Origin: a virus
Reading direction: 5' to 3' (one strand)
DNA: 64,000 bases
Virus record (IMG/VR): IMGVR_UViG_3300043788_000040
Location: 64,001-128,000 of that record
A program made the position numbers and the translations under genes. Under the pieces are notes generated by a model. That model worked only from the letters and a program-made list of their open reading frames with translations. It ran no database searches and was not told the DNA's origin. This document shows, piece after piece, positions 1 through 64,000 of this stretch. Within the stretch, counting starts at the first letter, position 1, and each line of letters begins with the position of its first letter.

Positions 1-146
1 TGTATACGAGCTTCGCAACCACAAAACCAAACTCTCCAAAGTCTTAGCCTGCGGTCTGATAGCCTTCCACGTTGACGCGGCCGTTTCGGATGCACTTGAC
101 AAAGCCCCCCTCTCTCGGCGTATACTAGATAAGTTGCGCCCACACC

Positions 147-494
147 ATGACAGCCACACCAAAAGCGGCACCTGATAGGATTTACCTGTTCTGCTACGGC
201 ACTTTGAAGCGGGGCGAGCCAGGACACGAACTTATGTCCGGCGCTACCTTCATCGGCACGGTGAAGGTGGATCATCTCTGTTGGATCAGGGACGCCGAGT
301 ACCCCTCCTGTATTGAGACCACCAGCGCAGCCGACACAGTCGTTGGAGAAATCTGGGAAGTCCCGATGTCCGACCTCCCGATCATCAACGAGTACGAGGG
401 CAAGAACTACAGGCTGGTGAAGCTCAAGGACTCCAACCTACACGCCTACCTGCTGAAAGAGAATGAGTCTGACAGATTCGTTGAGACCACCTAA
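147..494 (+). CDS. Gamma-glutamylcyclotransferase (AIG2/YtfP-like) family protein
   Basis: N-terminal LFCYGTLKRG motif and GEIWEV...EYEG pattern typical of GGCT-like proteins. Confidence 0.8.
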   Translation: MTATPKAAPDRIYLFCYGTLKRGEPGHELMSGATFIGTVKVDHLCWIRDAEYPSCIETTSAADTVVGEIWEVPMSDLPIINEYEGKNYRLVKLKDSNLHAYLLKENESDRFVETT

Positions 495-515
495 ATCCCC
501 AGTATTAAGGGGAGA

Positions 516-1136
516 ATGAACATTCTCTCCAAACCGAACATCTTTTTCACCAGCGACTACCACATCTACCACGAGAACATCCTCAAGCTGGGCAAGGGGC
601 GTCCCTTCGCCAGCACGGAGGAGATGCACGCGGCGATAGCTGACCGCCACAACGCCGTGGTGCGCCCCGGTGACCGTGTCTTCAATCTCGGGGACTTCGC
701 CCTCAAGTGTAAGTGGGAGCAGGCGTACGCCTTCCGCCAGCGGCTCATGGGGCAGCAGCACTTCCTGTTTGGCAACCACGACAACATCGCATGGGACATG
801 ATTCGGAACGTGCCTGACTGCTTCGTGCGGGTGTGGGGCGACCCGGATTCCCCCGGATCGTACGTTCTCCGGCTGAAGGGCTACGACGTCCCGAAAATTC
901 AGATGGGGCACTTTGCTGCAAGGACTTGGACTTCATCGCACAAGGGAAGCTGGAACCTCTACGGGCACTCGCACAACCAACTCCCCGAGGAGCCAAATTT
1001 TCTTGCGTTTGACGTCGGTGTTGACTGCTGGGATTACGCCCCGGTCAGTATTGAAGAAGTGGCGCAGAAGATGAAAGCCAAGACCCCCGCTTGGGAAAAA
1101 TGGCGTGCGACCCTACCCGAAGGAAGAATGGAATAA
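516..1136 (+). CDS. Calcineurin-like metallophosphoesterase
   Basis: Motifs TSDYH, NLGDF, GNHD, GHSH; GGGGAG RBS upstream. Confidence 0.9.
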   Translation: MNILSKPNIFFTSDYHIYHENILKLGKGRPFASTEEMHAAIADRHNAVVRPGDRVFNLGDFALKCKWEQAYAFRQRLMGQQHFLFGNHDNIAWDMIRNVPDCFVRVWGDPDSPGSYVLRLKGYDVPKIQMGHFAARTWTSSHKGSWNLYGHSHNQLPEEPNFLAFDVGVDCWDYAPVSIEEVAQKMKAKTPAWEKWRATLPEGRME

Positions 1137-1480
1137 TGTCAGAACACTTTGATCCAGAAGCCGGACAGCCGTTGCCCATCACGACCAAGAAGAGCGTGGA
1201 CGTAGCTGTAGAAGTAGCGAACGATCTGAAGAGGGCTGACCTATCAAACATCGCCGAGGACGTTGAGGCTCGCATCCGCATCGGCGAGAAGAAGTACGGC
1301 AAGCGGCTCCAATCATTCAACGGTCGTGATGCCGTCAAGGACCTGTACGACGAGGTGCTTGATGCCCTGAACTATTCAAAGCAACTTGAGCTTGAGGGCA
1401 AGGATAACGGCAACATCTTCCGAGACCTCATCAGCCTCGCCGCTACAGTGAAGGCACGACTGGACAGCACGGCAGTCTAA
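1136..1480 (+). CDS. Hypothetical phage protein (possible all-alpha NTP pyrophosphohydrolase-like)
   Basis: ATG overlaps previous TAA; GEKKYG...DLYDEVLDALNY pattern. Confidence 0.45.
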   Translation: MSEHFDPEAGQPLPITTKKSVDVAVEVANDLKRADLSNIAEDVEARIRIGEKKYGKRLQSFNGRDAVKDLYDEVLDALNYSKQLELEGKDNGNIFRDLISLAATVKARLDSTAV

Positions 1481-1571
1481 TGAGCGACATGGCAGCGTTC
1501 TTCCTGCTTTACGTTGGATCAATCGTCGGCGTCATCCTGCTGACCATTTTCTTGTACCGCAGGGGCAAGCA

Positions 1572-2567
1572 GTGATACACGCGCAGGCACTAGGAGTTCT
1601 CCAGATGAACGAGATGTACGAAGCAGCGGCGAAGCATTTTGCCGAGCGTGTTGAAGCCATGTTTCAATCTGAGCAGACGCTTGAAGCAGCATTCAAGCTC
1701 CTCTACCCCGGTCTGCCCTTTGATCGCACCGACCACTGGGCGCATGTCTTTGAGACGCTGCTCAACGAGGCGTGGGATGTCAAGGGTCCGGTTGTCAAGA
1801 GCAACCCCACCGCCATGGATCGCCTGCATATCATCCGGGCGCTCCACCCGCTGCTTGACTACAACCTCTTCACCCAAGTGCTCCTCAACCTCCAAGGCTA
1901 TACGGGCATGTTCTACCTGACCGGGGATGTGGAGAAGGAAATCACACGCCTGAAGGACTATTGGAAGTCAAGGCAGTGGCAGTCCGACCCGTTCGCCCCG
2001 AAAGCCAAGATGGTGAAGCGGTCGGCGACCATCACGGATGAGCAGAGCGAGTACAACAACATTCTGTCCACGCTCAAGGCGCTCCGCACCATCACGCAGT
2101 TCACCCCGCAGATCAGTTTCCGTGTGTCGCCCAAGGGCGGCACCCCGGCGTTCGCCGATTCCCGCAACATCAGCATGATCGGCGTCGGCGGTGACAAGTA
2201 CCTGCGCACCATCCCTGCTCTTCGGGCGTTCTACATCACGTGGGATCAAGTTCCGCAGATGGCGATCCCGACCGGGACTAAGGTCGTGGACGACAAGCCT
2301 GCCATCGTGTTCAAGGCGGACGACATTCCGTACGAGTTCCTCTCCAAGTCCGGGGGCGAGATCATCCAAGAGGTGCTGTTCGCCCGCAAACTGATGTGGT
2401 ACATCTTCGCCGGGGTGGACACGACCAAGGAAACCTGCATCATGCTGCCCCGCATCAACTCCCTGCTGGTGGTCACCGACGCAGGCGGCGCAAGCCTCCT
2501 TGACGCCTTCACGCTGGTGCGAGAGAAGTTCCCCATGGTACAATTGACCGAGGGTGCGCGTGCGTAG
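1572..2567 (+). CDS. Hypothetical protein (331 aa)
   Basis: Long ORF with genome-typical codon usage; true start may be an internal ATG after AGGAG. Confidence 0.65.
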   Translation: MIHAQALGVLQMNEMYEAAAKHFAERVEAMFQSEQTLEAAFKLLYPGLPFDRTDHWAHVFETLLNEAWDVKGPVVKSNPTAMDRLHIIRALHPLLDYNLFTQVLLNLQGYTGMFYLTGDVEKEITRLKDYWKSRQWQSDPFAPKAKMVKRSATITDEQSEYNNILSTLKALRTITQFTPQISFRVSPKGGTPAFADSRNISMIGVGGDKYLRTIPALRAFYITWDQVPQMAIPTGTKVVDDKPAIVFKADDIPYEFLSKSGGEIIQEVLFARKLMWYIFAGVDTTKETCIMLPRINSLLVVTDAGGASLLDAFTLVREKFPMVQLTEGARA

Positions 2568-3049
2568 GCTTTGTGATTTTGACTTCTCGGACGGAGCGGA
2601 GTGTCTTAAGCCTGCCGTAGCAAACATCCATCATTTGTGGTATTGTGCTGAACACTACGATGTGTGGGTAGACTATTTCCGCCGTAGGGACGACCCGGAC
2701 GCTAAACGGATACTGAGGGAAGCACGTGCATGACATTCCGGCAAGTTGGCTCAGGCATCCTTTCCTGACTGTAGCAATAGCATCTGTCCTCTCAGCGGTG
2801 TTCAACACAGGCTTGGTCGCTCTCTTTGTGATGTTCGGCAAGAAGATGGGCTGGAAGAGGTTTCAGGAATGAAACAGTGCTGTTGGCAGGGCGATGACAT
2901 AAGGTGCGAGAAGCCGGGCGTCTGTTCCATAGACTGGCCCGATTGCGGTGACGACGGCAGCAGCATCTTTTGGTACTGCGCCGAGCACTATGACCACCTG
3001 ATTGCTCGTCTGAAAGAATCTGGGCGGATAGCCGTACTGAAGGGAAAGC

Positions 3050-4036
3050 ATGCCTAAGAGAATTTTCCTGCTCGACACGATGTCGCAAGTCTACCGTGCT
3101 TACCACGCGGGGGCGCACCAGCGCATCCAGATGACCACCAAGGCAGGCTTCCCCACGGGCGCAACTTACATCCTAGCCCGCATGTTCAAGAAACTCTTCG
3201 CCGACCACAAGCCCGAGTACATGATCGCCTGCATGGAAGGCGGCTCCGGCGCTACGAATCGTGAGAAGATGTACCCCGAGTACAAAGCGAACAGACGCGG
3301 CGAGACTCCGAACGAACTTACACGGCAGTTCCCGTACATCAACGGCTTGATTGACGCCTACAATCTGAAACGCATCAGCGTGGAGGGGTATGAGGCGGAC
3401 GACATCATCGGAACACTGTCAAAGCAGTTCTACGAGAGCGACCCGGAGAACCAGATTTTCATCGTGACAGGCGACAAGGACATGTTCCAGCTTGTCAACG
3501 ACCGCATCTTCATCGTGAACCCGATGAAAGACCTCCTTGCCGACACGCAGAAGGTTGAGCTTATCGTCGGCGTGCCTCCCGCACTGGTAACCGATGTCAT
3601 GGCGCTGCGTGGCGACACCGTGGACAACGTACCTGGCGCACCAGGCATCGGCGACAAAGGTTCCGTCGCCATCATCAAGCAATTCGGATCGCTGACTGCT
3701 GCCCTTGACCGTGCAGCCGAAGTGACACGCAAGAGCTATCGTGAGTCGCTCCAGAACAACCGGGCGCAGATTGAACTCAGCCACAAGCTGGTCACCATTG
3801 ACCGTGACGCACCCGTGGGAGTCGGCTTGGATCAGTACGTGTTCAACGGGGCTGATGCCGAGGCACTGAAGAAGATTTACGCCGAGCTTGAGTTCGCATC
3901 GCTGCTAAGCAAGGAATCGCTGGATGCGGTTGAAGACTTTGCCGAGATCGTGCAGCCCGAGGCTCCAGCCGTGGTTGACACACGCACGACGATGACCGAT
4001 GACCAAGCGGACAAGCTGATTGACAGCCTGTTCTAG
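3050..4036 (+). CDS. 5'-3' exonuclease / flap endonuclease (Pol I N-terminal-like)
   Basis: YRAYHA, YPEYKANR, EGYEADDIIGTL, TGDKDMFQL, GDTVDNVPGAPGIGDK motifs. Confidence 0.95.
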   Translation: MPKRIFLLDTMSQVYRAYHAGAHQRIQMTTKAGFPTGATYILARMFKKLFADHKPEYMIACMEGGSGATNREKMYPEYKANRRGETPNELTRQFPYINGLIDAYNLKRISVEGYEADDIIGTLSKQFYESDPENQIFIVTGDKDMFQLVNDRIFIVNPMKDLLADTQKVELIVGVPPALVTDVMALRGDTVDNVPGAPGIGDKGSVAIIKQFGSLTAALDRAAEVTRKSYRESLQNNRAQIELSHKLVTIDRDAPVGVGLDQYVFNGADAEALKKIYAELEFASLLSKESLDAVEDFAEIVQPEAPAVVDTRTTMTDDQADKLIDSLF

Positions 4037-4285
4037 GAGTAGACATGCCACAACCGTATCGGTGGTCAGACGGGTACAACCCGAACATTCCGCGTAACTG
4101 CACAGCCTGCGGGGAACTTCTCCTGTTGGAGAACCTATACGTGGACGATGGGTGTCCCTGTAATTCCGCAAGGGGCGTCAATTTCAAGCCCCAGCCGTGT
4201 GATCTATGCCAACTTGACTGTTGTGTCAAGCCGGGGCATCGGCTATCTCAGCTATTCGGCTCCTAAAAATAGTGAAAATCAGTTG

Positions 4286-4314
4286 TTGACAATTTCTCAG
4301 CTACGCAGTATTCT
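4286..4314 (+). promoter_or_regulatory. sigma70-type promoter of Tyr/Leu tRNA array
   Basis: TTGACA-N17-TATTCT. Confidence 0.8.
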
Positions 4315-4323
4315 TTTAGAGCC

Positions 4324-4398
4324 ATGACAAACCTTACCCTATCCCTGACCTTGTATAGCCTGCTTAGCGGGCTTCACGGCGGTGTGTTCATCGGGTAA
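4324..4398 (+). CDS. Leu-rich attenuator leader peptide MTNLTLSLTLYSLLSGLHGGVFIG
   Basis: 24 codons, 7 Leu (CTT x3, CTG x2, CTA, TTG) plus Tyr TAT; lies between promoter and terminator. Confidence 0.75.
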   Translation: MTNLTLSLTLYSLLSGLHGGVFIG

Positions 4399-4424
4399 GA
4401 CAAGAATCAAACCCAGATTAGAAC

Positions 4425-4455
4425 AGCCGCCGAAGTCAGGCGGCTTTCGTATTTT
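4425..4455 (+). terminator. Attenuator terminator hairpin
   Basis: AGCCGCC/GGCGGCT stem then TTCGTATTTT; 5' arm can instead pair with GGCGGTGTGTTC (4378-4389). Confidence 0.75.
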
Positions 4456-4466
4456 ATGGGCAAAAT

Positions 4467-4554
4467 GGAGGGGATGGCACAATGGCGTGCCAGCAGACTG
4501 TAAATCTGCCGACCCTTGCGGTCATGGTGGGTTCGATCCCCACCCTCTCCACCA
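4467..4554 (+). tRNA. tRNA-Tyr(GTA)
   Basis: GGAGGGG/CCTCTCC acceptor, GCAGA-CTGTAAA-TCTGC, long variable arm, TTCGATC T-loop, ACCA. Confidence 0.92.
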
Positions 4555-4569
4555 ATTTTGGAGCATCAA

Positions 4570-4800
4570 ATGAAAGTAACCCAGACGCACCTGATGAGGA
4601 AGACTGAGCAAGGCACCGAGGTCCACACGATATGCTGGCTCGATGTAAAGCCGAATGTGAAGGTTGGCTCAAGGGTGTCCTTAGAGGACTCGCCAAACGA
4701 GTGGTGGACTGTCTTGTCTCAGGGTGGGTTGCAAGACTCCTCAGAGATCAACCGGAAGTGGGGTCTGGACCTGCCGAAGACTCAACGGCTGGAAAGGTAA
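4570..4800 (+). CDS. Hypothetical protein
   Basis: GGAG RBS and ATG at 4570, 76 aa. Confidence 0.6.
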   Translation: MKVTQTHLMRKTEQGTEVHTICWLDVKPNVKVGSRVSLEDSPNEWWTVLSQGGLQDSSEINRKWGLDLPKTQRLER

Positions 4801-5091
4801 AGCGAAAGGGCATTGAGTCCGGCAAGGTCACGGTGTGCAAGCACTGCGACACGAAGCACCCCATGTACGCGAACGGGACGATTTGCTTCATGGCTTTCTT
4901 CTACATCTACGAGCGTGACTTGCTCTGGATGGCAAGTCACGACGGCACCGATGGCATATCGGGCTGGCGTGCGCTAGCGAATGATCTGGGGTTCAAGGAT
5001 GCAAAGATAGACGTGCCTTGGACATTCCCAGACGAGGGTCGTCTGATCCCGTACCGGAGGATCAAGGACGGCAAGTTTTTGAGCAAGTAAT

Positions 5092-5177
5092 GCGAGCGTG
5101 GCGGAATTGGCAGACGCAACAGGTCGAGAGCCTGTCGGTTAACAGCCATGGAGGTTCAAGTCCTCTCGCTCGCACCA
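5092..5177 (+). tRNA. tRNA-Leu(GAG), atypical anticodon loop (C33, A37)
   Basis: Leu-type D arm GTGGCGGAATTGGCAGACGC, ACAGG-TCGAGAG-CCTGT, T arm, ACCA. Confidence 0.85.
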
Positions 5178-5180
5178 AGA

Positions 5181-5291
5181 TTGTCGGGCTAATTCTGTGA
5201 AACGGATGTCGGCAGAACCCCCGGTGACGCGAGCCTAGCTGTGGCAGGCGAATTGACGCCAAGGCGCTTTGAGGCTGTGGTCGCCCGACAA
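5181..5291 (+). ncRNA. Structured inter-tRNA RNA
   Basis: Ends TTGTCGGGC / GCCCGACAA pair; fills the space between two tRNAs. Confidence 0.45.
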
Positions 5292-5298
5292 AGAATTT

Positions 5299-5385
5299 GC
5301 GGATATGGCGGAGTTGGCAGACGCGCTGGTCTCAGAAGCCAGTGGGGTAAAACCCGTGGAGGTTCGAGTCCTCTTATCCGCACCA
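5299..5385 (+). tRNA. tRNA-Leu(CAG) (A37)
   Basis: GCGGATA/TATCCGC, CTGGT-CTCAGAA-GCCAG, variable arm, ACCA. Confidence 0.93.
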
Positions 5386-5388
5386 AGT

Positions 5389-5534
5389 TTGAGAGCGTTG
5401 AGTGGGGGAACTGGCATACCCGGAGCGCCGTAAGGTGACTCCACGTCCCCGAATTGACGGGGGCTGCGGCGCAGCGTGGCGAAGGCAGTGCGGGTTCGAT
5501 TCCCGCCTCGGAAAGCTGCGACAACCGCTCTCAA
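5389..5534 (+). ncRNA. tRNA-like RNA lacking an anticodon
   Basis: TTGAGAGCG/CGCTCTCAA terminal stem, D-arm-like GGGGAACTGGCATACCC, GTAA-capped hairpin, GCGGG-TTCGATT-CCCGC T arm. Confidence 0.65.
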
Positions 5535-5538
5535 GAAT

Positions 5539-5663
5539 TTCGGGCGACTTCGTTGTTCATGACAGCGAAGCAGTGAGTAAGTGGCGGAATATGGCAGACG
5601 CGGCACTTCGGTGCTTGGATGCAAATCCTTGTGGGTTCGATTCCCACCGCTCCATCGCCCGAA
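5539..5663 (+). ncRNA. tRNA-Leu-like RNA with UUCG hairpin in place of the anticodon arm
   Basis: TTCGGGCGA/TCGCCCGAA ends; GTGGCGGAATATGGCAGACGC D arm; GCAC-TTCG-GTGC; GGAT-GCAA-ATCC; GTGGG-TTCGATT-CCCAC. Confidence 0.7.
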
Positions 5664-5679
5664 CGCGTATTGAGGTCTT

Positions 5680-6066
5680 ATGGCGAAGTTTGAAGACCAT
5701 TGCAAGGACTGTGAACGCATCCTCGGCAACAAGCGCGAGGACGTGAACCGCTGGATGGACGAGCTTTTCAAGCAGTACGGACCTCGTCATCGTAGGCATC
5801 GTCACTGCTGGCACGGGGTGCGCACGGCGCTCAAGTTGTTTGGTATTGAGGGTGCGAAAGCTGCTATCATCCATATCGTGCGCGACTGTGGCGAGGTGCC
5901 GAGCCAGCGCACTTACGACGAGACGGCGCTGGGTGGCGGTGGAATTGTCATCGCACCGGAGTACACGTACTCAGACGGCGAAGCGGCGCAGAAGTCGTTC
6001 GCTGATGTAGTGAACAAAGAGTTTGAACGTGCTGCTGGGATAATTGGTAAGGACTGGCAGCAATAA
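5680..6066 (+). CDS. Hypothetical protein, His/Cys-rich
   Basis: GAGG RBS; HCKDC and HRRHRH motifs. Confidence 0.7.
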   Translation: MAKFEDHCKDCERILGNKREDVNRWMDELFKQYGPRHRRHRHCWHGVRTALKLFGIEGAKAAIIHIVRDCGEVPSQRTYDETALGGGGIVIAPEYTYSDGEAAQKSFADVVNKEFERAAGIIGKDWQQ

Positions 6067-6152
6067 GCGCGAGTGGCGGAATGGCAGACGCACTAGCTTG
6101 AGGTGCTAGCGGTGGAAACATCGTGGAGGTTCGACTCCTCTCTCGCGCACCA
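6067..6152 (+). tRNA. tRNA-Leu(GAG), canonical
   Basis: CTAGC-TTGAGGT-GCTAG, G37, ACCA. Confidence 0.95.
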
Positions 6153-6157
6153 AATTT

Positions 6158-6296
6158 GGGGGAATAGCATTGTGGAATGCGCCGGGGGTAACCCGGAGAA
6201 GTCGGTTCGACTCCGACTCTATATTCGGCAGTTGCGTTGTTCCCGACCGGATTGATTCCGGCTCGCGGTGAGCAGAGGGCGATACTTCCCCCACCA
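6158..6296 (+). ncRNA. CCA-ended tRNA-like RNA, no anticodon loop, insertion after T arm
   Basis: GGGGGAA/TTCCCCC-ACCA 7-bp acceptor; D-like GCATT/AATGC; CCGGG-GGTAA-CCCGG; GTCGG-TTCGACT-CCGAC. Confidence 0.7.
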
Positions 6297-6303
6297 AGTT
6301 AGG

Positions 6304-6397
6304 GGAAGCTCCGTTGTGCTGTCGGTTCGACTCCGACGACGTAGGGAAGGGCAAGCCGTGTAGACGGCCCGATTCTCGGAGAGGCACAACGACTTCC
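6304..6397 (+). ncRNA. T-loop-containing structured RNA
   Basis: GGAAG/CTTCC and CGTTGTGCT/GGCACAACG stems; same GTCGGTTCGACTCCGAC T arm as the previous element. Confidence 0.55.
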
Positions 6398-6405
6398 ATA
6401 AGTTT

Positions 6406-6491
6406 GCGGCTGTGGCGGAATTGGCAGACGCGCTAGCCTTAGGAGCTAGTGGCTAATAACCGTGGGGGTTCGAGTCCCTCCAGCCGCACCA
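6406..6491 (+). tRNA. tRNA-Leu(TAG)
   Basis: CTAGC-CTTAGGA-GCTAG, ACCA. Confidence 0.95.
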
Positions 6492-6496
6492 AGCTT

Positions 6497-6571
6497 TGGG
6501 CGCGGAATATGTCGCCGTGGCGGATCGTATGCCGACACGGTGCCCGCACATTCGGGGTAGCGCCCACACCA
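6497..6571 (+). ncRNA. tRNA-sized CCA-ended hairpin RNA
   Basis: TGGGCGC/GCGCCCA stem followed by CACCA; no D or T consensus. Confidence 0.45.
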
Positions 6572-6575
6572 GATT

Positions 6576-6662
6576 GCCGGGATGGCGGAATTGGCAGACG
6601 CGGCGGCCTCAAACACCGTTGCCTTAAAAAGCGTGCAGGTTCGACTCCTGTTCCCGGCACCA
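6576..6662 (+). tRNA. tRNA-Leu(CAA)
   Basis: GCCGGGA/TCCCGGC, loop CTCAAAC, ACCA. Confidence 0.93.
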
Positions 6663-6697
6663 ATTCCAGTATTATCGTGGTAGGGAGCTACACTACC

Positions 6698-7039
6698 ATG
6701 AAAATCTTCACCGCAGTTCTTTTGACTCTGTCGTTCGCCACACTGGCATCAGCCGCGACCATCAAGGCGTTCTCAGTGAACAACGTCGTTCGGGTCAAGG
6801 ACAACATCTACACCGCTGAGAAGTACATCGCCGACACGCACGGGGAAGCCAACGCAGGCGACATCGCCGAGCAGTACATCACGTTCAAGACCGAGGGCTG
6901 CCTACACAACCCCGCTGCCAACACCAGCGCGATCTATGTGACAACCCCGGACGGCGCAAAGCTGATCTTTTCCGATGGCGGCACTTGCACGGTTGATGTC
7001 ATGCAGAGCGACTCCAAAGCGCCTGCCGTCACAAAGTAA
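6698..7039 (+). CDS. Secreted protein
   Basis: Signal peptide MKIFTAVLLTLSFATLASA; GGGAG RBS. Confidence 0.7.
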   Translation: MKIFTAVLLTLSFATLASAATIKAFSVNNVVRVKDNIYTAEKYIADTHGEANAGDIAEQYITFKTEGCLHNPAANTSAIYVTTPDGAKLIFSDGGTCTVDVMQSDSKAPAVTK

Positions 7040-7072
7040 CCTGTAAGCTTCTCCGTTTCAACCACTTACTGG

Positions 7073-7102
7073 TGGACAAATCTACACCCCTGCCTGTATA
7101 CT
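7073..7102 (+). promoter_or_regulatory. Putative early promoter TGGACA-N18-TATACT
   Basis: Same motif at 60950-60979 (+) and 49432-49461 (-, TGGACG). Confidence 0.6.
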
Positions 7103-8122
7103 ATTCCCATGAAGCTGACTTACTGGATCGCTGACTGCCTCAACGACGCTCCGTGCTATTCTGTCCGTGCGAAGACACGCCGGGAAGTCAAAGCAGAGTT
7201 GGCTAACCGTGAAGTCCGGGGCGGTGATTACGGCAAGCCACGCAAGGTCACGGTTGAATACGCCGGGGCTTTTGACCTCGTGCTCCAATGCACGGGAGAA
7301 GGCGGTCTTTACGAAGGGAAGCGCCAATGAAGCGCCCAAACAAGATCAGGCTGGTGGGGTCAAAACAACAGTCCAAAATCGGGCTGTTTGACGAAGTGCG
7401 GATCGTGCGAATTCAAGTCAAGCGTACGGTTAAGGCATCTAATGACCGTGGGTAAAGAGCTTTGGGAAATTCTGGTGCCGTGCGTACGCAACGACGGGCG
7501 ACCGATTCACACTCGGTTCCACAGGGTGTGGGATCGCAAGGTTGAAGCGATCTGCGGTGGTCTGACTGTCCTCACGCCTGTCGGCAAAGGTACGTGGGTG
7601 CATGAAGGGCGCACTCTCCGTGAGCGCATGATTCCCGTGCGTGTCATGTGTACTCGGGAACAGGTTGACGAAATCATTGATTTGACGCTTGAGTACTACG
7701 AACAACTCGCTGTCATGGCTTACAGGATAAGCGACATGGTAATCCTGAGACACCGGGCGGCGAGGAAAGGCGACAAAAATGTCTAACGAAAGGGGAAAGC
7801 TTGGAGTGTTCGGGGCGTTGGTGGCAGTGCTCATCATTTTGGGTCTGCTCTCTCTGTTCGCCAACTACATCGGCATTCTACCCAAGTACTAACCTATGGC
7901 GCTGCGACTTGAATACAAGGACGACGTCGGCAACACGCACTCCCGGCAGTGGCACTACAGTGAACCCCTGCCCGAGGAATACAAGCGGGCACGTGTCCTC
8001 AAAATAACCGCCGATGGCGATGAACTGGACTTGATCCTGCACACGTTGACCGCAACGATCAAGCCAACCGTGACGATTGATGCGACACCAGCGCCAGCCG
8101 CACTGACGAAAGGGAGCGGACA

Positions 8123-8470
8123 ATGAGAATCCTGATTGCTGAGGATCATGAAGTTCTACGTGATCTACTCGCCAATTTATTGACAGCCAAGGGGCACACC
8201 GTCGTCGCCACGAAAGACGGCGAGGAAGCGCTTCGCACCTTCTACAAAGACGACGGCGGGTTTGACTACGTGATCACCGATTACCAGATGCCACGCAAGA
8301 ACGGCGTCGTGCTCATCATGGACATTCGCCGCATGAATCCTGCCCAAAAGTGCATCCTTGTCTCCGGCGATCCACCACAGATGACGGACATCATCCGCAA
8401 AGAAGCTGGCGAGTTTCCGATCCTGACGAAGCCCTACGGCACCGCCGATTTGTTAGAACTGCTCAAGTAA
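8123..8470 (+). CDS. Stand-alone response regulator receiver (CheY-like)
   Basis: ILIAED, ITDYQMP..NG, LVSG, LTKPY motifs. Confidence 0.92.
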   Translation: MRILIAEDHEVLRDLLANLLTAKGHTVVATKDGEEALRTFYKDDGGFDYVITDYQMPRKNGVVLIMDIRRMNPAQKCILVSGDPPQMTDIIRKEAGEFPILTKPYGTADLLELLK

Positions 8471-8518
8471 CGACGGCCGTTGTTTTGAAATTGCCCATTC
8501 CCAAGGTATTATTGGGTT

Positions 8519-9529
8519 ATGGCGAACCCCTTTGGTAACAGATCAAACGACGAAGCAGAAACCGCAAACACACCTGCACCAACCAGTGCGCAAGGCAACG
8601 CGGCAGCCAAGGCAGACGACGACGATCAGGCGTACTACCACTGGTCAAAGCGTAACGGCCTCTACCGCCCCGTGGGACACACGCAGGACACCGTCCCGGC
8701 TGGCATCTACGAAATAGACAACGACAACTCCGGTTGGTACCTATCCAAGGTGAAGTTCCCCTCCGACGCCCTGCTCCGCCTGCCGGGCATGCCCATTGAC
8801 TATATCCTCGGGCAGATTGACACCTTCTGGCAGCGTGAGAAACTGTTCACTCAGACCGGGCTTCTCCACAAGCGTGGCATTCTGATGTATGGACCCGCTG
8901 GCTGCGGCAAGACCTCAATCATCCGCCTGCTTTGCGACGACATCGTCAACAAGCGTGACGGCATCGTCATCATGGTCACGAACTGCCGTCTTGCAGAGAC
9001 CGCCCTCGGCGGCATCCGCCAGATTGAGCCACGTCGTCCGATCCTCACTATCATTGAGGACATTGAGACATTCATGGGACAGAGCGATGAGTCATCATCG
9101 GCTCGTGCGCTCTTGGCTCTCCTTGACGGCGAGACGCAGATCAACCACGTCGTCCACTTGGCGACGACCAACAAGCCTGACTTACTTGAAGACCGCGTTG
9201 TGAAGCGCCCAGGACGTTTTGATCTCGTCATCGGGCTGAACCACCCCGTCGCCGACGCACGCAAGGCGTACTTGTTCAACCTCCTGCAAGAGCACGTGTC
9301 CGCAGACGAGCTTCAGTCCATGGTGGACGAGACGGAAGGTCTCGGGCTTGCTCACCTACGTGAACTGGTTGCGGCGTCGTACTGCTTGGGGCTGGATCGC
9401 AAAGAGACACTTGCCCGCTTGAAATCCAACTTCAAGAAGAAGCTCAAGAACACCGAGAGCAAGGGCAACATCATGGGGTTCACGACGAACTTCGTTGACG
9501 AGGATGGAAAGGTCAAGCTCAACGACTAG
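8519..9529 (+). CDS. AAA+ ATPase
   Basis: RGILMYGPAGCGKT, IIEDIE, ATTN, KRPGRFD. Confidence 0.92.
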   Translation: MANPFGNRSNDEAETANTPAPTSAQGNAAAKADDDDQAYYHWSKRNGLYRPVGHTQDTVPAGIYEIDNDNSGWYLSKVKFPSDALLRLPGMPIDYILGQIDTFWQREKLFTQTGLLHKRGILMYGPAGCGKTSIIRLLCDDIVNKRDGIVIMVTNCRLAETALGGIRQIEPRRPILTIIEDIETFMGQSDESSSARALLALLDGETQINHVVHLATTNKPDLLEDRVVKRPGRFDLVIGLNHPVADARKAYLFNLLQEHVSADELQSMVDETEGLGLAHLRELVAASYCLGLDRKETLARLKSNFKKKLKNTESKGNIMGFTTNFVDEDGKVKLND

Positions 9530-9531
9530 GC

Positions 9532-10008
9532 ATGAACAGGATCATCCAGTTCGCCTACGAGTACGACTTCCTTTCCAACTTTTACACCACCACTGTTCAC
9601 CTTGACGGCTTGGCATACGCCTCGGTGGAGCACGCATACCAAGCCGCCAAGACTCTCAACCCCGAGAAGCGTCTGATCTTCACGCTGGATAATCCGAGCC
9701 TGACAGCCCGGCAAGCCAAGAAGATAGGACAAAATCTCAAACTGCGCGATGACTGGGATAAGGTCAAAGTTCCGATCATGCGTGAGCTTTTGTTCCAGAA
9801 GTTCTCCGGTGACCTCAAGCAGAAGCTCCTCGCCACAGGGGATGCTTATCTGGAAGAGGGCAACTGGTGGCACGACATCTTCTGGGGCGTATGTCATCAC
9901 AAGATGGAAGGCAAGACCTGCCGTGAGCCGGAGCATAGGCCTTTCGGAGGGAACCACCTCGGGTACCTGCTAATGGACGTCCGTGCCTACCATCCTCCTG
10001 TGCTATAA
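9532..10008 (+). CDS. NADAR (YbiA-like) family protein
   Basis: FLSNFY, SVEHAYQAAK, LLATG..LEEGN..D.FWG, GGNHLGYLLMDVR. Confidence 0.92.
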   Translation: MNRIIQFAYEYDFLSNFYTTTVHLDGLAYASVEHAYQAAKTLNPEKRLIFTLDNPSLTARQAKKIGQNLKLRDDWDKVKVPIMRELLFQKFSGDLKQKLLATGDAYLEEGNWWHDIFWGVCHHKMEGKTCREPEHRPFGGNHLGYLLMDVRAYHPPVL

Positions 10009-10026
10009 TCGGCACTGGAGGAACAC

Positions 10027-10395
10027 ATGGCAACTCTCAAGGAACAAGTAGCCGAACGGATCGCGACCCTCGGACCGACGGTGCAGGATGGCGTTGTTTC
10101 GGTTTTGGTAGAACAGGTCAAAGAGAAGCGCATCAAGGCTGTTCTCACGGCGCTGAGTCTTTTGGAAGACACACAGAAGGAACTCAAGAAAATCAAGCCC
10201 GAGCAGACGTTTGACGGCGACGGTAAGGTTCTCACCGAGTTCTACACCAAGGCGACCACTGAAGCACGCAAAAAGCTGACCGAGAAGATCACCAAGATTG
10301 AGACCGCGCTGACGCAAGCCCTCAGCGAAACCCCGAACTTCGAGAAGCTGTTCGCGGTCACGCAGGGCAAGGAAACCTCCAGCAGCGACGAGTAA
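10027..10395 (+). CDS. Hypothetical coiled-coil protein
   Basis: GGAGG RBS, 122 aa. Confidence 0.7.
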   Translation: MATLKEQVAERIATLGPTVQDGVVSVLVEQVKEKRIKAVLTALSLLEDTQKELKKIKPEQTFDGDGKVLTEFYTKATTEARKKLTEKITKIETALTQALSETPNFEKLFAVTQGKETSSSDE

Positions 10396-10794
10396 CCTTG
10401 ACAACGTCCGAGCATCTCTGGGCACTGGCAACGGAGAGGGCGAACGCCCCCGAACACATGCGGGAATTGTTCGCTCTCGCCATTGACCGCGCCACGTGGG
10501 AAGCAGCCGACAAAATCAATCACGACGTCGGACGTTCCATTTCTTACGACTATCCGCTTTCATCTCGTTGGCAGGGATCGGAACGGCGTTTTTACGCTGA
10601 GGCGCTTCATCGCTACGTTCAACTCAAGCTGGCGCTCCACCGGGTGAAGACAAGGCTTTCGTGGCACACGCCGTCAGAAGACGAAGAGGTCTTCCTTCAC
10701 CACAAAGAGACAGCGCTCCGTGCCCAGATTAAAGCTGCACGAGCCGCCAAGGGCGAAGCGATCTGGGGCGATTTGACGCCCGAAAAATAACCTC

Positions 10795-10823
10795 TTGACA
10801 GTTTCCCGATTTCTTGGTACTAT
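10795..10823 (+). promoter_or_regulatory. sigma70-type promoter of Pro/Met/Phe tRNA array
   Basis: TTGACA-N17-TACTAT. Confidence 0.85.
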
Positions 10824-10876
10824 ATGTGAGTACAAACTAAGCGGCGAAGTAAGCCGCTCATAGGTGCTGCCTTCAA

Positions 10877-10951
10877 ATGAACACGATGCGACCATTTTCG
10901 GGATTCCGACCGTACACGCCACCCAGCGTGCGCGGGGTCGCAAGTCTCTGA
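10877..10951 (+). CDS. Attenuator leader peptide MNTMRPFSGFRPYTPPSVRGVASL
   Basis: 24 codons with Pro CCA/CCG/CCA/CCC, Phe TTT/TTC, Met x2; lies between promoter and terminator. Confidence 0.7.
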   Translation: MNTMRPFSGFRPYTPPSVRGVASL

Positions 10952-10961
10952 CTTAGGAGAC

Positions 10962-10993
10962 AGCCCCCGCGCTGCAAGGCGTCGGGGCTTTGT
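10962..10993 (+). terminator. Attenuator terminator hairpin
   Basis: AGCCCC-C-GCGCT-GCAA-GGCGT-C-GGGGCT plus short T tract; CCCCGCGC can instead pair with GCGCGGGG (10930-10937). Confidence 0.6.
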
Positions 10994-11051
10994 GGGTTAT
11001 GAAATTCCCAACAAAGAAGCAATTTTAGCCGCCCCGACTGTAGTTCTGTAT

Positions 11052-11139
11052 CGGGACGTAGCCTCGTAAATGGAAGCGATCTCGCTTTGGAAGCGAGAGC
11101 TTAACCGCCTTGGGAGTTCGAGTCTCCCCGTCCCGACCA
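11052..11139 (+). tRNA. tRNA-Pro(TGG), atypical (long variable region, A37, irregular D arm)
   Basis: CGGGACG/CGTCCCG-ACCA, CTCGC-TTTGGAA-GCGAG. Confidence 0.8.
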
Positions 11140-11168
11140 AGTTTCGTTCGTGAAGTCAACGAACATGT

Positions 11169-11245
11169 CAGGGCGTAGCGCAGTCTGGTAGCGCACTCGT
11201 TTCGGATACGAGGGGTCGCTGGTTCGAATCCAGTCGCCCTGACCA
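11169..11245 (+). tRNA. tRNA-Pro(CGG) (A37)
   Basis: CAGGGCG/CGCCCTG, CTCGT-TTCGGAT-ACGAG, ACCA. Confidence 0.93.
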
Positions 11246-11434
11246 AGTTTGAGAGGCCCGGTGGACGTACCCATCGGCGTAAGTGGGTGGTTACATCCAG
11301 CCTCGTTGAGTGTGAGGTGGAGCGACATACGGGAAGGCGGCTGGCGATCAGCCCCCGGAGTCGTGGTACCGCAAGGTCCATAGTGCTGCCTGCCTAACCG
11401 CTCGCCGGATGGCAGCACGAGTCGCCCATAATTT

Positions 11435-11511
11435 CGGGACGTAGCGAAGCCTGGTATCGCGCACCCTTGGGGTGGGTGAGGCCCCGAGTTCGAATCTCGG
11501 CGTCCCGACCA
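11435..11511 (+). tRNA. tRNA-Pro(GGG)
   Basis: CACCC-TTGGGGT-GGGTG, ACCA. Confidence 0.93.
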
Positions 11512-11639
11512 AATTTTAGTAGTCAAAGGAAGCAATGATGAACAAACAACGCGGCTGGTACACAAGGATTTCAATGTAAGGCACCCTCACGTCCGTTTCG
11601 GTCGGAGGGATACTATCCCTCTGGGAAAGGAGACGGACG

Positions 11640-11825
11640 ATGAAGGTCGTGAAGGTGAAGTTTAACGCCAAGATGTTTTTCGTGAAGTTTGTGTTTTTCG
11701 TTGTTATCGCTGTGGTTGTGATCGCGATCTTCAAGAAGATCGGCGAGTTGGTTACCGCAGCGAAGTTGGTTGAGATGGCAGGCGAGGCTGTAAGCGAGGC
11801 TTTGTCTGAGGCAATCGACGTTTAA
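11640..11825 (+). CDS. Small membrane peptide (61 aa) with sequestered RBS
   Basis: AGGAG RBS; hydrophobic FVFFVVIAVVVIAIF segment. Confidence 0.65.
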   Translation: MKVVKVKFNAKMFFVKFVFFVVIAVVVIAIFKKIGELVTAAKLVEMAGEAVSEALSEAIDV

Positions 11826-11829
11826 GTTT

Positions 11830-11932
11830 TGCAGGTTCGGATTGAGGGGCAGGGTTAATGGCCCTGCTCCGTCCCGTGTGGGTGACCCATTATCACCCTT
11901 AAGCGCCAGTGAAAAGCTGGAGCCTGCGACCA
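11830..11932 (+). ncRNA. CCA-ended cloverleaf-like RNA without T-loop consensus
   Basis: TGCAGGTTC/GAGCCTGCG-ACCA with three internal hairpins. Confidence 0.5.
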
Positions 11933-11936
11933 GTTT

Positions 11937-12008
11937 TGCGGGGAAGTGAATTGGATCACGTCAGCCTCATAAGCTGAAAACCCGGTTCGAATCCGGCGAC
12001 CGCAACCA
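11937..12008 (+). tRNA. Degenerate tRNA-Met(CAT)
   Basis: TCAGC-CTCATAA-GCTGA, TTCGAAT loop, CCGCA-ACCA; acceptor stem mismatches. Confidence 0.65.
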
Positions 12009-12080
12009 ATTTGGGCAGGTAGTGCCTCCGAACGGCGGGCACGTAAAGCGGAATCAACCGCCATCCTAGCCCGACATTTT

Positions 12081-12686
12081 ATGGAACAGTACCCAGAGAT
12101 ACCCGGCGCGAAGAAAGCTCCCCTCGGGGAGAAGTGCATCGCGTTCTACAAGTACGACGGCTCCAACCTCCGGTGGGAATGGAGTCCGAAGCGTGGCTGG
12201 TACAAGTTCGGCACACGGACGGAATTGTTTGCCCCGAACCATCCGCTGTGGGGGCAGGCGGTGCCGCTCTTCAACGCAGTCGGCGACGACATCGTCAAGC
12301 GGGTGCTGGCGAGTGACAAGAAGTTCCGCAACATTGAGCGGATCATAGCGTTCACGGAATTCTTCGGGCCTTCAAGCTTTGCCGGGACGCACGACGAGAA
12401 GGAACAGAAGGAACTCAGGCTCTTTGACGTTTGGCTGTACAAGAAAGGCAGGATGTCCCCCCGGTGGTTTGTGGAGACGTTCGGAGACGCACCCTATGCG
12501 GCTCAGGTGATCTACGAAGGCAACCTGAACATGGAGTTCATCCGCGACGTGCGGACTGGGAAGTATCCGGTGTGGGAAGGAGTCGTGGCGAAGGGCGACG
12601 ACTTCATGGTCAAGATCAAGACCGAGGCGTACATGCTGAAGCTGAAAGAAGTGTACGGTCTGAACTGGGAAAAGTTTTCGGAGTAA
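12081..12686 (+). CDS. ATP-dependent RNA ligase-like nucleotidyltransferase (Rnl2-like adenylation domain)
   Basis: Motifs KYDGSN (I), EFFG (III), LFDV (IIIa), EGVV (IV), KIK (V). Confidence 0.8.
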   Translation: MEQYPEIPGAKKAPLGEKCIAFYKYDGSNLRWEWSPKRGWYKFGTRTELFAPNHPLWGQAVPLFNAVGDDIVKRVLASDKKFRNIERIIAFTEFFGPSSFAGTHDEKEQKELRLFDVWLYKKGRMSPRWFVETFGDAPYAAQVIYEGNLNMEFIRDVRTGKYPVWEGVVAKGDDFMVKIKTEAYMLKLKEVYGLNWEKFSE

Positions 12687-12687
12687 A

Positions 12688-12764
12688 CGGGACGTAGCGT
12701 AGCCTGGTATCGCGCATGCTTCGGGAGCATGAGACCGTGGGTTCGAATCCCACCGTCCCGACCA
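12688..12764 (+). tRNA. tRNA-Pro(CGG), canonical G37
   Basis: CATGC-TTCGGGA-GCATG, ACCA. Confidence 0.95.
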
Positions 12765-12769
12765 AGCTT

Positions 12770-12958
12770 ATGAGCAACAAGGTCAATCATAGACGGAGTG
12801 GGAAAGTTCGGGCGCAGCGCAGCAGGCGTTCGTCTAATCTGGTCAACGACCCGCGCCGGGACATCGGCAGGAATCACAACGACCAACTTTGCCACTCGGA
12901 GTGGAAGAAGATCAAGACGAGAATTGAGCGTCGCAGGTTAAAGGGAGAAGGAAGATGA
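12770..12958 (+). CDS. Small basic protein
   Basis: Arg/Lys-rich 62 aa; TGA overlaps the ATG of the release factor. Confidence 0.5.
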   Translation: MSNKVNHRRSGKVRAQRSRRSSNLVNDPRRDIGRNHNDQLCHSEWKKIKTRIERRRLKGEGR

Positions 12959-13615
12959 TTCTGGAGATAAGAGCAGCGGAAGGAGGCGAGGACGCGAAGC
13001 TCCTCGTTGAAGACCAAGTCACCATCTATGCCCGTGTGGCAACACGGAGGGGTCTTTAGTTTTGAGATTGTGGAGAAGCGACCGGGTCTCGTCGTATTGA
13101 GGATCACGGGCGCTGGGGCGGAAAGCATACTCGCCAACGAATCGGGTGGTCACCGCTGGCAAAGGGTACCGCCGACCGAGAGGCGAGGCAGGGTGCAGAC
13201 GAGCACGATCACCGTCGCAACGTTCGCCGAGGTGGCGACGGAAGAGTTCAAGGTGAACCCCACTGACTTAGAATGGGACACCATGCGAAGCGGGGGCAAG
13301 GGCGGGCAGAACGTGAACAAGGTTGAGTCCTGCGTTCGTGTCACGCACAAGCCGACCGGGCTGGCAGTACGATGTGAGTCCGAGCGGTCGCAGTCACGCA
13401 ACAGGGCGACGGCGCTTGCTACCCTGACTGCCCGGCTGGCAGCAGCGCACCGGGAGCGGGAGCAGGGCGCACAGTCCGCCGACCGGAAGGCGCAGATCGG
13501 CACGGGACAGCGTGGGGACAAGCGTAGGACAATCCGTGAGAAGGACGGGGTCGTGACAGACCACATCCTAAACCGGAAATGGCGATACGCGGACTATGTA
13601 CGTGGGCTGTGGTAA
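12955..13615 (+). CDS. RF1-type peptide chain release factor lacking domain 1, expressed via +1 frameshift at CTT-TAG (13054-13059)
   Basis: Frame 0 MILEIRAAEGGEDAKLL...RRGL*; +1 frame HRWQRVPPTERRGRVQTS and SGGKGGQNVNK; GGAGG 3 nt before CTT. Confidence 0.85.
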
Positions 13616-13618
13616 GAT

Positions 13619-13696
13619 GGCGGTGTAGCTCAGTTGGCTAAGAGCGCTGGTCTCATAAACCAGAGGTCGCTGGTTCGATCCCAGCCACCGCTACCA
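13619..13696 (+). tRNA. tRNA-Met(CAT), elongator type (Ile2 not excluded)
   Basis: GGCGGTG/CACCGCT, CTGGT-CTCATAA-ACCAG, ACCA. Confidence 0.9.
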
Positions 13697-13783
13697 AATT
13701 TTGCAGTACAAGGAGACAACGATGGCTAACCTTAGCAAGACCACTCATGCCGCGTAAGGCGTGGGCGGTCAAAGGAGAACCAA

Positions 13784-14299
13784 ATGTTGTCAGAAATCAA
13801 AAAGGCGGTCTCGCTGTACTTTGAGCCGCTCAAGAAGCTGTTGCAGTTCCGCGTAAAGCGCTGGCATACGGCTATGCGCGGCTGGGACGAGAAGGACATC
13901 CGGGTCATCATCTGTCTTGAAGACTTGATCTGGTACTGGATGGTTTTGGAATGGCTGTTCTGGGACAATGGCACGTACATCTGCCACTGGCTCCATTACG
14001 TCCCGCTTCCAAAATTTATCTGCAACTGGGAGCGTCACTGGGACAAGGACGACCCGGAGTACTTCGCCAAGTTCGGTGATTGGTTCGGCGATGACTTCGG
14101 ATGCCTGTGGCACGTATGGGTCTGTGACCCGTTGTGCCAGTGGGTGTGGAAGCACAAGGATTTCCACAAGGCGTGGCCTCAGTGGGAATTGACGCTGGAA
14201 GAAGCTCGCAAGACGTTTGCCCATGATCCGGCCATTTATGAGTGGGTTGAAAAAGAGCTTGAACAGCACAAGAAGTGGGATGCAGAAAAGGCTGAATAG
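13784..14299 (+). CDS. Hypothetical Trp-rich protein
   Basis: AAGGAG RBS, 171 aa. Confidence 0.65.
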   Translation: MLSEIKKAVSLYFEPLKKLLQFRVKRWHTAMRGWDEKDIRVIICLEDLIWYWMVLEWLFWDNGTYICHWLHYVPLPKFICNWERHWDKDDPEYFAKFGDWFGDDFGCLWHVWVCDPLCQWVWKHKDFHKAWPQWELTLEEARKTFAHDPAIYEWVEKELEQHKKWDAEKAE

Positions 14300-14315
14300 C
14301 GGTATCATATACAGA

Positions 14316-14457
14316 GTGGGAACCCCTCACTAACCTGACGAGGGGAGTTACCTGAAGACGCGGGATGGCCCAAAAGCGCTAGTTACCCGGCAGTCTAGGC
14401 TCTTAATCGCGTAACGGCTGAATAGCCGGAGCCGATGGTAACGGGGTTCTCACGCCA
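14316..14457 (+). ncRNA. CCA-ended structured RNA
   Basis: 11-bp GTGGGAACCCC/GGGGTTCTCAC stem followed by GCCA. Confidence 0.55.
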
Positions 14458-14512
14458 AGTTTTCAGTCCCAGTCCTGTCTGACTGGGTGGTTGCGGGGGC
14501 AAAAATTTCTGT

Positions 14513-14589
14513 CGCGGGATGGAGCAGCCCGGAAGCTCGCTTGGCTCATAACCAAGAGGTCGGTGGTTCAAATCCACCTCCCGCTACCA
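14513..14589 (+). tRNA. Initiator tRNA-fMet(CAT)
   Basis: CGCGGGA start with C1/U72 mismatch, GAGCAGCCCGGAAGCTC D arm, CTCATAA, TTCAAAT, ACCA. Confidence 0.9.
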
Positions 14590-15011
14590 GTTCAACGCCC
14601 GTAGGCTACGAGCCGAGAAGCAGAAGGGCTAGCAGAGTCATACGACCTTATAGGACGGGAAAGCTCTGCAACAGATGTGGCACGGGAGAACCGATGCGGG
14701 GAAGTCGCCTGTAAGTTTCCGTGCCGTCGTTTTCGGTTCCGTGTTCGTTTAAGGCGCAAGCCGGGTTCGTCACGGATTAAAGTGGTGGTCCAACGGAGAC
14801 GCCCCACGCCGAAGTGAGTTAACGCTCTAATACGGGAGCCAATCAATAACTCCCGTGGGGGCAGGTAAGACGCATTCGCTGAGTAATCTCCGGTTATCCG
14901 GTTGGTGCAGCGGTGAAATCGCGAATCATAGCGTCTTCTTAAACCGCCAGCCATGAGGGTCCCTGACGTCGGGTGGTGCAGTACTTCATGGAGCAATTTG
15001 GCGGTACGAGT

Positions 15012-15153
15012 TTCGCAGCGGTGTATTGTACGGTTACTTCATGCAACCAGTAGGTCGCGGGTTCGAATCCCGTCATCCCAACGCTTTACGGGGTGTAGCT
15101 CAGTGGTAGAGCGACAGGTAAGAAAAACGCCGTGCATCTTTGTTCCCTGCGGA
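15012..15153 (+). ncRNA. YrlA-like Y RNA (circularly permuted tRNA-like domain)
   Basis: GCAG-C-GG/CC-CTGC bulged terminal helix; T arm, closed acceptor stem and D arm GCTCAGTGGTAGAGC in permuted order; motif shared with RNAs next to the TROVE gene. Confidence 0.75.
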
Positions 15154-15525
15154 TTAACTTTTCCTCGTTTAGCAAAACGAGGTGGCGCAGCGGAGAAGCT
15201 TTAGCGACTCCGTCAGCCGTTCTCGGACGTAAACCGAGTGGTGGAGGCGGGCACACTGTGCTCGCCCCTCAATGTCAGTTGAAGTACCGACGAGGCACGA
15301 AATGTGTGAACCGTTGACTCGGGAAAAAGACTGGCACCAAATTTGAAGATGTTGTCCCAGTCAAGCTGTCGGACTAAACTCTGGACCCGGAGTAATGGGC
15401 TTGAAAGAAGCCATGCCCTAATAAGGAAGGCTGACAGCAAAAGATTACAATGAAGCTCACGTCCCAACTCGACACGTTTACCACGCCGCTTAAGGCGGCG
15501 CAGTAAACCTATCTGTGTACTGTAC

Positions 15526-15601
15526 CCGGACGTAGCTGATGTGGACTTAGCGCCACCCTGAAAAAGTGGAGATGGGAGTTCGATTCTCCCCGTCCGGACC
15601 A
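15526..15601 (+). tRNA. tRNA with Phe anticodon (GAA) and Pro-like acceptor stem
   Basis: CCGGACG/CGTCCGG-ACCA, loop CTGAAAA. Confidence 0.8.
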
Positions 15602-15603
15602 AC

Positions 15604-15681
15604 GGGGAGCGAGCTAGTCCGGTGATTTAGCGTCCGCCTGAAGAGCGGAAGAATTCGGTTCGACTCCGAGGCTCCCCGCCA
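15604..15681 (+). tRNA. tRNA-Phe(GAA), atypical (G8, G37, G73)
   Basis: GGGGAGC/GCTCCCC-GCCA, TCCGC-CTGAAGA-GCGGA. Confidence 0.8.
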
Positions 15682-16042
15682 CTCCTTCAAAAATTCTACC
15701 TTCGTACTTCGCAGCCTCATCCAACCACTTTTGTTCAGTTCTATTTGAATGCTCGATACGATGACAGTTTGAGCACAGCAGATCACATTTGTCTAATTCT
15801 GCTTTGATCACTTCCCAGCTTCTATTGGCGACGTCACCGATACCGAAGTCCTTTTCGTTCGGATCACGGTGGTGGAATTCAAAAGCAGCCGGGTGCCCGT
15901 TGAATCCACATCGCAAACATTTGCCACCAAGATATGCAATAGCAGCATTTTTAGCGCGTATGCGTCTGATTTTCGTGTTGCAAGAGTTGCAGCGATAGCG
16001 ACGCTGGTCGGGATGATCACGCCCACAGAGAGGACATTGCAT
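15614..16042 (-). CDS. HNH endonuclease
   Basis: CLRCG...FHHRDP...KCDLLCSNCHRIEH. Confidence 0.85.
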   Translation of the reverse strand: MQCPLCGRDHPDQRRYRCNSCNTKIRRIRAKNAAIAYLGGKCLRCGFNGHPAAFEFHHRDPNEKDFGIGDVANRSWEVIKAELDKCDLLCSNCHRIEHSNRTEQKWLDEAAKYEGRIFEGVAGSLGVEPNSSALQADAKSPD

Positions 16043-16138
16043 TGGTAGAGCACTCCTTGTTCTACCTTACCTTTGTTCCTGACAAATTGCAACGGCCTCA
16101 GTATTATATTGTCACGAGCACTAGAGGTCTCGTGAGAT

Positions 16139-16498
16139 ATGGCACACCAAAAAGTAGCTGGACGTGGGTGTATTTACTGCATTTACGAAAGCACCGACAA
16201 CACTCCGCTAGACAAGCAAAGCGCACGATACGTGGGAAAAACCTTTGATTTTGACGCCCGGTTAGCCGGACACAATCGAGAAATCCAAGCCCAACAAGAT
16301 GGGAAAAAGACCGCCTCCCTTAACGTGGATAGGAAGATTGCGTCGGGTCGGCGTGGCGGTAAGAGATACACGATGGAGTGTATCAAGCACCACGTGGCAA
16401 GCACAGATTTGAGTGCGTGGGAAAAGCATCTCATTGCTGAGTACAACACATACGGCGCTGCCGCCGAGCTTCAGTGGAACGAGACTGAAGGCGGATAG
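16139..16498 (+). CDS. GIY-YIG nuclease
   Basis: CIYCIY...YVGKT...RLAGH...WEKHLI...WNETEGG. Confidence 0.75.
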   Translation: MAHQKVAGRGCIYCIYESTDNTPLDKQSARYVGKTFDFDARLAGHNREIQAQQDGKKTASLNVDRKIASGRRGGKRYTMECIKHHVASTDLSAWEKHLIAEYNTYGAAAELQWNETEGG

Positions 16499-16515
16499 TC
16501 CAGTATTAGTCATGG

Positions 16516-19500
16516 ATGGACGAACTTTTCCCGCAAGAACAAACAACCGAAACGCCCGCCAAGAAGACACGCAAGCCGCGAGCACCCAAGGCTGAAAAGC
16601 CGAAGAAGGTGAAGCCCGCACGTGACATCCGAACTGTGTTCCGTGAGAAGCTCGCTGGTATAACCGTTGATGGCATCAAGAAGCCATGGATGGCGGAGAA
16701 GGTTTTCCGCTTGGTCACAACGGCGGAGGAGCTTGAGGCATGGGCGGACGGCATTCTAGCCGACACGTCTAGGCACCACGCTTGGGCAGGCAACACTTGC
16801 CCTGTCATTGCAGTTGACACCGAAACGACCAGTCTAGACACCCGCATCTTCACCGACATCAAGCAAGACTCAGATGGTAACTGGTACCTAGTTTATGAAG
16901 TCAAGACTGAGATCGCCGGGGTCTGCCTGTCTGCTGACGGTATTGAGGGGCTGTACATTCCGGTCAACCACGAAAAGGGCGTGAACGTTCCCCGTGCTGA
17001 CGTAGCACGAATCCTCCAGAGGCTCTTTGATAAGTCCCACCTGATTTTCTACAACGGAAAATTTGACCGTGAGGTCATGAAGATCACGCTGGGCATGACG
17101 TTCCGTGGCTACCCCCACTTTGAAGACGTCCAAGTTTTGAACTACATCAACGACCCGAAGGCTGACTTCGGCGACAAGGCAAGCTTTCAAGGCGGTGCGG
17201 AGGGGCTGAAGAAACTCTCCGAACGAGTACTCGGAATTGAACAGATTGAAATTGACGAGGTCGCTAAGGTTCGCTGCCACGTCTGGAACAATGAAACACA
17301 GAAGAACACGCTGAAGCAGAAGGTCGTCCCGTTCACTTGGATTCCACCCGACATCGCTTTGTGGTACGCCGCAGCCGACGCGATATGCACGTGGCTCTTG
17401 TGGAGCCGCATGAAGGACTTGGCACGAAGCCGCAAGCTGGTTCACAGGATTGACCATGAGCTTGTTGATTCGCTCGCATACGTTGAACGCCAGCGCTTCC
17501 TCGTTGACGTGGACCGCCAACACCGCACCGCTCGCTGGCATGGGCGCACACTTGCGGAATTGAAGGCGAAGCTGGTGAAGCTTGCCGAGGCGGCTGGCTG
17601 GACGCAGGAGTTCAATCCTGGTTCCCCTCCGCAACTTGCCAAGTTGCTGTTCACCATGATGGGCTTCACGTCTACCATCACCACCGACAGCGGTGCGAAG
17701 TCTACCAACAAGGAGACGCTGACGGAGCTTGTCAAGGATCACCCGGATAACGAGTTTCTGAAGGCGCTTCAGGACTACCGTGAGCTTGCAGCGCTGCACC
17801 CGGACAACTTGCGCTACGACCCGAAGGACAACTCGGCGAGAATCTACCTCAAGCAGAACGTCGTCGCCGGGGGACGCCTCTCGGGCGGTGGTGGAGAGTT
17901 TGAGAAGGACGGCGGGCTGGAATGGAACCCGCAGGGCGTCAAGAAGCTGGAGAAGGAAGACTTCTGGCGTGTGTACGGCCACGTGTTGGAGCCGGACTCT
18001 GTGGAAGCGTACGACATTGAAGAGCATGATGAGAGTGAGCTTCACCCGTCCTGCTTCGTTGAGGAAAGAGGAGTCAAGACGAAGGCTCCCGGCATCATCA
18101 AGAACCACATCGGTCTGTACCAAGACTATGCGATCTGCCTCGTGCCCGGCTGCAAGACCTGTAGGGACAGGTTCGGTCTTCTGATTGAAGACACGTCGCT
18201 GGATGCGAATCAAGTTGTCAACCTCCGCGTGCTGATGACTGCGCTCAAGGGCTGGACGTTCTTCAGCATTGACTACTCAAACATTGAGATGCGTGCAATG
18301 GCGAACCTGTCCGGTGAGCCGAAGTACGTTCAGGAATTCATGACCGGAAGCGGCGACTTCCATGACCTGACTGCTAAGAACATCTTCCCGCAGTACAGCG
18401 ACCCGACGTCAAAGGACTACAAGTCCAAGACGCTGCGTGGCGTTGCCAAGATCATCAACTTCGCCATCAACTACGGCGGCACTGCTCATGCTATCTACAA
18501 GAACCTGATCAAGAAAGACCCGGCCATGACCATGAAAAGAGCCGAGGAACTGGTTGATAAGTATTGGGCGGGCGTGCCGGAGTTTAGGAAATGGTGCGAC
18601 GTCAAGCAGGCTCGGGCAAAGAATGACTTCGTGACGGAGACCGCTACGGGGCGTGTGATTGACTTCAAGTCGGCGATGGAGCATGAGCACATCCACACAC
18701 CGACGCAGCAGGAAAAGGCGCTCCTGAAAAAGTACTACGACTACAAGCGTGAAGCCAAGGCTGCGAAGGAACGTGGTGACAAGGAAGTTGAGCAGTCGTA
18801 CCAGAACGCAGGAGACAGGCTGTGGAAGAACCCGGAGACGGGCGTCCGCAACGCTATTGACTACAACCAGTTCATCGGTAAGGCGCAGCGCGTGGCGGTC
18901 AACACTCCGGTGCAGGGACTCTGCGGCGACTTCATGCGCATCTCCATCAACCGCATCAAGAAGTGGGTTGAAAAAGACCCGGACGTTCAAAGAGTGTTCC
19001 GTTTCCACGGCTCTGTCCACGACGAAATTGACGTGTCCATCAAGAATGAGTATGTGCCGTTCATTCTGCCACGTCTCACACGCTGGATGAAGCTGCGCAA
19101 GTACCACGAGAGTATGCAGTGGCCCGTTCCCATTGAGTGCGATGCGGAATATGGTCGTAGCTGGGATGTGGACTGGAGCATCAACAAGGTCGGGTACACG
19201 TACATTGACGGTCTTGAGACCTACGTGCCTGACGTGTTCAACTCGGTCACGATCAACAATCTGTACAAGGCTATCGCCTCTGGCGACGAGACGAAACGTG
19301 AGAAGGCTAAGGGCTACCTTCAGCAGTCACTTCATCCACGTGCCTTTGAGTCCACGAAAACCCTGTTCAAATCGCAGGACAGGAAAGAAATCCAGAACCA
19401 GCTTATCGCCGTGCTCCAGCTTCACGAGTACTGGACGATTGATCACACGCCAGACGGAGACGACGGTGACAAGAGTCTTGAGACGCTGGCACAGTACGAG

Positions 19501-19731
19501 GAACGCATGGGCATCAGCGCACGTGATCCGCTCTGCCCGGAGTTCGGGTACATGGGGCCGATTCCGCTGGACAACCCGAATGTGATCCGCCCGGAACCGA
19601 ATCTGCTTGACGGACCAGTCGGCGAGATTACGACCCCGGAAACTTCCGAACCGCAAACGGAAGAAACTGCTTGGGTTGAGACTTCTCTTGACGATCCGCA
19701 GGCCTTCCTGACGCATAAAGTAGGAGCGTAG
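16516..19731 (+). CDS. DNA polymerase family A with 3'-5' exonuclease
   Basis: VDTET, YNGKFD, YAAADA exonuclease motifs; DYSNIEMR (A), KIINFAINYG (B), VHDEI (C). Confidence 0.97.
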   Translation: MDELFPQEQTTETPAKKTRKPRAPKAEKPKKVKPARDIRTVFREKLAGITVDGIKKPWMAEKVFRLVTTAEELEAWADGILADTSRHHAWAGNTCPVIAVDTETTSLDTRIFTDIKQDSDGNWYLVYEVKTEIAGVCLSADGIEGLYIPVNHEKGVNVPRADVARILQRLFDKSHLIFYNGKFDREVMKITLGMTFRGYPHFEDVQVLNYINDPKADFGDKASFQGGAEGLKKLSERVLGIEQIEIDEVAKVRCHVWNNETQKNTLKQKVVPFTWIPPDIALWYAAADAICTWLLWSRMKDLARSRKLVHRIDHELVDSLAYVERQRFLVDVDRQHRTARWHGRTLAELKAKLVKLAEAAGWTQEFNPGSPPQLAKLLFTMMGFTSTITTDSGAKSTNKETLTELVKDHPDNEFLKALQDYRELAALHPDNLRYDPKDNSARIYLKQNVVAGGRLSGGGGEFEKDGGLEWNPQGVKKLEKEDFWRVYGHVLEPDSVEAYDIEEHDESELHPSCFVEERGVKTKAPGIIKNHIGLYQDYAICLVPGCKTCRDRFGLLIEDTSLDANQVVNLRVLMTALKGWTFFSIDYSNIEMRAMANLSGEPKYVQEFMTGSGDFHDLTAKNIFPQYSDPTSKDYKSKTLRGVAKIINFAINYGGTAHAIYKNLIKKDPAMTMKRAEELVDKYWAGVPEFRKWCDVKQARAKNDFVTETATGRVIDFKSAMEHEHIHTPTQQEKALLKKYYDYKREAKAAKERGDKEVEQSYQNAGDRLWKNPETGVRNAIDYNQFIGKAQRVAVNTPVQGLCGDFMRISINRIKKWVEKDPDVQRVFRFHGSVHDEIDVSIKNEYVPFILPRLTRWMKLRKYHESMQWPVPIECDAEYGRSWDVDWSINKVGYTYIDGLETYVPDVFNSVTINNLYKAIASGDETKREKAKGYLQQSLHPRAFESTKTLFKSQDRKEIQNQLIAVLQLHEYWTIDHTPDGDDGDKSLETLAQYEERMGISARDPLCPEFGYMGPIPLDNPNVIRPEPNLLDGPVGEITTPETSEPQTEETAWVETSLDDPQAFLTHKVGA

Positions 19732-19732
19732 G

Positions 19733-20539
19733 ATGGCGGGTTCAGAACACAAGCATAAGCGCTGCCCGCAGTGCGGCGGCGAGATTGACTACTTCGGCTC
19801 GTGCCGCAGGTGCGGTCGCGAATGGACCGAAACCCTCGAAGACGACGAGGTCGCCGATGGTCTGCCCGAGGGACAGCAGCACCCGGCTGAGATAAAGCCC
19901 CCGCCCAGCAAGAAGCCCCGCAAGAACCGCTACACGAAGTCATCCAAACAGGCTGCCTCGGCTGACAAGTACTCCCTCTGGCGCATAGACGCCGACAACG
20001 ACGACGACACCGAGATTACCAGAAAGCGTTCGTTGATGCGGCTGGATTCCCGCAAGACATACAACGCAATGGGGTTGTCCCTCCGTGCGCACGAGGCGGA
20101 GAAAGCCGCGCTGCTGTGGCTTTCAAGGTTGTGGGAGTTCTTGTCTAAGGAAGAGCAGGATGCACTCACTCCGGCTGTTGATCACCTGAAGCGCAGCTTT
20201 GCGGATGTCAGGCTTGTAGCGCAGTCAAAAGTCAACGAAGCGGCACGGATGGAAATAGAGTTGGAGAAAGAGCACAAGGCGGCACGGACGGCTCGCATTC
20301 GGCTCATAAAAGCGGCAACCAAGAAACAGGTAGAGGCAGCCAAGCAGATCACACCGGGGCAGGACACGGAAGGCATGAACCTTCCCGATCCAGCGGTACT
20401 TGACCCGAAGGCGCTGGGGCTGCTTTCGCAAGAGGACCTTCTGGAACTTGCCAAGGAGAAACTGTCTAACCTTGACCAAGAGAAGGCTTTGCGGCGTCGC
20501 ACCGAGCGCCCCACGGACGATGACAGCCCAGAGGAATAA
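19733..20539 (+). CDS. Hypothetical protein with N-terminal zinc ribbon
   Basis: CPQCG...CRRCG. Confidence 0.7.
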   Translation: MAGSEHKHKRCPQCGGEIDYFGSCRRCGREWTETLEDDEVADGLPEGQQHPAEIKPPPSKKPRKNRYTKSSKQAASADKYSLWRIDADNDDDTEITRKRSLMRLDSRKTYNAMGLSLRAHEAEKAALLWLSRLWEFLSKEEQDALTPAVDHLKRSFADVRLVAQSKVNEAARMEIELEKEHKAARTARIRLIKAATKKQVEAAKQITPGQDTEGMNLPDPAVLDPKALGLLSQEDLLELAKEKLSNLDQEKALRRRTERPTDDDSPEE

Positions 20540-20574
20540 AGCTGGCTATCTGATTGCATTTATAGGGAATAAGC

Positions 20575-23211
20575 ATGGCAGACGAGAAAAAGCCCTCCAA
20601 GCGTGTCCGTAACGGCAACGTGCAGGTGGGTAAAACCATTGAATCCCGCAAGGTAGCGACCGCCACCGACAAGGATGGGGTCGTCCGTGAGTTTGCGTCT
20701 GCCGGGCGCTACACCACCTTTGACGGCAAGGAAATCCGTGACGACGTAGCCTACCGCACCAAGCTCCGCTCCCTGCGTGGGCTGGCTGACTCCTTCCTTG
20801 GCGATGATGAGACCCGCCAGTCCGGCAAGATGGCAGGTATGTTCGGCGGCGACGGTGGTCTCGGCTACGCTGACATTGCCGACTCCAACAACATCGGCTA
20901 CTACTCCTACGAATTCCCGGTTGACGCACTTGAACTCCCCGCCTCCCGTGCTGAAGAACTTCGTTTCTATCGCCTCGCATACGACCGTGATCCCATCGTC
21001 GGCCGTGCCATTGACTTGCACACCGAGCTTCCGCTGTCCAAGATGGAACTCAGCAAGCCGAAGTCTTCCAGCGAGGAATACGCGGACTTTGTTTTTGACG
21101 AATATCAGCGTGTCGTGCAAAGCACGAGGTTGTTTCAAGTCCTGATTGATGCGGTGCGTGAGTACTGGACAATCGGCGAGACCTTCATCTTCGTTGAGAA
21201 GCCAGCCGACATTGAGCCATGCAAGGAAGCGACGAAGCAGCTTGAGAAGGGCAAGAAGGGCGACGCAGCCGAACCCGGCAAAGAGTCCCAGTTCAACACC
21301 CCGCTGGGCGGCACGTCCGACCGGATCATTGAGTACCTTGAACCGTCAAAGAAATCCTCGTGGTTAAAGAAGCGTGCCTTTGAGATTGACAGGCTGGTGA
21401 AAGCTGGGGTCGGTTTTGACTTTGATGAGGATGTTGAAAAGGTCGCAGGAGCCATCAAGGAGAAGCGTGCTTCGCTGAACCAGAAGACACGCAAGTACGC
21501 GAAGGTTGCTGGAGTCCCGGCTAAGAAGCTTGCGAAGCTCATCATAGCGGCGGACTCAGGCGGCACCCTCGCCCTTGACAGGATCGCGGCGCTCGCCAAG
21601 GCGACGCTGGCGAAACTCATCGGTCGCACCGACGTAGACGACTCACTCAACGCCCCGATCCAGCAGATCGCAGCCATTACCAAGACCGCACAGCCTCCCG
21701 GTGTCACTGACCCCGGCGCTGCGGCTCCGGCTGCTCCCGCTGCGGGCGGTGCTGGTGAAGCTGGCGGCGGCGCACCTCCGGGCGCTGAAGGCGAAGCTTT
21801 ACCTAGCGTTCCTGGTGCCGAAGGTGCCATGCCGGGCGCAGAGGGCGCTCCCCTCGGCGATGCCGGGCTTGGCGACATTGATGGCGGTGGCGGTATGCCC
21901 ATGGGTGGCGGTGGAGGCGGTGGAGCAGGTATCCCCGCTGACATGGCTGGCGAGGCGCAGGACGCCATCGCAACTGGCGCAAGCATCACGGCGCAGCGTG
22001 AACTCATGGAGATGAAGCACCTCCTCGGCTTGCTTGAAAAGAAGAAGGAACTGCTTGAGGAGTTGAAGGAAATCCGTGAGAAGAAGCAGGAAGAGCTTGA
22101 GCTTTTCTCGCACATCACCAACAAGGACTACGACGGACCGACGAAGATTCAAATCCTGCCCCCGGAACAGATGGAGATCGCCAACGAGGGTCAGATGGAA
22201 GACGGCCCGACGATCTACTACAAACCGCCCGAGAACCAGAAGCAGGCGTATCTGGAAGACCCGGATGTGCCGTCTGAGGTCAAGGAAAAGATTCAGACCG
22301 AGGGTAAGATTCCGCTCAATCAAGACCCGATGAAGGGCAGCTATGTGATTCACCTTGCCCGCAAGAAGTCGGGCTATGAGCTTCACGGGCGCTCAATCCT
22401 TCAGCGCTGCATCCGCACGGTCATCTACCGTGAGAAGCTGCGCCAAGTTCAGTCCACGCTGGCGTCCCGCAACATGACGCCGAAGACCATGGTCATCGCA
22501 CCGGGCATCCCGACGTCTGAAGTCATGGCTCTCCGTGCTCACATTGACGAGGCAAAGGCTGATCCAGACTACTCCGTCGTGCTCAACTACGAAGCCCGCT
22601 GGGACGAAATCGGTTCCGAGGGTCGCCTGCTTGTGCTTGACGGCGAGTACTCGCACACCAACTCAGACTTGGCAATTGGTCTGGGTTTGTCCCCCGAAAT
22701 CCTGATCGGTGAGGGCATGTATTCCGGCAACCGCATTCAGATGCAGTTGATTGAGACCTCGTACACGCAGTTCCGTGACTTGCTCACGGGCATCATTGAA
22801 GACCAAATCTTCAAGCCCATCGCCATGGAGAAGGGCTTCTATGAGATGGACAAGTACGGACGCCCGCGCTGGATTTTCCCGAAGGTGTCATTCAGCCGCA
22901 TGGCTCTCCGCGACTCCGGCGACCTGTACGACATGCTGTTCAACCTGTACAGCAAGGGTTCGCTCCCGGTTGACATCATTTACGAGTTCTTGAACCTCGA
23001 CCCCGAGGACTGCGAACGCAAGCTTGAGGACGCACTTTTCACGGTCAAAGACAGCAAATTCAACGAGATGCTCAGTAATATCTATGGTTCGGTGGGCGAG
23101 TGGATGATGGCGAACACCGACCTTGGCAAGCGCCTAACCAAGGGTCTGACTTTGAACGAGGTAGACCATACCGAGGACGAAGGACCAGAGGGTTCTGGCG
23201 AAGGTGTCTAA
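20575..23211 (+). CDS. Probable portal protein with long low-complexity insertion
   Basis: DPIVGRAIDLHTELP, REYWTIGETF, IHLARK..YELHGRSILQR pattern resembles large-phage portals; precedes virion genes. Confidence 0.6.
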   Translation: MADEKKPSKRVRNGNVQVGKTIESRKVATATDKDGVVREFASAGRYTTFDGKEIRDDVAYRTKLRSLRGLADSFLGDDETRQSGKMAGMFGGDGGLGYADIADSNNIGYYSYEFPVDALELPASRAEELRFYRLAYDRDPIVGRAIDLHTELPLSKMELSKPKSSSEEYADFVFDEYQRVVQSTRLFQVLIDAVREYWTIGETFIFVEKPADIEPCKEATKQLEKGKKGDAAEPGKESQFNTPLGGTSDRIIEYLEPSKKSSWLKKRAFEIDRLVKAGVGFDFDEDVEKVAGAIKEKRASLNQKTRKYAKVAGVPAKKLAKLIIAADSGGTLALDRIAALAKATLAKLIGRTDVDDSLNAPIQQIAAITKTAQPPGVTDPGAAAPAAPAAGGAGEAGGGAPPGAEGEALPSVPGAEGAMPGAEGAPLGDAGLGDIDGGGGMPMGGGGGGGAGIPADMAGEAQDAIATGASITAQRELMEMKHLLGLLEKKKELLEELKEIREKKQEELELFSHITNKDYDGPTKIQILPPEQMEIANEGQMEDGPTIYYKPPENQKQAYLEDPDVPSEVKEKIQTEGKIPLNQDPMKGSYVIHLARKKSGYELHGRSILQRCIRTVIYREKLRQVQSTLASRNMTPKTMVIAPGIPTSEVMALRAHIDEAKADPDYSVVLNYEARWDEIGSEGRLLVLDGEYSHTNSDLAIGLGLSPEILIGEGMYSGNRIQMQLIETSYTQFRDLLTGIIEDQIFKPIAMEKGFYEMDKYGRPRWIFPKVSFSRMALRDSGDLYDMLFNLYSKGSLPVDIIYEFLNLDPEDCERKLEDALFTVKDSKFNEMLSNIYGSVGEWMMANTDLGKRLTKGLTLNEVDHTEDEGPEGSGEGV

Positions 23212-23248
23212 TTTTCCGGCTTTCAAGCCCTAATTTGAGGGACAACTC

Positions 23249-23935
23249 ATGGCAATCGTAAACGGCAATAAGATCACAAGCATCATGGTATCAGCCGCCA
23301 ACGGCGATACTTATGGCGACGCTGAGCGCAAGCTTTTCCGTGGCATCCAGTCGCTCGTCATGCCCAACGTCATTAGCATGGCGCTGAACACACCCCCAGT
23401 CTCGCCGACCTTCGGTCAGACCTACGTGGTCGCCTCTTCCCCCTCCGGCGCGTGGGCTGGACAGGCGAACAGCATCACGGCGTGGGCTATTGACCCCCAA
23501 GACGGCACTGTCACCTCCGGCGCATGGGAATTCTATGCACCGCAGACTGGCTGGCGTGTTTACGACCAGAACACCAATGCTTTCTACACATGGAGCGGTT
23601 CGGCATGGGTTCTGGACAAGTCGGCTCCCAAGCTGGCTGTCACAGCAACCGCGACGACCACTCTCAGCCCTGCCTCCAATAGCAGCTTCCGTGTCAACCT
23701 GAACAACAACGCCACTGTCACCCTCAACATTAACAACGGCGCGTTTGACGGTCAGGAAATCACGATTCTGTACGTTCAAGGCGGCACAACCGGATCAACG
23801 GTCACCGCGGCAGCCAACGTTCACGGCTTCACGACCCCGTCTGCTGGACTCAATACCGTGTCCGCACAGCGGTTTACGTGGGATGTCACGAACACCACCT
23901 GGTACGCCCTGGCTGTTGGCACCACAGGCATGTAA
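23249..23935 (+). CDS. DUF2793-like virion-associated protein
   Basis: PPVSPTFGQTYVV..SGAWAGQ..W.FYAPQTGWRVY. Confidence 0.7.
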   Translation: MAIVNGNKITSIMVSAANGDTYGDAERKLFRGIQSLVMPNVISMALNTPPVSPTFGQTYVVASSPSGAWAGQANSITAWAIDPQDGTVTSGAWEFYAPQTGWRVYDQNTNAFYTWSGSAWVLDKSAPKLAVTATATTTLSPASNSSFRVNLNNNATVTLNINNGAFDGQEITILYVQGGTTGSTVTAAANVHGFTTPSAGLNTVSAQRFTWDVTNTTWYALAVGTTGM

Positions 23936-23962
23936 GCCTGAACGCCACGCTCAAAATACTGG

Positions 23963-23995
23963 AAAGGCGGCACTTACAAAGTGCCGCCTTTTCTT
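23963..23995 (+). terminator. Intrinsic terminator
   Basis: AAAGGCGGCACT/AGTGCCGCCTTT plus T tract. Confidence 0.85.
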
Positions 23996-24029
23996 GTCTT
24001 TGGCGAGCCTTTAGTAGGGGAATGACGCC

Positions 24030-27000
24030 TTGATCACTACGCTCGACACGCTTAGCTGGAGTCCTGAGCTTGTAACAGGCAACGCTGAATTCATCGAACT
24101 TTCGCAGCCCGGATTTGGTTCGGGCTTCTACGGCTTCGGTCCCTTCGGCGGCGGAACTGGCGCGAGCATCTTCGTCATCTCCAACGTTCGCAACAACAGC
24201 GCTGGATTCGGATTTGATTTCGGAGTAACTTTCGGCAGTCAGTTCAGCTTTGAAGTTCTGCAATCAGGTGCGACGCCTCCGGCTCCCGGACCCGGATCAA
24301 CATTTCAGACAGTCGCTTCCTACGTATTTCCACAACCGAACTACACATTTGACCCGGTGGCGGTCTACGCCCCTGCGATCTTCGTGGCTCCGCCAGGATT
24401 TGGTACTGGTACATTCGGCTCTGGACCATTCGGCGAGGTGATTCCCAACGCGAACCCAGCGATCCACATCGTTGGCACCCGCAACACGCCCACGGGTGCG
24501 ATCACATCAAGCAATCAGTATAGCGACGTAATCAAGTTCACGTACGATACGGTTGCGCAAACCCTGACTGGACCGATTGTATTGAGTTCCGGCACACGTA
24601 TTCGAGGAGCCTACGACATCGCGGTGCTCCCGAACGGGAACCAAGTTGTTGCCATGGCTCTTGCAGAACCCGCCATCCAAGGCTCCAACCAAGTCACTTT
24701 CGTCTCGGTTCAGAACAATATCGCAACGTTGACTTTTGCTGGCGACATAACCCCGTTCGTCCCCGGTCAGTGGGTGCTTCTTGACAACTTTGCCAACGCA
24801 GGATTTCTGAATGGGCAGCTAGTGCAGGTGATCTCCGCGAACAGCGGCTCGTTCTCCTTTGTCTTCCAGCTTCCGACCACGGGCTTCGGCATCAACTTCG
24901 GCAACATGTTCGGCAGCTACAGCCAGCCGGAAACTGCGACCCCATTCGCCTATGCCACGCCAGTGGGCGACTGCATCCTTGTCGTGGAGCTTGACGCAAA
25001 TAGCGCCGTCCCGCAGGGATTCGGCTACATTTTCGGCGAGAGCTTTGGCAGCAATGAGGTGGTGCTCGCTGCGACCATCATTGAAAGTTCCCCCGCCCGT
25101 AGCGGGAACTCCTTTGACGCCCTGTCGCTGGTAACTGACGGGAACAACATTGAACTTTACTATCAGACGCACCCGAAGGTGGTCACGTTCCAAGATCAAG
25201 TCTTCACGATCAAGCTAGCTACTGCCGTCCCCGCTGACTTCGGGTACGACTTCGGATTTTCATTTGGGTCCGGCCCGCTGGCTTGGAACCTGCCAGCGAC
25301 GGTGCTCACGACGTACACCGCAAGGTACTCGGACAACAGGCTCACGGTCATCGCCGACGCGGCTGGTAACCGCTATCTCAGCCAGACATACTGGAACCAG
25401 TTCAATCATCCATACGGCATTCTTGGCAATGCTCTTATCGGATACAAGCCATCCGCTGGACCTTGGTTCTTCCACTCAGCCATCGGTTCGTTCATGGGCG
25501 GTTCCATCATCCAGAGCACTCTTGCAATCGCCCAAGACGGCACGGTCAACCTCGTGTATCTGCTCCAGCCCTTTGACCAGATCACCAACCCTCCGTCTGC
25601 GACTGTGGCTGCGTGGCCCTTGCAGGTCGCCACGGTGACCACGAACCCCCCGACTCTTGATCTCACACAAGTGCCGGGCTTCTACAACGATGTCAACTTC
25701 ACGTGGCTGCGTGGAACCAAGTCTGCGATTGACGACGGATCAGTGTGGGCTATCGTGGGCGAACGAGAAATCCTAACGACCGTCTCGGGAGAACAACAGA
25801 CGATCCCGGCTCTCCCAGCGCAGACCGCCGTCCAAGTTACGAACCACGTCGGCTACTTTGAGAACATCGCGGTTAATTACGCCATATCTGGTATCCCCCT
25901 CATACAGGTTGCGACTGCTCCTGATGAGGGACAGTACACCGTTGAGCCGTCTACCGGGGAGTACTCGTTCAACAGAAATGATGCTGGCGCACGGATCATA
26001 ATCAGCTACAACTACGTCTCAAGCATCCAGCCAGTTTACGTGAGTCTGTTCAACGTCCCTCCGGTCGCCGTGCTCTCGCCCGAGGTCGTGACAGTGTATC
26101 GTGGCGGTACGTTCTACTCAACCGACACAGCAAACATCACGCAGATCAACCTCACCGGGGGCAGCGTCACCGTCATCGTCAACAACGATTTCAAAGTGGG
26201 GGATCAGGTAGCCATGTACGGCATCAGCGGTGCGGTTGGGCCGTTCGGTCAAGGCCCCTTCGGCGCTGGACTATTCAGCCCGGCGTTCAACGCCACTGCA
26301 TCATTCCTAAACGGCATCCTGCTGACTGTAGCCAGTGCGACGGCTACTCAGTTCACCGCTTTCTTCTCCCCGCAGCTTGCGGCGACAGTAGAGTTGCTGA
26401 GTGAGTTGGGCTTCGGCTTCAATTTCGGTAACAGCTTCAGCGAATTCAGCGAGCTAGTGTCGGGCACCGTTGCCGATCTCATACCTGGGGCGCTCACCCT
26501 TTCTGCTGCTGGGTCAACCGATGCGGACAACGATGCGTTGGAGTTCTTCTGGTCGGAAAACGATCCCGATCTCAAGGACGTTACGCTTACACCTAACGGC
26601 AGTCAAGCCACCCTCAACGTGGCGAGAAAAGTGGGACCAGCATCACGTAACTTCAACGTGGGCGTCTCGGTAGTTGACCTCAATCCAGACCTCATCACCC
26701 AGAGACATCCCGCTCTGTTGATCTCAAACGCCACGGTCACAGGAGCCGATAGCATAACGCTTACTTTTGCGCCTCCGGGCGGCGCAGGCTTTGGCGCTGC
26801 CTTCGGCGCACAGTTCGGCTTGCCCGTTCCTGCGGGAGCCGTTGTTCCCATCGCAGGCGATCAAGTCATGATGTACGACATGATGCTGACTGCACCGCAA
26901 CCTCCGACGTTGGGTCAGATACCGGGTGGTTCGCTGCCTCCGCAGCCCAACCTATCCGTAATCATCACGTATGTGAACAACGCAGGCGAAACGGTTGGAA

Positions 27001-30000
27001 GCAGCAATGCCATTCTCAGCGTGAGTGCAAACAACCTGCTGACTGTGAACTCGCCAGGCGGCAACGGGTCTGCGACAGCATACAACGTGTACGTCGGACA
27101 ACCCGGCAACGAGACGCTACAAACGTTGACACCGCAGCCCCTCGGCTCAACGTTCGTTGAGTCCACCGGGGGATTCATTTCGTCGTTCACGACACCGCCC
27201 GTGACGAGCACGGCTCTGGAAGTGGTGCTCAACGACGAAGTGCTTACGCTCACGAACGCCACCTCAAGCACAATGACTGCCCCGTTCACGACTGCCGGGA
27301 CGTTCGGTCTTGACTTCGGCTTCTCGTTCAACGGCAACTACACGGCGTCGCTCACAGGCTTTGCGATTAAAGAATTCCAGTGGGAAATTGCCAACATCTT
27401 CGTACCTCAAAACGTTGCACCCACCATCGTCTTCCCTGCCCCGTTGTGGAGGGCGAACGCACTGGGCGTCTCCGCAGTCACAGCGACCTCGGCATCGTCA
27501 AACGTACTCACGGTCATGTGTGCGAACGCTTTCGTCGTGGGCGAGATGGTTACCCTGAGTGGTACGGCCGAGATCGTCCTGAACGGACAGCTTCTCACGG
27601 TCACCTCGGCGAACTCAACTCAGTTCACTGCGAACTTCACCATCGCTGACTACACGAACAACGTTGACACGGGCACGGCGACGCTGAGACTCGCACGCAA
27701 CACGCAGATCACCATCACGCCGACGCCGAAAGCATCTGATCCAACCACCCAGTTCCCTGTCGTGTACACCGGAATCTACGACCCGGACGATTCGGTCAGC
27801 TACCTCTGGACGCAGACGGCAGGCACCCCCGTCACTCTCGTGGGGGGTAACAATAACTCGTCGCTCTCGTTCCTCACGAACGGAGTCAACATCAATGGCG
27901 AGACCCTGACGTTCAGCCTGACCGTGAACGACAGCGTCAACTCTCCGGTCACGGCGAGCTTCACCGTCAACGTCGCATCGTTCAACTTCGCAGGCACGAA
28001 GGACACGGAACAACTGTCACGTTCCACTTGGAGCCAGACGGCGAACATCACCAACGTGGCGATCACCTCGGGCGTGGTTACCGTCACAGCCAACAACAGC
28101 TTCCTCGTGGGGGAACCTGTCAGGCTTACGGGTCTTGTAAATGCGATATTCCTGAACGACACCGTGGGCTTCTACGTTACGTCAGCCAACGCGACCCAGT
28201 TCACATTCACGACCACGTTCCCGAACTACCCGTCCACATCAGACACAGGCATCGCCTATGCCAAGGTGCCGATCTCGCAGCGCAACTCGCCTCAGATTTG
28301 GTCGCCCATGGACATCTCCGTCCTCTTCAGCGACTTGATCAGCATCAAGCGTGTGTCTGTGATTGACGGCAGCGACCGCTACATCCTGATCTCGCCCTAC
28401 AGCGTCCTCGTGTACGGCGTGTTCCCATCCGCTACTCCAGTGGCGATCCTCCTGCGCAAGCTCCTGACGCCTAACCGCACGACTATCTTAGACGCCGTCC
28501 ACACCGAGCAGGACTACACGCTGGTGCTGGACAACCAAGGCAACATCTTCCGCTACACGACCGCCCCGTTGATTGACACGGACAACCCGGACACCACGCT
28601 GACTCTGTCAAGCATCACGTCGGTCAGCTTCACAGACGCCGATCTTGACAGCGACGTGAAGATCATGACGACGCCGAGCTTTGGTAACAAGCGCATAGTG
28701 GTGCTGTCGGGCGAGCAGGGTGCGGTGCTGATGCAACTCAATACCACGACGCTCGTGGTAGAAGGTGTGCTGGACTTCCTAACTTCCGACCACTTGATCT
28801 ACGGGTCAAACGCAATCCAGTTCGTGCGTTGGGTCAACATGGACAACCTGCACACCGGACGCGTGCTCCTTGGCTCCGTGGTGTACAACACTGCGAACGT
28901 CACCAATGTGTCCATCCTCAACAACGCCCTGACGTTCACTGGTTCCAACAGCTTCGTCGTCGGAGACAAGCTCGTGCTGTCGGGCTTCCAGAACGCAGCG
29001 TTCCTCAACGGTCTTACCGTCATCGTCATCAGCGCCACGTCCACATCGTTCACGGCGTCGTTCCAGTTCTCGGGAAGCTACGGCCCGTCTGGCGAAGCCT
29101 CAGCCGTCGCCGAGGCACAGTTCTCCGGCACTACCTACGAGACGCTTGTGGACTTGTCTCAAGGACAGATCGTCGGCACGTGGGACAAGAGCAAGCTCCG
29201 CAACCAGTTCGTCCAATCGGGAGAAATCCTGTTCACGCCGGACACGACGTACGGCGGCTCTCCGATTCCGCCAGTGCTGTTGCAGCCGACATCTGCCGTG
29301 CAGAATGGGAAGACCTTTGTCACCATTTCTTGGCAGCAGGAGCGCCCGGACCTCATCACTTCTTACATCGTGAGCTACGCCACCGAGACCTTGGTCAACA
29401 ACGTGGTACCGCTTGTGGCTCCGTACACGGTTCAGATTCCCATCGCGTTCACCTTCACGGCGGACGAAGGGGCAACGGACACGGCGTCGCCCATCACCAT
29501 CACTCAAGCGACGGTCACGGGAAACGTCCTTACCATCACCGGGAACAACAACTTCGCTATCGGACAGGGCGTAAGCTTCAGCAGTCTGACAGGTCTTCCA
29601 TCACTGATCGGTACGACCTTGCCTATCTCAACGCTGATCGGAGTAGGCCCGACGTACACCGGGTTCACCGCACCGTTCACACATGCCGACTACGGGCACT
29701 TGGCAAATGTGGCGAACGTGACGATTGTTTCAAACGTGCTTGAAATCCAGACAGCCGTGAACCACACGTTCCTGCCGGGCACGCAGGTCTCGTTCAACAC
29801 CGTTGTGGGTACGGCAAGCTTCCTCAACGGTCAGACTGTGACCATCGTGAGCGTGCCGACAGCCAACACGTTCCACGCCAGCTTCAACCACGTGGACTAC
29901 CCGACCACCGTGAACACAGGTAACATCGTGGATGCGGACACTGGCAGTGGCTTCGTGTTCGTGAACACGCCTCTCGTCGCCGTCACGGGCACCCCGCAGG

Positions 30001-30236
30001 CGGGGCAGTACACAGTCACCCCGACCGGGCTATACACGTTCAATGCGGCGCAAGCGGGGCACTCCGTAAGCCTCTCCATCCGCCAGTCCTTCAACGCGTT
30101 GCAGAACGTGGGAAGCGGCGCTACGCAGTCAATCACCGTGCAGATGGCTACCGGGCAGACGTACTTCTTTGAAGTGCAGGCCTTCGGTCTGGACGGAGCT
30201 TCCGGTGAATCCAACACCGTCTCAATTTCCATATAA
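24030..30236 (+). CDS. Giant beta-rich virion/tail protein with FG motifs and repeated ~50-aa modules
   Basis: 2068 aa; repeated F.VG..V.L.G..NA.FLNG..V.V.SA..T.FTA.F modules; GFGxxFGxxFG motifs. Confidence 0.8.
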   Translation: MITTLDTLSWSPELVTGNAEFIELSQPGFGSGFYGFGPFGGGTGASIFVISNVRNNSAGFGFDFGVTFGSQFSFEVLQSGATPPAPGPGSTFQTVASYVFPQPNYTFDPVAVYAPAIFVAPPGFGTGTFGSGPFGEVIPNANPAIHIVGTRNTPTGAITSSNQYSDVIKFTYDTVAQTLTGPIVLSSGTRIRGAYDIAVLPNGNQVVAMALAEPAIQGSNQVTFVSVQNNIATLTFAGDITPFVPGQWVLLDNFANAGFLNGQLVQVISANSGSFSFVFQLPTTGFGINFGNMFGSYSQPETATPFAYATPVGDCILVVELDANSAVPQGFGYIFGESFGSNEVVLAATIIESSPARSGNSFDALSLVTDGNNIELYYQTHPKVVTFQDQVFTIKLATAVPADFGYDFGFSFGSGPLAWNLPATVLTTYTARYSDNRLTVIADAAGNRYLSQTYWNQFNHPYGILGNALIGYKPSAGPWFFHSAIGSFMGGSIIQSTLAIAQDGTVNLVYLLQPFDQITNPPSATVAAWPLQVATVTTNPPTLDLTQVPGFYNDVNFTWLRGTKSAIDDGSVWAIVGEREILTTVSGEQQTIPALPAQTAVQVTNHVGYFENIAVNYAISGIPLIQVATAPDEGQYTVEPSTGEYSFNRNDAGARIIISYNYVSSIQPVYVSLFNVPPVAVLSPEVVTVYRGGTFYSTDTANITQINLTGGSVTVIVNNDFKVGDQVAMYGISGAVGPFGQGPFGAGLFSPAFNATASFLNGILLTVASATATQFTAFFSPQLAATVELLSELGFGFNFGNSFSEFSELVSGTVADLIPGALTLSAAGSTDADNDALEFFWSENDPDLKDVTLTPNGSQATLNVARKVGPASRNFNVGVSVVDLNPDLITQRHPALLISNATVTGADSITLTFAPPGGAGFGAAFGAQFGLPVPAGAVVPIAGDQVMMYDMMLTAPQPPTLGQIPGGSLPPQPNLSVIITYVNNAGETVGSSNAILSVSANNLLTVNSPGGNGSATAYNVYVGQPGNETLQTLTPQPLGSTFVESTGGFISSFTTPPVTSTALEVVLNDEVLTLTNATSSTMTAPFTTAGTFGLDFGFSFNGNYTASLTGFAIKEFQWEIANIFVPQNVAPTIVFPAPLWRANALGVSAVTATSASSNVLTVMCANAFVVGEMVTLSGTAEIVLNGQLLTVTSANSTQFTANFTIADYTNNVDTGTATLRLARNTQITITPTPKASDPTTQFPVVYTGIYDPDDSVSYLWTQTAGTPVTLVGGNNNSSLSFLTNGVNINGETLTFSLTVNDSVNSPVTASFTVNVASFNFAGTKDTEQLSRSTWSQTANITNVAITSGVVTVTANNSFLVGEPVRLTGLVNAIFLNDTVGFYVTSANATQFTFTTTFPNYPSTSDTGIAYAKVPISQRNSPQIWSPMDISVLFSDLISIKRVSVIDGSDRYILISPYSVLVYGVFPSATPVAILLRKLLTPNRTTILDAVHTEQDYTLVLDNQGNIFRYTTAPLIDTDNPDTTLTLSSITSVSFTDADLDSDVKIMTTPSFGNKRIVVLSGEQGAVLMQLNTTTLVVEGVLDFLTSDHLIYGSNAIQFVRWVNMDNLHTGRVLLGSVVYNTANVTNVSILNNALTFTGSNSFVVGDKLVLSGFQNAAFLNGLTVIVISATSTSFTASFQFSGSYGPSGEASAVAEAQFSGTTYETLVDLSQGQIVGTWDKSKLRNQFVQSGEILFTPDTTYGGSPIPPVLLQPTSAVQNGKTFVTISWQQERPDLITSYIVSYATETLVNNVVPLVAPYTVQIPIAFTFTADEGATDTASPITITQATVTGNVLTITGNNNFAIGQGVSFSSLTGLPSLIGTTLPISTLIGVGPTYTGFTAPFTHADYGHLANVANVTIVSNVLEIQTAVNHTFLPGTQVSFNTVVGTASFLNGQTVTIVSVPTANTFHASFNHVDYPTTVNTGNIVDADTGSGFVFVNTPLVAVTGTPQAGQYTVTPTGLYTFNAAQAGHSVSLSIRQSFNALQNVGSGATQSITVQMATGQTYFFEVQAFGLDGASGESNTVSISI

Positions 30237-30242
30237 TGGGTA

Positions 30243-31286
30243 TTGTCCCTCATGGGGACTGCTGCCCTTATGCTGGTTAACAAGAAAGACCTGCTCCTAC
30301 CTCTCAAAGCTCTTGAAGCCTTTGACTACAAGGGTGCGCCTTACGTCGGCGTCCAACTCGTGGACGGGCACAAGCCGATGTTCCTCCGCTCCAACAACGA
30401 CGGCATCATCCGATCCAAAGAGTACGGTGTGTTCCCCACGACCTACGTCTCCCTCGGTCACCTGAAGAACGTCCTCAAGAACTGCCCCGAGGACAGCATT
30501 GAACTCAGCGTCAACGAACGTGGGATCATGCGCATGTACGGTACGAGCGAGGTCGGCTCAAACACCGAGACCAATGTCCACACGGTGAGCGAGAAGCAGG
30601 CGGGCACCAAGATTCACGACATCGGGGTCAACATGGTGTCGCTTGACACCCAGACATTCGTTGGGTTTAACATTGACAAGTTCACGTTGGTGTCTGAGCC
30701 TGTGCTCGCACACGGTAAGCTCATGCTTGCGACCAACAAGGGTGCAGTCGTGATGTGGAAGAACGAACTTTTCAGTAGCCAACCCGTGAACCTCAGCCCG
30801 AGGGAATCTTTTCTCCGTATGGTCTGCGGACAGGAGGTAAGCGAACTCTCGCTCACCAAGAACGGCTACTGGGGCGCTGGGATCGGCGATCTCGTGACCT
30901 ACACGAAGGGGCACATTCTCGGACGCCAGCTTTTTGACAGCTACAACCAGCCGGGCACTGGGGCAGCACAGATTCCTGCCGAGCGTTTACTGACCTGCCT
31001 GCGTGCGGCCGTGGGGCTGCTGGATGAACAGGAAGTAATTGAGGTTGACCCCAAGCTGGGCGTCATCGCCAAGGGCACGTTCGGCGAGAACCGAAACTCC
31101 CTCGGAGAGACTGGGGATTGGAAACGCTTCAGCCTGCAAGCCAAGACTGCCAAGGTCGTCATTGACGCCCTATCGCAAACAGCCGGAGATTATGCTACAC
31201 TGGAACTCACGTCAACCGGATCGGGACCGTCCTCCACGATGAGGCTAGTTCGTGGCGAGGTGGCGGTGAATTTCAGGAGCTTCTGA
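30243..31286 (+). CDS. Hypothetical protein, possible sliding clamp
   Basis: 347 aa, about beta-clamp size, alternating helix/strand pattern; clamp loader present in window; no diagnostic motif. Confidence 0.35.
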   Translation: MSLMGTAALMLVNKKDLLLPLKALEAFDYKGAPYVGVQLVDGHKPMFLRSNNDGIIRSKEYGVFPTTYVSLGHLKNVLKNCPEDSIELSVNERGIMRMYGTSEVGSNTETNVHTVSEKQAGTKIHDIGVNMVSLDTQTFVGFNIDKFTLVSEPVLAHGKLMLATNKGAVVMWKNELFSSQPVNLSPRESFLRMVCGQEVSELSLTKNGYWGAGIGDLVTYTKGHILGRQLFDSYNQPGTGAAQIPAERLLTCLRAAVGLLDEQEVIEVDPKLGVIAKGTFGENRNSLGETGDWKRFSLQAKTAKVVIDALSQTAGDYATLELTSTGSGPSSTMRLVRGEVAVNFRSF

Positions 31287-31470
31287 TGGCAAAATTCAAG
31301 TACCACACCAACAAAGGATTCACAGCAGCCACCTACAACGACATTGATCCAGAAAACGTGGACACTGTCGGCGAAGGCAACAACGCAGTCGTCGTACTCT
31401 CGGATGACGACGGCGTGAAAGCCGTCATCCACCTCGCTCCTGGCGACTACATTGAAAGGATCAACGACTA

Positions 31471-31797
31471 ATGCAAGTCACAGACGAAACGTTCCAGCAG
31501 GAAGTCCTCGCTTCAGAAACCCCGGTGCTTGTGGATTTCTACGCCGATTGGTGCGGTCCATGCCGTGCGGCCGCTCCTGTCATTGAAGCCCTCGCCGAGG
31601 AGTACGCGGGCAAGATCAAGGTGGTCAAGGTGGACGTGGACACCAGCAGCAAGAACGCTGTGGAACACGGCGTGCGTGGCATCCCCAACTTCATTGTTTT
31701 CAAGGGCGGGCAGCGTGTGGCGCAGTTCATCGGTTGGGGTGAGAATCGTGCCGAAGAGATTCGTGCAGCATTGGAAACTGCTCTGGCATCTAATTAG
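31471..31797 (+). CDS. trxA: Thioredoxin
   Basis: VLVDFYADWCGPC, VRGIP. Confidence 0.97.
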   Translation: MQVTDETFQQEVLASETPVLVDFYADWCGPCRAAAPVIEALAEEYAGKIKVVKVDVDTSSKNAVEHGVRGIPNFIVFKGGQRVAQFIGWGENRAEEIRAALETALASN

Positions 31798-31866
31798 CAG
31801 AAGATTTTTGTAAAAATTACGCCGTCCGGGCGGTTATATACAGTAGAGCCAAAAGGAGGCTCTCGC

Positions 31867-32571
31867 ATGTTGACATTTCTCGCAAGTTTACTTGCCCTCG
31901 GCACCATCGGGTTCTGGCTTTTGGTGCTCGTTGACTTCATCGTGATCACCGCCTTGGTTGAGAACGAGGAAGGCGTTTGGGCCACCGTCGTAGCCATCGG
32001 TTCTATCATCGGTCTCAACTATCTCTGGAAGCTCCCCATCGTTGCCACCATCAAAGCCAACCCCGGCCACACCGCGATCCTGATCGCCAGCTATTTTGCC
32101 ATCGGCATCGCTTGGTCATTCGCGAAGTGGGTTCTCTTCCTGCACAAGCAGAATTTCAAGTACCGGGACTTCAAGACGCAGTTCTTGTCCAAGAACAACG
32201 CCAAGGAACTGACGCCGGAGCTTGCCGCCTCGCTGATGGAAGAACTGGAAAGCCACAACAGGTACGAGTCTTACGTTGACAGGCGGATCAGTGCGACCCC
32301 GCCCCAATTCCTTGACCACAAAGGCAAGCTGACCCGCTGGGCGACCTACTGGCCTTTCTCCATCATCGGCACGCTTCTCAACGATGTCGTCCGCAAGTCG
32401 TGGACTTACATCATCAATATGCTCCAAGGCGCTTACCAGCGTGTCTCCAACTACATCTTCCGTGGTGCTCTTGCCGACAAGGCATTGGCAGAAAACTACA
32501 AAGCCAAACAAGCAGCCGCAGGTGCGGATGGCGGATCAAGTGACGCCCCGTCTCGCAGACGTGGCTACTAA
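31867..32571 (+). CDS. Membrane protein
   Basis: AGGAGG RBS, several hydrophobic segments. Confidence 0.75.
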   Translation: MLTFLASLLALGTIGFWLLVLVDFIVITALVENEEGVWATVVAIGSIIGLNYLWKLPIVATIKANPGHTAILIASYFAIGIAWSFAKWVLFLHKQNFKYRDFKTQFLSKNNAKELTPELAASLMEELESHNRYESYVDRRISATPPQFLDHKGKLTRWATYWPFSIIGTLLNDVVRKSWTYIINMLQGAYQRVSNYIFRGALADKALAENYKAKQAAAGADGGSSDAPSRRRGY

Positions 32572-33197
32572 GACCCTGATCACAGCCCCGATGTCCGCAA
32601 GCCGGGGCTGTGATCTCTTCCTCACCGCTGCGAAGAAATTGCTGCGGGAGCTTGTGGTGGGTCGCCCTCCGATGGAGATGTATCCGGGCGAGATAGACGG
32701 GACTCTGGAGTACCAGAGACGTCTTGACCGCTTGCGCACGCCGAATCCGTTTGAGGGTGAGGCGACTGAGGCTCGCTCGTGCTTTCTGCTCCGGTACTAT
32801 TCTGGCAAGCGTGAATGCTTCTTTGCAGACACCGACACGCAGGAGCTTACGCCCTTGTCCTTCTTCGCTTCCTACAGGGGACAGTCCGAATACTACCCTG
32901 ACCTTGAAATCGGTACCCCGAAGGGGATTCCGCAGTATTAGCCTCATGGAGGATCATCTCTATGAGCGTTGACGCAGTAGGCAATTTGGACACTCCGGTA
33001 GAAGAGCCGAAGAAAAAGCGGGTCAAGATTGTGTCCGCGAATACTGGGGTGCGCAAGCATCTCCTAACCACGGCATACAAGCAGGACGTCGCCGAGAAGC
33101 TGGACAAGCTCCACGCGGCGGGACACACCATCGTTTCCATCACCTCATCTTCCGATATTCGGGGTTTTGAGGTCGTTAGCTACAAAGAGGAGTAACC

Positions 33198-33845
33198 GTG
33201 GATCAGGCACTCGTCTCCCGGCTGGGAAAAGTGCATGCCACCGTCTCATCTATCGCTCAGCGGCTTGAGTATGAGACTGCGACTATCACCCGGCTGACAT
33301 CCAGAATCAAACAGCTTGAAGAAGAGAAGGCTCACTTGGTGAAAGCCGTGGGCACGATAGACCGCTGCGTCCAGATTGTGTCGGCAAACGGCATCGGCAA
33401 GATTGAAGGCATTGTGTCAGATGGTCTTCACCGGGTCTTCGGCAATGACCAGCTTGGTCTTTTCATTGAGAAGAAAGAGACAGCGAGGGGTAACACCTAC
33501 CGCCTGCTCATCCGCAAGGGCGAAACTGTGGGCAACCCCATGGACTCGTTCGGTGGGGGCGTCCAGAACGTAGTCGCCTTCCTGCTCCGTGTCATCCTGA
33601 TCAAACGCTTCAAGCTGGCTCCATTCATCGCCTTGGACGAGCAGTTCTCCAACGTGTCTTCCGAGTACCAACCTAAGATTTCTGAGATGCTGAAGGTGCT
33701 GTCCAAGATGGGCTTCACGATCTTCGCCATATCGCACCAGCCCACAATCACCTCCGCTGCTGATACAATATACGAGGTGGTGGTTGATGAAGGCTTCCCA
33801 CCCGTTCTACGTAAGCAGGTCTTGCCTCAATCTGAGGTGTTGTGA
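33198..33845 (+). CDS. SbcC/Rad50-like ABC ATPase, C-terminal half
   Basis: Coiled coil, SFGGG signature, IALDE Walker B, ISH H-loop; no Walker A. Confidence 0.85.
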   Translation: MDQALVSRLGKVHATVSSIAQRLEYETATITRLTSRIKQLEEEKAHLVKAVGTIDRCVQIVSANGIGKIEGIVSDGLHRVFGNDQLGLFIEKKETARGNTYRLLIRKGETVGNPMDSFGGGVQNVVAFLLRVILIKRFKLAPFIALDEQFSNVSSEYQPKISEMLKVLSKMGFTIFAISHQPTITSAADTIYEVVVDEGFPPVLRKQVLPQSEVL

Positions 33846-35911
33846 TGGCTGAACATTACTGTGAAACATTTCATGTCCCAAAGCCTCATCGCTTTAAGGC
33901 TGACGACTATCCCCACGCCCATGCTGAGTGTCTGCACTGTTACCGTCCAGCACAGGAACATGTATGCGGTAAGGTGGCAAGGTTCTTCCATTGTGAACGT
34001 TGGTATTGTGCTGCCCACTATGACGAACGTATCGCCTTTGAGGAGGCAATACAAGCGAGGCGCTTAGACACCGCAGGTTACGACGGGGACACACGATGAA
34101 CGACCCGCTGGTCAGCAAAGTCAAGCTTAAGGCTCTGGAAGAGATCATCGCGGCGGCACGGGAAACCATCCACCGTCACCGCAGGCGCTTCCTTCAGCGC
34201 AACCTACGCCCTTGCCCGGAGAACTGCAAAGGTGTTAGTATGTTGGGACGGGAGATTATCGGATGCACTAACTGCGGCAGTCCTAGCGGTGACAAGTGCA
34301 TCAGGGAAGATAAGTTCGTTCCTGTGTTCACGAAGGAAGAACTGGCTCAGCAATTTGCCGAGCAGCTTCGGAACCCGGAAATTCTTCTCCGCGAGTACCG
34401 GGACGTGACCGTTTTCCTGTGGGTTTTGGGGGCTTTTGACAAGCAGAAGAAGACTTTGGACGAGACCATTGTTGAGAGGGTGGAGCAAAGTGAAAACAAG
34501 TCTAGGAAGATGGCTGCTAGTGGCGACGGTGCTGTTACTCCTGTACGTGAACATCCAACAGGCGGCAACAATAGCGAAGCAGAAACACGAACTGGTAGAG
34601 ACCCTGAAGACTTTAATCGCTAGCCAGAAGCACGAAGTAGAGATGAACCAGCAACTTCTTGAAGCGCAAAAGTCCTGCCAAAAGTAACCGCTTTTTCCCA
34701 ATAAAATACAGTATCTAGTCGTGTGGACGATGCTGACGTTATCCTTGAGCTTGATGCGGCCATCCGCAACGACCCGGATGCTCCCGTCTTAGAGCAGCAA
34801 TTTGATCCTCTTGACCCCGTGGCAATTGAGATCGTGCTGCACGAGGCGGATTTTGCCGTAGACAGGTACATGGAAAAGTGGGAAAGCTTTCGTGCCAAGT
34901 TCTCCAATCCAGCCATGTACGACGCATTCATCCTTGACTACCAGACGAGGGTGCGCAGGGACTTGAAGATGATAATCTCCAACGCGCAGCAGTTCTTGGC
35001 TGATGCAATGAATCAGCCCGAAGAGGACGAGGATGAGGGACAAGAATAAGCGCACGCTGACGGTGGTCATTGAGAACGTGACGGAAGCGCAAGAGATCGC
35101 GCTGAACGACCTGTTCGCCACGTGGCAGTACCTCGGCAACATCGGAGCGTCACGTGATACGACGTTCTTCGCTGACGGCGATGGCGATTTCAGACCGAAG
35201 ATCACGGTCAACGGCGAGAAGGCTAGGTTCACTGACCTGATACCCCGTGAGGAAATGTGGCGTGGCGGTCGCCACGGCGAGTATCGGATTGATTTTGACT
35301 GGATCGGATGGAAGCTTCAGGAGAAGGAAGATGGCAAAGGCAAAGACGGCGAAAGCCAAGAAGGCTAAGAACCACAAGTTCATCCTCGTTGAGGCGGACT
35401 ACTGGGTCGGGCTGTACGTGGACGGCAAGCTCGTTGAGCAGCACCATGACATAGACCTCGTGGAGTACCTGCGCAAGTACGGCGTGGACATCAAGACGAA
35501 GTACGCCTACAACGATCCGCAGGTCACCACTGAGGGGACGCTGCCGGAGGATTTGTCGGACGTCAAGTTTGACCGAGGGTAAGGAGAAGCCAATGAAACA
35601 AACTGGTGTAGTGATGGTGACGATTCCTGTTGAAGAAACTGTTCTGATACATGCTTTTGACGGGATGGTGAAAAATCTCCCCACGCAGTTCGCCGATGGG
35701 ATAGTAGTCCGACCGGGGTCTGGGGAGGCCGGGTCGGAAAATTTTTACATCCTTCCGATCAATGAGCTTGAAAGCCTTGGGGCTTTGGTCAGACTGGACA
35801 TCACGGTAGACGGTCAATCCTGTTCTATTTTCGTCCCAGTAGATAGGATTCGTTTCGCGCTAATCGGGGGGAACTTAAGCAAGCTAGGATTCGTCCCGAA
35901 GGCTCTCGCAA

Positions 35912-36361
35912 GTGGGGCCTGATTGTCCCCGCTGCAACCGCCCGTTCAGTGAGGGAGGCAAGCCCCGCCGACCGGGAGATCGGCGCTGTGGCGCGGCTAA
36001 AGGACTGTGCAGTGAGTGCTATCACAAGGAGTATCACGCTGGTAAAACACCAGAACAGCGTGAGGCTCATCGCAAACGCACCCGAGAGCGCAGTGCTGAG
36101 GCTAAGGCTGAAGTCTACCGAATTCTAGGACGTGCTTGTGCCTGCTGCGATGAGAGGCGAGAAGAGTTCCTGACTGTTGACCATATCGGCGGAGGCGGAC
36201 GCAAGCACAGGAAGAAGATTGGGTCAGGCCTTTGGTTTTACCAGACGATTCTCAAAGAAGGCGTCCCCAGAGATAAGTATCGGTTGTTGTGTTGGAACTG
36301 CAACAGCGCCATTGGCGTGTTTGGGTATTGCCCGCACGAAAGGGAGAGAAATGGGAGTTGA
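35912..36361 (+). CDS. HNH/EndoVII-like endonuclease
   Basis: CACC...LTVDHI...LLCWNCNSAIG. Confidence 0.8.
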   Translation: MGPDCPRCNRPFSEGGKPRRPGDRRCGAAKGLCSECYHKEYHAGKTPEQREAHRKRTRERSAEAKAEVYRILGRACACCDERREEFLTVDHIGGGGRKHRKKIGSGLWFYQTILKEGVPRDKYRLLCWNCNSAIGVFGYCPHERERNGS

Positions 36362-37514
36362 TACACATAAGGTGGAGATTGTTCCAGTCAGTCTTGAACC
36401 GCACCCGAATGCGGATCGCTTATCTGTGGTGCGGGTGTACAACTTCACTTGCGTCGTGAATACCGCCGACTGGACTGGTGTTGAGAAGGCTGCGTACGTC
36501 CAGCCGGACTCCGTCATGCCGGACACGCCCGAGTACCGCTTCCTCAAGAACACCTCCAGCTTCCGCAAGGAACGTGAGGCTCTTGATGCCGTGCTTGCGG
36601 CAGATCACGAGAGCGACCTTTGCCGACTGGATTACAACGAGAAGGTCGCTGCCCTTGAGGCGAAGATTGACGCCAACACCAAGCACCTCCGCATCACCGT
36701 GAAGAAGCTACGTGGCATCATCTCCATGGGTATGCTCCTGCCCGCGCCGGAAGGCTCACAGATCGGCGACGACGTGGCGGAGCAGCTTGGCATCACGCAC
36801 TACGAACCGCCCTCTATGGACGAGCTTGACGGCCGCAGGCAGCATGCCGGGGACGATGTCGGACCCGCGTCGCCGATGATCTACGCCCCGAAGTACGACG
36901 TGGAGTCCATTTACAAATTCGCCGACTGCTTTGACGCGGGCGAGCCTGTGTACGTGTCCGAGAAGCTGGACGGGCAGAACGGCCGCTTCGTGGCGACTGA
37001 GAACGGCAACGAGACGGTCATAGAGCCGGGACGACGGTCCACCCTCGTCTCCCTGTACGCCGGATCGCGCACCGAGTGGAAGAAGAAGGAAGGCGGCTCA
37101 AACTGGTGGAGGGTCATGGAGGACAACCCTTGGATTGATCGGTGGTGCTACGACAACCAAGACTCCGTCCTTTACGGGGAAGTCTTCGGCTGGGTGCAGG
37201 CTCTCAAGTACGGAGCCAAGCCAGGGCAGCTTTTCTTCCGCGCCTTTGACGTCATGGAAGGCATGGAATACTGGGATGCCGAAAAGTTCATTGCGGAGAT
37301 TTATAAGGATTGCCGAGTACCGGACTTCGGCGTCATGCCGTACGACTTTGAGAAGTTGCAGGCCTTAGCGGATGGACCCTCCCTCATCAAGGGTGCCGAC
37401 CACATGCGCGAGGGCATCGTGATCAAGCCAGTCAAGGAGCGCAAGCACTGGAAGCTGGGGCGTGTTATGTTGAAGATGGTTTCCAACGCGTACCTTGAGA
37501 AATCCGCAAGATAG
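36351..37514 (+). CDS. RNA ligase, DRB0094/Rnl5 family
   Basis: HPNADRL, LRGIISMG, SEKLDG, YGEVFG, AFDV, REGIVIK, LKMVS..YL. Confidence 0.92.
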   Translation: MGVDTHKVEIVPVSLEPHPNADRLSVVRVYNFTCVVNTADWTGVEKAAYVQPDSVMPDTPEYRFLKNTSSFRKEREALDAVLAADHESDLCRLDYNEKVAALEAKIDANTKHLRITVKKLRGIISMGMLLPAPEGSQIGDDVAEQLGITHYEPPSMDELDGRRQHAGDDVGPASPMIYAPKYDVESIYKFADCFDAGEPVYVSEKLDGQNGRFVATENGNETVIEPGRRSTLVSLYAGSRTEWKKKEGGSNWWRVMEDNPWIDRWCYDNQDSVLYGEVFGWVQALKYGAKPGQLFFRAFDVMEGMEYWDAEKFIAEIYKDCRVPDFGVMPYDFEKLQALADGPSLIKGADHMREGIVIKPVKERKHWKLGRVMLKMVSNAYLEKSAR

Positions 37515-37884
37515 CAGTATTACTGGAGAGAATGATGGCTGTGGCAAAACACGAGACCAATACGTTGCTGGATGCAGTCCGCAAGCTCTACTACGCTGCC
37601 GTTTGGCATGCTGATCGTCCGGTGGACGAGCAAGCCCTATGGACAGCAATCCGAGACGCTGCGGGGTTCAAGCCAGGCGGTTCACCCGAAGCGCTTCCGT
37701 TTGACGGCATCAAAGCAACCTACACCGTGGATCGCTTGCGGCAGATAGGGCACCTCGTCAGCGCCAAGAACGGCAAAGAGTTTGGTACCGCAGAGACCCG
37801 TGCTTTCCTTCTGCTGTACGGTACGGAGTTGGAAAGCAAAATCGACGCCGCAGTGCGGCAATTCCTTGAGGAGAAACTAAGCTA

Positions 37885-38265
37885 ATGGCAACGCAAATCG
37901 CAGTACAACCAGTTGTGGGTCCTTACCCGACAGTTCCAGTCGCGGCAGCATCGCTTGACTTGACTTTCGTGGCAGCCGACATCACCGGAAACTTCTTCAC
38001 CGCAGACCAGATTGCCGTAACCGTAGGCGCTGGCAGCATTGGTGGGGACATCCTTCTCGTGTGGAACACCGATGCTGCTCCGCACAACCTGACGATTGCC
38101 TCCCAGCCGCTCAACGGCCGCACGGGCGACATCACGTCCTATGTGGTCGGACCGGGCGTCATCTCGGCGTTCAAGTTCAGCCAACTCGCAGGATGGCAGA
38201 GTGGCACCACTGTGACTTTCACCGCCGACAACGTGCTGGTGAAGCTCGCTGTCCTAACACGGTAA
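37885..38265 (+). CDS. Small beta-rich, probably structural protein
   Basis: GAGGAG RBS; Thr/Val/Ala-rich like the other virion genes. Confidence 0.55.
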   Translation: MATQIAVQPVVGPYPTVPVAAASLDLTFVAADITGNFFTADQIAVTVGAGSIGGDILLVWNTDAAPHNLTIASQPLNGRTGDITSYVVGPGVISAFKFSQLAGWQSGTTVTFTADNVLVKLAVLTR

Positions 38266-38959
38266 CAGATGCCCAGCCTACGTGAGATCGCGAACGAGTA
38301 TCACCACGCCGCCAACCGGATAGCTGCCCGTGCAGATCGTGCCGGGCAACTGACCGAGAACCAGCGTCGTGCCATTGACTCGTTCCGTGACAGCGCAGCC
38401 AAAGTTGAAGCGCTCATCCGTCCTGAGGACTCCGCCCCTAAACAGGTTGAGGTTCAGGACACGGAAGCGCCTGTCACGCCGACAAAGAAATTTAAGGCTC
38501 ACAAGGCGGCAACGCCGCAGGAGCTTCTGGAGAAGGCACAATGAACTTTGGAAACGAAGGCACACAACCCGCTCAGCAGGCTGACGGCTACTCGGACCCT
38601 ATTGACGAGATCGTCGGGCAACTTTCCGGCGAAGTCAACGACGACCCGGAGCTTGTAGAGGAGCTTGCCGACACGGTCACCATTGAGAAGCTCATGGACG
38701 CGTTCATCGCCGAGGTGAGTGAAATCCTTGGGACTACCGTTGAGGTGTCGCTGGATGGCAACCCCGTGCGTACCCACTTGGAACTAGCCAACGCGGAGCA
38801 GGACATCGTTGAGTTGGCTTACGAACTGAGGCAAGACCTTCTCACTAAGATCGCCAACCGTGCGGAAGCAATAACCGAGCAGAATTTCGGTGCGACGCAG
38901 ATCGCCGCAGCCACCCACCCTTCCGAACTACGCAAGCAAGTCATCGTTGAGGAGAACTA

Positions 38960-40156
38960 ATGTTCGCACGCGGCTCGTGGGCAATCTTCGGCATCAAGTC
39001 CGACTCTGAGGCTGCTTTCGTCAAGAGCCTTGACGACTACAGCAGCGTGAGCCAAGCGGTTGCTGTCCAGAAAGCCAAGAACGACAGCCTGCCGACCAAC
39101 GGCATCAACCCATACGACCGCCCACGCCACGATGAGAGCGACGATTTGCAATCAACGGTTGACTCCAACAGTTTCAAGCTGGGCGACCACGTCTACGGAT
39201 TCTGGTACTGCCTGAATGGCTTTGAGGATGTCACCGACCCCAAGTCCAAGCAGGAAGCCCTCGCCTACGAACACTTCGGAAAGCCCTTCAAATTCCTCAA
39301 GAAGGAAGAGAAGGCGCACGTGGATTCACTGGTCGCGGCAAGCGCCGTTGCATCACGCAAGCAGTTCCCAGTCCTGATTGACTTTGTTGAGGAGCGTGTG
39401 TACGCAGAGACCACCAGCCCGGAAGAGATCGGCGACCTGCGTAGGCTTCTTGAGGTCACGGGAGCCGTGCCCTACAACCTGACTTGGAATTTCGGAAGCG
39501 CCGAGTGGCCTTTTCAGTTCCTCGCCAAGGTCAACGAAGCGAACAAGTTTCACAAAGAGATGCAAGACCGTGCTGGTGAGCTTAGCCGCTTCCATGCCAA
39601 CGAGGTTGAGAAGCTGGAAGACAAGATGATGGAGTCCATCGTCTCCGGCTACTTCGCCATGTCCGAGCTTGAGACCGGACAGTGGGCCGGGCTTTCCACT
39701 CCGGCGAAGATCAGGCTGTTCAACACGACCGACCCATCAACAGAGTCCGCCGTGAGCACTGCGTTCACGATACTCGGGCTTGTAGACACCGCGACGGTCG
39801 TGTCGGCAGCGGTCGTCTTCCAGAACCTTGACTCAAAATTTGCCAAGAAGACGGGCGAGGAGAAGCAGTTTCGTACCGACCTGTTCACCGTTGACATCAA
39901 CGACAAGGTCGTCATCTCCGACGCCGGGGCGGCGGCTCTGCGTGGCTTTGACCTACCGCAGTACAAGAAAGACATGAAGCGACTCGCCAAGAGCGGTGAG
40001 GTGCCCATCAAGGTCTACTGGTTTGATTGGCTGATCGCCATGAAGAATGCGATCCACTTCTTCGTTGACAACGTCACCGAGACGCTGAAGGTTGACAAGA
40101 AGCTGGGATTGAAAGCCTATGAGGCTGACATTGTGGAAGAGACGGAGGAGGTCTAA
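38960..40156 (+). CDS. Hypothetical protein (398 aa)
   Basis: Long ORF, coupled start and stop. Confidence 0.75.
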   Translation: MFARGSWAIFGIKSDSEAAFVKSLDDYSSVSQAVAVQKAKNDSLPTNGINPYDRPRHDESDDLQSTVDSNSFKLGDHVYGFWYCLNGFEDVTDPKSKQEALAYEHFGKPFKFLKKEEKAHVDSLVAASAVASRKQFPVLIDFVEERVYAETTSPEEIGDLRRLLEVTGAVPYNLTWNFGSAEWPFQFLAKVNEANKFHKEMQDRAGELSRFHANEVEKLEDKMMESIVSGYFAMSELETGQWAGLSTPAKIRLFNTTDPSTESAVSTAFTILGLVDTATVVSAAVVFQNLDSKFAKKTGEEKQFRTDLFTVDINDKVVISDAGAAALRGFDLPQYKKDMKRLAKSGEVPIKVYWFDWLIAMKNAIHFFVDNVTETLKVDKKLGLKAYEADIVEETEEV

Positions 40157-40599
40157 TGCCACAGCTTGAGGTAGCGACAATCGTGATGAAGGATGCAGTT
40201 AATGTCTTGATCGGCAAACAGAAGGAAGGTCCGGACGCCGGGAAGTGGGTCATCCCCAGCAGCTTTGTCAAGGAAGGCGAGCGCATGATTGACACGTGCT
40301 CACGTTCCATTCTTGAAGAGGCTGGAATTGAAGTCCAGCCCAAGCAGATACTCTTCCTGTCCGAGGTTTTGGAGCCAGGGCAGCACCGCACGGCGGTGTT
40401 CTGCTTCGCCGAGTACGTGAGCGGTGAGCCTTCTCCGGGCACATCCCTGACCGAGGTCAAGTTCGTGGACCCGAGGACTCTGGGCGAGTACCAGACCGAG
40501 GGCATGTCGGAACTGACGCAGGACGCTTTCTACAAATTCAGTATGGTTCTCAGGAGTCAACAACAAGCGGCTTCCGCTCCGACCTCCGGCACGGTATAA
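40156..40599 (+). CDS. Nudix hydrolase with degenerate Nudix box
   Basis: GKWVIPSSFVKEGE...RSILEEAGI. Confidence 0.8.
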   Translation: MPQLEVATIVMKDAVNVLIGKQKEGPDAGKWVIPSSFVKEGERMIDTCSRSILEEAGIEVQPKQILFLSEVLEPGQHRTAVFCFAEYVSGEPSPGTSLTEVKFVDPRTLGEYQTEGMSELTQDAFYKFSMVLRSQQQAASAPTSGTV

Positions 40600-40622
40600 T
40601 AGGGCACGGAAAGTGAGACCCA

Positions 40623-41102
40623 GTGAAGCCGTTCGTATTGTTGCTTGTCATTCTGCTTTTTGCTGTTCCCACGTTCGCTGATGACCAAGTCGGCGTAGCG
40701 CTAGATTTCCACACCAAGAAAGCCACTCTCGGCGTCCGCCTCATGAACGACGGCGTGGACTTTGGTGCGAGCATCCCTACATTTAAGCATCAAGCTTTGG
40801 TGCTGGATTTTGAGACCGACAGAATCGCCGGGCAAACCTCCATGTCCCCCGCCTTGGGCTGGCAGTTCTTCACCACGTACAAGCGGTTCACGCCATACGC
40901 CTACTTCAACGTCGGCGGCACGGAGACCATTCACCAAGGCGCAGTGTTCAACAGCACTGTCGGGCAGGGACTTGATTTCCGGCTGACTTCCCGCTATGGG
41001 CTGAGGTTTGAGCACGAATTTGATTGGTCAAAGCAGATGGCAAACCAGTGGGATCAGCGATACACCGTGCTTTTCGTCGTGCATTTCGGAGGTAAGAAAT
41101 AG
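40623..41102 (+). CDS. Small outer-membrane beta-barrel-like protein
   Basis: Signal peptide, amphipathic strands, PYAYF..G, G.GLDFRL..YGLRFE, near-terminal Phe. Confidence 0.65.
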   Translation: MKPFVLLLVILLFAVPTFADDQVGVALDFHTKKATLGVRLMNDGVDFGASIPTFKHQALVLDFETDRIAGQTSMSPALGWQFFTTYKRFTPYAYFNVGGTETIHQGAVFNSTVGQGLDFRLTSRYGLRFEHEFDWSKQMANQWDQRYTVLFVVHFGGKK

Positions 41103-42244
41103 TGCCGACCCTGATAGCACAGCGACCCTCGCATTGGAATGATGTGATCGGTCAGACGAGAGCCTTAGATGTCCTTCAGGCTGCGTTGCGCAACCAGCGT
41201 TTCCTCAGCCGTGGGATCATCCTGCACGGTGTTGTTGGCGTTGGCAAGACCACCAGTGCCTACCTCGCAGCGAAGGCTCTCATGTGTACTGGGGAAGAGA
41301 CCTTGCTGGGCTGCGGGGAATGTCCTTCCTGCCTGCTCGTCCAGAGTGACGGCATTGACAAACACCCGGACTTCATTGAGATTGACGGCGCTGTCAAGCC
41401 CGGCGTGGAGGGCGCACGTGAAACCATTGAATCCACGCTCACACTCCCAGTCCTCGGCAAGCGCCGTGTGACGATCATTGACGAAGCACATTGGCTTAGC
41501 CCCGAGGCATGGAGCGCCTACCTCAAGACCTTAGAATCCGGCGAGACCGATTCCATCTTCCTGTTTGTGTCACAGGACTACGGCAGGATTCAGCCCAACA
41601 TCCGCTCACGCTGCATCCGCATCGCCTTTGATCGTGTGAACCTAGAGGTGCTTGTCGGACACCTTGCGAACGTCGCATCCAAGAACGAGATCGCCTGCGA
41701 CCTAGATGCCCTGAAGCTCATCGCCCGGCAAACTAAGGGCATCGTGCGGGATGCTGTCCAGTATCTCAACACGTGCGGAGCGCTAGGCGTTCGGGTGGAT
41801 GTGAAAGTCGTGCGGCAGGTGATTGACACGACACTGGACGACTTGTGCGAGAAGCTTCTCTTGACGCTGGCGGCACGGGATCAAGTCGGGGCAATAAAGC
41901 TGGCGGACGATCTTGTCCGCAAGGACATGCCCGGCAAGGTCGCCGAGCGCATGCTGTCCCTGTACAGCCGGGCGATCTACACCGATGACGCCCACCTCCG
42001 CAAGATATACCTCGGGCTGCCAGATGTCAGCGCCGTCGCCGGGGTGCTCATAAAGTGGGCTGCCGTGCAGCACGCCCCCGCCGACATCGTGACCATTATC
42101 GTGTACGAGCTTCTCCGCACGCAGAACGCCGTCAGGACGCACTCCGTGGCGTCTGCCCACCCCAAACCCCAGCCTACCCCCCAAATCACGCCTACGAGCC
42201 GGAAATCGTCATTAGAGGCTATGCTGGACGACGAGGCGGTCTGA
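41102..42244 (+). CDS. dnaX: Clamp loader, DNA polymerase III gamma/tau-like
   Basis: RP..W.DVIGQ, GVVGVGKTT, CGECPSC, IIDEAH, IRSRC, G.VRDA. Confidence 0.93.
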   Translation: MPTLIAQRPSHWNDVIGQTRALDVLQAALRNQRFLSRGIILHGVVGVGKTTSAYLAAKALMCTGEETLLGCGECPSCLLVQSDGIDKHPDFIEIDGAVKPGVEGARETIESTLTLPVLGKRRVTIIDEAHWLSPEAWSAYLKTLESGETDSIFLFVSQDYGRIQPNIRSRCIRIAFDRVNLEVLVGHLANVASKNEIACDLDALKLIARQTKGIVRDAVQYLNTCGALGVRVDVKVVRQVIDTTLDDLCEKLLLTLAARDQVGAIKLADDLVRKDMPGKVAERMLSLYSRAIYTDDAHLRKIYLGLPDVSAVAGVLIKWAAVQHAPADIVTIIVYELLRTQNAVRTHSVASAHPKPQPTPQITPTSRKSSLEAMLDDEAV

Positions 42245-42527
42245 TCATGCCCTATTTATGCGATTTTGTGTTCACAGGAAGACCGGATGTTTCCATGTTT
42301 AGTGCGGCTGAGCGTTCAAGGTTCGGGGGCACGGTCTGCCGCCGAGACAAATACCCCGATGCGGCGTGCTGCCCGGAGATCGCCACAGTCAAGCACAAGG
42401 GCTGGTGGCTGTGCGAGGAACATTACGATCTTGTGAAGACCACGGACGAGATTGGGTTTGAGGACGAGGACGGAATGATCACCTACCCCCACGAGATACT
42501 GCACCGAGATTTAGTGGACGGCAAGTT

Positions 42528-43292
42528 TTAGGGGATCGGGTGCGGTAATTCCCGCTTCTGGATCGCGGTTCGTGTAGCCGCAAGCGTTGCCCGAAGAGAG
42601 TCCTCGGGTAGGTGGCTTATGATCGGGTTCACGAGCCAGCGAAAGAGGAAAGGCACGTCACGGCTCAGCCCCACCGCTTCCAGTTCAATGTAAACCCCGC
42701 CGTCCGCTTCCTCAAAACTGGTGATGGTGTAAAGCCTCCAGACGTAACCCGGTCCTTGGTCAGGCGGGTCAAGTTGTTCGTCCGTCGTACCGAAGTTTTC
42801 CACCGCTTGCAGCTTGGTGCTCTGACTGATGCTATACCAGTGGGTGGGGTCTATTTGGAGGTACAGGGTTTCGTACTCCCCGTCTATCGCTGCCGTGGTG
42901 AAAGCCGTGTGTGTGACGGTGAGGATGGAGTAGTGGTCAATCATCCCCGTGGAGGCGAGTTCCTTGCCCCGGACGATGGACGGATTGAAGAAGCCCCCAC
43001 GTGCGGTGGCTAAAGCCTCGGTCATGGTGACACCGGGGATGAACACGACACCCGCCCAGTCGTGGATCAAGCCGTGAGGTACTTTGATGGGGTTCACCTC
43101 GGCGACGGGCCAGACGATGATCTGTCCGCTTTGCGCTTCGTTACGCTGCATCGGGGAGAGCTTGAGGGGTTGGTTGTGCTTGGCGACGATGTAAGCTGTC
43201 CAAGCTGCGAGAGTTTCGGGTTTCAGTTCCCCTGCGGAGACGTTCGGCACGAAAACAAGAACCAGCAGGAGAGGCAAAAATCTACGAAACAT
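42528..43292 (-). CDS. Secreted hypothetical protein (host-like)
   Basis: Signal peptide; GLIHDW.G.VFIPG and GVYIE.EA..LSRD.P pattern recalled from Acidobacteriota proteins. Confidence 0.65.
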   Translation of the reverse strand: MFRRFLPLLLVLVFVPNVSAGELKPETLAAWTAYIVAKHNQPLKLSPMQRNEAQSGQIIVWPVAEVNPIKVPHGLIHDWAGVVFIPGVTMTEALATARGGFFNPSIVRGKELASTGMIDHYSILTVTHTAFTTAAIDGEYETLYLQIDPTHWYSISQSTKLQAVENFGTTDEQLDPPDQGPGYVWRLYTITSFEEADGGVYIELEAVGLSRDVPFLFRWLVNPIISHLPEDSLRATLAATRTAIQKRELPHPIP

Positions 43293-43556
43293 AGAGGCCT
43301 ACCTTTCTGTGAGGTGCAGGGCTTTCTCACGGAAAAACCGCTCCAAGTTCTCATCCATCTCCACGTTCCCATCCGCCTCCCTCACAAGGTCATTGAACGC
43401 CCGCAGGGAAATGTGCCTCTCAACAAGCAAATAGAGAAGCTGGATCAGGCGGTCGTTTACCTTGCGTGGAGTTGCCATCCCTTCATGATACTGCCCTTAC
43501 AAGGGTAAATCAACCCCGAAAAAGGTAATTTTTCCCTGTATCGGGTATCTATATCC

Positions 43557-44867
43557 ATGATCCTAGAGTACGGAGATGTGTCCAAGCTTCAGGGAACGAA
43601 TTGGTTCATGATGGAATTGAGGTCTGAGAAGACCATCGAATCCACCATGCGCCGTGTCGGCAAGCAGCTTTCCGGCATCTTCCGCCACGACCCCATAGAA
43701 ATTTTCATCCCAGTCGTCAAGCGCGATCTGGACGTGTTTGAACTCAGCACCGGGCCTTACGTGTTCGTCCGCAGCACCAGCTTCAACGCCCTGCTTCGGC
43801 TCAAGAGCATCACGGGAGTTGTCAGCTTGGTCACCGAGGGTGATACCAACCGCCCGAACAAGGCGATCTCAGTTGAAGACACTTACGTCCAAGGTTTGAT
43901 CAAGCAGGCTGAGGAAGAGCACCGCAAGCGCGCCATCGGCATTGAAGTGGGGAGCTTTGTCCGCATCCTGAACGGCGAGACCCGTGACTTCTGCGGTGAA
44001 GTTGAGATCATCGGCGACGGCAAGGCAGTGATCCGTGTCACGCTCCGCACCAAGTCCATCCTGCTAGAAACCCCGGTACGAAACCTTTTGAACCTCTCCC
44101 ATGTCCCCAAAGAACAGCGTGTCTATTACTACAGCCCGCTCGTAGAGGAACTGTTCAAGGACAACCCAACCGCCGCGACCGCGATGGTGGAGGAAGACCT
44201 GCACTTGGACGAGGCGACTCCGATGCCGGAGCAGGTTGAAGTGCAGCCGACCGAGGAGCCGAAGAAGCACTCACGCCAACGCACCGTTACCGCACTGGTC
44301 AAGAAGCTCGTCCTAATTGAAGGACTGCACACGCCTCTGGAGATCGCCAAGGCGGTCGTCCACGCTCTGCGCACCAAAGAGATCAGGGCACCGAAGAATC
44401 TGTTCATCGTGTACTGCATCATCAAGGACAGACTCCGGCAGGACTACTTCGCCAAGATTGATCCGAGCCTCTCCAACTACCGTGAGATCATCAAGAAGTA
44501 CGGCAAGGACTACAAGTTCAGCGCCCAGCAGATCGCCAAGATAGACCCCGACCTCGGCGTCCCCGTGCAGACCGTAGACGTATGCAAGGACGGTCGCAGC
44601 CGGGAGGCTCGTCAGAAGTCCAAGACAAAGATTCAGCCAGCGTCGGAGGTCAAGAAGCTAGCGGCGAAGAGCAAGCAGGACAAGGACAAAAAGAAGAAGG
44701 GTCCGACCGACAAGTGCGGCGAATGCTTCCACGAACGCAAAGCGCACAAGCTGTCCCCGAAAGGCGCATGGATGCGCTGCACCGGAGTATCAAACCATGA
44801 TATTCACCCTTGGGTCAAGGAACGTGGCCCCTGCTGGTGCAAGAGGTTTAAGGAGAAGGAGAAATAG
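43557..44867 (+). CDS. NusG/RfaH-family transcription factor with long C-terminal extension
   Basis: NGN-like WF...IFIP...GPYVFV...ITGVVSLV; KOW IEVGSFVRILNG...F.GEV. Confidence 0.8.
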   Translation: MILEYGDVSKLQGTNWFMMELRSEKTIESTMRRVGKQLSGIFRHDPIEIFIPVVKRDLDVFELSTGPYVFVRSTSFNALLRLKSITGVVSLVTEGDTNRPNKAISVEDTYVQGLIKQAEEEHRKRAIGIEVGSFVRILNGETRDFCGEVEIIGDGKAVIRVTLRTKSILLETPVRNLLNLSHVPKEQRVYYYSPLVEELFKDNPTAATAMVEEDLHLDEATPMPEQVEVQPTEEPKKHSRQRTVTALVKKLVLIEGLHTPLEIAKAVVHALRTKEIRAPKNLFIVYCIIKDRLRQDYFAKIDPSLSNYREIIKKYGKDYKFSAQQIAKIDPDLGVPVQTVDVCKDGRSREARQKSKTKIQPASEVKKLAAKSKQDKDKKKKGPTDKCGECFHERKAHKLSPKGAWMRCTGVSNHDIHPWVKERGPCWCKRFKEKEK

Positions 44868-44897
44868 GGCTTTTAAGGCTTTATTAGAGGTACATTT

Positions 44898-45689
44898 ATG
44901 CCATCAATCGCACCCATAACCGGGGGAGAGTTGGGGAAGATTCGGTCTTTCCTGATTGACCACGAGAAACTACTCATCGTTGTCATCGCCGCTGTTCTAA
45001 TCTTCGCCGGGTACGTCAAGGTCACCAACATCATCGCCGCACACGACGAGGCGCAGCTTAAACAGGCGCAGATCGTGGCAAACGCTCAGCAAGCCGCCAA
45101 CGTGCAGCTTGCGCAGCAGGCAGCACAGAACGCACAACAGATCGCGCAGGACAAGGCACAGCTTCAGGCTTTATCCGACAAACTGACCGCCCAGAACCAG
45201 CAGCTTGTGAACGCCAACACGGCGCTCGCAACTGCCCTGACAAAGCAGCAGAAGACTGACGCCTCACTTCCAGTCCCCGCGCTCGTTGACCGCTGGGCGC
45301 AACTTGCGCCAGGCACCAACTTCACCGGGGCAATAGGTTCCGGCAACAACGTAGAGGTCACGCCGTCCAACGCCTTGGCGACCGTGCAGCAGCTTGAGAA
45401 GGTTCCCGTCTTGACGCAGCAGCTTGCGAACGAGACGACTGAGAAGATCAACGACGACCAGCTTATCACGCAGCAGGGGAAGAGCATCTTTGACCTGAAC
45501 GGCCAAGTGGGCACGCTGAACGCATCCATCGTGGGGCTGAACAAGCAGATCGTGGACAACAACGCAGTGTGCCAAGACCAGATCAAGGTGGTCAAGGCCG
45601 AGGCGTCCAAGTCCAAGCGACGCTGGTTTATCATCGGCTTCGTGACTGGCTTTATTAGTCGCCAGTTGTTGATAGGAAAAACTTTGTAA
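44898..45689 (+). CDS. Membrane-anchored coiled-coil protein (spanin-like?)
   Basis: N-terminal TM, Gln/Ala coiled coil, C-terminal hydrophobic segment. Confidence 0.55.
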   Translation: MPSIAPITGGELGKIRSFLIDHEKLLIVVIAAVLIFAGYVKVTNIIAAHDEAQLKQAQIVANAQQAANVQLAQQAAQNAQQIAQDKAQLQALSDKLTAQNQQLVNANTALATALTKQQKTDASLPVPALVDRWAQLAPGTNFTGAIGSGNNVEVTPSNALATVQQLEKVPVLTQQLANETTEKINDDQLITQQGKSIFDLNGQVGTLNASIVGLNKQIVDNNAVCQDQIKVVKAEASKSKRRWFIIGFVTGFISRQLLIGKTL

Positions 45690-47362
45690 GGCAGTATTAA
45701 ATCGCTGAGGAGCACCAAAATGAAGATAGTGTTTTTGCTGGACAACAACGAGTACGTTGAAGTTGCACCGGAGAAGTTGCAGATCAGGCAGATCGCGCCA
45801 GGTCAGTCCGCTCTCGGTATTGAAGTCACGGTTCCTGTGCGCAAGGAAGACGGCACGCCCGAGACGAACGAAGACGGCAGCGCCAAGTTGCAGACCGGGT
45901 TCCGCCCGTTCATCAACTACGCGGTGGACCTGACGGTTCCAAAGCCTGCTGAAGCCCCAGCGGCAACCCCGGTTGCGGAAGAAAAGACCGCCCCGAAAGC
46001 TGCAAAGTCCAAGAGCAAGGCTGCAAAGCGTCGCTCAAATTGATCGAGGGCTAAGTGGCTGCCGTATATACACTTGACCCCGAATTAGGATGGGTGCCAG
46101 CAATACCGGAACCATTCTGGTACAGGGGTTGGCGCACGCTGTTTCGCTACCGCCCGGCTTGCTACCAGTGCAAGAAGGGCAAACAGCCGACGATCTTCAA
46201 GACGCGGCATGAGTGGCAGACGCACTACGTGCTGAGCCACCTCCAAGGGGATTGGAAAGATGAAGGTCACCAAAACTTCCGTTCATAGGCTCACCATTGA
46301 AAAAACTTGCGGCTGCCAAGCCACCCGCGAGTACGAGGACGTCCGCTATACCAAGCCTGTTGCGGAAGGCGTGTTCACCGCGTGCGAGAAGCACGAGAAG
46401 AACAAGCTGATTGCCGAGTTCGCCGGGGAGATGCTGATTGAGGCGCTTGACAAGGAAGCCGAGACTGCTGGCAAGACCGTAGTCGCCTCCGTCCGAGAGA
46501 CCGCCACAGCTTTGTCTGGTACCAGCGGCGGAAGCGTCACATCTATGGGCGCACCAAACGTCCCGAAGAGTCGGGAGAAGGTGGACCCTCTGAAACCCAA
46601 GACCGCACACTTTGACCGACCTGACCCACGGCGTCCCAGCAACACATCCCCCACAGGGAACCTGAACCTTGCCCAGCATGAAGACATCTCCGACGAGGAG
46701 TTGCAGGAGCAAGGTATTACCATGACCGGAGACATTGACGGCGTCCCAGTAGACCCGAGGGTTGACCAAGCACTAGGCGAGGGTCTCCGTGACCTTGAGA
46801 ACATCTTTGACGATGAAGACGCCAAGGCTGGCGGCGTGTCGCAAAAGCTGATCAACATCCAAGCTGTAGACTAATTCCCTAAACCTGTTACAATCAAGAC
46901 ATGAACGCACCGAAACCAGACCCGGTTGAGGAGTGCATAGAATACCTGCGCCAACACGGGGACTATTTTGGCGTGAGCCTACTCAAGGCATGGCGGGTGG
47001 AACGTGGACAAAAAGACGCCGAAGATTCTGAACGCACACGCAAAGAAACGGGCGGAGGAGAGGTACGGTCTTAACCTCAACAAAGAAGCCCGGCACGAGA
47101 TCGTGCAAATGATCCAGACGAACCAAGCTGAGTTCGTCGGCAAGCAAAGCAACAACCGCACGCTCTGGCGTGTCACGTACCAAGATCAGCCCCTCAACGT
47201 CGTCTACGACAAAGCACGGAGCACCATGTGTACCGTGCTTCCGAAAGAGGCGCACGAGTTTCAAGAAGGCGGATGGGTAGAGCCGGAACACGAACATTCC
47301 ACTTCTGCGCAGAGCCGTGCCGACATCACAGCGGAATTGAAAGAACTTTGGAAGGATACCGA

Positions 47363-47797
47363 ATGAATTTCCTCTACTATTTTGCGGCGGCAATCCTCGG
47401 GCACTTCGTGGGTGATTACATCTTCCAGAACCAGTGGATGGCTATTGGTAAGTCACAACCCGGAAGGCTGGGGCACGTCGCTTGCACCGTCCACGTCCTG
47501 CTTTACACGTTCGCCGTGGCGCTGCTCACGGGTTGGCACCCGCTGTTCCTGCTCGTGGTTGCGGTGCCGCACTGGATCATTGACCGCTGGAGCCTTGCGA
47601 CCTATATTCTGTGGCTCAAGAACGGCTACTCCCCTTGGACGGCGTGGGATAAGACCCAGCCGACCGATGTAGCGGAGGAAAGACTGGTCAAGAACGTGTG
47701 GAAGGTTTCATTCGCCGCCCCGGTTTACATCTTCAACGACAACACCCTGCATTGGGTGTGCCTGTGGTTCACCTGCAAGTACTTCTTTCACGGTTAG
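47363..47797 (+). CDS. DUF3307-like membrane protein
   Basis: GHFVGDYIFQ, HVLLY, HWIIDR, DNTLH. Confidence 0.8.
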   Translation: MNFLYYFAAAILGHFVGDYIFQNQWMAIGKSQPGRLGHVACTVHVLLYTFAVALLTGWHPLFLLVVAVPHWIIDRWSLATYILWLKNGYSPWTAWDKTQPTDVAEERLVKNVWKVSFAAPVYIFNDNTLHWVCLWFTCKYFFHG

Positions 47798-48688
47798 TGT
47801 CGGGTGCGAATCGGTTCGTACTGTGTCGCTGGTTGCATACCTTCCGGCGCATCAAAGGGTTCGTGAATCTCGCCGTTGGACTCAGCTTCCAAGCGGTCTA
47901 GCGCCTCACGGCGCATCTGATCGTTGTGGGTGTCTGAGGAATCCAGTCGGGTGCTGAACAGTGCCGCCACTGTCAGAAGGATAAAGACCAAGAGCAGTTT
48001 GCCGACGTTGTTCCACACGAATCGCAGTGCGCTGTCAACTGAGGACGACCCGGTCGTGCTTGGGGCAATCAAGGCGTCGTCGCCGTTGGAGTAGCCGTTG
48101 GCTTGCACGATATGCTGTGCTAGATACCAATCCGCATCCCGTTGCACGGTGACATCGTTCGGAGTCCAAGTCACGACTCTATTGACGCTTGGCTTCGTCA
48201 CAGCAGACATGATTCCGGGCGTAGGAATAAACCCGTGGTCAATGCCAGCCTTGAGTCCGATCACGGTCAGCATCATCAGGATGAAAGCGAAAACCATCTT
48301 GGGGAAAGGTTTCATGTTCACAGGATTGGCTCCTCTTCTTCCGGCTCCGGTTCGTCGTCGGGTTCTGGCTCTTCGTCGTATTCCTCGTCAAATTCGTCTT
48401 CCGAGACGTAGTGTCCTTCAACGGTGCAGACTTCACGCCCCTCAAAGCGGCTGAGAATGTCCAGCAGGATTGCTGTGCGCCCAGAGTTGCTGACTACCCA
48501 ATGGTAGACCAGTTGGGCGAACACCAAGGCTAGAATGAAATCAACGGCAGTGGCGTACTCTACGTGTCGGGCGTCAATGCCGACCAGCCGGGGAATGAGG
48601 CTCTCGGCGACGGCAAGACCGCAGCCTACCAGCCAAACAATGAACAGTCTCGGGTACTGCTGAACATTCATTCTGAATCGTGTGAACA

Positions 48689-49414
48689 TTATCGGCTCTC
48701 CCTTTCAATTTGAACTCGGAATTTGTTGTAGGCGACGCTGAACGCTTGCTTCTCGTCTAGTTCGCCGTCTTGGTAGTAGTTCTCGGGGGCTTCGGACTTG
48801 TACGTGATAATGCGTGCCCGAATCATAGCATCAACCTCGCTGGTGTTGTCCGTGATCGGGGCGGGGGCTGCGCTGCCGCTTGCTTGCACCGCTGGTTTCG
48901 GCTGGCGTGCGGAGCCGTCAAAGTTCAGGTTGTGCGAGGCGGCTGCGCCAGAAGCGATCACAGTCACGACGGCTGCTGCCAAACCCATCATCTGGATACA
49001 ATCAGGTCCAAAGCCGGATGCGATAGACTCAGGCACGGTCAGCTTTTTACCGCAGCGACCGCACTTGCCTTCGTGCCAGACTTCAAAGCCGCACATGGTG
49101 TCCGCTTGGAGCGATTCAAAAACAAATTGGAAGCCGACGAGGGACGGCGCATCTTGGGCGACCTTGGACTTTCCAGTCCAACGAAATTGGTTGTTCTTGA
49201 TCATGCCGATGTACTTGTAGTTCGCCCAATTGTCGGGTCCCATCAGGAGACTCACGAACCAAGTGTCGGTGTCGTTCGGGTTGCGCTTGTCGGCTTGCTC
49301 AATTTTGTAGGTATAGCGGTTACCGCTCTTGAGGCTCACGAGGGTGACGAATGCTTTGCCGCCAAGAATGAAGGTCAAGGCTGCCTTTGGGTCGGTGATT
49401 TGTCCCTGCGTCAT
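48689..49414 (-). CDS. DUF6011-like zinc-finger protein
   Basis: CGRCGKKLTVPESIASGFGPDC; GGAGG RBS before ATG at 49414. Confidence 0.8.
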   Translation of the reverse strand: MTQGQITDPKAALTFILGGKAFVTLVSLKSGNRYTYKIEQADKRNPNDTDTWFVSLLMGPDNWANYKYIGMIKNNQFRWTGKSKVAQDAPSLVGFQFVFESLQADTMCGFEVWHEGKCGRCGKKLTVPESIASGFGPDCIQMMGLAAAVVTVIASGAAASHNLNFDGSARQPKPAVQASGSAAPAPITDNTSEVDAMIRARIITYKSEAPENYYQDGELDEKQAFSVAYNKFRVQIERESR

Positions 49415-49518
49415 TGTTTCCCTCCACATGAAGTATACAGCGGGGCACTCGGAAACGTCCATTTTCATGTCTTTTATTTTCAACAGTTTGCAACTAAAAA
49501 CGTCACCGGGGCGCTGAA

Positions 49519-50241
49519 GTGCATCTTATGGGTATGAGAACGTTCGCAGCGCTTATGCTTCTTCTGTGCTTCCCCGCCGTTGTGACGGCTCGGAAACACC
49601 AGAAGCGCAAGCCCGTGATAGTGGACAACCGCTTATTCGTGGGCACGTCCGAGAGCTTGATCTCGCAGAACGAGGCGATAGATGCGATGGGTCTCCCCCG
49701 CATCCGTGATGATAAGCAGCTTCGGTCGCTGATCGGTGAAGAAGCACTCGTGCCTGTGACCTTGAACCAGTACGTCATAATCTCCCCTAAACTGGAAGTG
49801 AAGCGCCGCTACGTCAATCCACTCGTCAATGAGTTCCTTCAGGAACTCGGGCAAGAATACTATGCACAGTTCGGTAAGCCGATCCAAGTCAATTCCGCTG
49901 TCCGTACTGTGCGAACACAGCTAAGTCTCCTGCGCTGGAACCGCAATGCGGCTCCCATTCACGGAGAAAAAGCAAGCGCACACCTCGCAGGCGTCGCAGT
50001 GGACTTGCAGCGCCGAGGTTTGACGACGGAACAGATCAGGTTCCTTCAGCAAAAGCTCTTGCCTTTCGCAAGGGCGGACATGATAATCGTTGAGGAAGAA
50101 ATAAAGGAACCGTGCTTTCATATCGTGGTGACAGGGAACTATCCGAACCCGCTGCCTCCCGATTTGCCGACCGCATTGCCGTTTATTGACCCGCTGCTCT
50201 TGCAGCAAACCCAACCGGAGGCACCGAATGAACTTCACTAA
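49519..50241 (+). CDS. Secreted M15-peptidase-like (DUF5715-like) protein, candidate cell-wall hydrolase
   Basis: Signal peptide; NSAVRT...SAHLAGVAVDL...CFHI zinc-peptidase pattern. Confidence 0.7.
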   Translation: MHLMGMRTFAALMLLLCFPAVVTARKHQKRKPVIVDNRLFVGTSESLISQNEAIDAMGLPRIRDDKQLRSLIGEEALVPVTLNQYVIISPKLEVKRRYVNPLVNEFLQELGQEYYAQFGKPIQVNSAVRTVRTQLSLLRWNRNAAPIHGEKASAHLAGVAVDLQRRGLTTEQIRFLQQKLLPFARADMIIVEEEIKEPCFHIVVTGNYPNPLPPDLPTALPFIDPLLLQQTQPEAPNELH

Positions 50242-52488
50242 AATTCCGACGAACCACGTCTGGACGGGAGAACAGATTCAGGAACTCCTAGACACACAGG
50301 TCAAGTACAAAGACTGGGTCTTCGTCGTGCAGGAAGAAAAAGTCGCCGAGACGATTGAGTTGCTGGGGTCGGGCGTCACCATCGCTGGCGACATTGACAT
50401 CCACATCCGTGCCGAGTGGTTTGCCCCGGATAATGTCACCGGAGAGATGGGAAAGCAGACGTCACGCTGGTGGAGGGTGTCAAAGCATTCCCGCAAGAAT
50501 GAGATCATCGCCGCAGCCTTTGCGTGCATCCAAAGAGCAGAGGAGCACGAGATGCGTGAGTGCTTCAAGTACCTGTTTAAGGGCCAGTGGACGATGCCGT
50601 ACAACACCCACACCGACGTGGACGAGCTTGCCGACGCTTCGCTGCACTTGGACGTTCGCACCGACACTCGCCCGGAAGCGCCGAAGAACCAGAGGAGAGA
50701 TTGATGTTCACCCACGGGGAACAACTGGCGCATGGCGAGAAGCTTGTCGCTGTGGCTGGGAAATGGGCGGAAGAAAAGGGCTTCGGTTCAACGAAGACTG
50801 TTTACGCCAAAACCTTCGCAGCGGCGCTCTCTGCTGTACAGGACATGGGGCCGAGCATGCTCACCTTTGACGAGATGAGAGAGCTTACCGAAGTCCTTGC
50901 AAAGGTGGAGTGATGGAAGACGGACACAGTTGCCAGACGATTTTGGCACGCAGGATGGCGGAACAATTCTACGACATCCCCATCGCTGTAACCGTGTTTG
51001 GCGACAAAGTTTACGGGGCGTATATCGGCAACTGGAGGCCCTATGAGTTGACCGCCTATACGCCGATGATTGCGACGCTGGCAATTGAGATGGGGCTGTT
51101 TAGCAACTCGCAGCCCGGCGAGATTGACGGCAAAGAAGTGACATGGTGGAGGAACCGACGTGCCTAATTGCCCAGTAAAGACGTTAGCTGAACGGATGGA
51201 TGATGAGCACAACCCCAGCACTCGCTGGGAGTTCATCGTAGGCAAGGCGCTGAAGGATTGGGCGACGGCTCTGATGCAGTTCGGCATGACCCGAGACGAG
51301 GCACGAGTGCATGTGCTCTCCGAGATCAAGCGTGAAACAGAGCGTATCAAGTTTGATTACGAGGAAAAGAAGAAGGGAGGATTAGTAAAATGAACGGCTT
51401 CAAAATTGAACTCAACGAGTTCGTGGCGAGCGCCTTGCTTATCACCATCGCGGCGGTTACCGTGGGCTACTGGCAGACGCACCGACCCGCAGAGGTCATC
51501 AAGGAGGCGACGGTCAAGGTGGAGACGCAGTACATCCCCGCCCCAGCGGCGAAGGTCAATGTCCGCGTGATCTACCCGAAACTGAAGCCTCAGACGGACA
51601 TGTTCATTCAGCCGACCCCGCAGGATCAGTTGAACCTGCCGCCGACGCAACCATTGCCGCAGGCGCAGCCAAGGGTTTGGAACAACGACAACATGCTTCG
51701 CGCCTCCGATCCGCCGACGTTTGAACATCGGACGCCGAAGATTACGGCATCGCTCAGGGACAGTCAGTGAAGCCGGAAACCCACATCACGACCGTCTCGT
51801 CGCCCCACTGGGGGCCGGGCGACGATTACGAGGTGGTTGAGGTGCAAGTATTTGACCTCCCGGCGCGGACCCCCGTTCGCATAACCGTGGTACCTCTCTC
51901 GCAGGAGGAGTATAATTCGTACCTTGAGGGGAAGACGGACGCAGCGGGCAATGAGATCAAGAAGGCGAGTCGTGGAAGAAAAAGAGCTAAAAGCTAAGCT
52001 GAAGGAACTTGACGACAAACTTGCCGTGCTGTCGGGCGAGATTGAAGACATGCAGTACGAAGCCGAGGCGCTGCTGAAGAAGCGTCGGGCGTTCGCACGC
52101 CGGAACTGCAAGCACCAACGCACCCGCCAACGCAGCGTGATGGGCAAAGAGATCGTCACCTACTGCGACATCTGCGACGAAGAACTATAAAGCCCCTACA
52201 ATCCCCTAATCTTTTTGCCTTCCCGCATCCTTTGGTAGGGGGAAGCGCATGAACCGCATCACCCACTTCATAAACTCGGAGTGCGAAATCTACATCACCC
52301 GAGTCGCCGAAAACGGCGTGAGAATCCGCATAGCAGAGAAAGACACCAGCCTGCCCGACCCCACCGACTTTGAAATAGAGGGAAATCCTGCATATATCGC
52401 TGAAGCGTTCGCATCGCTCGCGTCAGTTTTGAGAAGCCTTGACCAGATACTCAAGGAACCTTCGTGATCTCAGTTCAGGAGATGTCCT

Positions 52489-53187
52489 ATCCGTTCGAAG
52501 CATAAGAAGTCGCACGATAAACCGCACGAAAAGCCATCGTTCACCGTACGCAGATCATTCGCCCCACTCAACGACTCCCAACGTGAATACGTTGCCGCCA
52601 TCGGTGAGGGCGGCATTCTGTTTGGCGTCGGTCCCGCAGGTACAGGGAAGACATACGCCGCTGTTGCCATGGCTCTCGCGGCTCTCAACGCCGGGCGCGT
52701 GAAGAGGATTATTTTCACTCGTCCCGCCATTGAAGCTGGGGAAAAGCTGGGGTTTCTTCCCGGCACCATGCAGGAAAAAGTAGACCCCTACATGCGCCCA
52801 CTTTTTGATGCCCTACATGACATGGTGGACAACGAAGAACTTCTCAAGATGATGGCCGGGGGCATCATTGAAATCGCCCCTCTGGCTTTCATGCGGGGTC
52901 GGACTTTGAGCAAGGCCTTCGTCATTTTGGACGAGGCGCAGAACACCACCAGCGAGCAGATGAAGATGTTCCTGACTCGTTTGGGGTTTGGCTCGCAGAT
53001 GGTGATCACCGGGGATGTCACCCAAGTGGACTTGCCCAACGGGAAAGTGTCTGGTCTGGTTGAGGCAGTAGAACTGTTCAAGGACGTGCCGGAGATCGGC
53101 ATCTTCCATTTCAACGCTACGGATGTCGTCCGTAACGCCCTTGTACAGGTGGTGGTCAACACTTACGAGAGTAAGCGCTCGCGTTAG
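52489..53187 (+). CDS. phoH: PhoH-family ATPase (probable ATC start)
   Basis: GPAGTGKT upstream of first [38 protein letters not shown]. Confidence 0.9.
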
Positions 53188-53483
53188 AAAATGAACGTGC
53201 CCGTGACGATGTAGTCTGTCGCGGCAAGCAAAGCGGATGAAAAGGTCAGCGTAATCGAGTCTGTCAATCCAATTGCTCCTGTGACCGTGATCGTGTTGTC
53301 TGAACAATTCAGATTTGTCACGCTAGTGGGCATGAGGGCCATGGCTGTGAAGCCATCAGAGATAGTTTGACCAGTGGGGGAAGCATAGCTGAGTGCTGCC
53401 GTGCCGAGTGAGATGGTGATGGACGTTGCAGACCCGTCACCGTGCAATTGGACGCCGAAGTTGATGGACTGTTTGATAGCCAT
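53184..53483 (-). CDS. Small structural protein
   Basis: Beta-rich; N-terminus similar to the 53485-54693 product. Confidence 0.6.
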
Positions 53484-53484
53484 T

Positions 53485-54693
53485 TTAGTATTCGTACCCG
53501 CAGATGGTGACGTTGAGGATGTTGGTTGTCGCCTGATCCAAGTGACTGACGCCGATAGTCTGCGTACCGTTGCCGAAGAACTCGATGCCGTCTGGAATAT
53601 CTATGACAACCTCGCCGCCTGAACCCGACGTGGCGTTCAGCGTATTTGCTTCAGGCACCAAGTACGCGATGGGGCTGGCAGCAGTAGTGGCTCCAGCGGT
53701 GTTGTGGCGCAGAGCGATGCGTGAAAACGCGATAGCAGCCGCACCGGAACGCACGCTTACACCGATTGATGTGATGCGAAGAGTCTTGCCGGATGTGATT
53801 GTGTAACTGGTGACGCCAGCCGTGTTGACGCCCTGCTTGTTTTGAGCCATGGACAGCAGAGCTTCAGCCGTGACGCCCGCTGCTGCGAGTGCGGTAAAGG
53901 AAACGTAGGTACGACCCGAATCCTTCATGTCCTGCGTGGTGAGCGCACGTGCGCCCTGCGTTGCCTTGGCGACGGTGTTGACCGCGTTACCGCCAGCCGC
54001 ATCGTCCAGTGTCATGTGCAGGTTCGCACCGTTAGCTTGTCCCACGGTGGGAACAGGCTCTACGCTGACGTCGTTCCCCTCCATGATGAACGTGACGGTG
54101 CCCGTTCCGGTAAGCTGCGGATTGAGGCGTAGACGCATGTAGGATAGACCTGCTACGTCGAACTGGATAGCGCGGCTGCCGACGCCGTTTGTCCAGCCTG
54201 TAAGTGCGGTGTAGCCGTCAGCGATGGCTCCTTGAATTGGAAACCAAGCTGCGCCGTCTTGTGAAACTTCAAAAAGAATTGTGCCGCCCGTGATAGAGCC
54301 GCTGACCACGAATCCTACTTCAACGGAATTTGAACCAGACAACGGCAGAGTCCATGTGGTGTTGAGAGCAGTGGCACTTGTCCAAGCAGCCGTGGTGCCT
54401 TGCAAAGTGCCAGAGTTGAAGAACAGTCCAACGAAAGCTGTGCCCTGACCAGACCAAGCCGAGGGGAAAGACAGAATCAGGTTGCCAAAGCCGTCGAGGG
54501 AGGCTGATCCGCCAGCCGGAAGTGCTCCGACTACGTTGTTCAGAGTCGCGCTGTTCGGGAGAGTTCCAGGGTTGACAACTTGCCCAGAGTCCAACACAAG
54601 CTGAAACAGTTTCGCGAAGCTGTACGTGAAAGAAGTAGCGACGTTGTCGCCATTCAATAAAATTTCTACTGTGACCACTTGCTGGATCGCCAT
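53485..54693 (-). CDS. Fibre/decoration-like protein
   Basis: Shares W.SATA.NT module and KDSGRT...YT.T.GKT.R...GYEY C-terminal domain with neighbour. Confidence 0.7.
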   Translation of the reverse strand: MAIQQVVTVEILLNGDNVATSFTYSFAKLFQLVLDSGQVVNPGTLPNSATLNNVVGALPAGGSASLDGFGNLILSFPSAWSGQGTAFVGLFFNSGTLQGTTAAWTSATALNTTWTLPLSGSNSVEVGFVVSGSITGGTILFEVSQDGAAWFPIQGAIADGYTALTGWTNGVGSRAIQFDVAGLSYMRLRLNPQLTGTGTVTFIMEGNDVSVEPVPTVGQANGANLHMTLDDAAGGNAVNTVAKATQGARALTTQDMKDSGRTYVSFTALAAAGVTAEALLSMAQNKQGVNTAGVTSYTITSGKTLRITSIGVSVRSGAAAIAFSRIALRHNTAGATTAASPIAYLVPEANTLNATSGSGGEVVIDIPDGIEFFGNGTQTIGVSHLDQATTNILNVTICGYEY

Positions 54694-54769
54694 AGTGTTT
54701 GACTGCCTCCTGCCCAAGGAACGTAAAGTGCGCCGACGCATCGGCTTGCGACAAGGGCAAACTTAGGGA

Positions 54770-56767
54770 TTAGTATTCGTACCCCACGACGCACACAGTC
54801 GCGTTGCCAGTGTTCACCTGCGAAAGTGTGCTGATGCCCACTTGCTGACCAGCCGCTATTTCTAATCCATCTGGAAAAACTTGCTCGGCGTTGCCTACGT
54901 CAGCCGTGCCTGAGGTCGTAGATGGAGAGGCGAATAGGGTGCAGTAAATCGGCGAGGTGACGAGGACAGCCGCAGCAGCGCGGATGCGTGCTTTGACTGC
55001 GCCGATGCCAGTATTGACTTGCGAAGCCAGCGTCATGCTCTGCATGCGGAACGTTTTACCAGCCGTCACGGTGTACGAAGTTCCCGTTGTCGTTGCACCG
55101 TTCTTGGTGATGCTCATCGTCTGCAAAGCTTCCGCCGCTGGGGCTGTAACGTTGTCGATATACAACACCACTACGGTGCGACCAGAGTCCTTGAGTTCTT
55201 GCACCTTGGTCGGTGGTACTCCGTTGGATTGTGCCGCGAAACCAACGGTGACCGTGCCCGTCCCTGTGATAGCTGGGCTGAGTCGGACGCGGAAGTATTG
55301 CCAGCCTCCGATGTTGAACTTGAAGGAGATGTAGGTGCTGGCTTGGAACGTGTAGGACTGGATGTCATTGCCGTCAGCGGCATAGTTGACACCTGAGGCT
55401 GCGACCCAGTTGGCGTTATCGTTGCTGACTTCGAAGTTGGCAGCACCACCCGTGATCGTCGTCGTCTGGTTGAAAGTGACTAGGATAGTGTTGTACGAAA
55501 AGTTCGCACTGAGCAGGGTGACGGCTGTATTGTTCGCTGTGGCAGATGTCCAAGATGCAGCGGCGGTGTTGCTAGTGCCGCTGTTCGCTTCCTTCAAAGC
55601 ACCAATGGCGTCAACCTGCAAGGGCGATACGTTACCCGTGGTGATTGTAGTGGGGGTCGTGTTGAACTGTCCGGCGATCAGAAGCTCGTTGGCAGGAGAG
55701 GCTGCGTTTTGACCCGCAGCATCCATCGCCGCGCCCGTATTTCCGACAATGCCAACCTTCTGCACACCAGCCGCAGCCGTTACGACAGCCACACCTGCCA
55801 CTGCTTGCAGATCGTGATTGAGTGCGCCGTGTAAATCGGTAACGGGCAGGACTTGATCGCCTGTCGTGTAAGTGACAGTCGTGTACGCGGTCTCAGCAAT
55901 CGCAGGCAGTACGCCAAGATTTTGAGCGTTCGGAGCCGCGTTATTGTTGGTCAAGTTGCCAACGACTGTGAACGGTGCGGCTGGGTTTGTCACATTGACG
56001 TTCAGCGACGTGCCTGTCGCGGTGATCCCGGTGACGCCAGCGAACAGAGAAGAGTTGACGGCTGGAACTGCAACGGCTGCTGGAGCCGATCCGAAGTTTA
56101 CAATCGCCGTGGCACCGAGTGCTGTACCTGCGACAGCTTGCAAATCTTGGTTGAGAGCACCGTGCAGGTCCGTGACGGGAAGCACCATGTCGCCCGTGGT
56201 GTAGGTGACGGTCGTGTACGCAGTCTCAGCAATAGCACCCAGTACGCCAACTAGCGTTGCGGTAGGAGCCGCGTTGTTGTTCGTTAGGTTTCCGTCAACG
56301 ACCCATGGGGTTGTGCTCTGCGTGACACCCACGGTCCCTGAGATTGCTGTCGTGGAGAGGGAACTGACAAACGAGTCAGCGGAGTATCCGATGGTGACCG
56401 TTCCCGTGCCTGTGATTGCCGAACTAAGAAGAACTTGAAAATACGGAATGGCGGTTAGGTTAAACTGGAAGACCGCGTAGGTGTTCGCTTGAAGCGTGTA
56501 CGTAGCTCCCACCAACGCCAGCGTGGAGGTGTTGAATCCTTGAAGGTTGAAGAAGTTTACGCCGTCGAAGCTGCCCTGAAATGTGACCACGCCGCCTGTG
56601 ATCGTGGTGGTCTGTGACAGGGAAATGTTCAGGGTGTTGTAGGAGATGTCATTGCTGACCAGCGAGGCGACTGTGTTGAGAGCAGTGCTGCTGTTCCACG
56701 CGACAAACGAAGGGTTCTGCGAACCTACGCTGATACTTGCCGTGATGGAATACTGTGACTCAGGCAT
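54770..56767 (-). CDS. Fibre-like repeat protein
   Basis: Repeats GNLTNNNAAP...AETAYTTVTYTTGD.VLPVTDLHGALN.DLQAVAG. Confidence 0.75.
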   Translation of the reverse strand: MPESQYSITASISVGSQNPSFVAWNSSTALNTVASLVSNDISYNTLNISLSQTTTITGGVVTFQGSFDGVNFFNLQGFNTSTLALVGATYTLQANTYAVFQFNLTAIPYFQVLLSSAITGTGTVTIGYSADSFVSSLSTTAISGTVGVTQSTTPWVVDGNLTNNNAAPTATLVGVLGAIAETAYTTVTYTTGDMVLPVTDLHGALNQDLQAVAGTALGATAIVNFGSAPAAVAVPAVNSSLFAGVTGITATGTSLNVNVTNPAAPFTVVGNLTNNNAAPNAQNLGVLPAIAETAYTTVTYTTGDQVLPVTDLHGALNHDLQAVAGVAVVTAAAGVQKVGIVGNTGAAMDAAGQNAASPANELLIAGQFNTTPTTITTGNVSPLQVDAIGALKEANSGTSNTAAASWTSATANNTAVTLLSANFSYNTILVTFNQTTTITGGAANFEVSNDNANWVAASGVNYAADGNDIQSYTFQASTYISFKFNIGGWQYFRVRLSPAITGTGTVTVGFAAQSNGVPPTKVQELKDSGRTVVVLYIDNVTAPAAEALQTMSITKNGATTTGTSYTVTAGKTFRMQSMTLASQVNTGIGAVKARIRAAAAVLVTSPIYCTLFASPSTTSGTADVGNAEQVFPDGLEIAAGQQVGISTLSQVNTGNATVCVVGYEY

Positions 56768-56799
56768 TGGATAATCCCCTACAAATCCCTTAGAAAGTC

Positions 56800-56830
56800 A
56801 AAAGAAAAGGGGCACCTTGCGGTGCCCCTC
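56800..56830 (-). terminator. Intrinsic terminator
   Basis: AGGGGCACC-GCAA-GGTGCCCCT followed by TTTCTTTT on the minus strand. Confidence 0.85.
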
Positions 56831-56905
56831 GTCCGAATGCCTCAACTTCAAGGCACGCCCTGATAAAGATCAAAATTGATGACAGGCAGGATGGGTACGA
56901 TCAAG

Positions 56906-56990
56906 CGGAAGGCACCGGAGTTGAACCGGAGAGGTTTCCCTCCCATCGCTTTATCAGGGCGTGCTCAATGACCTATTGAGATTACCTTCC
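56906..56990 (-). tRNA. 8/4-fold tRNA-like gene (allo-tRNA/tRNA-Sec-like), anticodon GAT, G73, CCA not encoded
   Basis: GGAAGGTA/TGCCTTCC 8-bp acceptor, 6-bp D stem, CTGATAA loop, GGAGG-GAAA-CCTCT variable arm, CCGG-TTCAACT-CCGG. Confidence 0.75.
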
Positions 56991-57045
56991 GAGAGCAGCC
57001 CTGCCTGTCAAATGTCTAATACCCTCTCCCCAACAATTCAGCCGA

Positions 57046-58602
57046 TTAGATTGCAGCGGCTTCTTCTGACCAGCGGATGGAACCAAAAGCCTTGGAAGTA
57101 CCAGTGCCGAACTTCTGAGCGGCAAGGGTGTAGGTGTCTCCAGGTGCCCCGGCAGCCATGTACTGCAACAGCATGTCGGTGTGCGCGGGAGCCGAAGCAA
57201 GCATAGATGACCAAACCACGGTTCCGGTGCCGATAGTGACAGCAGTCGCCGTGACGTCACGCTTGATGTGCGAACCAGTCGGAATACCAGTCGCCGTGAA
57301 CGCTGCGCCCGTGAGGGTTTGGGGGTTCTTGATGAGCACGACCTTGACCTGCGAGCCGTCTCCGTACGCCTGAACCTCGCGGATAAGGAATGACTCCGTG
57401 GTTGAGTTGGACTGAATCGAGATCAGCGGTACCAGCGTGGCGTTCGGCAGTGTGATGAGGGTCGTGAAGCCGGAGTCGTCAGCGAAGTAGTTGATTGACT
57501 GGGCATACTGCTCATCCGCAGGAATCGTGACCAGCGAACCGCCCTGCGACACGCGCAGAAGTTCTTGGTCGCCAGCGGTGTAAGCCGGGAGGGTGACGGT
57601 CGGGAACGTGCCGGAGTCCGTGACTGCGATCAACGCGCCGATGTTGTTCGTAGTCGGAGCCGCGTTGTTGTTCGTCAGGTTGCCAGCGATTACCCAAGGC
57701 GTGGTGCCCTGCGTGACTGCGACCGTGCCGCCCGTGACATCCACGTTCAGGCTGGAGCCTGTCGCGGTGATGCCCGTGGTTCCGGCGAAGATTGAAACGT
57801 TCGCGCCGATTACGTTTGCAGCAGCGGGTGCCGTACCGAAGGCGGTAACAGCAGTCGCACCCAGTTGGACGCCAGCCGAAGCCTGCATGTCGTTGTTGAC
57901 TGCGCCATGGAGGTCGGTGACTGCCAGTACTTGGTTGCCCGTCGTGTAGGTGACGGTGTTGTAAGCGGTCTCAGCGATGAAGCCCAGCACGCCCATGTTG
58001 TCGGCAATCGGGGCTGCCGTGTTGTTAGACAGGTTGCCAGCAACCGTGACGGTAGTCGTGCTACCAGTCAGGTTGACGTTCAGCGCACCGCCCGTGTTCG
58101 TCAGAGCCGTGGTGCCTGAGAAGATTGAGGAGTTGACAGCCGGAACGTTTACAGCGGCCGGAGCCGAACCGAAGGCGACTACTGCGGTCGCGCCAAGCTG
58201 GACGCCAGCAACAGCCTGCAAGTCGTCATTGACTGCTCCATGCAAGTCGGTGGTCGCCAGAACTTGGAAGCCGTTCGTGTAGGTGTTGGTCGTGTACGCG
58301 GTTGAAGCAAGGAAGCCAAGCGTGCCGAGGTTGTCTGCAACGGGCGCTGCGTTGTTGTTCGTCAACGTGCCCATGACGTTCGTGGTGCCCGCGAACGTGG
58401 CGTTGACGTTTAGAAAGCCGTTTGGAGTGGACGAGAGCGGCTGGAAGTTGCCGTTGCTGTCCATGCTGCCGACTAGGATGCCCGATGTCGGGGACGCTGT
58501 GCCATTAGCAGCAAATAAAGGCGATTCGGTGTTGTTGTCGTACAACCCGGAGACTGTGACTGTCGTGTACTGGTCAGTTCCGGGGAATAGTGTCAATGGC
58601 AT
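57046..58602 (-). CDS. Fibre-like repeat protein
   Basis: Same NNNAAP/TDLHGA repeats as 54770-56767. Confidence 0.75.
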   Translation of the reverse strand: MPLTLFPGTDQYTTVTVSGLYDNNTESPLFAANGTASPTSGILVGSMDSNGNFQPLSSTPNGFLNVNATFAGTTNVMGTLTNNNAAPVADNLGTLGFLASTAYTTNTYTNGFQVLATTDLHGAVNDDLQAVAGVQLGATAVVAFGSAPAAVNVPAVNSSIFSGTTALTNTGGALNVNLTGSTTTVTVAGNLSNNTAAPIADNMGVLGFIAETAYNTVTYTTGNQVLAVTDLHGAVNNDMQASAGVQLGATAVTAFGTAPAAANVIGANVSIFAGTTGITATGSSLNVDVTGGTVAVTQGTTPWVIAGNLTNNNAAPTTNNIGALIAVTDSGTFPTVTLPAYTAGDQELLRVSQGGSLVTIPADEQYAQSINYFADDSGFTTLITLPNATLVPLISIQSNSTTESFLIREVQAYGDGSQVKVVLIKNPQTLTGAAFTATGIPTGSHIKRDVTATAVTIGTGTVVWSSMLASAPAHTDMLLQYMAAGAPGDTYTLAAQKFGTGTSKAFGSIRWSEEAAAI

Positions 58603-58679
58603 ATAGGGGAGTCCTCTCCAACTTCGGGTTCAAAATCGCTTCTATCTGAGGGAATGGTAGTCGAAAAAGGGCTATCTCG

Positions 58680-59870
58680 TTAGAGACACGTGGCTTGTTC
58701 ATCCCAAGCAAACGAACACCCAGCTATTGATTTTGGGGTGCCCGTGGAGACAGCGCCGACATAAACGAGGGTGATGGTGTCCGGCGTCCCTCCGGTGAAT
58801 CCGAAGTGCATCTCATAATCGTGACGCTCGTGGTCAGCGCCGACGAACCCGGAGTCAATGAGCCTGCCCCCGGTGTAGGATGTCGCGGAGACGTCGTACT
58901 GGGCTTGGGACGCGGCGTCCACGTTCACGAAGCTCGCCCCGGTCAGCGTCGCGTTGAGGAGAAGCTGGTAATGGGACAGGTTCCCACCGCTGAGGAAGTC
59001 CGAGTTCCTGAGAGTGAATGTGACAGCGGTCGCCGCAACCTTTGGCCGGATGGACAGCAGGGGCACCAAGGCAGCCGTGGCGTTCGTCTTGAGCGCCGCG
59101 CCCGTGGTCGCACCGAAGCGCAGGACGTTGATGTCCGTCTCTTGGTCTTGCGTGAGCGTGACGATCTTGCCGCCCGTGGTAACCGAGATGTTTTGGAGTA
59201 CACCGTTGCAATCCGCACCGCCGATGAGGATAGGCTGGATGCAGGTCGGCGGGACGTACGCGGGCGCTGGGCAGATGGTGCTGCCTGCTGCATACAAACC
59301 CTGAACCTGAGGGTCCATCCAAGCCGCTGAGGTATTGCCCGGCTGCGAGATCAGGAGCATTCCGGGGTGCGTTGGGTGGCTGATGTTGGTGACAACCGGG
59401 GTGCAGGTATCGGTCGCAAGTTCGGTCGCCTCAATGACGCCTGTGCTACCACATTCAACGGTCAGCGTCGCACCGCTGCCGACCACCATCGTCGCTACGG
59501 TGTTCGTGCCGGACAGGATTTGGTCAAAGTGTACCGTTGTGCCTGAGGTCGTGTAGTAGGCGCTGATGTTTCCGCTGCCATCGGTCTGCCAAAAGACGTT
59601 GGACGAACCTGCCGGGGGTGCCGGGGTCAAGTTGTTGAAGTTCGGAGCCGCAGGGCCAAACAGAACTGCGGTGCCGTTGACGAATACCTCGTCAACGTCG
59701 GGACCTGTCGGCAAGAGGCACGGATCAATCTTGCAGTCGGGGCCAAGTAGGACTATAGCGCCGGGCTGCGCGGGGCAGCAGCCGTCAACGGCGGGGACAC
59801 GATACTCAGTCCAGAAGGGCTGGTTCGCTTTGTCCTTGCGATTTGCCAGTATGCTGTAGATGGGAGCCAT
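58680..59870 (-). CDS. Fibre/structural protein
   Basis: C-terminal domain resembles 57046-58602 (LVPLLSI...YDVSAT...PDT.TL...W.E). Confidence 0.7.
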   Translation of the reverse strand: MAPIYSILANRKDKANQPFWTEYRVPAVDGCCPAQPGAIVLLGPDCKIDPCLLPTGPDVDEVFVNGTAVLFGPAAPNFNNLTPAPPAGSSNVFWQTDGSGNISAYYTTSGTTVHFDQILSGTNTVATMVVGSGATLTVECGSTGVIEATELATDTCTPVVTNISHPTHPGMLLISQPGNTSAAWMDPQVQGLYAAGSTICPAPAYVPPTCIQPILIGGADCNGVLQNISVTTGGKIVTLTQDQETDINVLRFGATTGAALKTNATAALVPLLSIRPKVAATAVTFTLRNSDFLSGGNLSHYQLLLNATLTGASFVNVDAASQAQYDVSATSYTGGRLIDSGFVGADHERHDYEMHFGFTGGTPDTITLVYVGAVSTGTPKSIAGCSFAWDEQATCL

Positions 59871-60064
59871 TACTGGTTACCCCCTTGGCGCATCTGGTCT
59901 ATCATGTCGGGGCTGAAGCGGAGGTTACGTCCAATGCGAATGCACGGAATCTTGCCTGCGGAGGCGAGGCGGTAGAGAGTCTTCGGAGCGATCTTGACGA
60001 GCTTCGCAAACTCCTTGATCGTCAAAAGCTCGGTCTGGGAGCCTTTTTGTGTTCCAGAAGCCAT
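59870..60064 (-). CDS. Excisionase-like helix-turn-helix protein
   Basis: LLTIKEFAKLVKIAPKTLYRLASAGKIPCIRIGRNLRF. Confidence 0.85.
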   Translation of the reverse strand: MASGTQKGSQTELLTIKEFAKLVKIAPKTLYRLASAGKIPCIRIGRNLRFSPDMIDQMRQGGNQ

Positions 60065-60121
60065 TTCCTCAGTTTTCCCCGCTTTTCACTTAGGGGTTTG
60101 GTAGCAGGTTTTTACTTTTGA

Positions 60122-60901
60122 TTAGCCGAACAGGGCTTCCATATCGGTGATGAAGGCTTGCGCAGCGACCCCGATCAGTTGGCGGGGGGCCTGAGAAGGC
60201 GAGACGTTGGTCTCGCTATAGAAGAGCCAAACCTTGCGGGCTGCCGGGTCGGTCACGGTGCCGGAGTCGGCATTGCTGTAGCCGTTTGTGTTCAGTGTCG
60301 CCAAGCCCACATCGCCGCTCGCCCCGCATCCCGCCGTGCCGTAGTCTGCGTGTGTGAACGGTGCTGTGAAGCTGGCGTAGCCGGATGGGTCGGAGGGATT
60401 TTTTGAGACGCTGGCGATGGTCACAGTCTGGGCGTTGAGGAACGTCGCATTCACCAAGCCAGAGAAAGTCACGGTCATACCTACGACCCAATCCTGCCGG
60501 GCGGTGACAGTCAGCACGTTGGACACGATTTCAACCGCCGACACGGGCGCTGTGATAGCGGGCATGGTCGCCGTGAAGGCTCCAGGCGTTGCTGTGCTGA
60601 CGTTCACGATCTTGCCGTTCAGGAATGAGGCATTGGTCAGCCCGTTAATCAGGGCGGCGTTCATGTTCGCTTGGAAGGTGTTGACGCCAGTGACGGTGAG
60701 CAAGCCGCCTGCGATTGCGATGTTGGTGATTTGGGGCATGCGGATAGTGGGCTGATCCGCTTCAAGATACTGAAGCCCGTTGACGTTGATCATCACTTCC
60801 TTACCGTGTGGGTCAAAGGTAAAGTCCGGCTTGTAAATCCAGAAAGCCGCGTGGATCGTCGTGTTTAGTTGGAAGCCCGCTTCAAACTGATTCAACGGCA
60901 T
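60122..60901 (-). CDS. Structural protein sharing modules with the 2068-aa protein
   Basis: GL.NA.FLN...V.....FTA repeats; FTAPFTHADYG also occurs in 24030-30236. Confidence 0.7.
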   Translation of the reverse strand: MPLNQFEAGFQLNTTIHAAFWIYKPDFTFDPHGKEVMINVNGLQYLEADQPTIRMPQITNIAIAGGLLTVTGVNTFQANMNAALINGLTNASFLNGKIVNVSTATPGAFTATMPAITAPVSAVEIVSNVLTVTARQDWVVGMTVTFSGLVNATFLNAQTVTIASVSKNPSDPSGYASFTAPFTHADYGTAGCGASGDVGLATLNTNGYSNADSGTVTDPAARKVWLFYSETNVSPSQAPRQLIGVAAQAFITDMEALFG

Positions 60902-61324
60902 GTACCCCTACCTATGGTGGGAAAGCCCACGAATACCAAGTACTCGGGCTGGACAAAAATGTCCATTTCGCTGTATACTATTGCTGTGAGAGACCCTCTA
61001 AAATGCCCACGGTGTGGGCTTGGCAAAGACACGGACGGCGACGGCGATTGTCCGGTATGCGCCCACTGGGAAGACGGTCGAGAAGTCGGCCCGGCGCTCG
61101 CTAAGCTGATCCGCAGGAGCAAGAAGAAACAATGAGCCGCACCTACTCGCGGAGGACATGCCGATGCGGGCGGGAAGTCAGCGCCAACGGCGCAGCGTGG
61201 CACAACCACATGATGGGGCACGTCCGCAAGGGCGAGGCAACCAAATCATTCGTAATCTCCGGCTGCCTCACGCCGGGCGCTGGTTCACGGTACACCGAAT
61301 TTCGCTGGATAAAGGAGCCTGCTA

Positions 61325-62146
61325 ATGCGACGAGGAAGTAAGCCCGCTTTGATCTACGACGAGGTTCGCAAGAACGCAGACGGCAAACCGCTGCTTCTCG
61401 GCATCAACCTTTCCTCGGACTTTTGCGCCGAGCACGAGTGGGGCATCAAGGACATCAAGTCCGCTTTTGGCATCCCCGAAAAAGGTTACGGCTTGAAGCG
61501 CCGCCAGATCACAGCTACGCCCAAAGGACTTGCATGGGTGAAGTACGCTGCCAAGACCTACATGGGACGTTACGACGTGGAACGAGGTTTGGCGAAGAAG
61601 GTTGGGGATGTGACTCTCAAGAACGAGGGCTTTGTCTTCCATGGCTGGTACGGATTGGAGCCAGAGAAGATGGCGGTCTCCAGCGAGTTGTCTGGCGCTG
61701 GTCTCCGGGGCGCATGGTCGGACGACGATTTCGCTGCCGTGTCCAGCAGCCCGGAGGACATCGTCGCCCTCAAGGAAATTTTCTCCGCGTTTGAAAACAA
61801 AAACATCGCTGTCTGCTTCTCCGCTGCACTGCCCGCTTTTGACAACGCAGGTCTCGTCTTCGCCATCGCCGACCGCCTGCCCGAGAGTGTCACCGAAGAT
61901 TGGGACAAGTACGACCGGGAACAGGAGAAGATCAAGAAAGAGTTCACGGCGACTGGTATTGAGAAGCTTCTCGCCGATGCGGGCAAGCGGTACTATGCCC
62001 TTTCACCACGCCGCCGTGACGACGGTAGTCTGTGGTACTGGCTGAACCCTATGGAACAGCAGCAGCACAACTACGGCTGGTTCACTCTTGAAGACCTTCA
62101 GGCATGGGCACGCAACGAAGGTCCGATCCCGATGAAGCAAAAGTAG
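61325..62146 (+). CDS. Hypothetical protein
   Basis: AAGGAG RBS, 273 aa. Confidence 0.7.
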   Translation: MRRGSKPALIYDEVRKNADGKPLLLGINLSSDFCAEHEWGIKDIKSAFGIPEKGYGLKRRQITATPKGLAWVKYAAKTYMGRYDVERGLAKKVGDVTLKNEGFVFHGWYGLEPEKMAVSSELSGAGLRGAWSDDDFAAVSSSPEDIVALKEIFSAFENKNIAVCFSAALPAFDNAGLVFAIADRLPESVTEDWDKYDREQEKIKKEFTATGIEKLLADAGKRYYALSPRRRDDGSLWYWLNPMEQQQHNYGWFTLEDLQAWARNEGPIPMKQK

Positions 62147-62159
62147 TTCAGTATTAGAC

Positions 62160-62570
62160 GTGATGGAAAGACCATCACGAATCATTGACGCAATCCGTGC
62201 TGAACTCGGACCGCACCTCGTCAAATCCAACTACCGCAAATTTCTCCCCAAGGACGCCAAGCCGTCGTGGGGCACCTGCTACGTGGCGTCCGAAGCCCTG
62301 TACCACTTGTGGGGTAAAGAGAATGGCTTCACGCCCGTCCGCATACCGTACAAGGTCAATCGCACTATGAACGGGCAGCACTGGTTCCTTGAGCATAGGC
62401 CTTCGGGGTTCCAAGTGGACATCACGGCAGACCAGTTCACAAAGTCCCCGCCGAACCGGGTGCCGGACTGGACGAAGGCGGTTCCAGCCGGATTCCTTAC
62501 CAAAAAGCCCTCCAAACGTGCCCAACAGATCATTGACGTCGTCCGCAAAAAATTTCAGTTTGATAATTGA
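62160..62570 (+). CDS. Hypothetical protein, possible Cys-His-Asp (papain/transglutaminase-like) fold
   Basis: GTCYVASEAL...HWFL...DITADQF. Confidence 0.5.
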   Translation: MMERPSRIIDAIRAELGPHLVKSNYRKFLPKDAKPSWGTCYVASEALYHLWGKENGFTPVRIPYKVNRTMNGQHWFLEHRPSGFQVDITADQFTKSPPNRVPDWTKAVPAGFLTKKPSKRAQQIIDVVRKKFQFDN

Positions 62571-62595
62571 CAGAATCCCCTAACTACGGTATTCT
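62567..62595 (+). promoter_or_regulatory. sigma70-type promoter of Y RNA-TROVE operon
   Basis: TTGACA-N17-TATTCT, same hexamers as 4286-4314. Confidence 0.75.
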
Positions 62596-62664
62596 CCCTT
62601 AGAGAGACTTTGACGGTGGCGTTTCCCTGCGTCCGCAGGGCGACATCCCCTCTTAGCAATTTTG

Positions 62665-62766
62665 GTCGTGCAGCGGTGTTTAGCTGACGGATACTTCTTC
62701 CAATGAACAGCCCGCTAGGGCTGCGGAGGCTTGCCTCCTTTCCGTTGCTTATTGTTCCCTGCCGAC
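62665..62766 (+). ncRNA. Y RNA-like element 1
   Basis: GCAGCGG...ACGGATACTTC...CCGTTGCTTATTGTTCCCTGC; upstream of TROVE gene. Confidence 0.7.
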
Positions 62767-62775
62767 AATTCTTGT

Positions 62776-62901
62776 GTGCGGCGGTTTTTGGTTACGGTTA
62801 CTTCTGCCTGTAAAGCAGACGAGCGGGGTTCGACCCCCCGGCGACCCGTGAGGGTCGTGGCGTGGGCCTAGTCAAATACCGAAGCCTATTGTTCCCCGCA
62901 C
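62776..62901 (+). ncRNA. Y RNA-like element 2 with tRNA-Tyr-like arms
   Basis: GCGGCGG...ACGGTTACTTC...CCGAAGCCTATTGTTCCCCGC; TCTGC-CTGTAAA-GCAGA and T arm inside. Confidence 0.72.
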
Positions 62902-63019
62902 CTAATTTCACTCAGCACCAAACGGGACGCTTGCATGAGTACGCTGCCCGTGCTGTTGCCGAAACATGGCGTAGAACCAAGCGATAGGCACAGCAAATTT
63001 TAGTTCAAAGAGGTGAACT

Positions 63020-64000
63020 ATGGCATCACTCAACACTGCAACGAAGACTGCAAAGACTGCAATCAAGACCGCCGAGGGCGGCAAGGCTGTCAACATTGGC
63101 AAGGCGCTTCAGCTTCAGCGCTTGCTGAACGCATGCCTCCTGTGGGAGGACAACTTTTACTCTGACGGCGAGTCCGTCGCCAACGCGATGCGCAAGCTCG
63201 TGCGTGAGGTTCCTGCCGAGAAGGTCGCCGAACTCGCGATCAAGGCTCGTGAAGAGCAGAAGCTTCGCCACGCCCCGCTGCTCATCGTGTACGAGATGAC
63301 CCTCGCCTCCAAGTCTCACCGTGAGCTTGTCGGGGAGACGCTCGCCCGTGTGGTTCAGCGCCCGGACGAGATCACTGAGTTCGTGGCGATCTACTACAAG
63401 CTTGGCGGCGGGAAGCGTCCGCTCTCCAAGCAGGTCAAGAAGGGTCTGGCCGCAGCCTTCAACAAGTTCAACGAGTACTCGCTCGCAAAGTACAACCGTG
63501 ATAAGGACATCAAGCTCGCGGACGTGCTGGCGCTCGTTCACCCGAAGCCGAAGGACAAGGAACAGGGTCTTCTTTTCGCGAAGCTTGCGAACAAGGATCA
63601 CCTGCCGAAGAAGACGAAGTACGCCGCGTTTCCGGTGGCTAACACCTACCGTGCGCTCGCAAAGAACTTCGTCGGCCTCGTCACGCCGGACACTTGGGAG
63701 GTCGCACTCTCTGGTGGAGCGGACAAGAAGGAGACTTTCACTCGTCTCATCGCCGAGGACAAGCTTGGTGGTCTGGCAATGATCCGCAACCTGCGCAACA
63801 TGCAGGAAGCGGGCGTGTCGGATGCGGTCATCAAGCAGGGTCTCTCGCAGATGAACGCTGAGCGTGTGCTTCCGTTCCGCTTCATCTCGGCGGCGAAGTA
63901 CGCTCCGAAGTTTGAGCAGCACCTTGAGGCAGCGATGTTCAAGTGCCTTGAGGGCTTCTCCAAGCTGAAGGGCAAGACTGTGCTGCTCGTGGACGTTTCT
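63020..64000 (+). CDS. TROVE-domain (Ro60-like) RNA-binding protein with vWA domain, truncated by window end
   Basis: GAGGTG RBS; my translation gives CLLWEDNFY, KLRHAPL, QRPDE, KFNEYSLAKY, HPKP, TWEVALS, MIRNLRNM, LPFRF, LLVDVS. Confidence 0.9.
   Translation, partial: MASLNTATKTAKTAIKTAEGGKAVNIGKALQLQRLLNACLLWEDNFYSDGESVANAMRKLVREVPAEKVAELAIKAREEQKLRHAPLLIVYEMTLASKSHRELVGETLARVVQRPDEITEFVAIYYKLGGGKRPLSKQVKKGLAAAFNKFNEYSLAKYNRDKDIKLADVLALVHPKPKDKEQGLLFAKLANKDHLPKKTKYAAFPVANTYRALAKNFVGLVTPDTWEVALSGGADKKETFTRLIAEDKLGGLAMIRNLRNMQEAGVSDAVIKQGLSQMNAERVLPFRFISAAKYAPKFEQHLEAAMFKCLEGFSKLKGKTVLLVDVS

Follow-up and report, generated by a model that had tools for sequence, protein, structure and literature searches.

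A Putative Leader-peptide Attenuator of a Tyrosine/Leucine tRNA Array in a Phage Clade

The window studied here, a stretch of 64,000 nucleotides, comprises bases 64001–128000 of an IMG/VR virus contig of 170.6 kb, with an estimated completeness of ~54%. Close to its beginning lies an array of tRNA genes, first tRNA-Tyr and then a series of Leu tRNAs, preceded by a compact module of promoter, short ORF, and terminator. In window coordinates, the features of the module and the array are as follows.

4286–4314, plus strand: sigma-70-type promoter, TTGACA-17-TATTCT, with 10 of 12 consensus matches
4324–4398, plus strand: leader ORF, ATG start, 24 sense codons and a stop
4333–4354, plus strand: region 1, 5′ strand of the predicted anti-antiterminator (single-sequence minimum free energy fold and RNAalifold consensus)
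4376–4396, plus strand: region 2, the final seven codons of the ORF, with a core (4378–4389) predicted to pair with region 1 or region 3
4393–4414, plus strand: small inner hairpin across the stop codon, 4393–4396 pairing with 4411–4414
4421–4431, plus strand: region 3, complement of region 2, overlapping the 5′ arm of the terminator
4425–4455, plus strand: predicted intrinsic terminator (regions 3:4), stem 4425–4431/4439–4445, loop 4432–4438, T-rich tail 4446–4455
4467–4554, plus strand: tRNA-Tyr(GTA), first gene of the array
4571–4800 and a second ending at 5090, plus strand: two small protein ORFs within the array
5092–5177, plus strand: tRNA-Leu(GAG)
5299–5385, plus strand: tRNA-Leu(CAG)
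6067–6152, plus strand: tRNA-Leu(GAG), second copy
6406–6491, plus strand: tRNA-Leu(TAG)
6576–6662, plus strand: tRNA-Leu(CAA)

The earlier note, which read this stretch as a leader-peptide attenuator, had described the promoter, the ORF with its codon counts, and the terminator, and all of them lie at these positions. The tRNAs that it named downstream, Tyr(GTA) and Leu GAG (twice), CAG, TAG, and CAA, are found at 4467–6662, with small ORFs interspersed among the Leu tRNAs (5092–6662). Within the leader, Leu occupies codons 4, 6, 8, 10, 13, 14, and 17 and Tyr occupies codon 11. The codon types are CTT (three), CTG (two), CTA, TTG, and a single TAT; TTA does not occur, and no Leu(TAA) tRNA was found in the window's contig, so that the paired absence that had been pointed out is borne out by both the codon count and the contig's tRNA list.

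Promoters equivalent to that at 4286–4314 occupy the same location in the relatives described below. From the window's promoter, transcription would start at ~4318–4322, which leaves a 5′ UTR of a few nucleotides and a Shine-Dalgarno sequence that is absent or poor; translation of this leader would thus rely on leaderless-type initiation. The description of the ORF as “nearly leaderless” stands as far as the short 5′ UTR goes, a length read from promoter spacing only. Further downstream, 27 nucleotides separate the leader stop codon from the terminator stem, which has seven pairs, six of them G–C, and a loop of seven (hairpin −13.7 kcal/mol). Its T tract is broken (TTT, CG, TATTTT) and is weaker than those of the relatives, whose terminator homologues carry better T tracts. 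The tRNA-Tyr gene begins 12 nucleotides past this tail. Such a gap leaves no space for a promoter of its own, and an unconditional terminator at this place would silence tRNA-Tyr.

Two short motifs recur around the array promoters. An A/T-rich motif (an A run, then TAATTTT) is found upstream of the −35 boxes (window 4266–4285; L004 6962–6975; G001 before 195938), and an AGAG-like motif lies just downstream of the −10. They may represent a clade-specific UP element and start region.

Several other elements in the neighborhood deserve mention, all on the plus strand. Just after the second Leu(GAG) gene, 6164–6218 matches part of the Rfam tRNA model (positions 7–64, 29.9 bits) and may be what is left of a decayed tRNA copy. 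The space between the Leu and Pro arrays holds a stand-alone response-regulator receiver domain (8123–8470), an AAA ATPase (8519–9529), and a NADAR-domain protein (9532–10008). A release-factor gene at 13007–13615, flanked by tRNA-Pro and tRNA-Met genes, encodes an RF-1 domain and only the final part of a PCRF domain, the N-terminal part seemingly lying in another frame. Finally, 15027–15139 matches the Y-RNA-like family YrlA at 45 bits versus a Rfam gathering score of 69 (E = 2e-7), with a tRNA-like module, immediately before the Phe tRNAs, as part of the match.

A promoter-like site, a short ORF, and a hairpin could, in principle, have come together by chance in an intergenic spacer. Motif scans by themselves fit this explanation, since promoter-like matches (7 observed versus 4.7 in shuffled sequence) and terminator-like matches (13 versus 12.3) occur at background frequency. 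The case for more than chance thus rests on conservation and on the match between codons and anticodons. As to the former, relatives were found in IMG/VR by searching with the neighboring 5′-3′ exonuclease (~61% amino acid identity). Pattern scans with 14–16 specified bases were also run over viral and metagenome contigs; most of the listed matches were due to chance, and L043, L093, and L282 were, after filtering, the only true new homologues among the matches listed. Six distinct modules could be compared, from the window, L002, L004 (genome G001, 332 kb), L043 (G002, 463 kb), L093 (G005), and the metagenome contig L282. Five further distinct contigs therefore carry the module, in answer to the question raised in the earlier note of whether the leader is conserved. 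In the relatives, promoter, short ORF, and terminator stand directly upstream of the first tRNA-Tyr, and tRNA-Tyr and Leu tRNAs follow wherever downstream sequence exists; in G002, one small conserved ORF, the counterpart of window 4571–4800, sits between the terminator and tRNA-Tyr. Conservation of the whole module in six distinct contigs, together with the recurrence of the same design before other arrays (see below), makes a chance assembly exceedingly improbable.

The six leaders have 24, 25, 25, 27, 27, and 27 codons, with frame, start, and stop kept throughout. Many of their residues differ, yet CTA, CTG, CTT, TTG, and TAT each occur at least once in all six, and TTA is absent from all six. 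The peptide is partly conserved, mainly in its C-terminal six residues, and resembles a short hydrophobic helix. In that same part of the ORF, none of the six homologues differs in region 2 even at synonymous sites, which points to selection acting on the RNA.

Outside this group, we found no close isolate among GenBank phages by blastn of 4000–7000 or tblastn of the neighboring exonuclease; the matches there were at the level of tRNAs or of ~35% protein identity only. A stricter pattern gave four matches in bacterial and archaeal genomes and no host-borne version. These four were rejected as chance, all lying within an acyl-CoA-synthetase-like coding region with no tRNAs nearby. The element had no counterpart in Rfam among leaders, T-boxes, or other cis-regulatory families, even at E up to 1. 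In the tRNA-rich isolate Xanthomonas phage XacN1, the tRNAs are interspersed with ORFs and mixed as to amino acid instead of being sorted into arrays, and this phage does not suggest itself as a model system.

The relatives also hold some unusual tRNA genes. Within the Tyr/Leu array of G002, a 90-nucleotide tRNA of class-II length (342299–342388) is called Phe(AAA), an odd combination of body and anticodon. CTA-anticodon tRNAs (amber suppressors, labeled “Pyl” by ARAGORN) number two or three per relative (G001 192202–192488; G002 238747–239065; G005 129385–129543), and in G005 a four-base anticodon is called for one tRNA-like gene. These genes suggest amber read-through or recoding in this clade.

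The second line of evidence is the relation of the leader codons to the tRNAs that follow them. In the window, leader codons cover all five anticodons of the array, and in the three relatives with defined arrays they cover five of five or six of six; the six Tyr/Leu leaders cover every array anticodon, as the proposal that leader codons should co-vary with array content in related phages had anticipated. Of 23 codons in the window's leader, eight are cognate, versus 0.11 in the background (p = 3e-3), and the simulated probability of the anticodon coverage is 0.03. Ser (and Thr) codons, too, are abundant in the Tyr/Leu leaders, which lies outside the model's explanation, and the G002 Tyr/Leu leader is more enriched for codons of the Ser array than for those of its own array. 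The three classes of tRNA with a long arm are those for Tyr, Leu, and Ser.

The third line of evidence is RNA structure. The complementarity between 4378–4389 and 4421–4431, through which the 5′ arm of the terminator had been proposed to pair alternatively with the end of the leader, is present. In the window, this region 2:3 duplex has a predicted energy of −17 kcal/mol versus a shuffle mean of −11.4. The duplex beats shuffles in five of the six sequences (z −2.0 to −5.2), that of L282 being no better than shuffles, and in all six it is stronger than any other window of the ORF paired with region 3. When the nascent transcript was folded so as to end before the 3′ arm of the terminator, all six sequences gave an antiterminator in which the last codons of the ORF pair with the terminator 5′ arm (in the window, 4378–4389 with 4421–4431) and enclose the stop-codon hairpin. 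This inner hairpin is found in all six homologues, with a loop of varying length. In the untranslated RNA of the window, the minimum free energy fold pairs region 1 with the end of the ORF, 4333–4339 with 4393–4399 and 4348–4354 with 4376–4383.

The six-sequence RNAalifold consensus contains two anti-antiterminator helices plus the terminator. These two helices connect the beginning of the ORF with region 2 and with the strand of the stop-codon hairpin, their 5′ strands coming from conserved codons 5–9. In the consensus, 88% of cells are paired, versus 31–48% with partners slid, and five pairs are changed on both sides (four of them in the two anti-antiterminator helices); the observed values were reached by 1–2 of 500 column shuffles. 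With six sequences only, the covariation is modest, and in the second anti-antiterminator helix the window has five of the seven consensus pairs and uses an alternative register. The conserved alternatives are, as modeled, those of the classical four-region layout, 1:2 plus 3:4 or else 2:3. The comparison with attenuators made in the earlier note is thereby strengthened: terminator and antiterminator are conserved, and the conserved anti-antiterminator completes the four regions.

We then considered the folds under a ribosome mask, which covered 15 nucleotides before to 13 nucleotides after the first A-site base. In the nascent folds, a ribosome on the Leu/Tyr codons leaves the antiterminator in place (P 0.7–1.0), and a ribosome on the last ~8 codons removes it in most of the six. 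Five of the six nascent transcripts form the antiterminator even with no ribosome present, and therefore a branch in which absence of translation leads to termination is weakly supported. At equilibrium, the window's terminator has a predicted probability of ≤0.1 with the ribosome at Leu/Tyr codons 6–14 and of 0.7–0.9 with the ribosome from codon 15 to the stop; the value is 0.4 for a ribosome at Leu codon 4 and 0.69 for one at codon 12, which is not regulatory. Full-length equilibrium folds produce a clean switch in the window only; in most relatives the terminator wins at any ribosome position. The switch must thus be kinetic, and we rely on the nascent folds.

The same design is seen at other tRNA arrays. 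G001, G002, and G005 were analyzed as whole genomes alongside the window's genome. In all four, the tRNA genes are grouped in blocks by amino acid, and most blocks have a promoter, short ORF, and terminator of their own in front of them. First, the GNN block (Val, Ala, Asp, Gly, Glu, and Cys tRNAs) has a leader of 40–46 codons that is rich in those codons and covers 13 of 13, 12 of 13, and 11 of 12 anticodons in three genomes, with a further version in L003. Second, in the leader of the Ile/Thr/Gln block, 13–15 of 28 codons are cognate (p = 1e-4 and 2e-6). Third, the Ser block of G002 also holds the only Leu(TAA) tRNA, and its leader contains TCC, TCA, TCG, TCT, AGT, and AGC together with a single TTA (p = 7e-5). 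This TTA, before a block with Leu(TAA), is the positive counterpart to the missing TTA and Leu(TAA) of the Tyr/Leu module. Fourth, the leader of the Trp/His/Arg/Asn/Gln/Cys/Lys block lines up Lys, His, Asn, Arg, Gln, and Trp codons. Finally, the window itself contains another such module:

10795–10989, plus strand: Pro/Met module, with promoter (10795–10823), 24-codon leader ORF (10877–10951), and hairpin (10962–10989)

Its ORF, which has four Pro codons, an extra Met codon, and two Phe codons, is conserved in G001, G002, and G005, and the module precedes the Pro/Met (and Phe) tRNAs at 11052–15681. The hairpin has a poor T tract, and the G002 counterpart has no room for a terminator.

Two further observations concern this part of the window. 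The first tRNA-Pro(TGG), at 11052–11139 (plus strand), is unusually long, with 88 nucleotides and its anticodon at position 37 (81–90 nucleotides in relatives), and may be an extended or intron-bearing tRNA. A conserved ORF of 17–20 codons (window 15450–15506, plus strand) lies directly before two Phe tRNAs in four genomes. With a single conserved TTT (Phe) codon, no significant enrichment, and no clear terminator, we did not count it as an attenuator.

The leaders of different arrays have no sequence relation to one another, yet most share the architecture: in most of the other-array leaders, the terminator 5′ arm finds its partner in the 3′ part of the ORF, and this pairing is lost only when the ribosome sits on the distal ORF. 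Each leader was then scored against each array of its own genome, with normalization to codon usage. The true assignment of leaders to arrays ranks first of 120 in G002, first of 24 in G001, and first of 6 in each of the other two. Co-variation of leader and array, which had been suggested as a check, thus extends to the non-homologous leaders of the GNN, Pro/Met, Ile/Thr/Gln, Ser(+Leu-TAA), and Trp/His/Arg/Asn/Gln/Lys arrays, each of which matches its own array. These matched leaders at other arrays are the strongest evidence for attenuation.

These results bear on two explanations in which codons are not sensed. In the first, the short ORF encodes a functional hydrophobic micropeptide and the terminator is constitutively leaky, setting the ratio of mRNA to tRNA precursor. 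The partial conservation of the peptide and its likeness to a short hydrophobic helix would suit such a function, and short ORFs are common in phages. However, the conservation at the C terminus reaches every synonymous position, as expected for selection at the RNA level, and the other residues vary while the set of Leu/Tyr codon types stays. A micropeptide also does not account for five unrelated leaders that fit their own arrays, with the true assignment ranking first of 120, nor for a conserved structure that competes with the terminator. We thus regard this explanation as quite unlikely. In the second, the element is a translation-independent RNA switch that responds to a protein, to a tRNA as in T-boxes, or to another ligand, or else it is a platform for processing of the tRNA precursor, and the reading frame is a by-product. 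Conserved helices do cover most of the element, and the window lacks a clear Shine-Dalgarno sequence. But most relatives have one 5–8 nucleotides before the ATG, and frame, start, and stop have survived whole-codon changes in length, from 24 to 27 codons, among the six sequences. The codon content, moreover, fits the array in six independent leader classes, and the Rfam search returned no family, T-box included. This second explanation seems unlikely as well.

Thus, on sequence and folding models, we think it quite likely that the Tyr/Leu module controls a tRNA operon through ribosome-mediated (leader-peptide) attenuation of transcription, of the trp/leu/ilv type. The regulated operon would consist of tRNA-Tyr, four Leu isoacceptor species, and a few small ORFs. 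From the same data we infer that the leader is translated, that transcription terminates, that stalling permits read-through, and that a physiological state triggers it, as follows. Transcription would begin from the promoter at 4286–4314, and the 24-codon leader would be translated immediately. A ribosome that proceeds to the stop codon would cover region 2 (4376–4396); the terminator (4425–4455) would then form, and transcription would end 12 nucleotides before tRNA-Tyr. If charged tRNA is scarce, the ribosome would stall at a Leu or Tyr codon (codons 4–14), covering region 1 and leaving region 2 free; region 2 would then pair with region 3 (4421–4431), no terminator would form, and polymerase would enter the array. 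If no ribosome is loaded, regions 1:2 and 3:4 could both form, leading to termination. Because the leader has at least one codon for each anticodon of the array, shortage of any single species would open the gate. The tRNAs produced would relieve the stall and close the gate again, giving negative feedback for each block of tRNAs.

The direction of this response is taken from fold models, and leader ORF and intrinsic terminator are both present, as they would be in a device with the reversed logic of pyrBI, where a closely following ribosome suppresses the terminator and good decoding turns the array on. Such a reversal is very unlikely here. The stop codon lies 27 nucleotides before the stem, whereas a terminating ribosome reaches ~13 nucleotides and would be unable to cover it; instead, it would cover the antiterminator strand. 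Further, the reversed logic would create a positive feedback on tRNA supply that is without evident use.

As to the trigger of attenuation, the earlier note had pointed to cleavage or depletion of host tRNAs. This may plausibly be so, and simple autoregulation of supply would fit equally well.

The usual view of phage tRNA genes is that of a fixed set that compensates for codon-usage mismatch, host shut-off, or tRNA-cleaving defenses. To our knowledge, essentially nothing is known of how their expression is controlled, and we know of such a feedback loop in bacteria only for amino acid synthesis and for one synthetase operon. The earlier note knew of no described attenuator of tRNA genes. A full-text literature search agrees within its coverage, yielding no published case in which tRNA genes, or the tRNA arrays of phages, are controlled by attenuation; that coverage is incomplete, and such an absence is not proof. 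The tRNA genes would be a new target class of attenuation.

Taken together, the arrays of this clade of giant phages probably form a codon-resolved supply-and-demand system. In it, the tRNA genes of one codon family would make up a block, a leader listing the anticodons of that block would act as its gate, and the phage would use the ribosomes of its host to gauge which decoding capacities run short and top up only those; this would be the first attenuation in which the sensed molecule, tRNA, is also the output. If so, the phage would sense the speed of decoding codon by codon and feed it back directly onto tRNA synthesis, which would explain both why the tRNAs are sorted by amino acid and why a terminator stands a few nucleotides before the first of them. 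The leader would then serve as a “table of contents” of its array, so that the tRNAs sharing a transcription unit could be predicted from sequence only. The elements could also provide compact, orthogonal, codon-specific sensors for synthetic biology. Because the promoters are sigma-70-like, the hypothesis may be testable in Escherichia coli.

Among known systems, the phage element can be compared with leader-peptide attenuators of three kinds and with one class of riboswitch. First, the leader of ilvGMEDA senses Ile, Leu, and Val, and the thr leader senses Thr and Ile. Like the phage element, both have a promoter-proximal short ORF that mixes codons of several amino acids and a choice between regions 1:2 plus 3:4 and region 2:3 that is decided by the position of the ribosome, any sensed shortage opening the gate. 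In contrast to them, the phage element would regulate tRNAs rather than biosynthetic enzymes, is carried by a phage, and has one or a few codons per anticodon instead of long runs of a single codon; it shares no sequence similarity with them and has no Rfam leader match. Second, leuL and trpL resemble it in having a short leader, a Rho-independent terminator, and an antiterminator that overlaps the terminator and draws its 5′ strand from the end of the ORF, and leuL also in the Leu codons of its short leader. However, leuL has four consecutive Leu codons, mostly of one rare type, whereas the phage leader intersperses seven Leu codons of four types with one Tyr codon, has almost no 5′ UTR, and is directed at tRNA genes. 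Third, pheM of pheST is, like the phage element, a leader-peptide attenuator acting on the translation apparatus and not on biosynthesis, but its target is the synthetase for one amino acid, and that of the phage element would be a tRNA array of several species. Finally, T-box riboswitches likewise report the state of specific tRNAs through a choice between terminator and antiterminator. They do so independently of translation, by binding uncharged tRNA directly through a specifier loop and the T-box motif, in contrast to the phage element, which has a conserved, putatively translated frame and no match to the T-box family of Rfam. With its promoter-proximal ORF, its enrichment in cognate codons, and its predicted terminator, antiterminator, and anti-antiterminator, the phage element has the parts of an attenuator, and the genes behind it are tRNAs and small ORFs, not biosynthetic or synthetase genes. 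In its modeled behavior, it works like trpL, leuL, hisL, thrL, ilvL, pheL, and pheM but is a member of none of those families.

What the first reader, a model, noticed from the sequence alone, without database searches (positions are those of the whole stretch)
4286..64000. Integrated translation-surveillance system
Taken together, the codon-matched attenuators, variant tRNAs, tRNA mimics, RNA ligases, stop-codon-sensing release factor and Ro60/Y RNAs suggest the phage monitors each failing part of host translation and supplies or repairs it on demand. The two arrays and the Y RNA-TROVE unit all use TTGACA-17-TA(T/C)(T)(C/A)T host-type promoters.
Basis: inference. Interest (0 to 1): 0.8.

Follow-up and report, generated by a model that had tools for sequence, protein, structure and literature searches.

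The report
Phage translation-support genes, partly self-sensing
An uncultured giant phage carries tRNA operons switched by tiny test genes written in their own codons, plus a release factor, RNA ligases and Ro60 with Y RNAs, but these behave as separable modules that relatives carry in different combinations, not as one integrated machine.

Summary
Both tRNA arrays start with TTGACA-17-TAnnnT, then a 24-codon leader ORF, then a terminator that competes with an antiterminator. Each leader contains at least one codon for every anticodon type in its own array (joint P about 1e-3 and 4e-3) and does not match the other arrays. A third array outside the window and more distant relatives follow the same rule. 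Operon C also holds a 201-aa RNA-ligase catalytic domain, an RF1-type release factor without domain 1 that needs a +1 frameshift at GGAGG-GGU-CUU-UAG, and a Y-like RNA. Two more Y RNAs and Ro60 form their own promoter unit. That unit continues past the window into a Pnkp, Rnl1-type ligase and CCA-enzyme island.

The idea of one integrated system is only partly supported. Only the attenuators and the frameshift are plausible sensors. Among phage records that carry the release factor, Ro60 occurs in 7 of 38, the small ligase in 13 of 33, and attenuators occur without either. The "tRNA mimics" in array B look like decaying tRNA genes. Sigma-70-like promoters also precede ordinary protein genes. 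There are no expression data.

This scan had already noted the attenuators, the frameshift and the Ro60 unit separately on this same genome.

The parts
4286..4314 (+). Sigma-70-like promoter of tRNA operon B (TTGACA-17-TATTCT)
4324..4398 (+). Leader ORF B (MTNLTLSLTLYSLLSGLHGGVFIG). It has 7 Leu codons (CTT, CTA, CTG, TTG) and one TAT, which together cover every anticodon type in array B.
   Evidence: 35% cognate codons versus 11% background, all 5 anticodon types covered, joint P about 1e-3. A homologous leader is present in L007.
4378..4455 (+). Switch B. Antiterminator strand 4378-4389 pairs with 4421-4432. The terminator hairpin is at 4425-4445, followed by a T-run.
   Evidence: In ribosome-masked folds, a stall at codons 5-13 gives the antiterminator; a ribosome at codon 14 or later, or at the stop codon, gives the terminator.
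4467..6662 (+). tRNA array B: Tyr(GTA), Leu(GAG) x2, Leu(CAG), Leu(TAG), Leu(CAA), interspersed with small ORFs and four degenerate tRNA-like remnants
10795..10823 (+). Sigma-70-like promoter of operon C (TTGACA-17-TACTAT, preceded by TG)
10877..10951 (+). Leader ORF C (MNTMRPFSGFRPYTPPSVRGVASL). It contains CCA, CCG, CCC, TTT, TTC and an internal ATG, which cover every anticodon type in array C.
   Evidence: joint P about 4e-3. Conserved in L003/L004 and L007.
10930..10988 (+). Switch C. GCGCGGGG (10930-10937) is complementary to the 5' arm of the hairpin at 10963-10988. The T-run after the hairpin is weak.
   Evidence: One compensatory C-G to U-A change in the L004 hairpin.
11052..15681 (+). 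tRNA array C: Pro x4, Met-anticodon x3, Phe x2, with protein genes and RNAs in between
12081..12686 (+). Stand-alone RNA-ligase nucleotidyltransferase domain (201 aa). It has KYDGSN, FTEFFG, EGVVAK and KIK motifs.
   Evidence: Residues invariant across 11 homologues. AlphaFold2 mean pLDDT 88.7. Foldseek top hits are RNA ligases REL1, Naegleria RNA ligase, T4 Rnl1/Rnl2 and Pab1020. It matches phrog_548. Three homologues pass the Pfam RNA_ligase cut-off.
12770..12958 (+). Small basic ORF (62 aa). Its TGA stop overlaps the release-factor ATG (ATGA).
   Evidence: Read from the sequence; no family match.
12955..13615 (+). RF1-type release factor without domain 1. Frame 0 runs 12955-13059 and ends at TAG. 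The shift site is GGAGG-GGT-CTT-TAG-T (13046-13060). The +1 frame runs 13058-13615 and carries PPT and GGQ.
   Evidence: The shift site is conserved in about 20 related loci.
15011..15155 (+). Y-like RNA inside array C, with a terminal helix GCAG-C-GG/CC-CUGC and a tRNA-like T-arm and D-arm module
   Evidence: Rfam YrlA 45.1 bits, below the gathering score of 69. It is one of the five training sequences of model R1, so its 92.7-bit score there is by construction. 82% identical in L004. No match in L007, whose record has no TROVE match.
36177..37514 (+). Second RNA ligase (445 aa): DRB0094-type nucleotidyltransferase domain with an N-terminal OB domain, located among replication genes
62567..62595 (+). 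Sigma-70-like promoter of the Y RNA/Ro60 unit (TTGACA-17-TATTCT)
   Evidence: TTGACA-17-TATTAC sits at the same place in relative L085.
62666..62904 (+). Two tandem Y-like RNAs (62666-62767 and 62774-62904)
   Evidence: The model built from them finds same-strand matches next to TROVE in 14 of 18 other phage contigs.
63020..64000 (+). Ro60 orthologue (TROVE plus vWA; 476 aa in full, ending about 450 bases past the window)

Best explanation
The span holds a giant-phage translation-support gene set made of separable modules, two of which carry their own translation-coupled switch.

1. Attenuated tRNA operons. Each tRNA operon begins with a host-type promoter, a short leader ORF and a terminator. 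The leader holds at least one codon for every anticodon type encoded downstream. If ribosomes read those codons quickly they reach the end of the leader. There they cover the strand that would otherwise pair with the 5' arm of the terminator, so transcription stops. If any of those tRNAs is scarce, the ribosome stalls earlier, the antiterminator forms, and the operon is transcribed. This is a multivalent leader-peptide attenuator applied to tRNA genes.

2. Contents of operon C. It also encodes a minimal ATP-dependent RNA ligase and an RF1-type peptidyl-tRNA hydrolase lacking domain 1. The full-length hydrolase is made only when a ribosome shifts +1 at CUU-UAG after an internal Shine-Dalgarno sequence. 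Its output should therefore rise when termination at that stop codon is slow. Operon C also holds a Y-like RNA.

3. The Ro60 unit. Two more Y RNAs and Ro60 form a unit with its own promoter. It leads into a classical T4-type tRNA-repair island (Pnkp, Rnl1-type ligase, CCA-adding enzyme) just past the window.

4. A DRB0094-type ligase sits among replication genes.

Shown here: the sequences, motifs, folds, codon statistics and conservation. Inferred: that the switches operate as described, that operon C is one transcript, and that the purpose is to keep translation running when host tRNAs or ribosomes fail or are attacked.
For: Attenuators:
- Each leader matches only its own array, and the frame-shifted control gave no match.
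- A third array at genome 30385-30590 shows the same layout, with all 13 anticodon types covered.
- Each of the three leaders has a strand near its 3' end that is complementary to the terminator 5' arm.
- Leaders B and C are conserved in L004 and L007, with one compensatory change in hairpin C.
- Unrelated arrays in relatives follow the same rule. In L006, MKNLLSNSYCLSSLSLSGG... precedes a Leu/Cys/Ser/Tyr array. In L028...KITTGTTTTTKTGKGK... precedes a Met/Thr/Lys/Gly/Asn array. L006, L013 and L008 give further cases. The four best binomial P values are 6e-6 to 7e-5 among 250 candidate ORFs.

Release factor:
- It scores 150 bits against solved RF1, 88 against RF2 and 59 against PrfH.
- PPT and GGQ are present.
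- The GGAGG-NNN-CUU-stop site and the continuation in the +1 frame are conserved in about 20 loci.
- The gene lies within 2 kb of a tRNA in 17 of the 19 closest loci.

Ligase and operon C:
- Ligase identity.
- It is adjacent to the release-factor gene in the window and in G001, G002, G005 and G008.
- No other promoter-like or terminator-like site is predicted on the + strand between 10990 and 16040.

Y RNAs, Ro60 and the island:
-.
- In L006, a tRNA array, then a promoter, two Y RNAs and Ro60 are contiguous.
- Repair island past the window.

Modularity.
Against: - There are no expression data.
- Terminator C has a poor U-tract, and the simple terminator scan did not call it.
- For leaders A and C the ribosome-masked equilibrium folds switch less cleanly than for B. 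In A the competing helix removes only about 3 of the 11 terminator pairs.
- The stop codon at the shift site varies among relatives (mostly TGA, some TAG or TAA), while the PxT motif stays PPT. The frameshift therefore cannot in general be autoregulation by a factor specific for that stop codon.
- A single transcript for operon C rests only on the absence of consensus signals.
- The host is unknown.
- A leader of this kind cannot tell a lack of tRNA from a lack of amino acid.
Confidence: 0.6

Rival explanations
1. All components form one co-adapted surveillance system in which each failing part of host translation is sensed and then supplied or repaired on demand.
For: - Two real candidate sensors.
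- tRNAs, ligase, release factor and a Y RNA lie together behind attenuator C.
- tRNA array, Y RNAs and Ro60 are contiguous in L006.
- A Pnkp/Rnl1-type ligase/CCA-enzyme island lies next to Ro60.
Against: - Ro60 is in only 7 of 38 records that carry the release factor, and an RF-1 domain gene is in 1 of 5 larger Ro60-bearing records.
- G002 has attenuators, release factor and ligase but no TROVE match, and no Y-like RNA in the locus searched.
- G003 and G004 have attenuators and the release factor but no ligase.
- No sensor element was found for the Ro60 unit or for the ligase at 36177.
- The shared promoter type also drives ordinary protein genes.
Confidence: 0.12
2. A constitutive toolkit. 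The short ORFs are not regulators: they are chance ORFs or small-protein genes between an early promoter and a terminator. The tRNAs are then transcribed from other, phage-specific promoters. The frameshift is merely tolerated or sets a fixed ratio of products.
For: - The count of TTGACA-type sites in the genome is near chance.
- Terminator C lacks a good U-tract.
- The equilibrium folds are ambiguous for leaders A and C.
- No expression data exist.
Against: - Codon matching is specific to each leader's own array in three of three arrays.
- It recurs with different amino-acid sets in distant relatives.
- The strand complementary to the terminator sits 6-20 nt before the leader stop codon in all three leaders.
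- The shift site with its internal Shine-Dalgarno sequence is conserved while surrounding codons diverge.
Confidence: 0.1
3. Same parts, different purpose. The set maintains phage translation late in infection, compensating codon usage after host transcription and tRNA renewal stop. It is not a counter to tRNA- or ribosome-targeting defences, and the attenuators simply hold tRNA levels steady.
For: - The phage uses all the codons its tRNAs read.
- The arrays sit among replication genes: DNA polymerase A, 5'-3' exonuclease, clamp loader.
- An attenuator responds to any shortage of charged tRNA, whatever its cause.
Against: - Paralogue pairs with altered anticodon loops occur here and in relatives, including C33 next to the wobble base. 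Published work links such changes to escape from anticodon nucleases (PMC10264068).
- A full end-healing and sealing set (Pnkp, three ligases, CCA enzyme) points to cleaved RNA as the substrate (PMC7824862).
- The two purposes are not mutually exclusive.
Confidence: 0.18

Closest known systems
Multivalent leader-peptide attenuators of bacterial amino-acid operons (trp, his, leu, ilvGMEDA, pheST)
   Same: Promoter, short ORF rich in regulatory codons, mutually exclusive antiterminator and terminator, and a ribosome position that decides the fold.
   Different: The genes controlled are the tRNAs themselves rather than biosynthetic enzymes or synthetases. The leader samples one codon for each anticodon type of 5 to 13 different tRNAs instead of a run of one codon. 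Other genes ride along (RNA ligase, release factor, Y RNA). A full-text search for leader peptide, attenuation and phage tRNA array found no paper describing this.
prfB (RF2) programmed +1 frameshift
   Same: An internal Shine-Dalgarno sequence three bases before CUU, followed by an in-frame stop, with the rest of the factor in the +1 frame.
   Different: The protein is RF1-like, not RF2-like. Here the site lies in domain 2, which would point to an independent origin. The stop is UAG here but UGA or UAA in relatives, with no matching change in the PxT motif.
PrfH-RtcB2 ribosome rescue and repair pair (PMC9304027, PMC1586002)
   Same: A release-factor homologue without domain 1 lies next to an RNA ligase gene. 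The adjacency is kept in five related phages.
   Different: The factor is far closer to RF1 than to PrfH and keeps a PxT motif. The ligase is an ATP-dependent nucleotidyltransferase domain, not RtcB, and no RtcB is in the record. The adjacency is lost in more distant relatives.
Bacterial and phage Ro60 with YrlA-type Y RNAs (PMC4201824), and the Salmonella rsr-yrlBA-rtcBA operon (PMC7790460)
   Same: A TROVE plus vWA protein with tandem same-strand RNAs that have a terminal helix and a tRNA-like module, placed near RNA-repair enzymes.
   Different: The Rfam YrlA score is below the curated threshold. The GNCGAA motif is absent from the window copies. One paralogue lies 48 kb from Ro60, inside a tRNA array.
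Jumbo-phage RNA-repair and tRNA toolkits (PMC7824862), and T4 Pnkp with Rnl1
   Same: Many tRNAs, several RNA ligases, Pnkp, a CCA-adding enzyme and sporadic TROVE proteins. That review reads them as counter-measures to attacks on translation.
   Different: That review describes gene content, not translation-coupled control of it. In the passages my term searches of that review returned, I found no account of a phage release-factor gene sitting in tRNA arrays.

Membership tests
Ribosome-mediated (leader-peptide) transcription attenuator | A short translated ORF enriched in codons tied to the function of the regulated genes | tested here: met
   Match to own array only in 3 of 3 leaders; the rule recurs in relatives. 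Translation itself is not shown.
Ribosome-mediated (leader-peptide) transcription attenuator | An intrinsic terminator between the leader and the structural genes | tested here: inconclusive
   Clear for B (4425-4455) and for A. C has a GC-rich hairpin but a weak U-tract.
Ribosome-mediated (leader-peptide) transcription attenuator | A mutually exclusive antiterminator whose 5' strand lies within a ribosome's reach of the leader stop codon | tested here: met
   Complementary strands lie 6-20 nt before the stop codon in A, B and C. The masked folds switch cleanly for B and less cleanly for A and C.
Ribosome-mediated (leader-peptide) transcription attenuator | Read-through rises when the cognate charged tRNA is limiting | not testable with these tools
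   Needs reporter assays or Term-seq.
prfB-type programmed +1 frameshift | CUU followed by a stop, an internal Shine-Dalgarno sequence about 3 nt upstream, and the product continuing in +1 | tested here: met
   GGAGG-GGT-CTT-TAG-T at 13046-13060; conserved in about 20 loci.
prfB-type programmed +1 frameshift | Autoregulation: the stop codon at the shift site is read by the encoded factor | tested here: inconclusive
   UAG with an RF1-like PPT motif fits in this phage. Relatives with the same motif have UGA or UAA, so there is no covariation.
Class I release factor RF1 | PxT codon-recognition motif and GGQ catalytic motif | tested here: met
   VPPTE and GGQ. Best matches are RF1 structures and the RF1 models of NCBIfam, though below their equivalog cut-offs.
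Class I release factor RF1 | An N-terminal domain 1 | tested here: not met
   The match starts at about residue 120-160 of RF1. The whole product is about 220 aa.
PrfH | Closest by sequence to PrfH, and paired with RtcB | tested here: not met
   PrfH 59 bits versus RF1 150 bits; NCBIfam PrfH score 89.6 against a cut-off of 166.65; no RtcB in the record.
ATP-dependent RNA ligase (covalent nucleotidyltransferase) | Motif I KxDG lysine, motifs III, IV and V, and the adenylyltransferase fold | tested here: met
   K24, D26, G27, E93, E166-G-V and K171 are invariant or nearly so. Foldseek E-values of 4e-7 to 1e-5 to RNA ligases. For 36177-37514: Pfam RNA_ligase 63.6 bits; NCBIfam DRB0094 model 130 bits, below its cut-off of 151.
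ATP-dependent RNA ligase (covalent nucleotidyltransferase) | An accessory substrate-binding domain | tested here: not met
   The 201-aa protein is the catalytic domain alone. The 445-aa ligase has an N-terminal OB domain.
Y RNA (YrlA class) | Encoded next to Ro60 on the same strand | tested here: met
   Two of the three copies lie 120-350 nt upstream of Ro60; the third is 48 kb away. The model hits lie beside TROVE in 14 of 18 other phage loci.
Y RNA (YrlA class) | A terminal helix formed by the 5' and 3' ends, plus a tRNA-like T-arm and D-arm module | tested here: met
   Helix with a compensatory A-U to G-C change and an invariant bulged C. The T-arm and D-arm align to the YrlA model. The copy at 62666-62767 lacks the tRNA-like part.
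Y RNA (YrlA class) | Reaches the Rfam gathering score; has the GNCGAA motif (PMC4201824) | tested here: not met
   45.1 bits against 69. The 5' strand reads GCAGCGG. The L006 copy does have GUCGAAUG.
Ro60 | TROVE ring domain plus vWA domain | tested here: met
   TROVE 63 bits, VWA_2 and vWA_Ro60 in the full 476-aa ORF.
Functional tRNA mimic (array B elements) | Conserved structure across relatives | tested here: not met
   No conservation for three of the four. The fourth has a broken acceptor stem in the window and a broken anticodon arm in L004. Fold z-scores are -0.2 to -1.4.

The most novel reading that the evidence does not exclude
Attenuator C is the master switch of a stall-induced rescue operon. 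When ribosomes pause at Pro, Met or Phe codons, read-through delivers four things together: replacement tRNAs, an RNA ligase, a domain-1-less release factor that frees the jammed ribosomes, and a Y RNA that recruits Ro60. The release factor is further gated by slow termination. This would be a phage-encoded counterpart of the damage-induced bacterial rtcBA-rsr-yrlA regulon, triggered by ribosome stalling rather than by a protein sensor. It would also be the first case of tRNA genes controlled by leader-peptide attenuation.
Probability: 0.3. Interest if true: 0.85.

Novelty: new variant of a known kind. Interest (0 to 1): 0.62.

Why it matters
Phage tRNAs, RNA ligases and Ro60 are usually catalogued as gene content. 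Here the sequence suggests how part of that content is switched. A translated test strip written in the operon's own codons would report tRNA supply, and a stop-codon frameshift would report termination capacity.

If this holds, it extends a textbook regulatory mechanism to tRNA genes. It also gives a direct, testable link between host attacks on tRNAs and a phage response. Finally, it offers compact, portable sensors of the supply of specific tRNAs.

The negative result matters too. The parts are mixed and matched among related giant phages, so they should be studied as modules and not as one machine.

Tried and rejected
- Megablast of two 16-20-kb pieces against deposited phages found only tRNA-sized matches.
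- RtcB and PNK3P were searched in the record and not found.
- The small ligase has no Pfam, NCBIfam or PDB match by sequence on its own. A profile search of PDB gave only marginal hits to Rnl3-like entries. Its identity came from motifs, the predicted fold and PHROGs.
- I tested whether the stop codon at the frameshift site covaries with the PxT motif. It does not.
- I tested whether the array B tRNA-like elements are conserved mimics. I rejected this in favour of decaying tRNA-Leu genes.
- Rfam at a relaxed threshold found no further known RNA family in 4000-16500 or 60800-64000 apart from tRNAs and one YrlA-like match. The noncoding stretches 14590-15010 and 15165-15525 remain unexplained and are not conserved.
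- The Y RNA model found no extra copies in the window beyond the three.
- I ran no complex prediction, because this report claims no protein-protein binding.
- The co-occurrence counts lack a phylogeny-corrected background. Ligase presence tracks genome size.

Full report
**Context.** The window is bases 64001-128000 of a 170.5-kb IMG/VR phage record that CheckV rates 54% complete. The record has 31 tRNA genes in three arrays. Array A (Val, Ala, Asp, Cys, Gly, Glu) lies outside the window. Array B (Tyr plus five Leu) is at 4467-6662, and array C (four Pro, three CAU-anticodon, two Phe) is at 11052-15681. Neighbouring genes are replication functions: a 5'-3' exonuclease, DNA polymerase A and a clamp loader. 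No deposited phage is close at the DNA level. The release-factor gene retrieved 80 related loci, mostly from contigs of 100-550 kb.

**Promoters.** TTGACA-N16-18-TAnnnT occurs four times in the whole record. Three of these are on the + strand, exactly at the starts of array B (4286), array C (10795) and the Y RNA/Ro60 unit (62567). Array A has TTGACA-17-GAATAT. The count is what chance would give, so the placement is the informative part. The same hexamer stands before leaders in relatives and before the Y RNAs of the closest relative. Equally good sigma-70-like sites precede protein genes at 7073, 8485, 16079 and 60950. The promoter type marks host-polymerase transcription in general and does not define a dedicated regulon.

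**Attenuators.** Leader B (4324-4398) has CTT x3, CTG x2, CTA, TTG and TAT. The array behind it has anticodons GAG, CAG, TAG, CAA and GTA. Leader C (10877-10951) has CCA x2, CCG, CCC, TTT, TTC and an internal ATG. Its array has TGG, CGG, GGG, GAA and CAT. Leader A (46 codons) covers all 13 anticodon types of its array.
- Against random ORFs drawn from the phage's own codon usage, the fraction of cognate codons is 0.58, 0.35 and 0.30 for A, B and C. The backgrounds are 0.36, 0.11 and 0.11. Together with complete anticodon coverage this gives joint P values of 5e-4, 1e-3 and 4e-3.
- No leader matches another array. An accidental out-of-frame reading gave no signal.
- Each leader has a strand complementary to the 5' arm of the following hairpin, 6-20 nt before its stop codon.
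- Folding with a 30-nt ribosome mask gives the expected switch for B: the antiterminator forms with the A site at codons 5-13, and the terminator from codon 14 to the stop. The patterns for A and C are noisier.
- Leader C is conserved in L003/L004 and L007. The Met, Pro and Phe positions are kept, GCGCGGGG is invariant, and the hairpin shows one compensatory change. Leader B of L007 again has one codon for each of the four Leu anticodon types and two Tyr codons before two tRNA-Tyr genes.
- Arrays with different contents in other relatives have leaders with matching contents. The four best of 250 candidates survive Bonferroni correction.
- Weak points: the U-tract of terminator C is poor, and nothing shows translation or termination directly.

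**Release factor.** Frame 0 (12955-13059) encodes MILEIRAAEGGEDAKLLVEDQVTIYARVATRRGL and stops at TAG. The +1 frame continues with the RF1-like ...HRWQRVPPTERRGRVQTSTITVA... and GGQ. The site GGAGG-GGU-CUU-UAG-U has the geometry of the prfB site.
- The protein is RF1-like: 150 bits to solved RF1, 88 to RF2 and 59 to PrfH. It lacks domain 1.
- About 20 related loci keep the internal Shine-Dalgarno sequence, CUU and a stop codon. The stop is UGA in most, UAG in five and UAA in two, and PPT does not change with it.
- The frameshift is therefore real and selected. In general it reports how slowly some stop codon is read. Strict self-regulation is plausible only where the stop is UAG or UAA, as here.
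- In the nearer clade the gene sits inside tRNA arrays.

**Ligases.** The 201-aa ORF at 12081-12686 has the ligase motifs, which are invariant across 11 homologues. Its model is confident, and the nearest solved structures are RNA ligases. It is adjacent to the release-factor gene in the window, G001, G002, G005 and G008, and is unlinked or absent elsewhere. The 445-aa ORF at 36177-37514 is a DRB0094-type ligase with an OB domain, set among unrelated genes. A third ligase, of the T4 Rnl1 type, lies outside the window.

**Y RNAs and Ro60.** Three RNAs (15011-15155, 62666-62767, 62774-62904) share a terminal helix with a bulged C, one compensatory change, and the strands ACGGNUACUUC and UUGUUCC.
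- Two of them contain a tRNA-like module. The first aligns over the full length of the Rfam YrlA model but scores below its threshold.
- A covariance model built from these RNAs finds same-strand matches beside TROVE genes in 14 of 18 independently retrieved phage contigs. It also finds them in L006, directly after a tRNA array and before Ro60.
- The array-borne copy is present in G001, which has Ro60. No Y-like RNA was found in the 20-kb G002 locus searched, and the G002 record has no TROVE match.
- Ro60 is a complete TROVE plus vWA protein. It is followed by peptide deformylase, Pnkp, an Rnl1-type ligase and a CCA-adding enzyme.

**Variant tRNAs and "mimics".** Paralogues differ in the anticodon loop. 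Leu(GAG) at 5092 has C33, the Pro(CGG) copies have A37 or G37, and one Phe has G37. C33 tRNAs recur in relatives. This fits published escape from anticodon nucleases (PMC10264068), but that reading is inference. The four extra T-arm elements of array B are best read as decaying tRNA genes.

**Integration.** Physical linkage supports a core made of tRNA arrays, leaders and the release factor, often with the small ligase. The distribution argues against one system.
- TROVE is in 5 of 33 plus 2 of 5 release-factor-bearing records.
- An RF-1 domain gene is in 1 of 5 larger TROVE-bearing records.
- The small ligase is in 13 of 33 records and any Pfam RNA_ligase in 16 of 33, mostly the largest genomes.
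- Attenuators occur in genomes with neither ligases nor TROVE.

The general theme, that giant phages stock tRNAs, RNA ligases, Pnkp and TROVE to protect translation, is already published (PMC7824862). What appears new is the translation-coupled control. This scan had already noted the attenuators, the frameshift and the Ro60 unit separately on this genome.

Noticed in passing
L102:521-12777 (genome 127020-139276, starting in the window at 63020): One-strand island: Ro60, GIY-YIG endonuclease, peptide deformylase, Pnkp (kinase plus HAD phosphatase), T4 Rnl1-type RNA ligase and a CCA-adding/poly(A) polymerase family enzyme.
   Followed up: partly
window 56880-57022 (- strand): A tRNA-like domain (T-arm GGUUCAACUCC) clamped by a 12-bp helix formed by its 5' and 3' flanks. 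Fold z-score is -3.2, and a strong terminator follows at 56830-56807.
   Followed up: partly
L004, L006, L007 tRNA arrays: tRNAs with C33 instead of the near-universal U33 recur: two CAU-anticodon tRNAs in L004, one Tyr in L007, and five of 34 in L006.
   Followed up: partly
window 15526-15601: tRNA-Phe(GAA) has the acceptor stem CCGGACG, nearly the same as the CGGGACG of the phage's Pro tRNAs. It may derive from a Pro tRNA by anticodon change.
   Followed up: no
window 14590-15010 and 15165-15525: About 800 nt inside array C with no coding signal, no Rfam match and almost no conservation in the closest relative.
   Followed up: partly
window 8123-10008: Between the two arrays lie a stand-alone response-regulator receiver domain, an AAA ATPase and a NADAR-domain protein.
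   Followed up: no
window 16139-16498 and L102:2729-3277: GIY-YIG endonuclease genes flank the end of array C and follow Ro60. They may be homing elements next to the RNA clusters.
   Followed up: no
window 52669-53187: PhoH-like ATPase; the ORF as called starts at profile position 39.
   Followed up: no
L016 and L020, release-factor homologues: In these two relatives the PxT segment is deleted (…HRWQEKSGGRMQTS…) while the frameshift site is kept. They may have lost codon reading, as PrfH has.
   Followed up: no

Follow-up and report, generated by a model that had tools for sequence, protein, structure and literature searches.

Four structured RNA elements (A–D) are interspersed among the tRNA-Leu genes of a giant uncultured soil phage that encodes Ro60/Rsr, Y RNAs and tRNA arrays, and they are four different kinds of tRNA-derived RNA. 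The initial annotation had treated them as one family, a view that does not hold: B stems from tRNA-Leu(UAA), C joins a Trp-like cloverleaf to a Y-RNA module, D lacks a D arm and A is an orphan. From sequence comparison, all four almost certainly cannot decode, and we consider it fairly probable that C is a Y RNA that has tRNA ends and serves as a ligand of Ro60, B a former tRNA-Leu(UAA) that would be under selection, as would D, and A a lineage-specific element. The elements and the other features of the window (the whole 64,000-nt stretch of DNA that was analysed) are as follows.

5389–5534, plus strand: element A, tRNA-like; its terminal stem is extended and bulged, and it has a D-like arm, an 8-bp hairpin capped by GUAA, a variable region of ~50 nt and a perfect T arm
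5539–5663, plus strand: element B, a clamp-closed RNA apparently derived from tRNA-Leu(UAA); 12 sequences
5540–5547/5655–5662, 5548–5570 and 5582–5601, plus strand: clamp, 5′ hairpin and D arm of B
5602–5615, 5617–5628 and 5631–5647, plus strand: UUCG-capped hairpin, GCAA hairpin and T arm of B
5680–6066, plus strand: DUF6915-like gene (128 aa), embedded in phage tRNA arrays in every case; 29 related loci
6158–6296, plus strand: element C, a tRNA cloverleaf with a putative Y-RNA module; 9 sequences
6158–6164/6286–6292, 6293–6296, 6165–6181 and 6182–6196, plus strand: acceptor, ACCA, D arm and GGUAA hairpin of C
6201–6217, 6218–6246, 6247–6262 and 6263–6285, plus strand: T arm, Y-type 3′ strand, cap and Y-type 5′ strand of C
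6304–6397, plus strand: element D, closed by the terminal stem GGAAG/CUUCC and also containing a second stem of 9 bp, a T-arm-like hairpin (6321–6337) and a third hairpin
15027–15139, plus strand: YrlA-type Y RNA in the Pro/Met/Phe tRNA array, 48 kb from rsr
62669–62903, plus strand: two Y-like RNAs in canonical order, directly upstream of rsr, identified from sequence and a motif scan
63020–64000, plus strand: Ro60/Rsr (TROVE) gene, extending beyond the end of the window; its protein is the presumed partner of C

The window corresponds to bases 64001–128000 of a 170.5-kb IMG/VR virus record estimated to be 54% complete. The 31 tRNA genes of this record are clustered by amino acid, and the Tyr/Leu array at 4467–6662, which holds five tRNA-Leu genes, is the home of elements A–D. 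A sigma-70-like promoter (4286–4314) and a terminator-like hairpin (4425–4445) lie ahead of this array; the site at 4286 is its single promoter-like site, the next one being at 7073, and one transcript probably carries A–D together with the Tyr/Leu tRNAs. An A/U-rich linker of 4–9 nt follows every element, and all six spacers of the array fold with a terminal stem. The spacers S1 (5180–5298) and S2 (6492–6575) are also self-closing RNAs conserved in relatives, with homologues in L023 and L027 for S1, and in L016–L019 and L027 for S2; the terminal stem of S2 is compensatory across relatives (GGGCGC/GCGCCC versus GAGAGC/GCUCUC), and its 3′ end in the window reads ACACCA.

Relatives were retrieved via the 128-aa gene located 3′ of B, giving three IMG/VR loci and 29 metagenome loci; L-numbered contigs are metagenome fragments, and G001 is a complete relative of 332 kb. 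About 15 related loci share the array order Tyr, Leu-GAG, Leu-CAG, (A), B, gene, Leu-GAG, (C), (D), Leu-UAG, Leu-CAA. A blastn search of the GenBank phage collection returned generic tRNA-Leu matches only, with nothing close to the elements. Some related arrays carry insertions or broken tRNA-Leu copies: at L003:3389–3910 a tRNA-Leu is split by an HNH homing endonuclease-like gene with duplication of the tRNA 5′ half, a broken tRNA-Leu lies at ~4150–4235 of the same contig, and L018 has a similar HNH-like insertion after S2.

A perfect T arm is present in all four elements, and A, B and C combine a D-arm-like element with a capped hairpin in place of the anticodon arm (GUAA in A, UUCG in B, GGUAA in C), as the initial annotation had described. 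The hairpin loops in the window are 4 or 5 nt long, compared with the 5-bp stem and 7-nt loop of an anticodon arm, and ARAGORN called no tRNA at A, B, C or D in the window; decoding by these RNAs is almost certainly ruled out. A 7-bp acceptor followed by a discriminator and CCA is found in C, and is missing from A, B and D. In Rfam searches, the tRNA model RF00005 matched C alone, partially (29.9 bits, model positions 7–64). A strict T-arm pattern (5-bp stem, UUCRANN loop), scanned over the 170-kb genome, gave 35 matches, all on the plus strand and comprising 28 tRNAs, the four elements, two Y RNAs (15057 and 62824) and one coding sequence, against an estimated chance expectation of ~1 per whole genome. 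Folding z-scores were −3.2 for A, −3.0 for B, −2.65 for C and −2.0 for D.

Element C has the topology acceptor 5′ strand, D arm, hairpin, T arm, capped Ro-type helix, acceptor 3′ strand and ACCA. Its 7-bp acceptor (GGGGGAA/UUCCCCC), the ACCA and an insertion of ~65 nt after the T arm had already been noticed and are all present in the sequence, with 68 nt separating the T arm from the 3′ acceptor strand; the hairpin is CCGGG-GGUAA-CCCGG. Eight further contigs contain C, and across the nine sequences the acceptor, the D arm and the T loop are invariant, with 7/7 acceptor pairs in every sequence and ACCA in 8/9. The hairpin at the anticodon position shows strong covariation in its stem, and its loop is GUCCAA in six of the nine sequences, UUCCAAA in L033 and GGUAA in the window and L018. 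ARAGORN calls the L033 copy Trp-CCA, and together these loops suggest a tRNA-Trp ancestor. In pair counts made on an unfitted MAFFT alignment, 95% of cells at paired positions are paired (43–55% in slid controls) and 10 pairs are compensatory, with a covariation score that was reached in 0/500 shuffles. This covariation comes from the hairpin, T stem and cap; neither the acceptor nor the D stem nor the Ro-type helix varies, and these consequently show none. An exact pattern for the 5′ end of C had no matches in IMG/VR, and C was not found in the complete relative G001, which has rsr. An intron was considered for the insertion and rejected, being too small for group I and in the wrong place; even without the insertion the hairpin loop would be 5 or 6 nt.

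The insertion, anonymous in the initial annotation, holds the helix motifs of the Ro60-associated Y RNAs of this phage. The two Y-like RNAs at 62669–62903 provide reference copies of three parts: the helix with the bulged C, the box ACGG(A/U)UACUUC and the strand UAUUGUUCC. In the Y RNAs of the phage, the 5′ strand reads GCAG-C-GGUG...ACGG(A/U)UACUUC and the 3′ strand ...UAUUGUUCC-CUGC. The module of C runs, 5′ to 3′, ...GCGUUGUUCC-CGA, a variable cap (16 to 51 nt across the nine sequences) and UCG-C-GGUG...GGCGAUACUUC, that is, the same parts in reversed order, and the pairing of CCCGA with UCG-C-GG around a bulged C is invariant in 9/9 sequences. C is the only one of the four elements with the features of a Ro60-binding module, a GNCGAA-type box and a bulged-C helix, carried by UCG-C-GGUG, GGCGAUACUUC and UUGUUCC-CGA. 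The polarity of the module toward the tRNA-like body is likewise the same in C and the Y RNAs, from the closed end through the bulged-C helix, internal loop and box helix to the tRNA domain. The 170 kb contain five loci with a motif pair defined on the phage Y RNAs (CGG[UC][GU]-N9-17-WUACUUC and, no more than 150 nt away, UUGUUCCC), compared with 0.0 in 200 shuffles; C has the pair in permuted order, and the other four loci have it in canonical order. The pair is absent from B and D, and A has a lone GGCGAAG, possibly by chance. Since C carries motifs found otherwise only in the Y RNAs of the phage, we probably have here a novel Y RNA that ends like a tRNA; the link rests on short shared motifs, and binding by Rsr is predicted.

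The Ro60/Rsr gene itself was identified from PF05731 matches (40.4 and 23.7 bits) in a 477-aa open frame and from PHROG 850, RNA-binding protein (E 1e-25). The distance between C and rsr is 57 kb; published Y RNAs, by contrast, adjoin the gene. The YrlA-type RNA at 15027–15139 matches Rfam RF02553 over the full model length (E 5.9e-9) at a sub-threshold 45.1 bits (gathering score 69), and its place inside the Pro/Met/Phe tRNA array shows that tRNA operons of this phage house Y RNAs. At L024:678–761 and L033:3189–3264, ~70-nt Y RNAs of canonical order sit between Leu-GAG and Leu-CAG, suggesting that Y RNAs are regular residents of these arrays. In profile searches, the Rfam YrlA model did not match C, RF02553 run on A–D at E ≤ 10 returned only fragments spanning a T arm, and nhmmer profiles built from the two module strands of C were too short to find the canonical Y RNAs and missed them. 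A loose Ro-module pattern gave 120 chance matches in IMG/VR, none with a UACUUC box.

Several further features of the genome touch on this subject. A short third Y-like RNA lies downstream of rsr, beyond the window (genome 129027–129100), and the three rsr-flanking Y-like RNAs share a GCRG-C-GG/CC-CYGC helix, a UAUUGUU strand and a UACUUC box. Another structured stretch follows the YrlA-type RNA at ~15170–15330. A CCA-adding/poly(A) polymerase family protein (PF01743, 128 bits, 481-aa frame) is encoded at genome 138044–138406, also beyond the window, and RtcB was not found in the 54%-complete record.

Element B is known from 12 sequences, in all of which it lies directly 5′ of the DUF6915-like gene, with a gap to the start codon of 7–21 nt (17 nt from the end of B to the ATG in the window). 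The 12 sequences have in common a clamp (UCGGGCGR/YCGCCCGA; UCGGGCGA/UCGCCCGA in the window), an 8–10-bp 5′ hairpin of free sequence, an acceptor, a Leu-type D arm and a T arm; in the window, the Leu-type D arm is accompanied by GGCAC-UUCG-GUGCU, a GCAA-capped variable hairpin and the T arm GUGGG-UUCGAUU-CCCAC. Paired cells amount to 90% (42–52% in slid controls), and 13/32 pairs are compensatory, including 7/9 in the 5′ hairpin. The clamp, with two compensatory pairs, is nearly invariant in sequence next to a 5′ hairpin that drifts freely, which points to sequence-specific recognition.

The anticodon arm of B, by contrast with these kept parts, differs in nearly every lineage. Its loop departs from 7 nt in 10/12 sequences, with 4-nt loops (UUCG, UCCG, GUAA and UCGC by lineage), 6-nt loops (GUAACU, GUAGAA, GUAGCA in two sequences, and UUCAUC) and 7-nt loops (UCAGCGC on a 3-bp stem, CCUAAAA, called Leu-UAA, and CUUGAAC, called Ser-UGA). 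The L016 copy of B is called tRNA-Leu(UAA) by ARAGORN. The long variable arm is retained in five sequences and gone in seven, no CCA is encoded, and the discriminator is G, U or A by lineage. Because the clamp and the Leu-type parts are kept, the anticodon arm is divergent, the CCA is missing and the discriminator varies, we read B as the sixth Leu isoacceptor of the array converted to a non-decoding RNA; by these comparisons, the elbow, the acceptor, the added 5′ hairpin and the clamp are under selection and the anticodon arm is free and mostly sealed. The acceptor, of the type GAGAUG/CAUCUC in relatives and 7 bp long in most of them, has lost its pairing in the window copy (2/7 pairs) and in L018, and B may be degenerating in this lineage as a result. 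All terminal stems had been reported as intact, which is true of the stem of A, the clamp of B and the acceptor of C (7/7), but not of the acceptor of B in the window. An IMG/VR pattern search for B recovered true tRNA-Leu genes and one already known relative only. Once released, B may act as a tRNA-like RNA that is stable in itself; alternatively, it may be a leader delimiting the DUF6915-like mRNA next to it.

The protein encoded by this mRNA matches Pfam DUF6915 below the cut-off (E 1.8e-4) and has ten invariant residues (H7, C8, W25, D27, H37, R38, R41, H42, H65, D69); tRNA-Leu(GAG) begins at the base right after its stop codon. No sequence match was found in the PDB, and a helical AlphaFold model (pLDDT 72) gave no Foldseek or VIA-align match above background. 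As a guess, it is a candidate HD-like hydrolase. In low-GC relatives, the gene is the first after a Thr-rich leader and a terminator.

Element D repeats the 17-nt T arm of C exactly, at 6321–6337, confirming what had been noted before, and has no D arm. Homologues occur in L016/L017 (91%) and L033 (80%), 8/30 pairs are compensatory among the three sequences, and Rfam gave no match. We class D as a conserved T-loop RNA, and the best reading of B and D together is that they are selected non-decoding RNAs released from the tRNA operon.

Element A has the terminal stem UUGAGAGCG/CGCUCUCAA and the T arm GCGGG-UUCGAUU-CCCGC at 5490–5506; its ends lie inside the long stem and it has no CCA. Its D arm is like that of the short-variable-arm tRNA-Leu genes in L003 and L025, and on this comparison we take A to be a lineage-specific derivative of a short-arm tRNA-Leu. 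Related contigs have no homologue of A save the identical contig L015, and in the closest relatives, L016–L018, A is missing and the tRNA abuts B directly. A may be young or decaying, and the stable caps are the sole argument for selection on it. The tRNAs at L003:4063–4140, L003:4240–4318, L025:543–704 and L025:1654–1732 place Leu anticodons on a class-I body of 78–79 nt with a 5-nt variable loop and an encoded ACCA, which is unusual for bacterial-type tRNA-Leu.

An unlikely alternative is that the elements are purely cis-acting operon furniture, namely self-closing spacers that prevent mispairing between the similar tRNA-Leu precursors and provide landmarks at which RNase P or RNase E excises the tRNAs and embedded mRNAs, with no role after release. 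Closure of all six spacers by a terminal stem with short A/U-rich linkers in between, the one promoter for the entire array, and the position of B just ahead of a start codon in relatives, with the next tRNA right after the stop codon, would all fit this explanation. However, an insulator needs pairing alone, yet the acceptor, D arm, T loop, hairpin loop (GUCCAA in 6/9) and Y-type strands of C are conserved in sequence, as is the clamp of B while the hairpin beside it drifts; moreover, several relatives without A, C or D keep the same tRNAs.

Going beyond our reading of C, this RNA might be a working tRNA/Y RNA hybrid, matured by RNase P and the CCA machinery and maybe aminoacylated or bound by tRNA-handling factors, which would couple Ro60 to the tRNA and translation machinery, and B-type sealed tRNAs might belong to a class of phage tRNAs, widespread but so far undescribed, that do not decode and serve some function specific to them. 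We regard this extension as quite unlikely.

More doubtful is the proposal of the initial annotation that the elements are decoys for host tRNA-targeting toxins, elbow binders or CCA-modifying enzymes, or ligands of an anticodon-blind synthetase such as LeuRS. Phage tRNAs are known counter-measures against anticodon nucleases, A, B and C retain D and T arms capable of forming an elbow, their anticodon loops are sealed rather than decayed, and C has A73-CCA and sits in a Leu array. An anticodon nuclease, however, could not be decoyed without an anticodon loop, the Y-RNA motifs explain the extra arm of C, the ends of A are buried in a long stem that has no CCA, and no defence or toxin context was seen. 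Our analysis added nothing in favour of decoys, and B argues against them with its missing CCA and variable discriminator. As a LeuRS ligand B is unsuitable for the same reasons and through the lost acceptor stem of the window copy; bacterial LeuRS requires A73.

That the elements are merely decaying tRNA pseudogenes, produced by duplication in a fast-changing array, is very improbable and for B, C and D already contradicted by covariation: broken tRNA-Leu copies do occur (L003 ~4150–4235 and the HNH-duplicated 5′ half), A is without homologue in the nearest relatives and window B has lost its acceptor pairing, but rather than eroding without compensation the stems of B, C and D are kept by compensatory changes (13/32, 10/43 and 8/30 pairs) although the neighbouring protein is only 55–70% identical, and the sealing loops are stable tetraloops of independent origin. 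The covariation check across relatives that had been suggested at the outset thus returned compensatory pairs in three of the elements, and the original argument against random decay stands for these three; comparison with relatives lends A no support.

Our preferred reading remains that of non-decoding RNAs derived from tRNAs, with C as a Y RNA. From the structures, their conservation and covariation, the shared motifs and the presence of rsr, we infer how Rsr binding, processing and function might proceed. The operon transcript would be cut after each element at the A/U-rich linkers (AGUUU, GAAUU, AAUUU), which presumably resemble the preference of RNase E, and RNase P would cleave at tRNA 5′ ends. 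C would be released with tRNA ends and be exonuclease-resistant, and phage Rsr would bind it via the capped helix, predicted to comprise an outer helix with the bulged C, a UUGUU internal loop, and a GNCGA-type box followed by UACUUC. The tRNA body of C may let RNase P and the 3′-end/CCA machinery mature and stabilise the RNA, and, like its counterpart in YrlA, may be the module that faces effectors. Release of B and D would yield stable RNAs closed by clamps, and B may also define where the DUF6915-like mRNA begins, the stop codon of this mRNA being directly followed by the next tRNA.

If this is correct, C would be a natural Y RNA variant with a complete CCA-ended tRNA body and the Ro-type helix as a side arm, making Ro60 binding, RNase P/CCA processing and possible charging separable on one small RNA. 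B and D would be selected non-decoding tRNA derivatives in phage tRNA arrays, missed by tRNA finders and Rfam, and many large phages may carry similar RNAs. A single toolkit for RNA maintenance may be made up of Ro60, Y RNAs and tRNA arrays together. A full-text literature search found no account of a Y-type module grafted on a CCA-ended cloverleaf, nor of clamp-closed, sealed-anticodon tRNA derivatives.

Known systems resemble the elements in part. Unexplained small RNAs, RNAC and RNAD, lie in the T4 tRNA region (PMC3014915); like them, A–D are non-tRNA small RNAs inside a phage tRNA operon, behind one promoter, and are set alongside by location only, and T4, unlike this phage, has no Ro60. 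Deinococcus radiodurans Yrn1 (RF01053) has the same order of D-like region, hairpin and T arm as A and B, and RF01053 matched the GCAA hairpin and T arm of B weakly and partially (22.9 bits, E 0.56, gathering score 80). The possibility that A and B are Yrn1-type Y RNAs was dropped, as they lack the Y-RNA motifs of the phage and the RF01053 match covers only this hairpin and T arm. B resembles tRNA-Leu(UAA) in its Leu-type D arm, its T arm and, in most relatives, its 7-bp acceptor, and differs in having no encoded CCA, an unconserved discriminator, and an extra clamp and 5′ hairpin that enclose the molecule.

Phage Ro60 and Y RNAs are already known (PMC4201824, PMC12135203, PMC7824862), and phage Ro60 and its Y RNAs recruit host PNPase in vitro (PMC12135203). 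The closest counterpart of C is YrlA (RF02553), a tRNA-like Y RNA of bacteria and phages (Chen et al. 2014, PMC4201824) that tethers or gates Ro60 (PMC4201824). As with C, the genome also has Ro60/Rsr, a Ro-type helix and box are joined to a tRNA-like domain with D and T arms, and the module runs from outer helix through internal loop and inner box helix to this domain. YrlA, however, ends in the Ro stem, which replaces the anticodon arm, and its acceptor is a closed hairpin, giving the order T arm, closed acceptor hairpin, D arm, a topology that C does not have; in C, the Ro-type helix is capped and exits between T stem and acceptor, a separate anticodon-like hairpin stays, and the ends are those of a tRNA acceptor with encoded ACCA. 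RNase P opens the YrlA of M. smegmatis in vivo, where CCA is also added to it (PMC4201824), which yields a Ro60-bound RNA whose tRNA-like domain has an open 7-bp acceptor and CCA. This form is opened post-transcriptionally into two pieces, whereas C, as one chain with genomic ends, encodes that end state directly.

Follow-up and report, generated by a model that had tools for sequence, protein, structure and literature searches.

A putative ribosome-gated leader RNA upstream of a Pro/Met/Phe tRNA unit in a predicted giant phage

The Pro/Met/Phe tRNA unit of the viral genome described here is preceded by a promoter-proximal leader, which combines a 24-codon open reading frame with a series of mutually exclusive RNA helices. 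With a probability of roughly 0.7, the comparative evidence from the leader and its relatives suggests that it is a ribosome-mediated leader-peptide RNA switch, which would couple the output of the unit to the decoding speed of Pro, Met and Phe codons. Computed here were the conserved frame, the helices with their covariation, the spacing of the elements and the codon match, and from them we infer the translation of the leader, the stalling of the ribosome and both outputs of the switch.

The sequence analyzed (hereafter the window, 64,000 nucleotides) covers bases 64001-128000 of a 170,563-bp IMG/VR viral contig (IMGVR_UViG_3300043788_000040), which is estimated to be 54% complete and is therefore assigned to a giant phage. 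The contig carries 31 tRNA genes arranged in three blocks that are sorted by amino acid (Table 1). A family A DNA polymerase gene (16516-19731) is located downstream of the Pro/Met/Phe array, and the nearest cultured phage according to this polymerase is Tunturiibacter phage Tunturi_5 (309 kb, 44% identity), which infects an acidobacterial host from tundra soil. Because of this cultured relative, and because the relatives come from soil and peat metagenomes, an acidobacterial host might be suggested for the window phage as a weak inference only. A pattern scan of 185,579 prokaryote genomes returned no leader match and thus no lead to a host or prophage. In addition, a megablast comparison of the array with cultured phages gave tRNA-sized matches only, and the upstream 130-aa protein, when used as a query, retrieved no relatives. 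Genes for a stand-alone response-regulator receiver domain and for a NADAR domain (window 8123-8470 and 9532-10008, respectively) are located just 5' of the leader promoter.

As for the sorting of the tRNA blocks, which was observed in the three blocks of the contig and in arrays L115-L119 of the 463-kb relative G001, one block serves all GNN codons plus Cys, while others are devoted to Ser only, to Ile/Thr/Gln, and so on. The make-up of the blocks is largely kept between relatives with only ~55% polymerase identity.

Table 1. Features of the leader, the downstream unit and the sibling leaders. Positions refer to the window unless another sequence is named.
Feature	Coordinates	Strand	Remarks
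Sigma-70-type promoter	10795..10823	+	TTGACA, 17-nt spacer, TACTAT; 10/12 consensus matches, extended -10
-35 box	10795-10800	+	TTGACA
Extended -10	10815-10816	+	TG in spacer
-10 box	10818-10823	+	TACTAT
5'-proximal transcript hairpin	10840..10858	+	sequence varies among relatives, hairpin usually present
Shine-Dalgarno-like box	10862..10866	+	AGGTG, 10 nt before start codon
Leader ORF, 24 codons	10877..10951	+	22-25 codons in 21/21 relatives
Segment 0	10910..10919	+	pairs with segment 1; covariation
Segment 1	10926..10937	+	codons 17-21; pairs with segment 0 or segment 2
Stop-codon hairpin	10944..10961	+	TGA (10949-10951) at 5' edge of loop; nested inside helix 1:2
Segment 2	10962..10972	+	pairs with segment 1 ("on" helix) or segment 3 ("off" hairpin)
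Segment 3	10978..10989	+	3' arm of off hairpin 10962-10989; alternative partner segment 4
Long inner hairpin	10988..11016	+	conserved loop motif; enclosed by helix 3:4
Weak U tract after off hairpin	10990..10998	+	three proximal U counting last stem base, then G-rich
Segment 4	11031..11038	+	pairs with segment 3 (10981-10988); resembles tRNA-Pro 3' acceptor strand
First tRNA of the unit, tRNA-Pro(UGG)	11052..11139	+	unusually long, 88 nt; Rfam tRNA 40 bits
Rest of the unit	11169..15681	+	tRNA-Pro(CGG, GGG, CGG), three CAT tRNAs, two tRNA-Phe(GAA), five ORFs
Pro/Met/Phe tRNA block	window 11052-15681
Tyr/Leu tRNA block	window 4467-6662
Val/Ala/Asp/Cys/Gly/Glu tRNA block	genome 30590-33571
Sibling leader (Tyr/Leu), own genome	window 4324-4398
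Sibling leader, own genome	30385-30525
Sibling leader, G001	L115:1223-1303
Sibling leader, G001	L116:1043-1141
Sibling leader, G001	L117:2832-2927	minus
Sibling leader, G001	L118:857-988
Sibling leader, G001	L119:646-723
Sibling leader, Tunturi_5	L121:857-955		unannotated
Sibling leader, Tunturi_5	L121:8923-9036		unannotated
Sibling leader, Tunturi_5	L121:21274-21423 (PP885688.1 251573-251722)		annotated hypothetical protein gp308

A preliminary description of this stretch, made from the sequence alone, had proposed an attenuator matched to the tRNA array. The promoter that it placed upstream was recovered at the same position, together with its extended -10 element. Comparable promoters are present in most leader homologs; taken alone, a promoter-like match is not above chance (7 found vs 5.5 expected in 13.5 kb). 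A short ORF with a start signal follows just 3' of the promoter, and those relatives that possess a 5' UTR carry a purine-rich box 10-14 nt 5' of the ATG. In five or six relatives, including the divergent form L011, the -10 box ends 6-9 nt before the ATG, so the message would be leaderless in them. The region 10825-11051 folds better than 200 out of 200 shuffled sequences (z -3.4).

The unit begins with a tRNA-Pro(UGG), which was missed by the whole-window Rfam gathering run and was recovered in a local search. In this tRNA the D region is enlarged, the anticodon stem has 6 bp and the variable region 12 nt, and its unusual length (87-90 nt) is kept in L002, L004, L010 and most leader homologs. 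The set of downstream tRNAs given earlier, namely Pro(TGG, CGG twice, GGG), three with the anticodon CAT and two with GAA, was found to be correct. A release factor and an RNA ligase had also been placed in the array, and the former is borne out by an RF-1 domain gene embedded there (13007-13615, E 1.2e-32), while the RNA-ligase-like gene (12081-12686) shows a weak match only (PHROG 548, E 1.2e-5). Because a consensus scan found no further promoter-like site between 10824 and 16079, and because a terminator-like site follows the array at 16044-16066, the leader appears to head a single 5-kb unit made up of the tRNAs and the five embedded ORFs.

Array L117 of G001 (G001:C1:234500-240500, minus strand) possesses three tandem tRNAs with the anticodon CUA, i.e., amber suppressors, at about 1436-1760 of the reverse complement. 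As well, some leaders of the Pro/Met/Phe-leader family end in a TAG stop. The CUA tRNAs in G001 and the short RF-1-domain gene in the window array give a hint of altered TAG reading in this clade.

The leader is not a peculiarity of one contig. Loci were gathered via the polymerase gene and subsequently by pattern scans of viral and metagenome contigs, which led to about 21 distinct sequences plus one divergent form (L011), all of them upstream of tRNA-Pro. The loci found via the polymerase keep a Pro/Met/Phe array 5' of that gene, and five of them carry a recognizable leader before the first tRNA-Pro; L006 has the array with no recognizable leader of this family, and no tRNAs were found near the polymerase in L007, L008 and L013. 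A tRNA-Pro, mostly UGG, starts 95-194 nt after the pattern in 20 of the 21 sequences, the remaining one being truncated, and the other metagenome pattern matches (out of 91) are chance hits inside genes. Since so many distinct relatives, L011 among them, keep the promoter-ORF-switch layout before tRNA-Pro, the unit is not a product of chance. No Rfam family was assigned to the leader at E up to 10, where only the tRNA itself and one sub-threshold sRNA model (14.2 bits vs a cut-off of 41) appeared.

Within the leader RNA, the proposed antiterminator strand GCGCGGGG (10930-10937) and its complement CCCCGCGC (10965-10972), which lies inside the hairpin 10962-10989, are present as previously described, and both the proposed antiterminator (helix 1:2) and the competing hairpin (helix 2:3) are conserved with compensatory changes. 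Helix 1:2 (10930-10937 with 10965-10972) is paired in 100% of the cells, and four of its pairs have changed on both sides. Helix 2:3 (10962-10972 with 10978-10989) reaches 90.5%, with the shortfall arising because the fused forms (e.g., L002 and L010) are misaligned. Upstream of these, helix 0:1 (10910-10919 with 10926-10935; -14.3 kcal/mol) is paired in 96.7% of the cells and covaries at two pairs. The three helices share strands and are mutually exclusive, and their pairing is far above that of slid-partner controls; RNAalifold alone selects helix 1:2. A single column of segment 2 changes in concert with two partners, one in segment 1 and the other in segment 3. Moreover, in L002, segments 1 and 2 and the acceptor strand of the tRNA itself have all shifted together. 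A fourth helix, 3:4 (10981-10988 with 11031-11038), also covaries and is formed in 17 of 17 long forms at -14 to -20 kcal/mol. Segment 4 can pair weakly with the first bases of the tRNA as well (helix 4:5, -7.6 kcal/mol vs -36 for the tRNA). The inner hairpin between segments 3 and 4 (10988-11016) bears a GAATTTCCCAAC-like loop motif, which is kept in most long-form relatives.

The position of the stop codon relative to these segments is suggestive. In 19 of 19 relatives it is found at a hairpin loop, even where the stem sequences are unrelated from clade to clade. Segment 1 ends 11 nt 5' of the stop in 17 of 20 sequences, and segment 2 starts 12-19 nt 3' of it, with every value in this range used among the relatives. 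According to this spacing, a terminating ribosome would mask segment 1, the 5' strand of the antiterminator, and leave segment 2 free for the last hairpin. When the window leader was folded with a 30-nt stretch masked as the ribosome, the free RNA adopted helix 0:1, the stop hairpin and helix 2:3, with segment 4 on the first tRNA bases; masking at codon 12 gave helices 1:2 and 3:4, and masking at the stop gave helix 2:3. In the same simulation, the tRNA cloverleaf of the fused relative L010 was formed only in the stalled state, and the fused relative L002 showed no clear switch and is ambiguous.

The codons of the leader point to what might be sensed. Its content is as listed before, with two Met, four Pro (CCA, CCG, CCA, CCC), two Phe (TTT, TTC) and three Arg codons (CGA twice, CGC). 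Pro, Met and Phe account for 7 of the 23 non-initiator residues vs 2.6 expected (P 0.012); the enrichment of Thr and Arg equals that of Phe. Two stretches are invariant among the relatives, i.e., codons 4-6 (ATG CGA CCA) and 10-12 (TTY CGA CCG), and the invariant residues comprise Met, Pro, Phe, Pro, Pro and two Arg. L011 has an array without tRNA-Phe and a leader without a Phe codon. The array of one relative also holds a tRNA-Gln, and no Gln codon occurs in the leader.

The preliminary description had argued that two arrays with separately matched leaders exceed coincidence, and this holds in the own genome and in two others. A table of the three leaders by the three arrays of the own genome gave P 2.6e-5, and in each of the remaining two leaders the enrichment is confined to the amino acids of its own array. 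When leaders and arrays were permuted, the true assignment came out best among the 6 possible ones in the own genome, the 720 in G001 and the 6 in Tunturi_5. G001 possesses six arrays, each with a leader of its own kind, including a Ser leader with all six Ser codons and an Arg-containing leader with all four CGN codons. A scan of the rest of the genome, which had been suggested as a check, led to the leader before the Val/Ala/Asp/Cys/Gly/Glu block, and the early statement that the Pro/Met/Phe unit is unrelated in sequence to the Tyr/Leu leader was supported. Like its siblings, the Pro/Met/Phe leader has its own promoter and is spelled in the amino acids of the array that follows. Because every other tRNA array examined has a leader spelled in its own amino acids, the codon-sensing reading is well supported. 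Sibling leaders were examined in the own genome (two), in G001 (five) and in Tunturi_5 (three), and 10 out of 10 end in a canonical terminator. One of them, the leader annotated as gp308 in Tunturi_5, has 49 codons with Trp, Asp, Met, Lys, Val, Arg and Glu, lies directly 5' of an array of those tRNAs and is followed by a canonical terminator.

It had been noted as a caveat that the Arg codons of the leader have no matching tRNA in the window. This caveat stands and has become sharper, since both CGA codons (10889-10891 and 10907-10909) are invariant even though CGA makes up 6% of the Arg codons in the long ORFs of the phage, and since the Arg tRNAs of the relative G001 reside in another array with its own leader. 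Each CGA directly precedes a Pro codon, which creates a repeated box, CGACC, identical to the final bases at the 3' end of a tRNA-Pro. The codon match leaves both invariant CGA codons unexplained, and a slow codon, a tRNA-Arg sensor or an RNA motif are possible explanations.

Taken as a leader-peptide switch, the region might work as follows. The host RNA polymerase would start at the promoter, and a ribosome would translate the 24-codon leader. A ribosome lingering on codons 4-12 (Met, Arg-CGA, Pro ... Phe, Arg-CGA, Pro) would cover segment 0, whereupon helix 1:2 would form, segment 4 would take up segment 3, and the unit would be expressed. Upon fast decoding, the ribosome would instead arrive at the stop and cover segment 1, which ends 11 nt upstream, and segment 2, which starts about 16 nt downstream of the stop, would pair with segment 3. 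When no translation takes place, helices 0:1 and 2:3 would form, so that "off" would be the default. The off hairpin of the window would act mainly as a weak, hairpin-dominated terminator near 10990-10998. A lock on the 5' strand of the tRNA might be an alternative or additional output, and the sole possible one where segment 3 is the tRNA itself.

It is in this output that the leader departs from its siblings. The last hairpin (10962-10989, -18.9 kcal/mol) had been designated a terminator with a weak U tract. The weakness was confirmed, as 4 of the first 8 bases after the hairpin are T (1-5 across the family) and the hairpin is absent from the terminator-like sites of the consensus scan. The designation itself was not supported as it stood: the combination of a GC-rich stem with a direct U tract was not found at this hairpin, the U tract is absent in most relatives, and the three proximal U are specific to the sub-clade of the window. 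A canonical terminator between leader and first tRNA, present in all ten sibling leaders, was not detected here. In L002, L010 and L015, tRNA-Pro itself supplies the 3' arm of the off hairpin with its 5' acceptor strand, and therefore the hairpin is not a terminator in these three.

RNA data bear on the same point. Soil metatranscriptomes from two different studies each contain one whole short contig of the leader, 152 nt (10878-11029) and 168 nt (10866-11033) in length with one mismatch each, and both span from about the start codon to segment 4, crossing the off hairpin and position 10990. The leader is thus present in RNA libraries with some readthrough of the off hairpin; such contigs cannot show ends, strand or regulation, and, as they cover the leader only, their ends and the missing flank and tRNA cover are not to be read as RNA ends, termination or processing. 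TRNA-sized RNA pieces at 11211-11246 and 11427-11512 were rejected, as they come from tRNAs of other organisms.

These observations agree with an alternative in which the sensor is the same and the output is not termination, and in which the off state would lock the first tRNA against folding or RNase P until a ribosome stalls. The lock could be direct where segment 3 is the tRNA 5' acceptor strand, and could run in the window via free segment 4 on the first tRNA bases. In the three relatives just named, segment 2 tracks the acceptor sequence of the tRNA, and the cloverleaf behavior of L010 in the simulation, the lack of a U tract in most of the family, the pairing of segment 4 in the free window RNA and the readthrough of 10990 all point the same way. 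However, in the window the off helix reaches the tRNA 5' acceptor strand only indirectly, through a segment 4 relay whose helix is weak relative to the tRNA and has not been preserved by compensatory changes in L043 and L106, the nearest relatives. Moreover, neither the conservation of Met and Phe codons nor the control of the rest of the 5-kb unit is accounted for by locking the first tRNA, and the sub-clade of the window does carry its three proximal U. This alternative is regarded as possible and clearly secondary to the leader-peptide switch in the form given above.

With regard to the window alone, weak termination at 10990-10998 is favored as the output, at somewhat short of even odds, because its own sub-clade carries proximal U, because sibling leaders of the same genome use termination, and because control of the first tRNA alone would leave the conserved Met and Phe codons without a rationale. 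A lock or relay on tRNA folding is held to be a minority prospect, and other or mixed outputs take up the rest. It might also be speculated, rather tentatively, that the leader is no transcription attenuator but a translation-gated RNA relay, in which alternating acceptor-strand mimics (segments 0-4) gate the folding and maturation of the first tRNA, and that it forms one arm of a phage-wide network in which each tRNA block is made on demand according to ribosome speed on its own codons.

A further alternative does without translation. The region might be an untranslated, structured 5' leader, such as a decayed tRNA-Pro duplicate serving processing or stability, and the frame would then be fortuitous. 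Third-position variability by codon position in the leader alignment showed no significant excess (P 0.25), and it was dropped as evidence of coding; because of this result, the peptide itself is without detectable selection. The lack of codon periodicity, which suits an untranslated leader and gives no positive support for coding, is also expected where selection acts on just a few codons and on the RNA structure. The G- and C-rich segments (1-4) are all similar to the acceptor strands of tRNA-Pro, so that shared ancestry could account for the persistence of some alternative pairings; segments 3 and 4 of the long forms have the appearance of a tRNA minihelix and of both acceptor strands from a tRNA-Pro copy that has decayed. 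In the CGACC boxes the nucleotides are conserved even at synonymous sites, an invariance that is partly ascertainment for the part of the homolog set gathered with a pattern fixing the two boxes; they are also present in the six loci found via the polymerase gene. As well, the Shine-Dalgarno-like boxes are weak and distant.

Against an untranslated leader, the start ATG is invariant among the relatives and pairs with nothing, and the in-frame stop occupies the same structural place in all of them, although TGA, TAG and TAA are all used. Indels inside the frame are 3 or 6 nt only, all multiples of three, vs any length just outside it. Furthermore, some promoters are placed for a leaderless start, and each of the ten sibling leaders examined is written in codons for the amino acids of its own array. 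An untranslated leader thus appears improbable. A second mini-frame of nine codons (10999-11028), which begins within the inner hairpin, was also considered and discarded, as it is not kept open in the relatives. The least probable alternative, according to which helix 3:4 and the following T/G-rich stretch would be the terminator, so that stalling shuts the unit and smooth translation opens it, might draw on U runs directly after segment 4 in L004, L090, L100 and L102, on the common T-rich tails after this segment and on the RNA contigs ending at 11029-11033 within it, but it is very doubtful, as its logic is the reverse of that in the sibling leaders and in the fused relatives, in which the tRNA is freed by stalling, the window tail has 4 T in 8 and the tail is not adjacent in most relatives, contig ends are not RNA ends, and tRNA genes commonly have U-rich 5' flanks.

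Discussions of phage tRNA genes usually treat them as constitutive supplements for codon usage or anti-defence. Here and in the sibling arrays, tRNA expression appears to be set by the decoding speed on the codons that those tRNAs serve, which would be product feedback on tRNA supply, a use of leader peptides that we did not find described for tRNA genes. In full-text literature searches, no description was found of tRNA genes or phage tRNA arrays under leader-peptide control, and neither leaders nor attenuation are mentioned in the Tunturi phage paper (PMC11924767). The proposal gives an explanation, open to testing, of when and why near-complete tRNA sets are deployed by giant phages, e.g., upon host tRNA depletion, and implies that the same sensor can work through something other than a canonical terminator, possibly tRNA folding. 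Cultured on Tunturiibacter and carrying matched leaders, Tunturi_5 opens the general idea to experiment.

Among known systems, the multivalent leader-peptide attenuators of enterobacterial amino-acid operons, such as ilvGMEDA (Ile/Leu/Val) and thr (Thr/Ile), to which trpL, hisL, leuL and pheL can be added, are comparable. The phage leader shares with the multivalent ones a promoter-proximal short ORF with regulatory codons for several amino acids, as well as exclusive helices, with the 5' arm of the last hairpin contested by a segment from the 3' end of the ORF that a terminating ribosome would mask. Unlike them, it precedes tRNA genes and a few translation-related ORFs rather than biosynthetic enzymes, so the product sensed would be decoding capacity itself. 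It also differs in that its last hairpin has no canonical U tract, its antiterminator encloses a nested hairpin with the stop codon in the loop, and helix 3:4 and a tRNA-like minihelix are added. As the defining feature, a terminator, was not found, the leader is not considered a full member of the attenuator family.

The pheM leader of the pheST (phenylalanyl-tRNA synthetase) operon, an attenuator sensing charged tRNA-Phe, is similar in that leader-peptide attenuation is applied to the translation apparatus and not to biosynthesis, but it has one specificity only, relies on a canonical terminator and regulates a synthetase, not tRNA genes. A Phe-rich leader before the tRNA-Phe genes of Escherichia coli, which was considered as a precedent, proved wrong, as pheV has a promoter directly before the tRNA and no ORF. 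T-box riboswitches are leader RNAs that sense tRNA charging with a terminator/antiterminator switch, bind the tRNA directly and have no ORF. Both they and the phage leader would read tRNA charging, but the phage leader has an ORF and gave no Rfam T-box match at E up to 10. The closest counterparts are the sibling leaders, which share the promoter type, the short ORF in the amino acids of the array and the position directly 5' of it. They differ in possessing strong GC hairpins and runs of 4-7 U, which the Pro/Met/Phe leader lacks, and the latter stands apart by an off hairpin that can be built from the tRNA itself and by having no sequence similarity to them. Taken together, the sensor half of the comparison is supported and the terminator half is not established, which suggests that the Pro/Met/Phe leader has the same kind of sensor as leader-peptide attenuators and possibly a different output.
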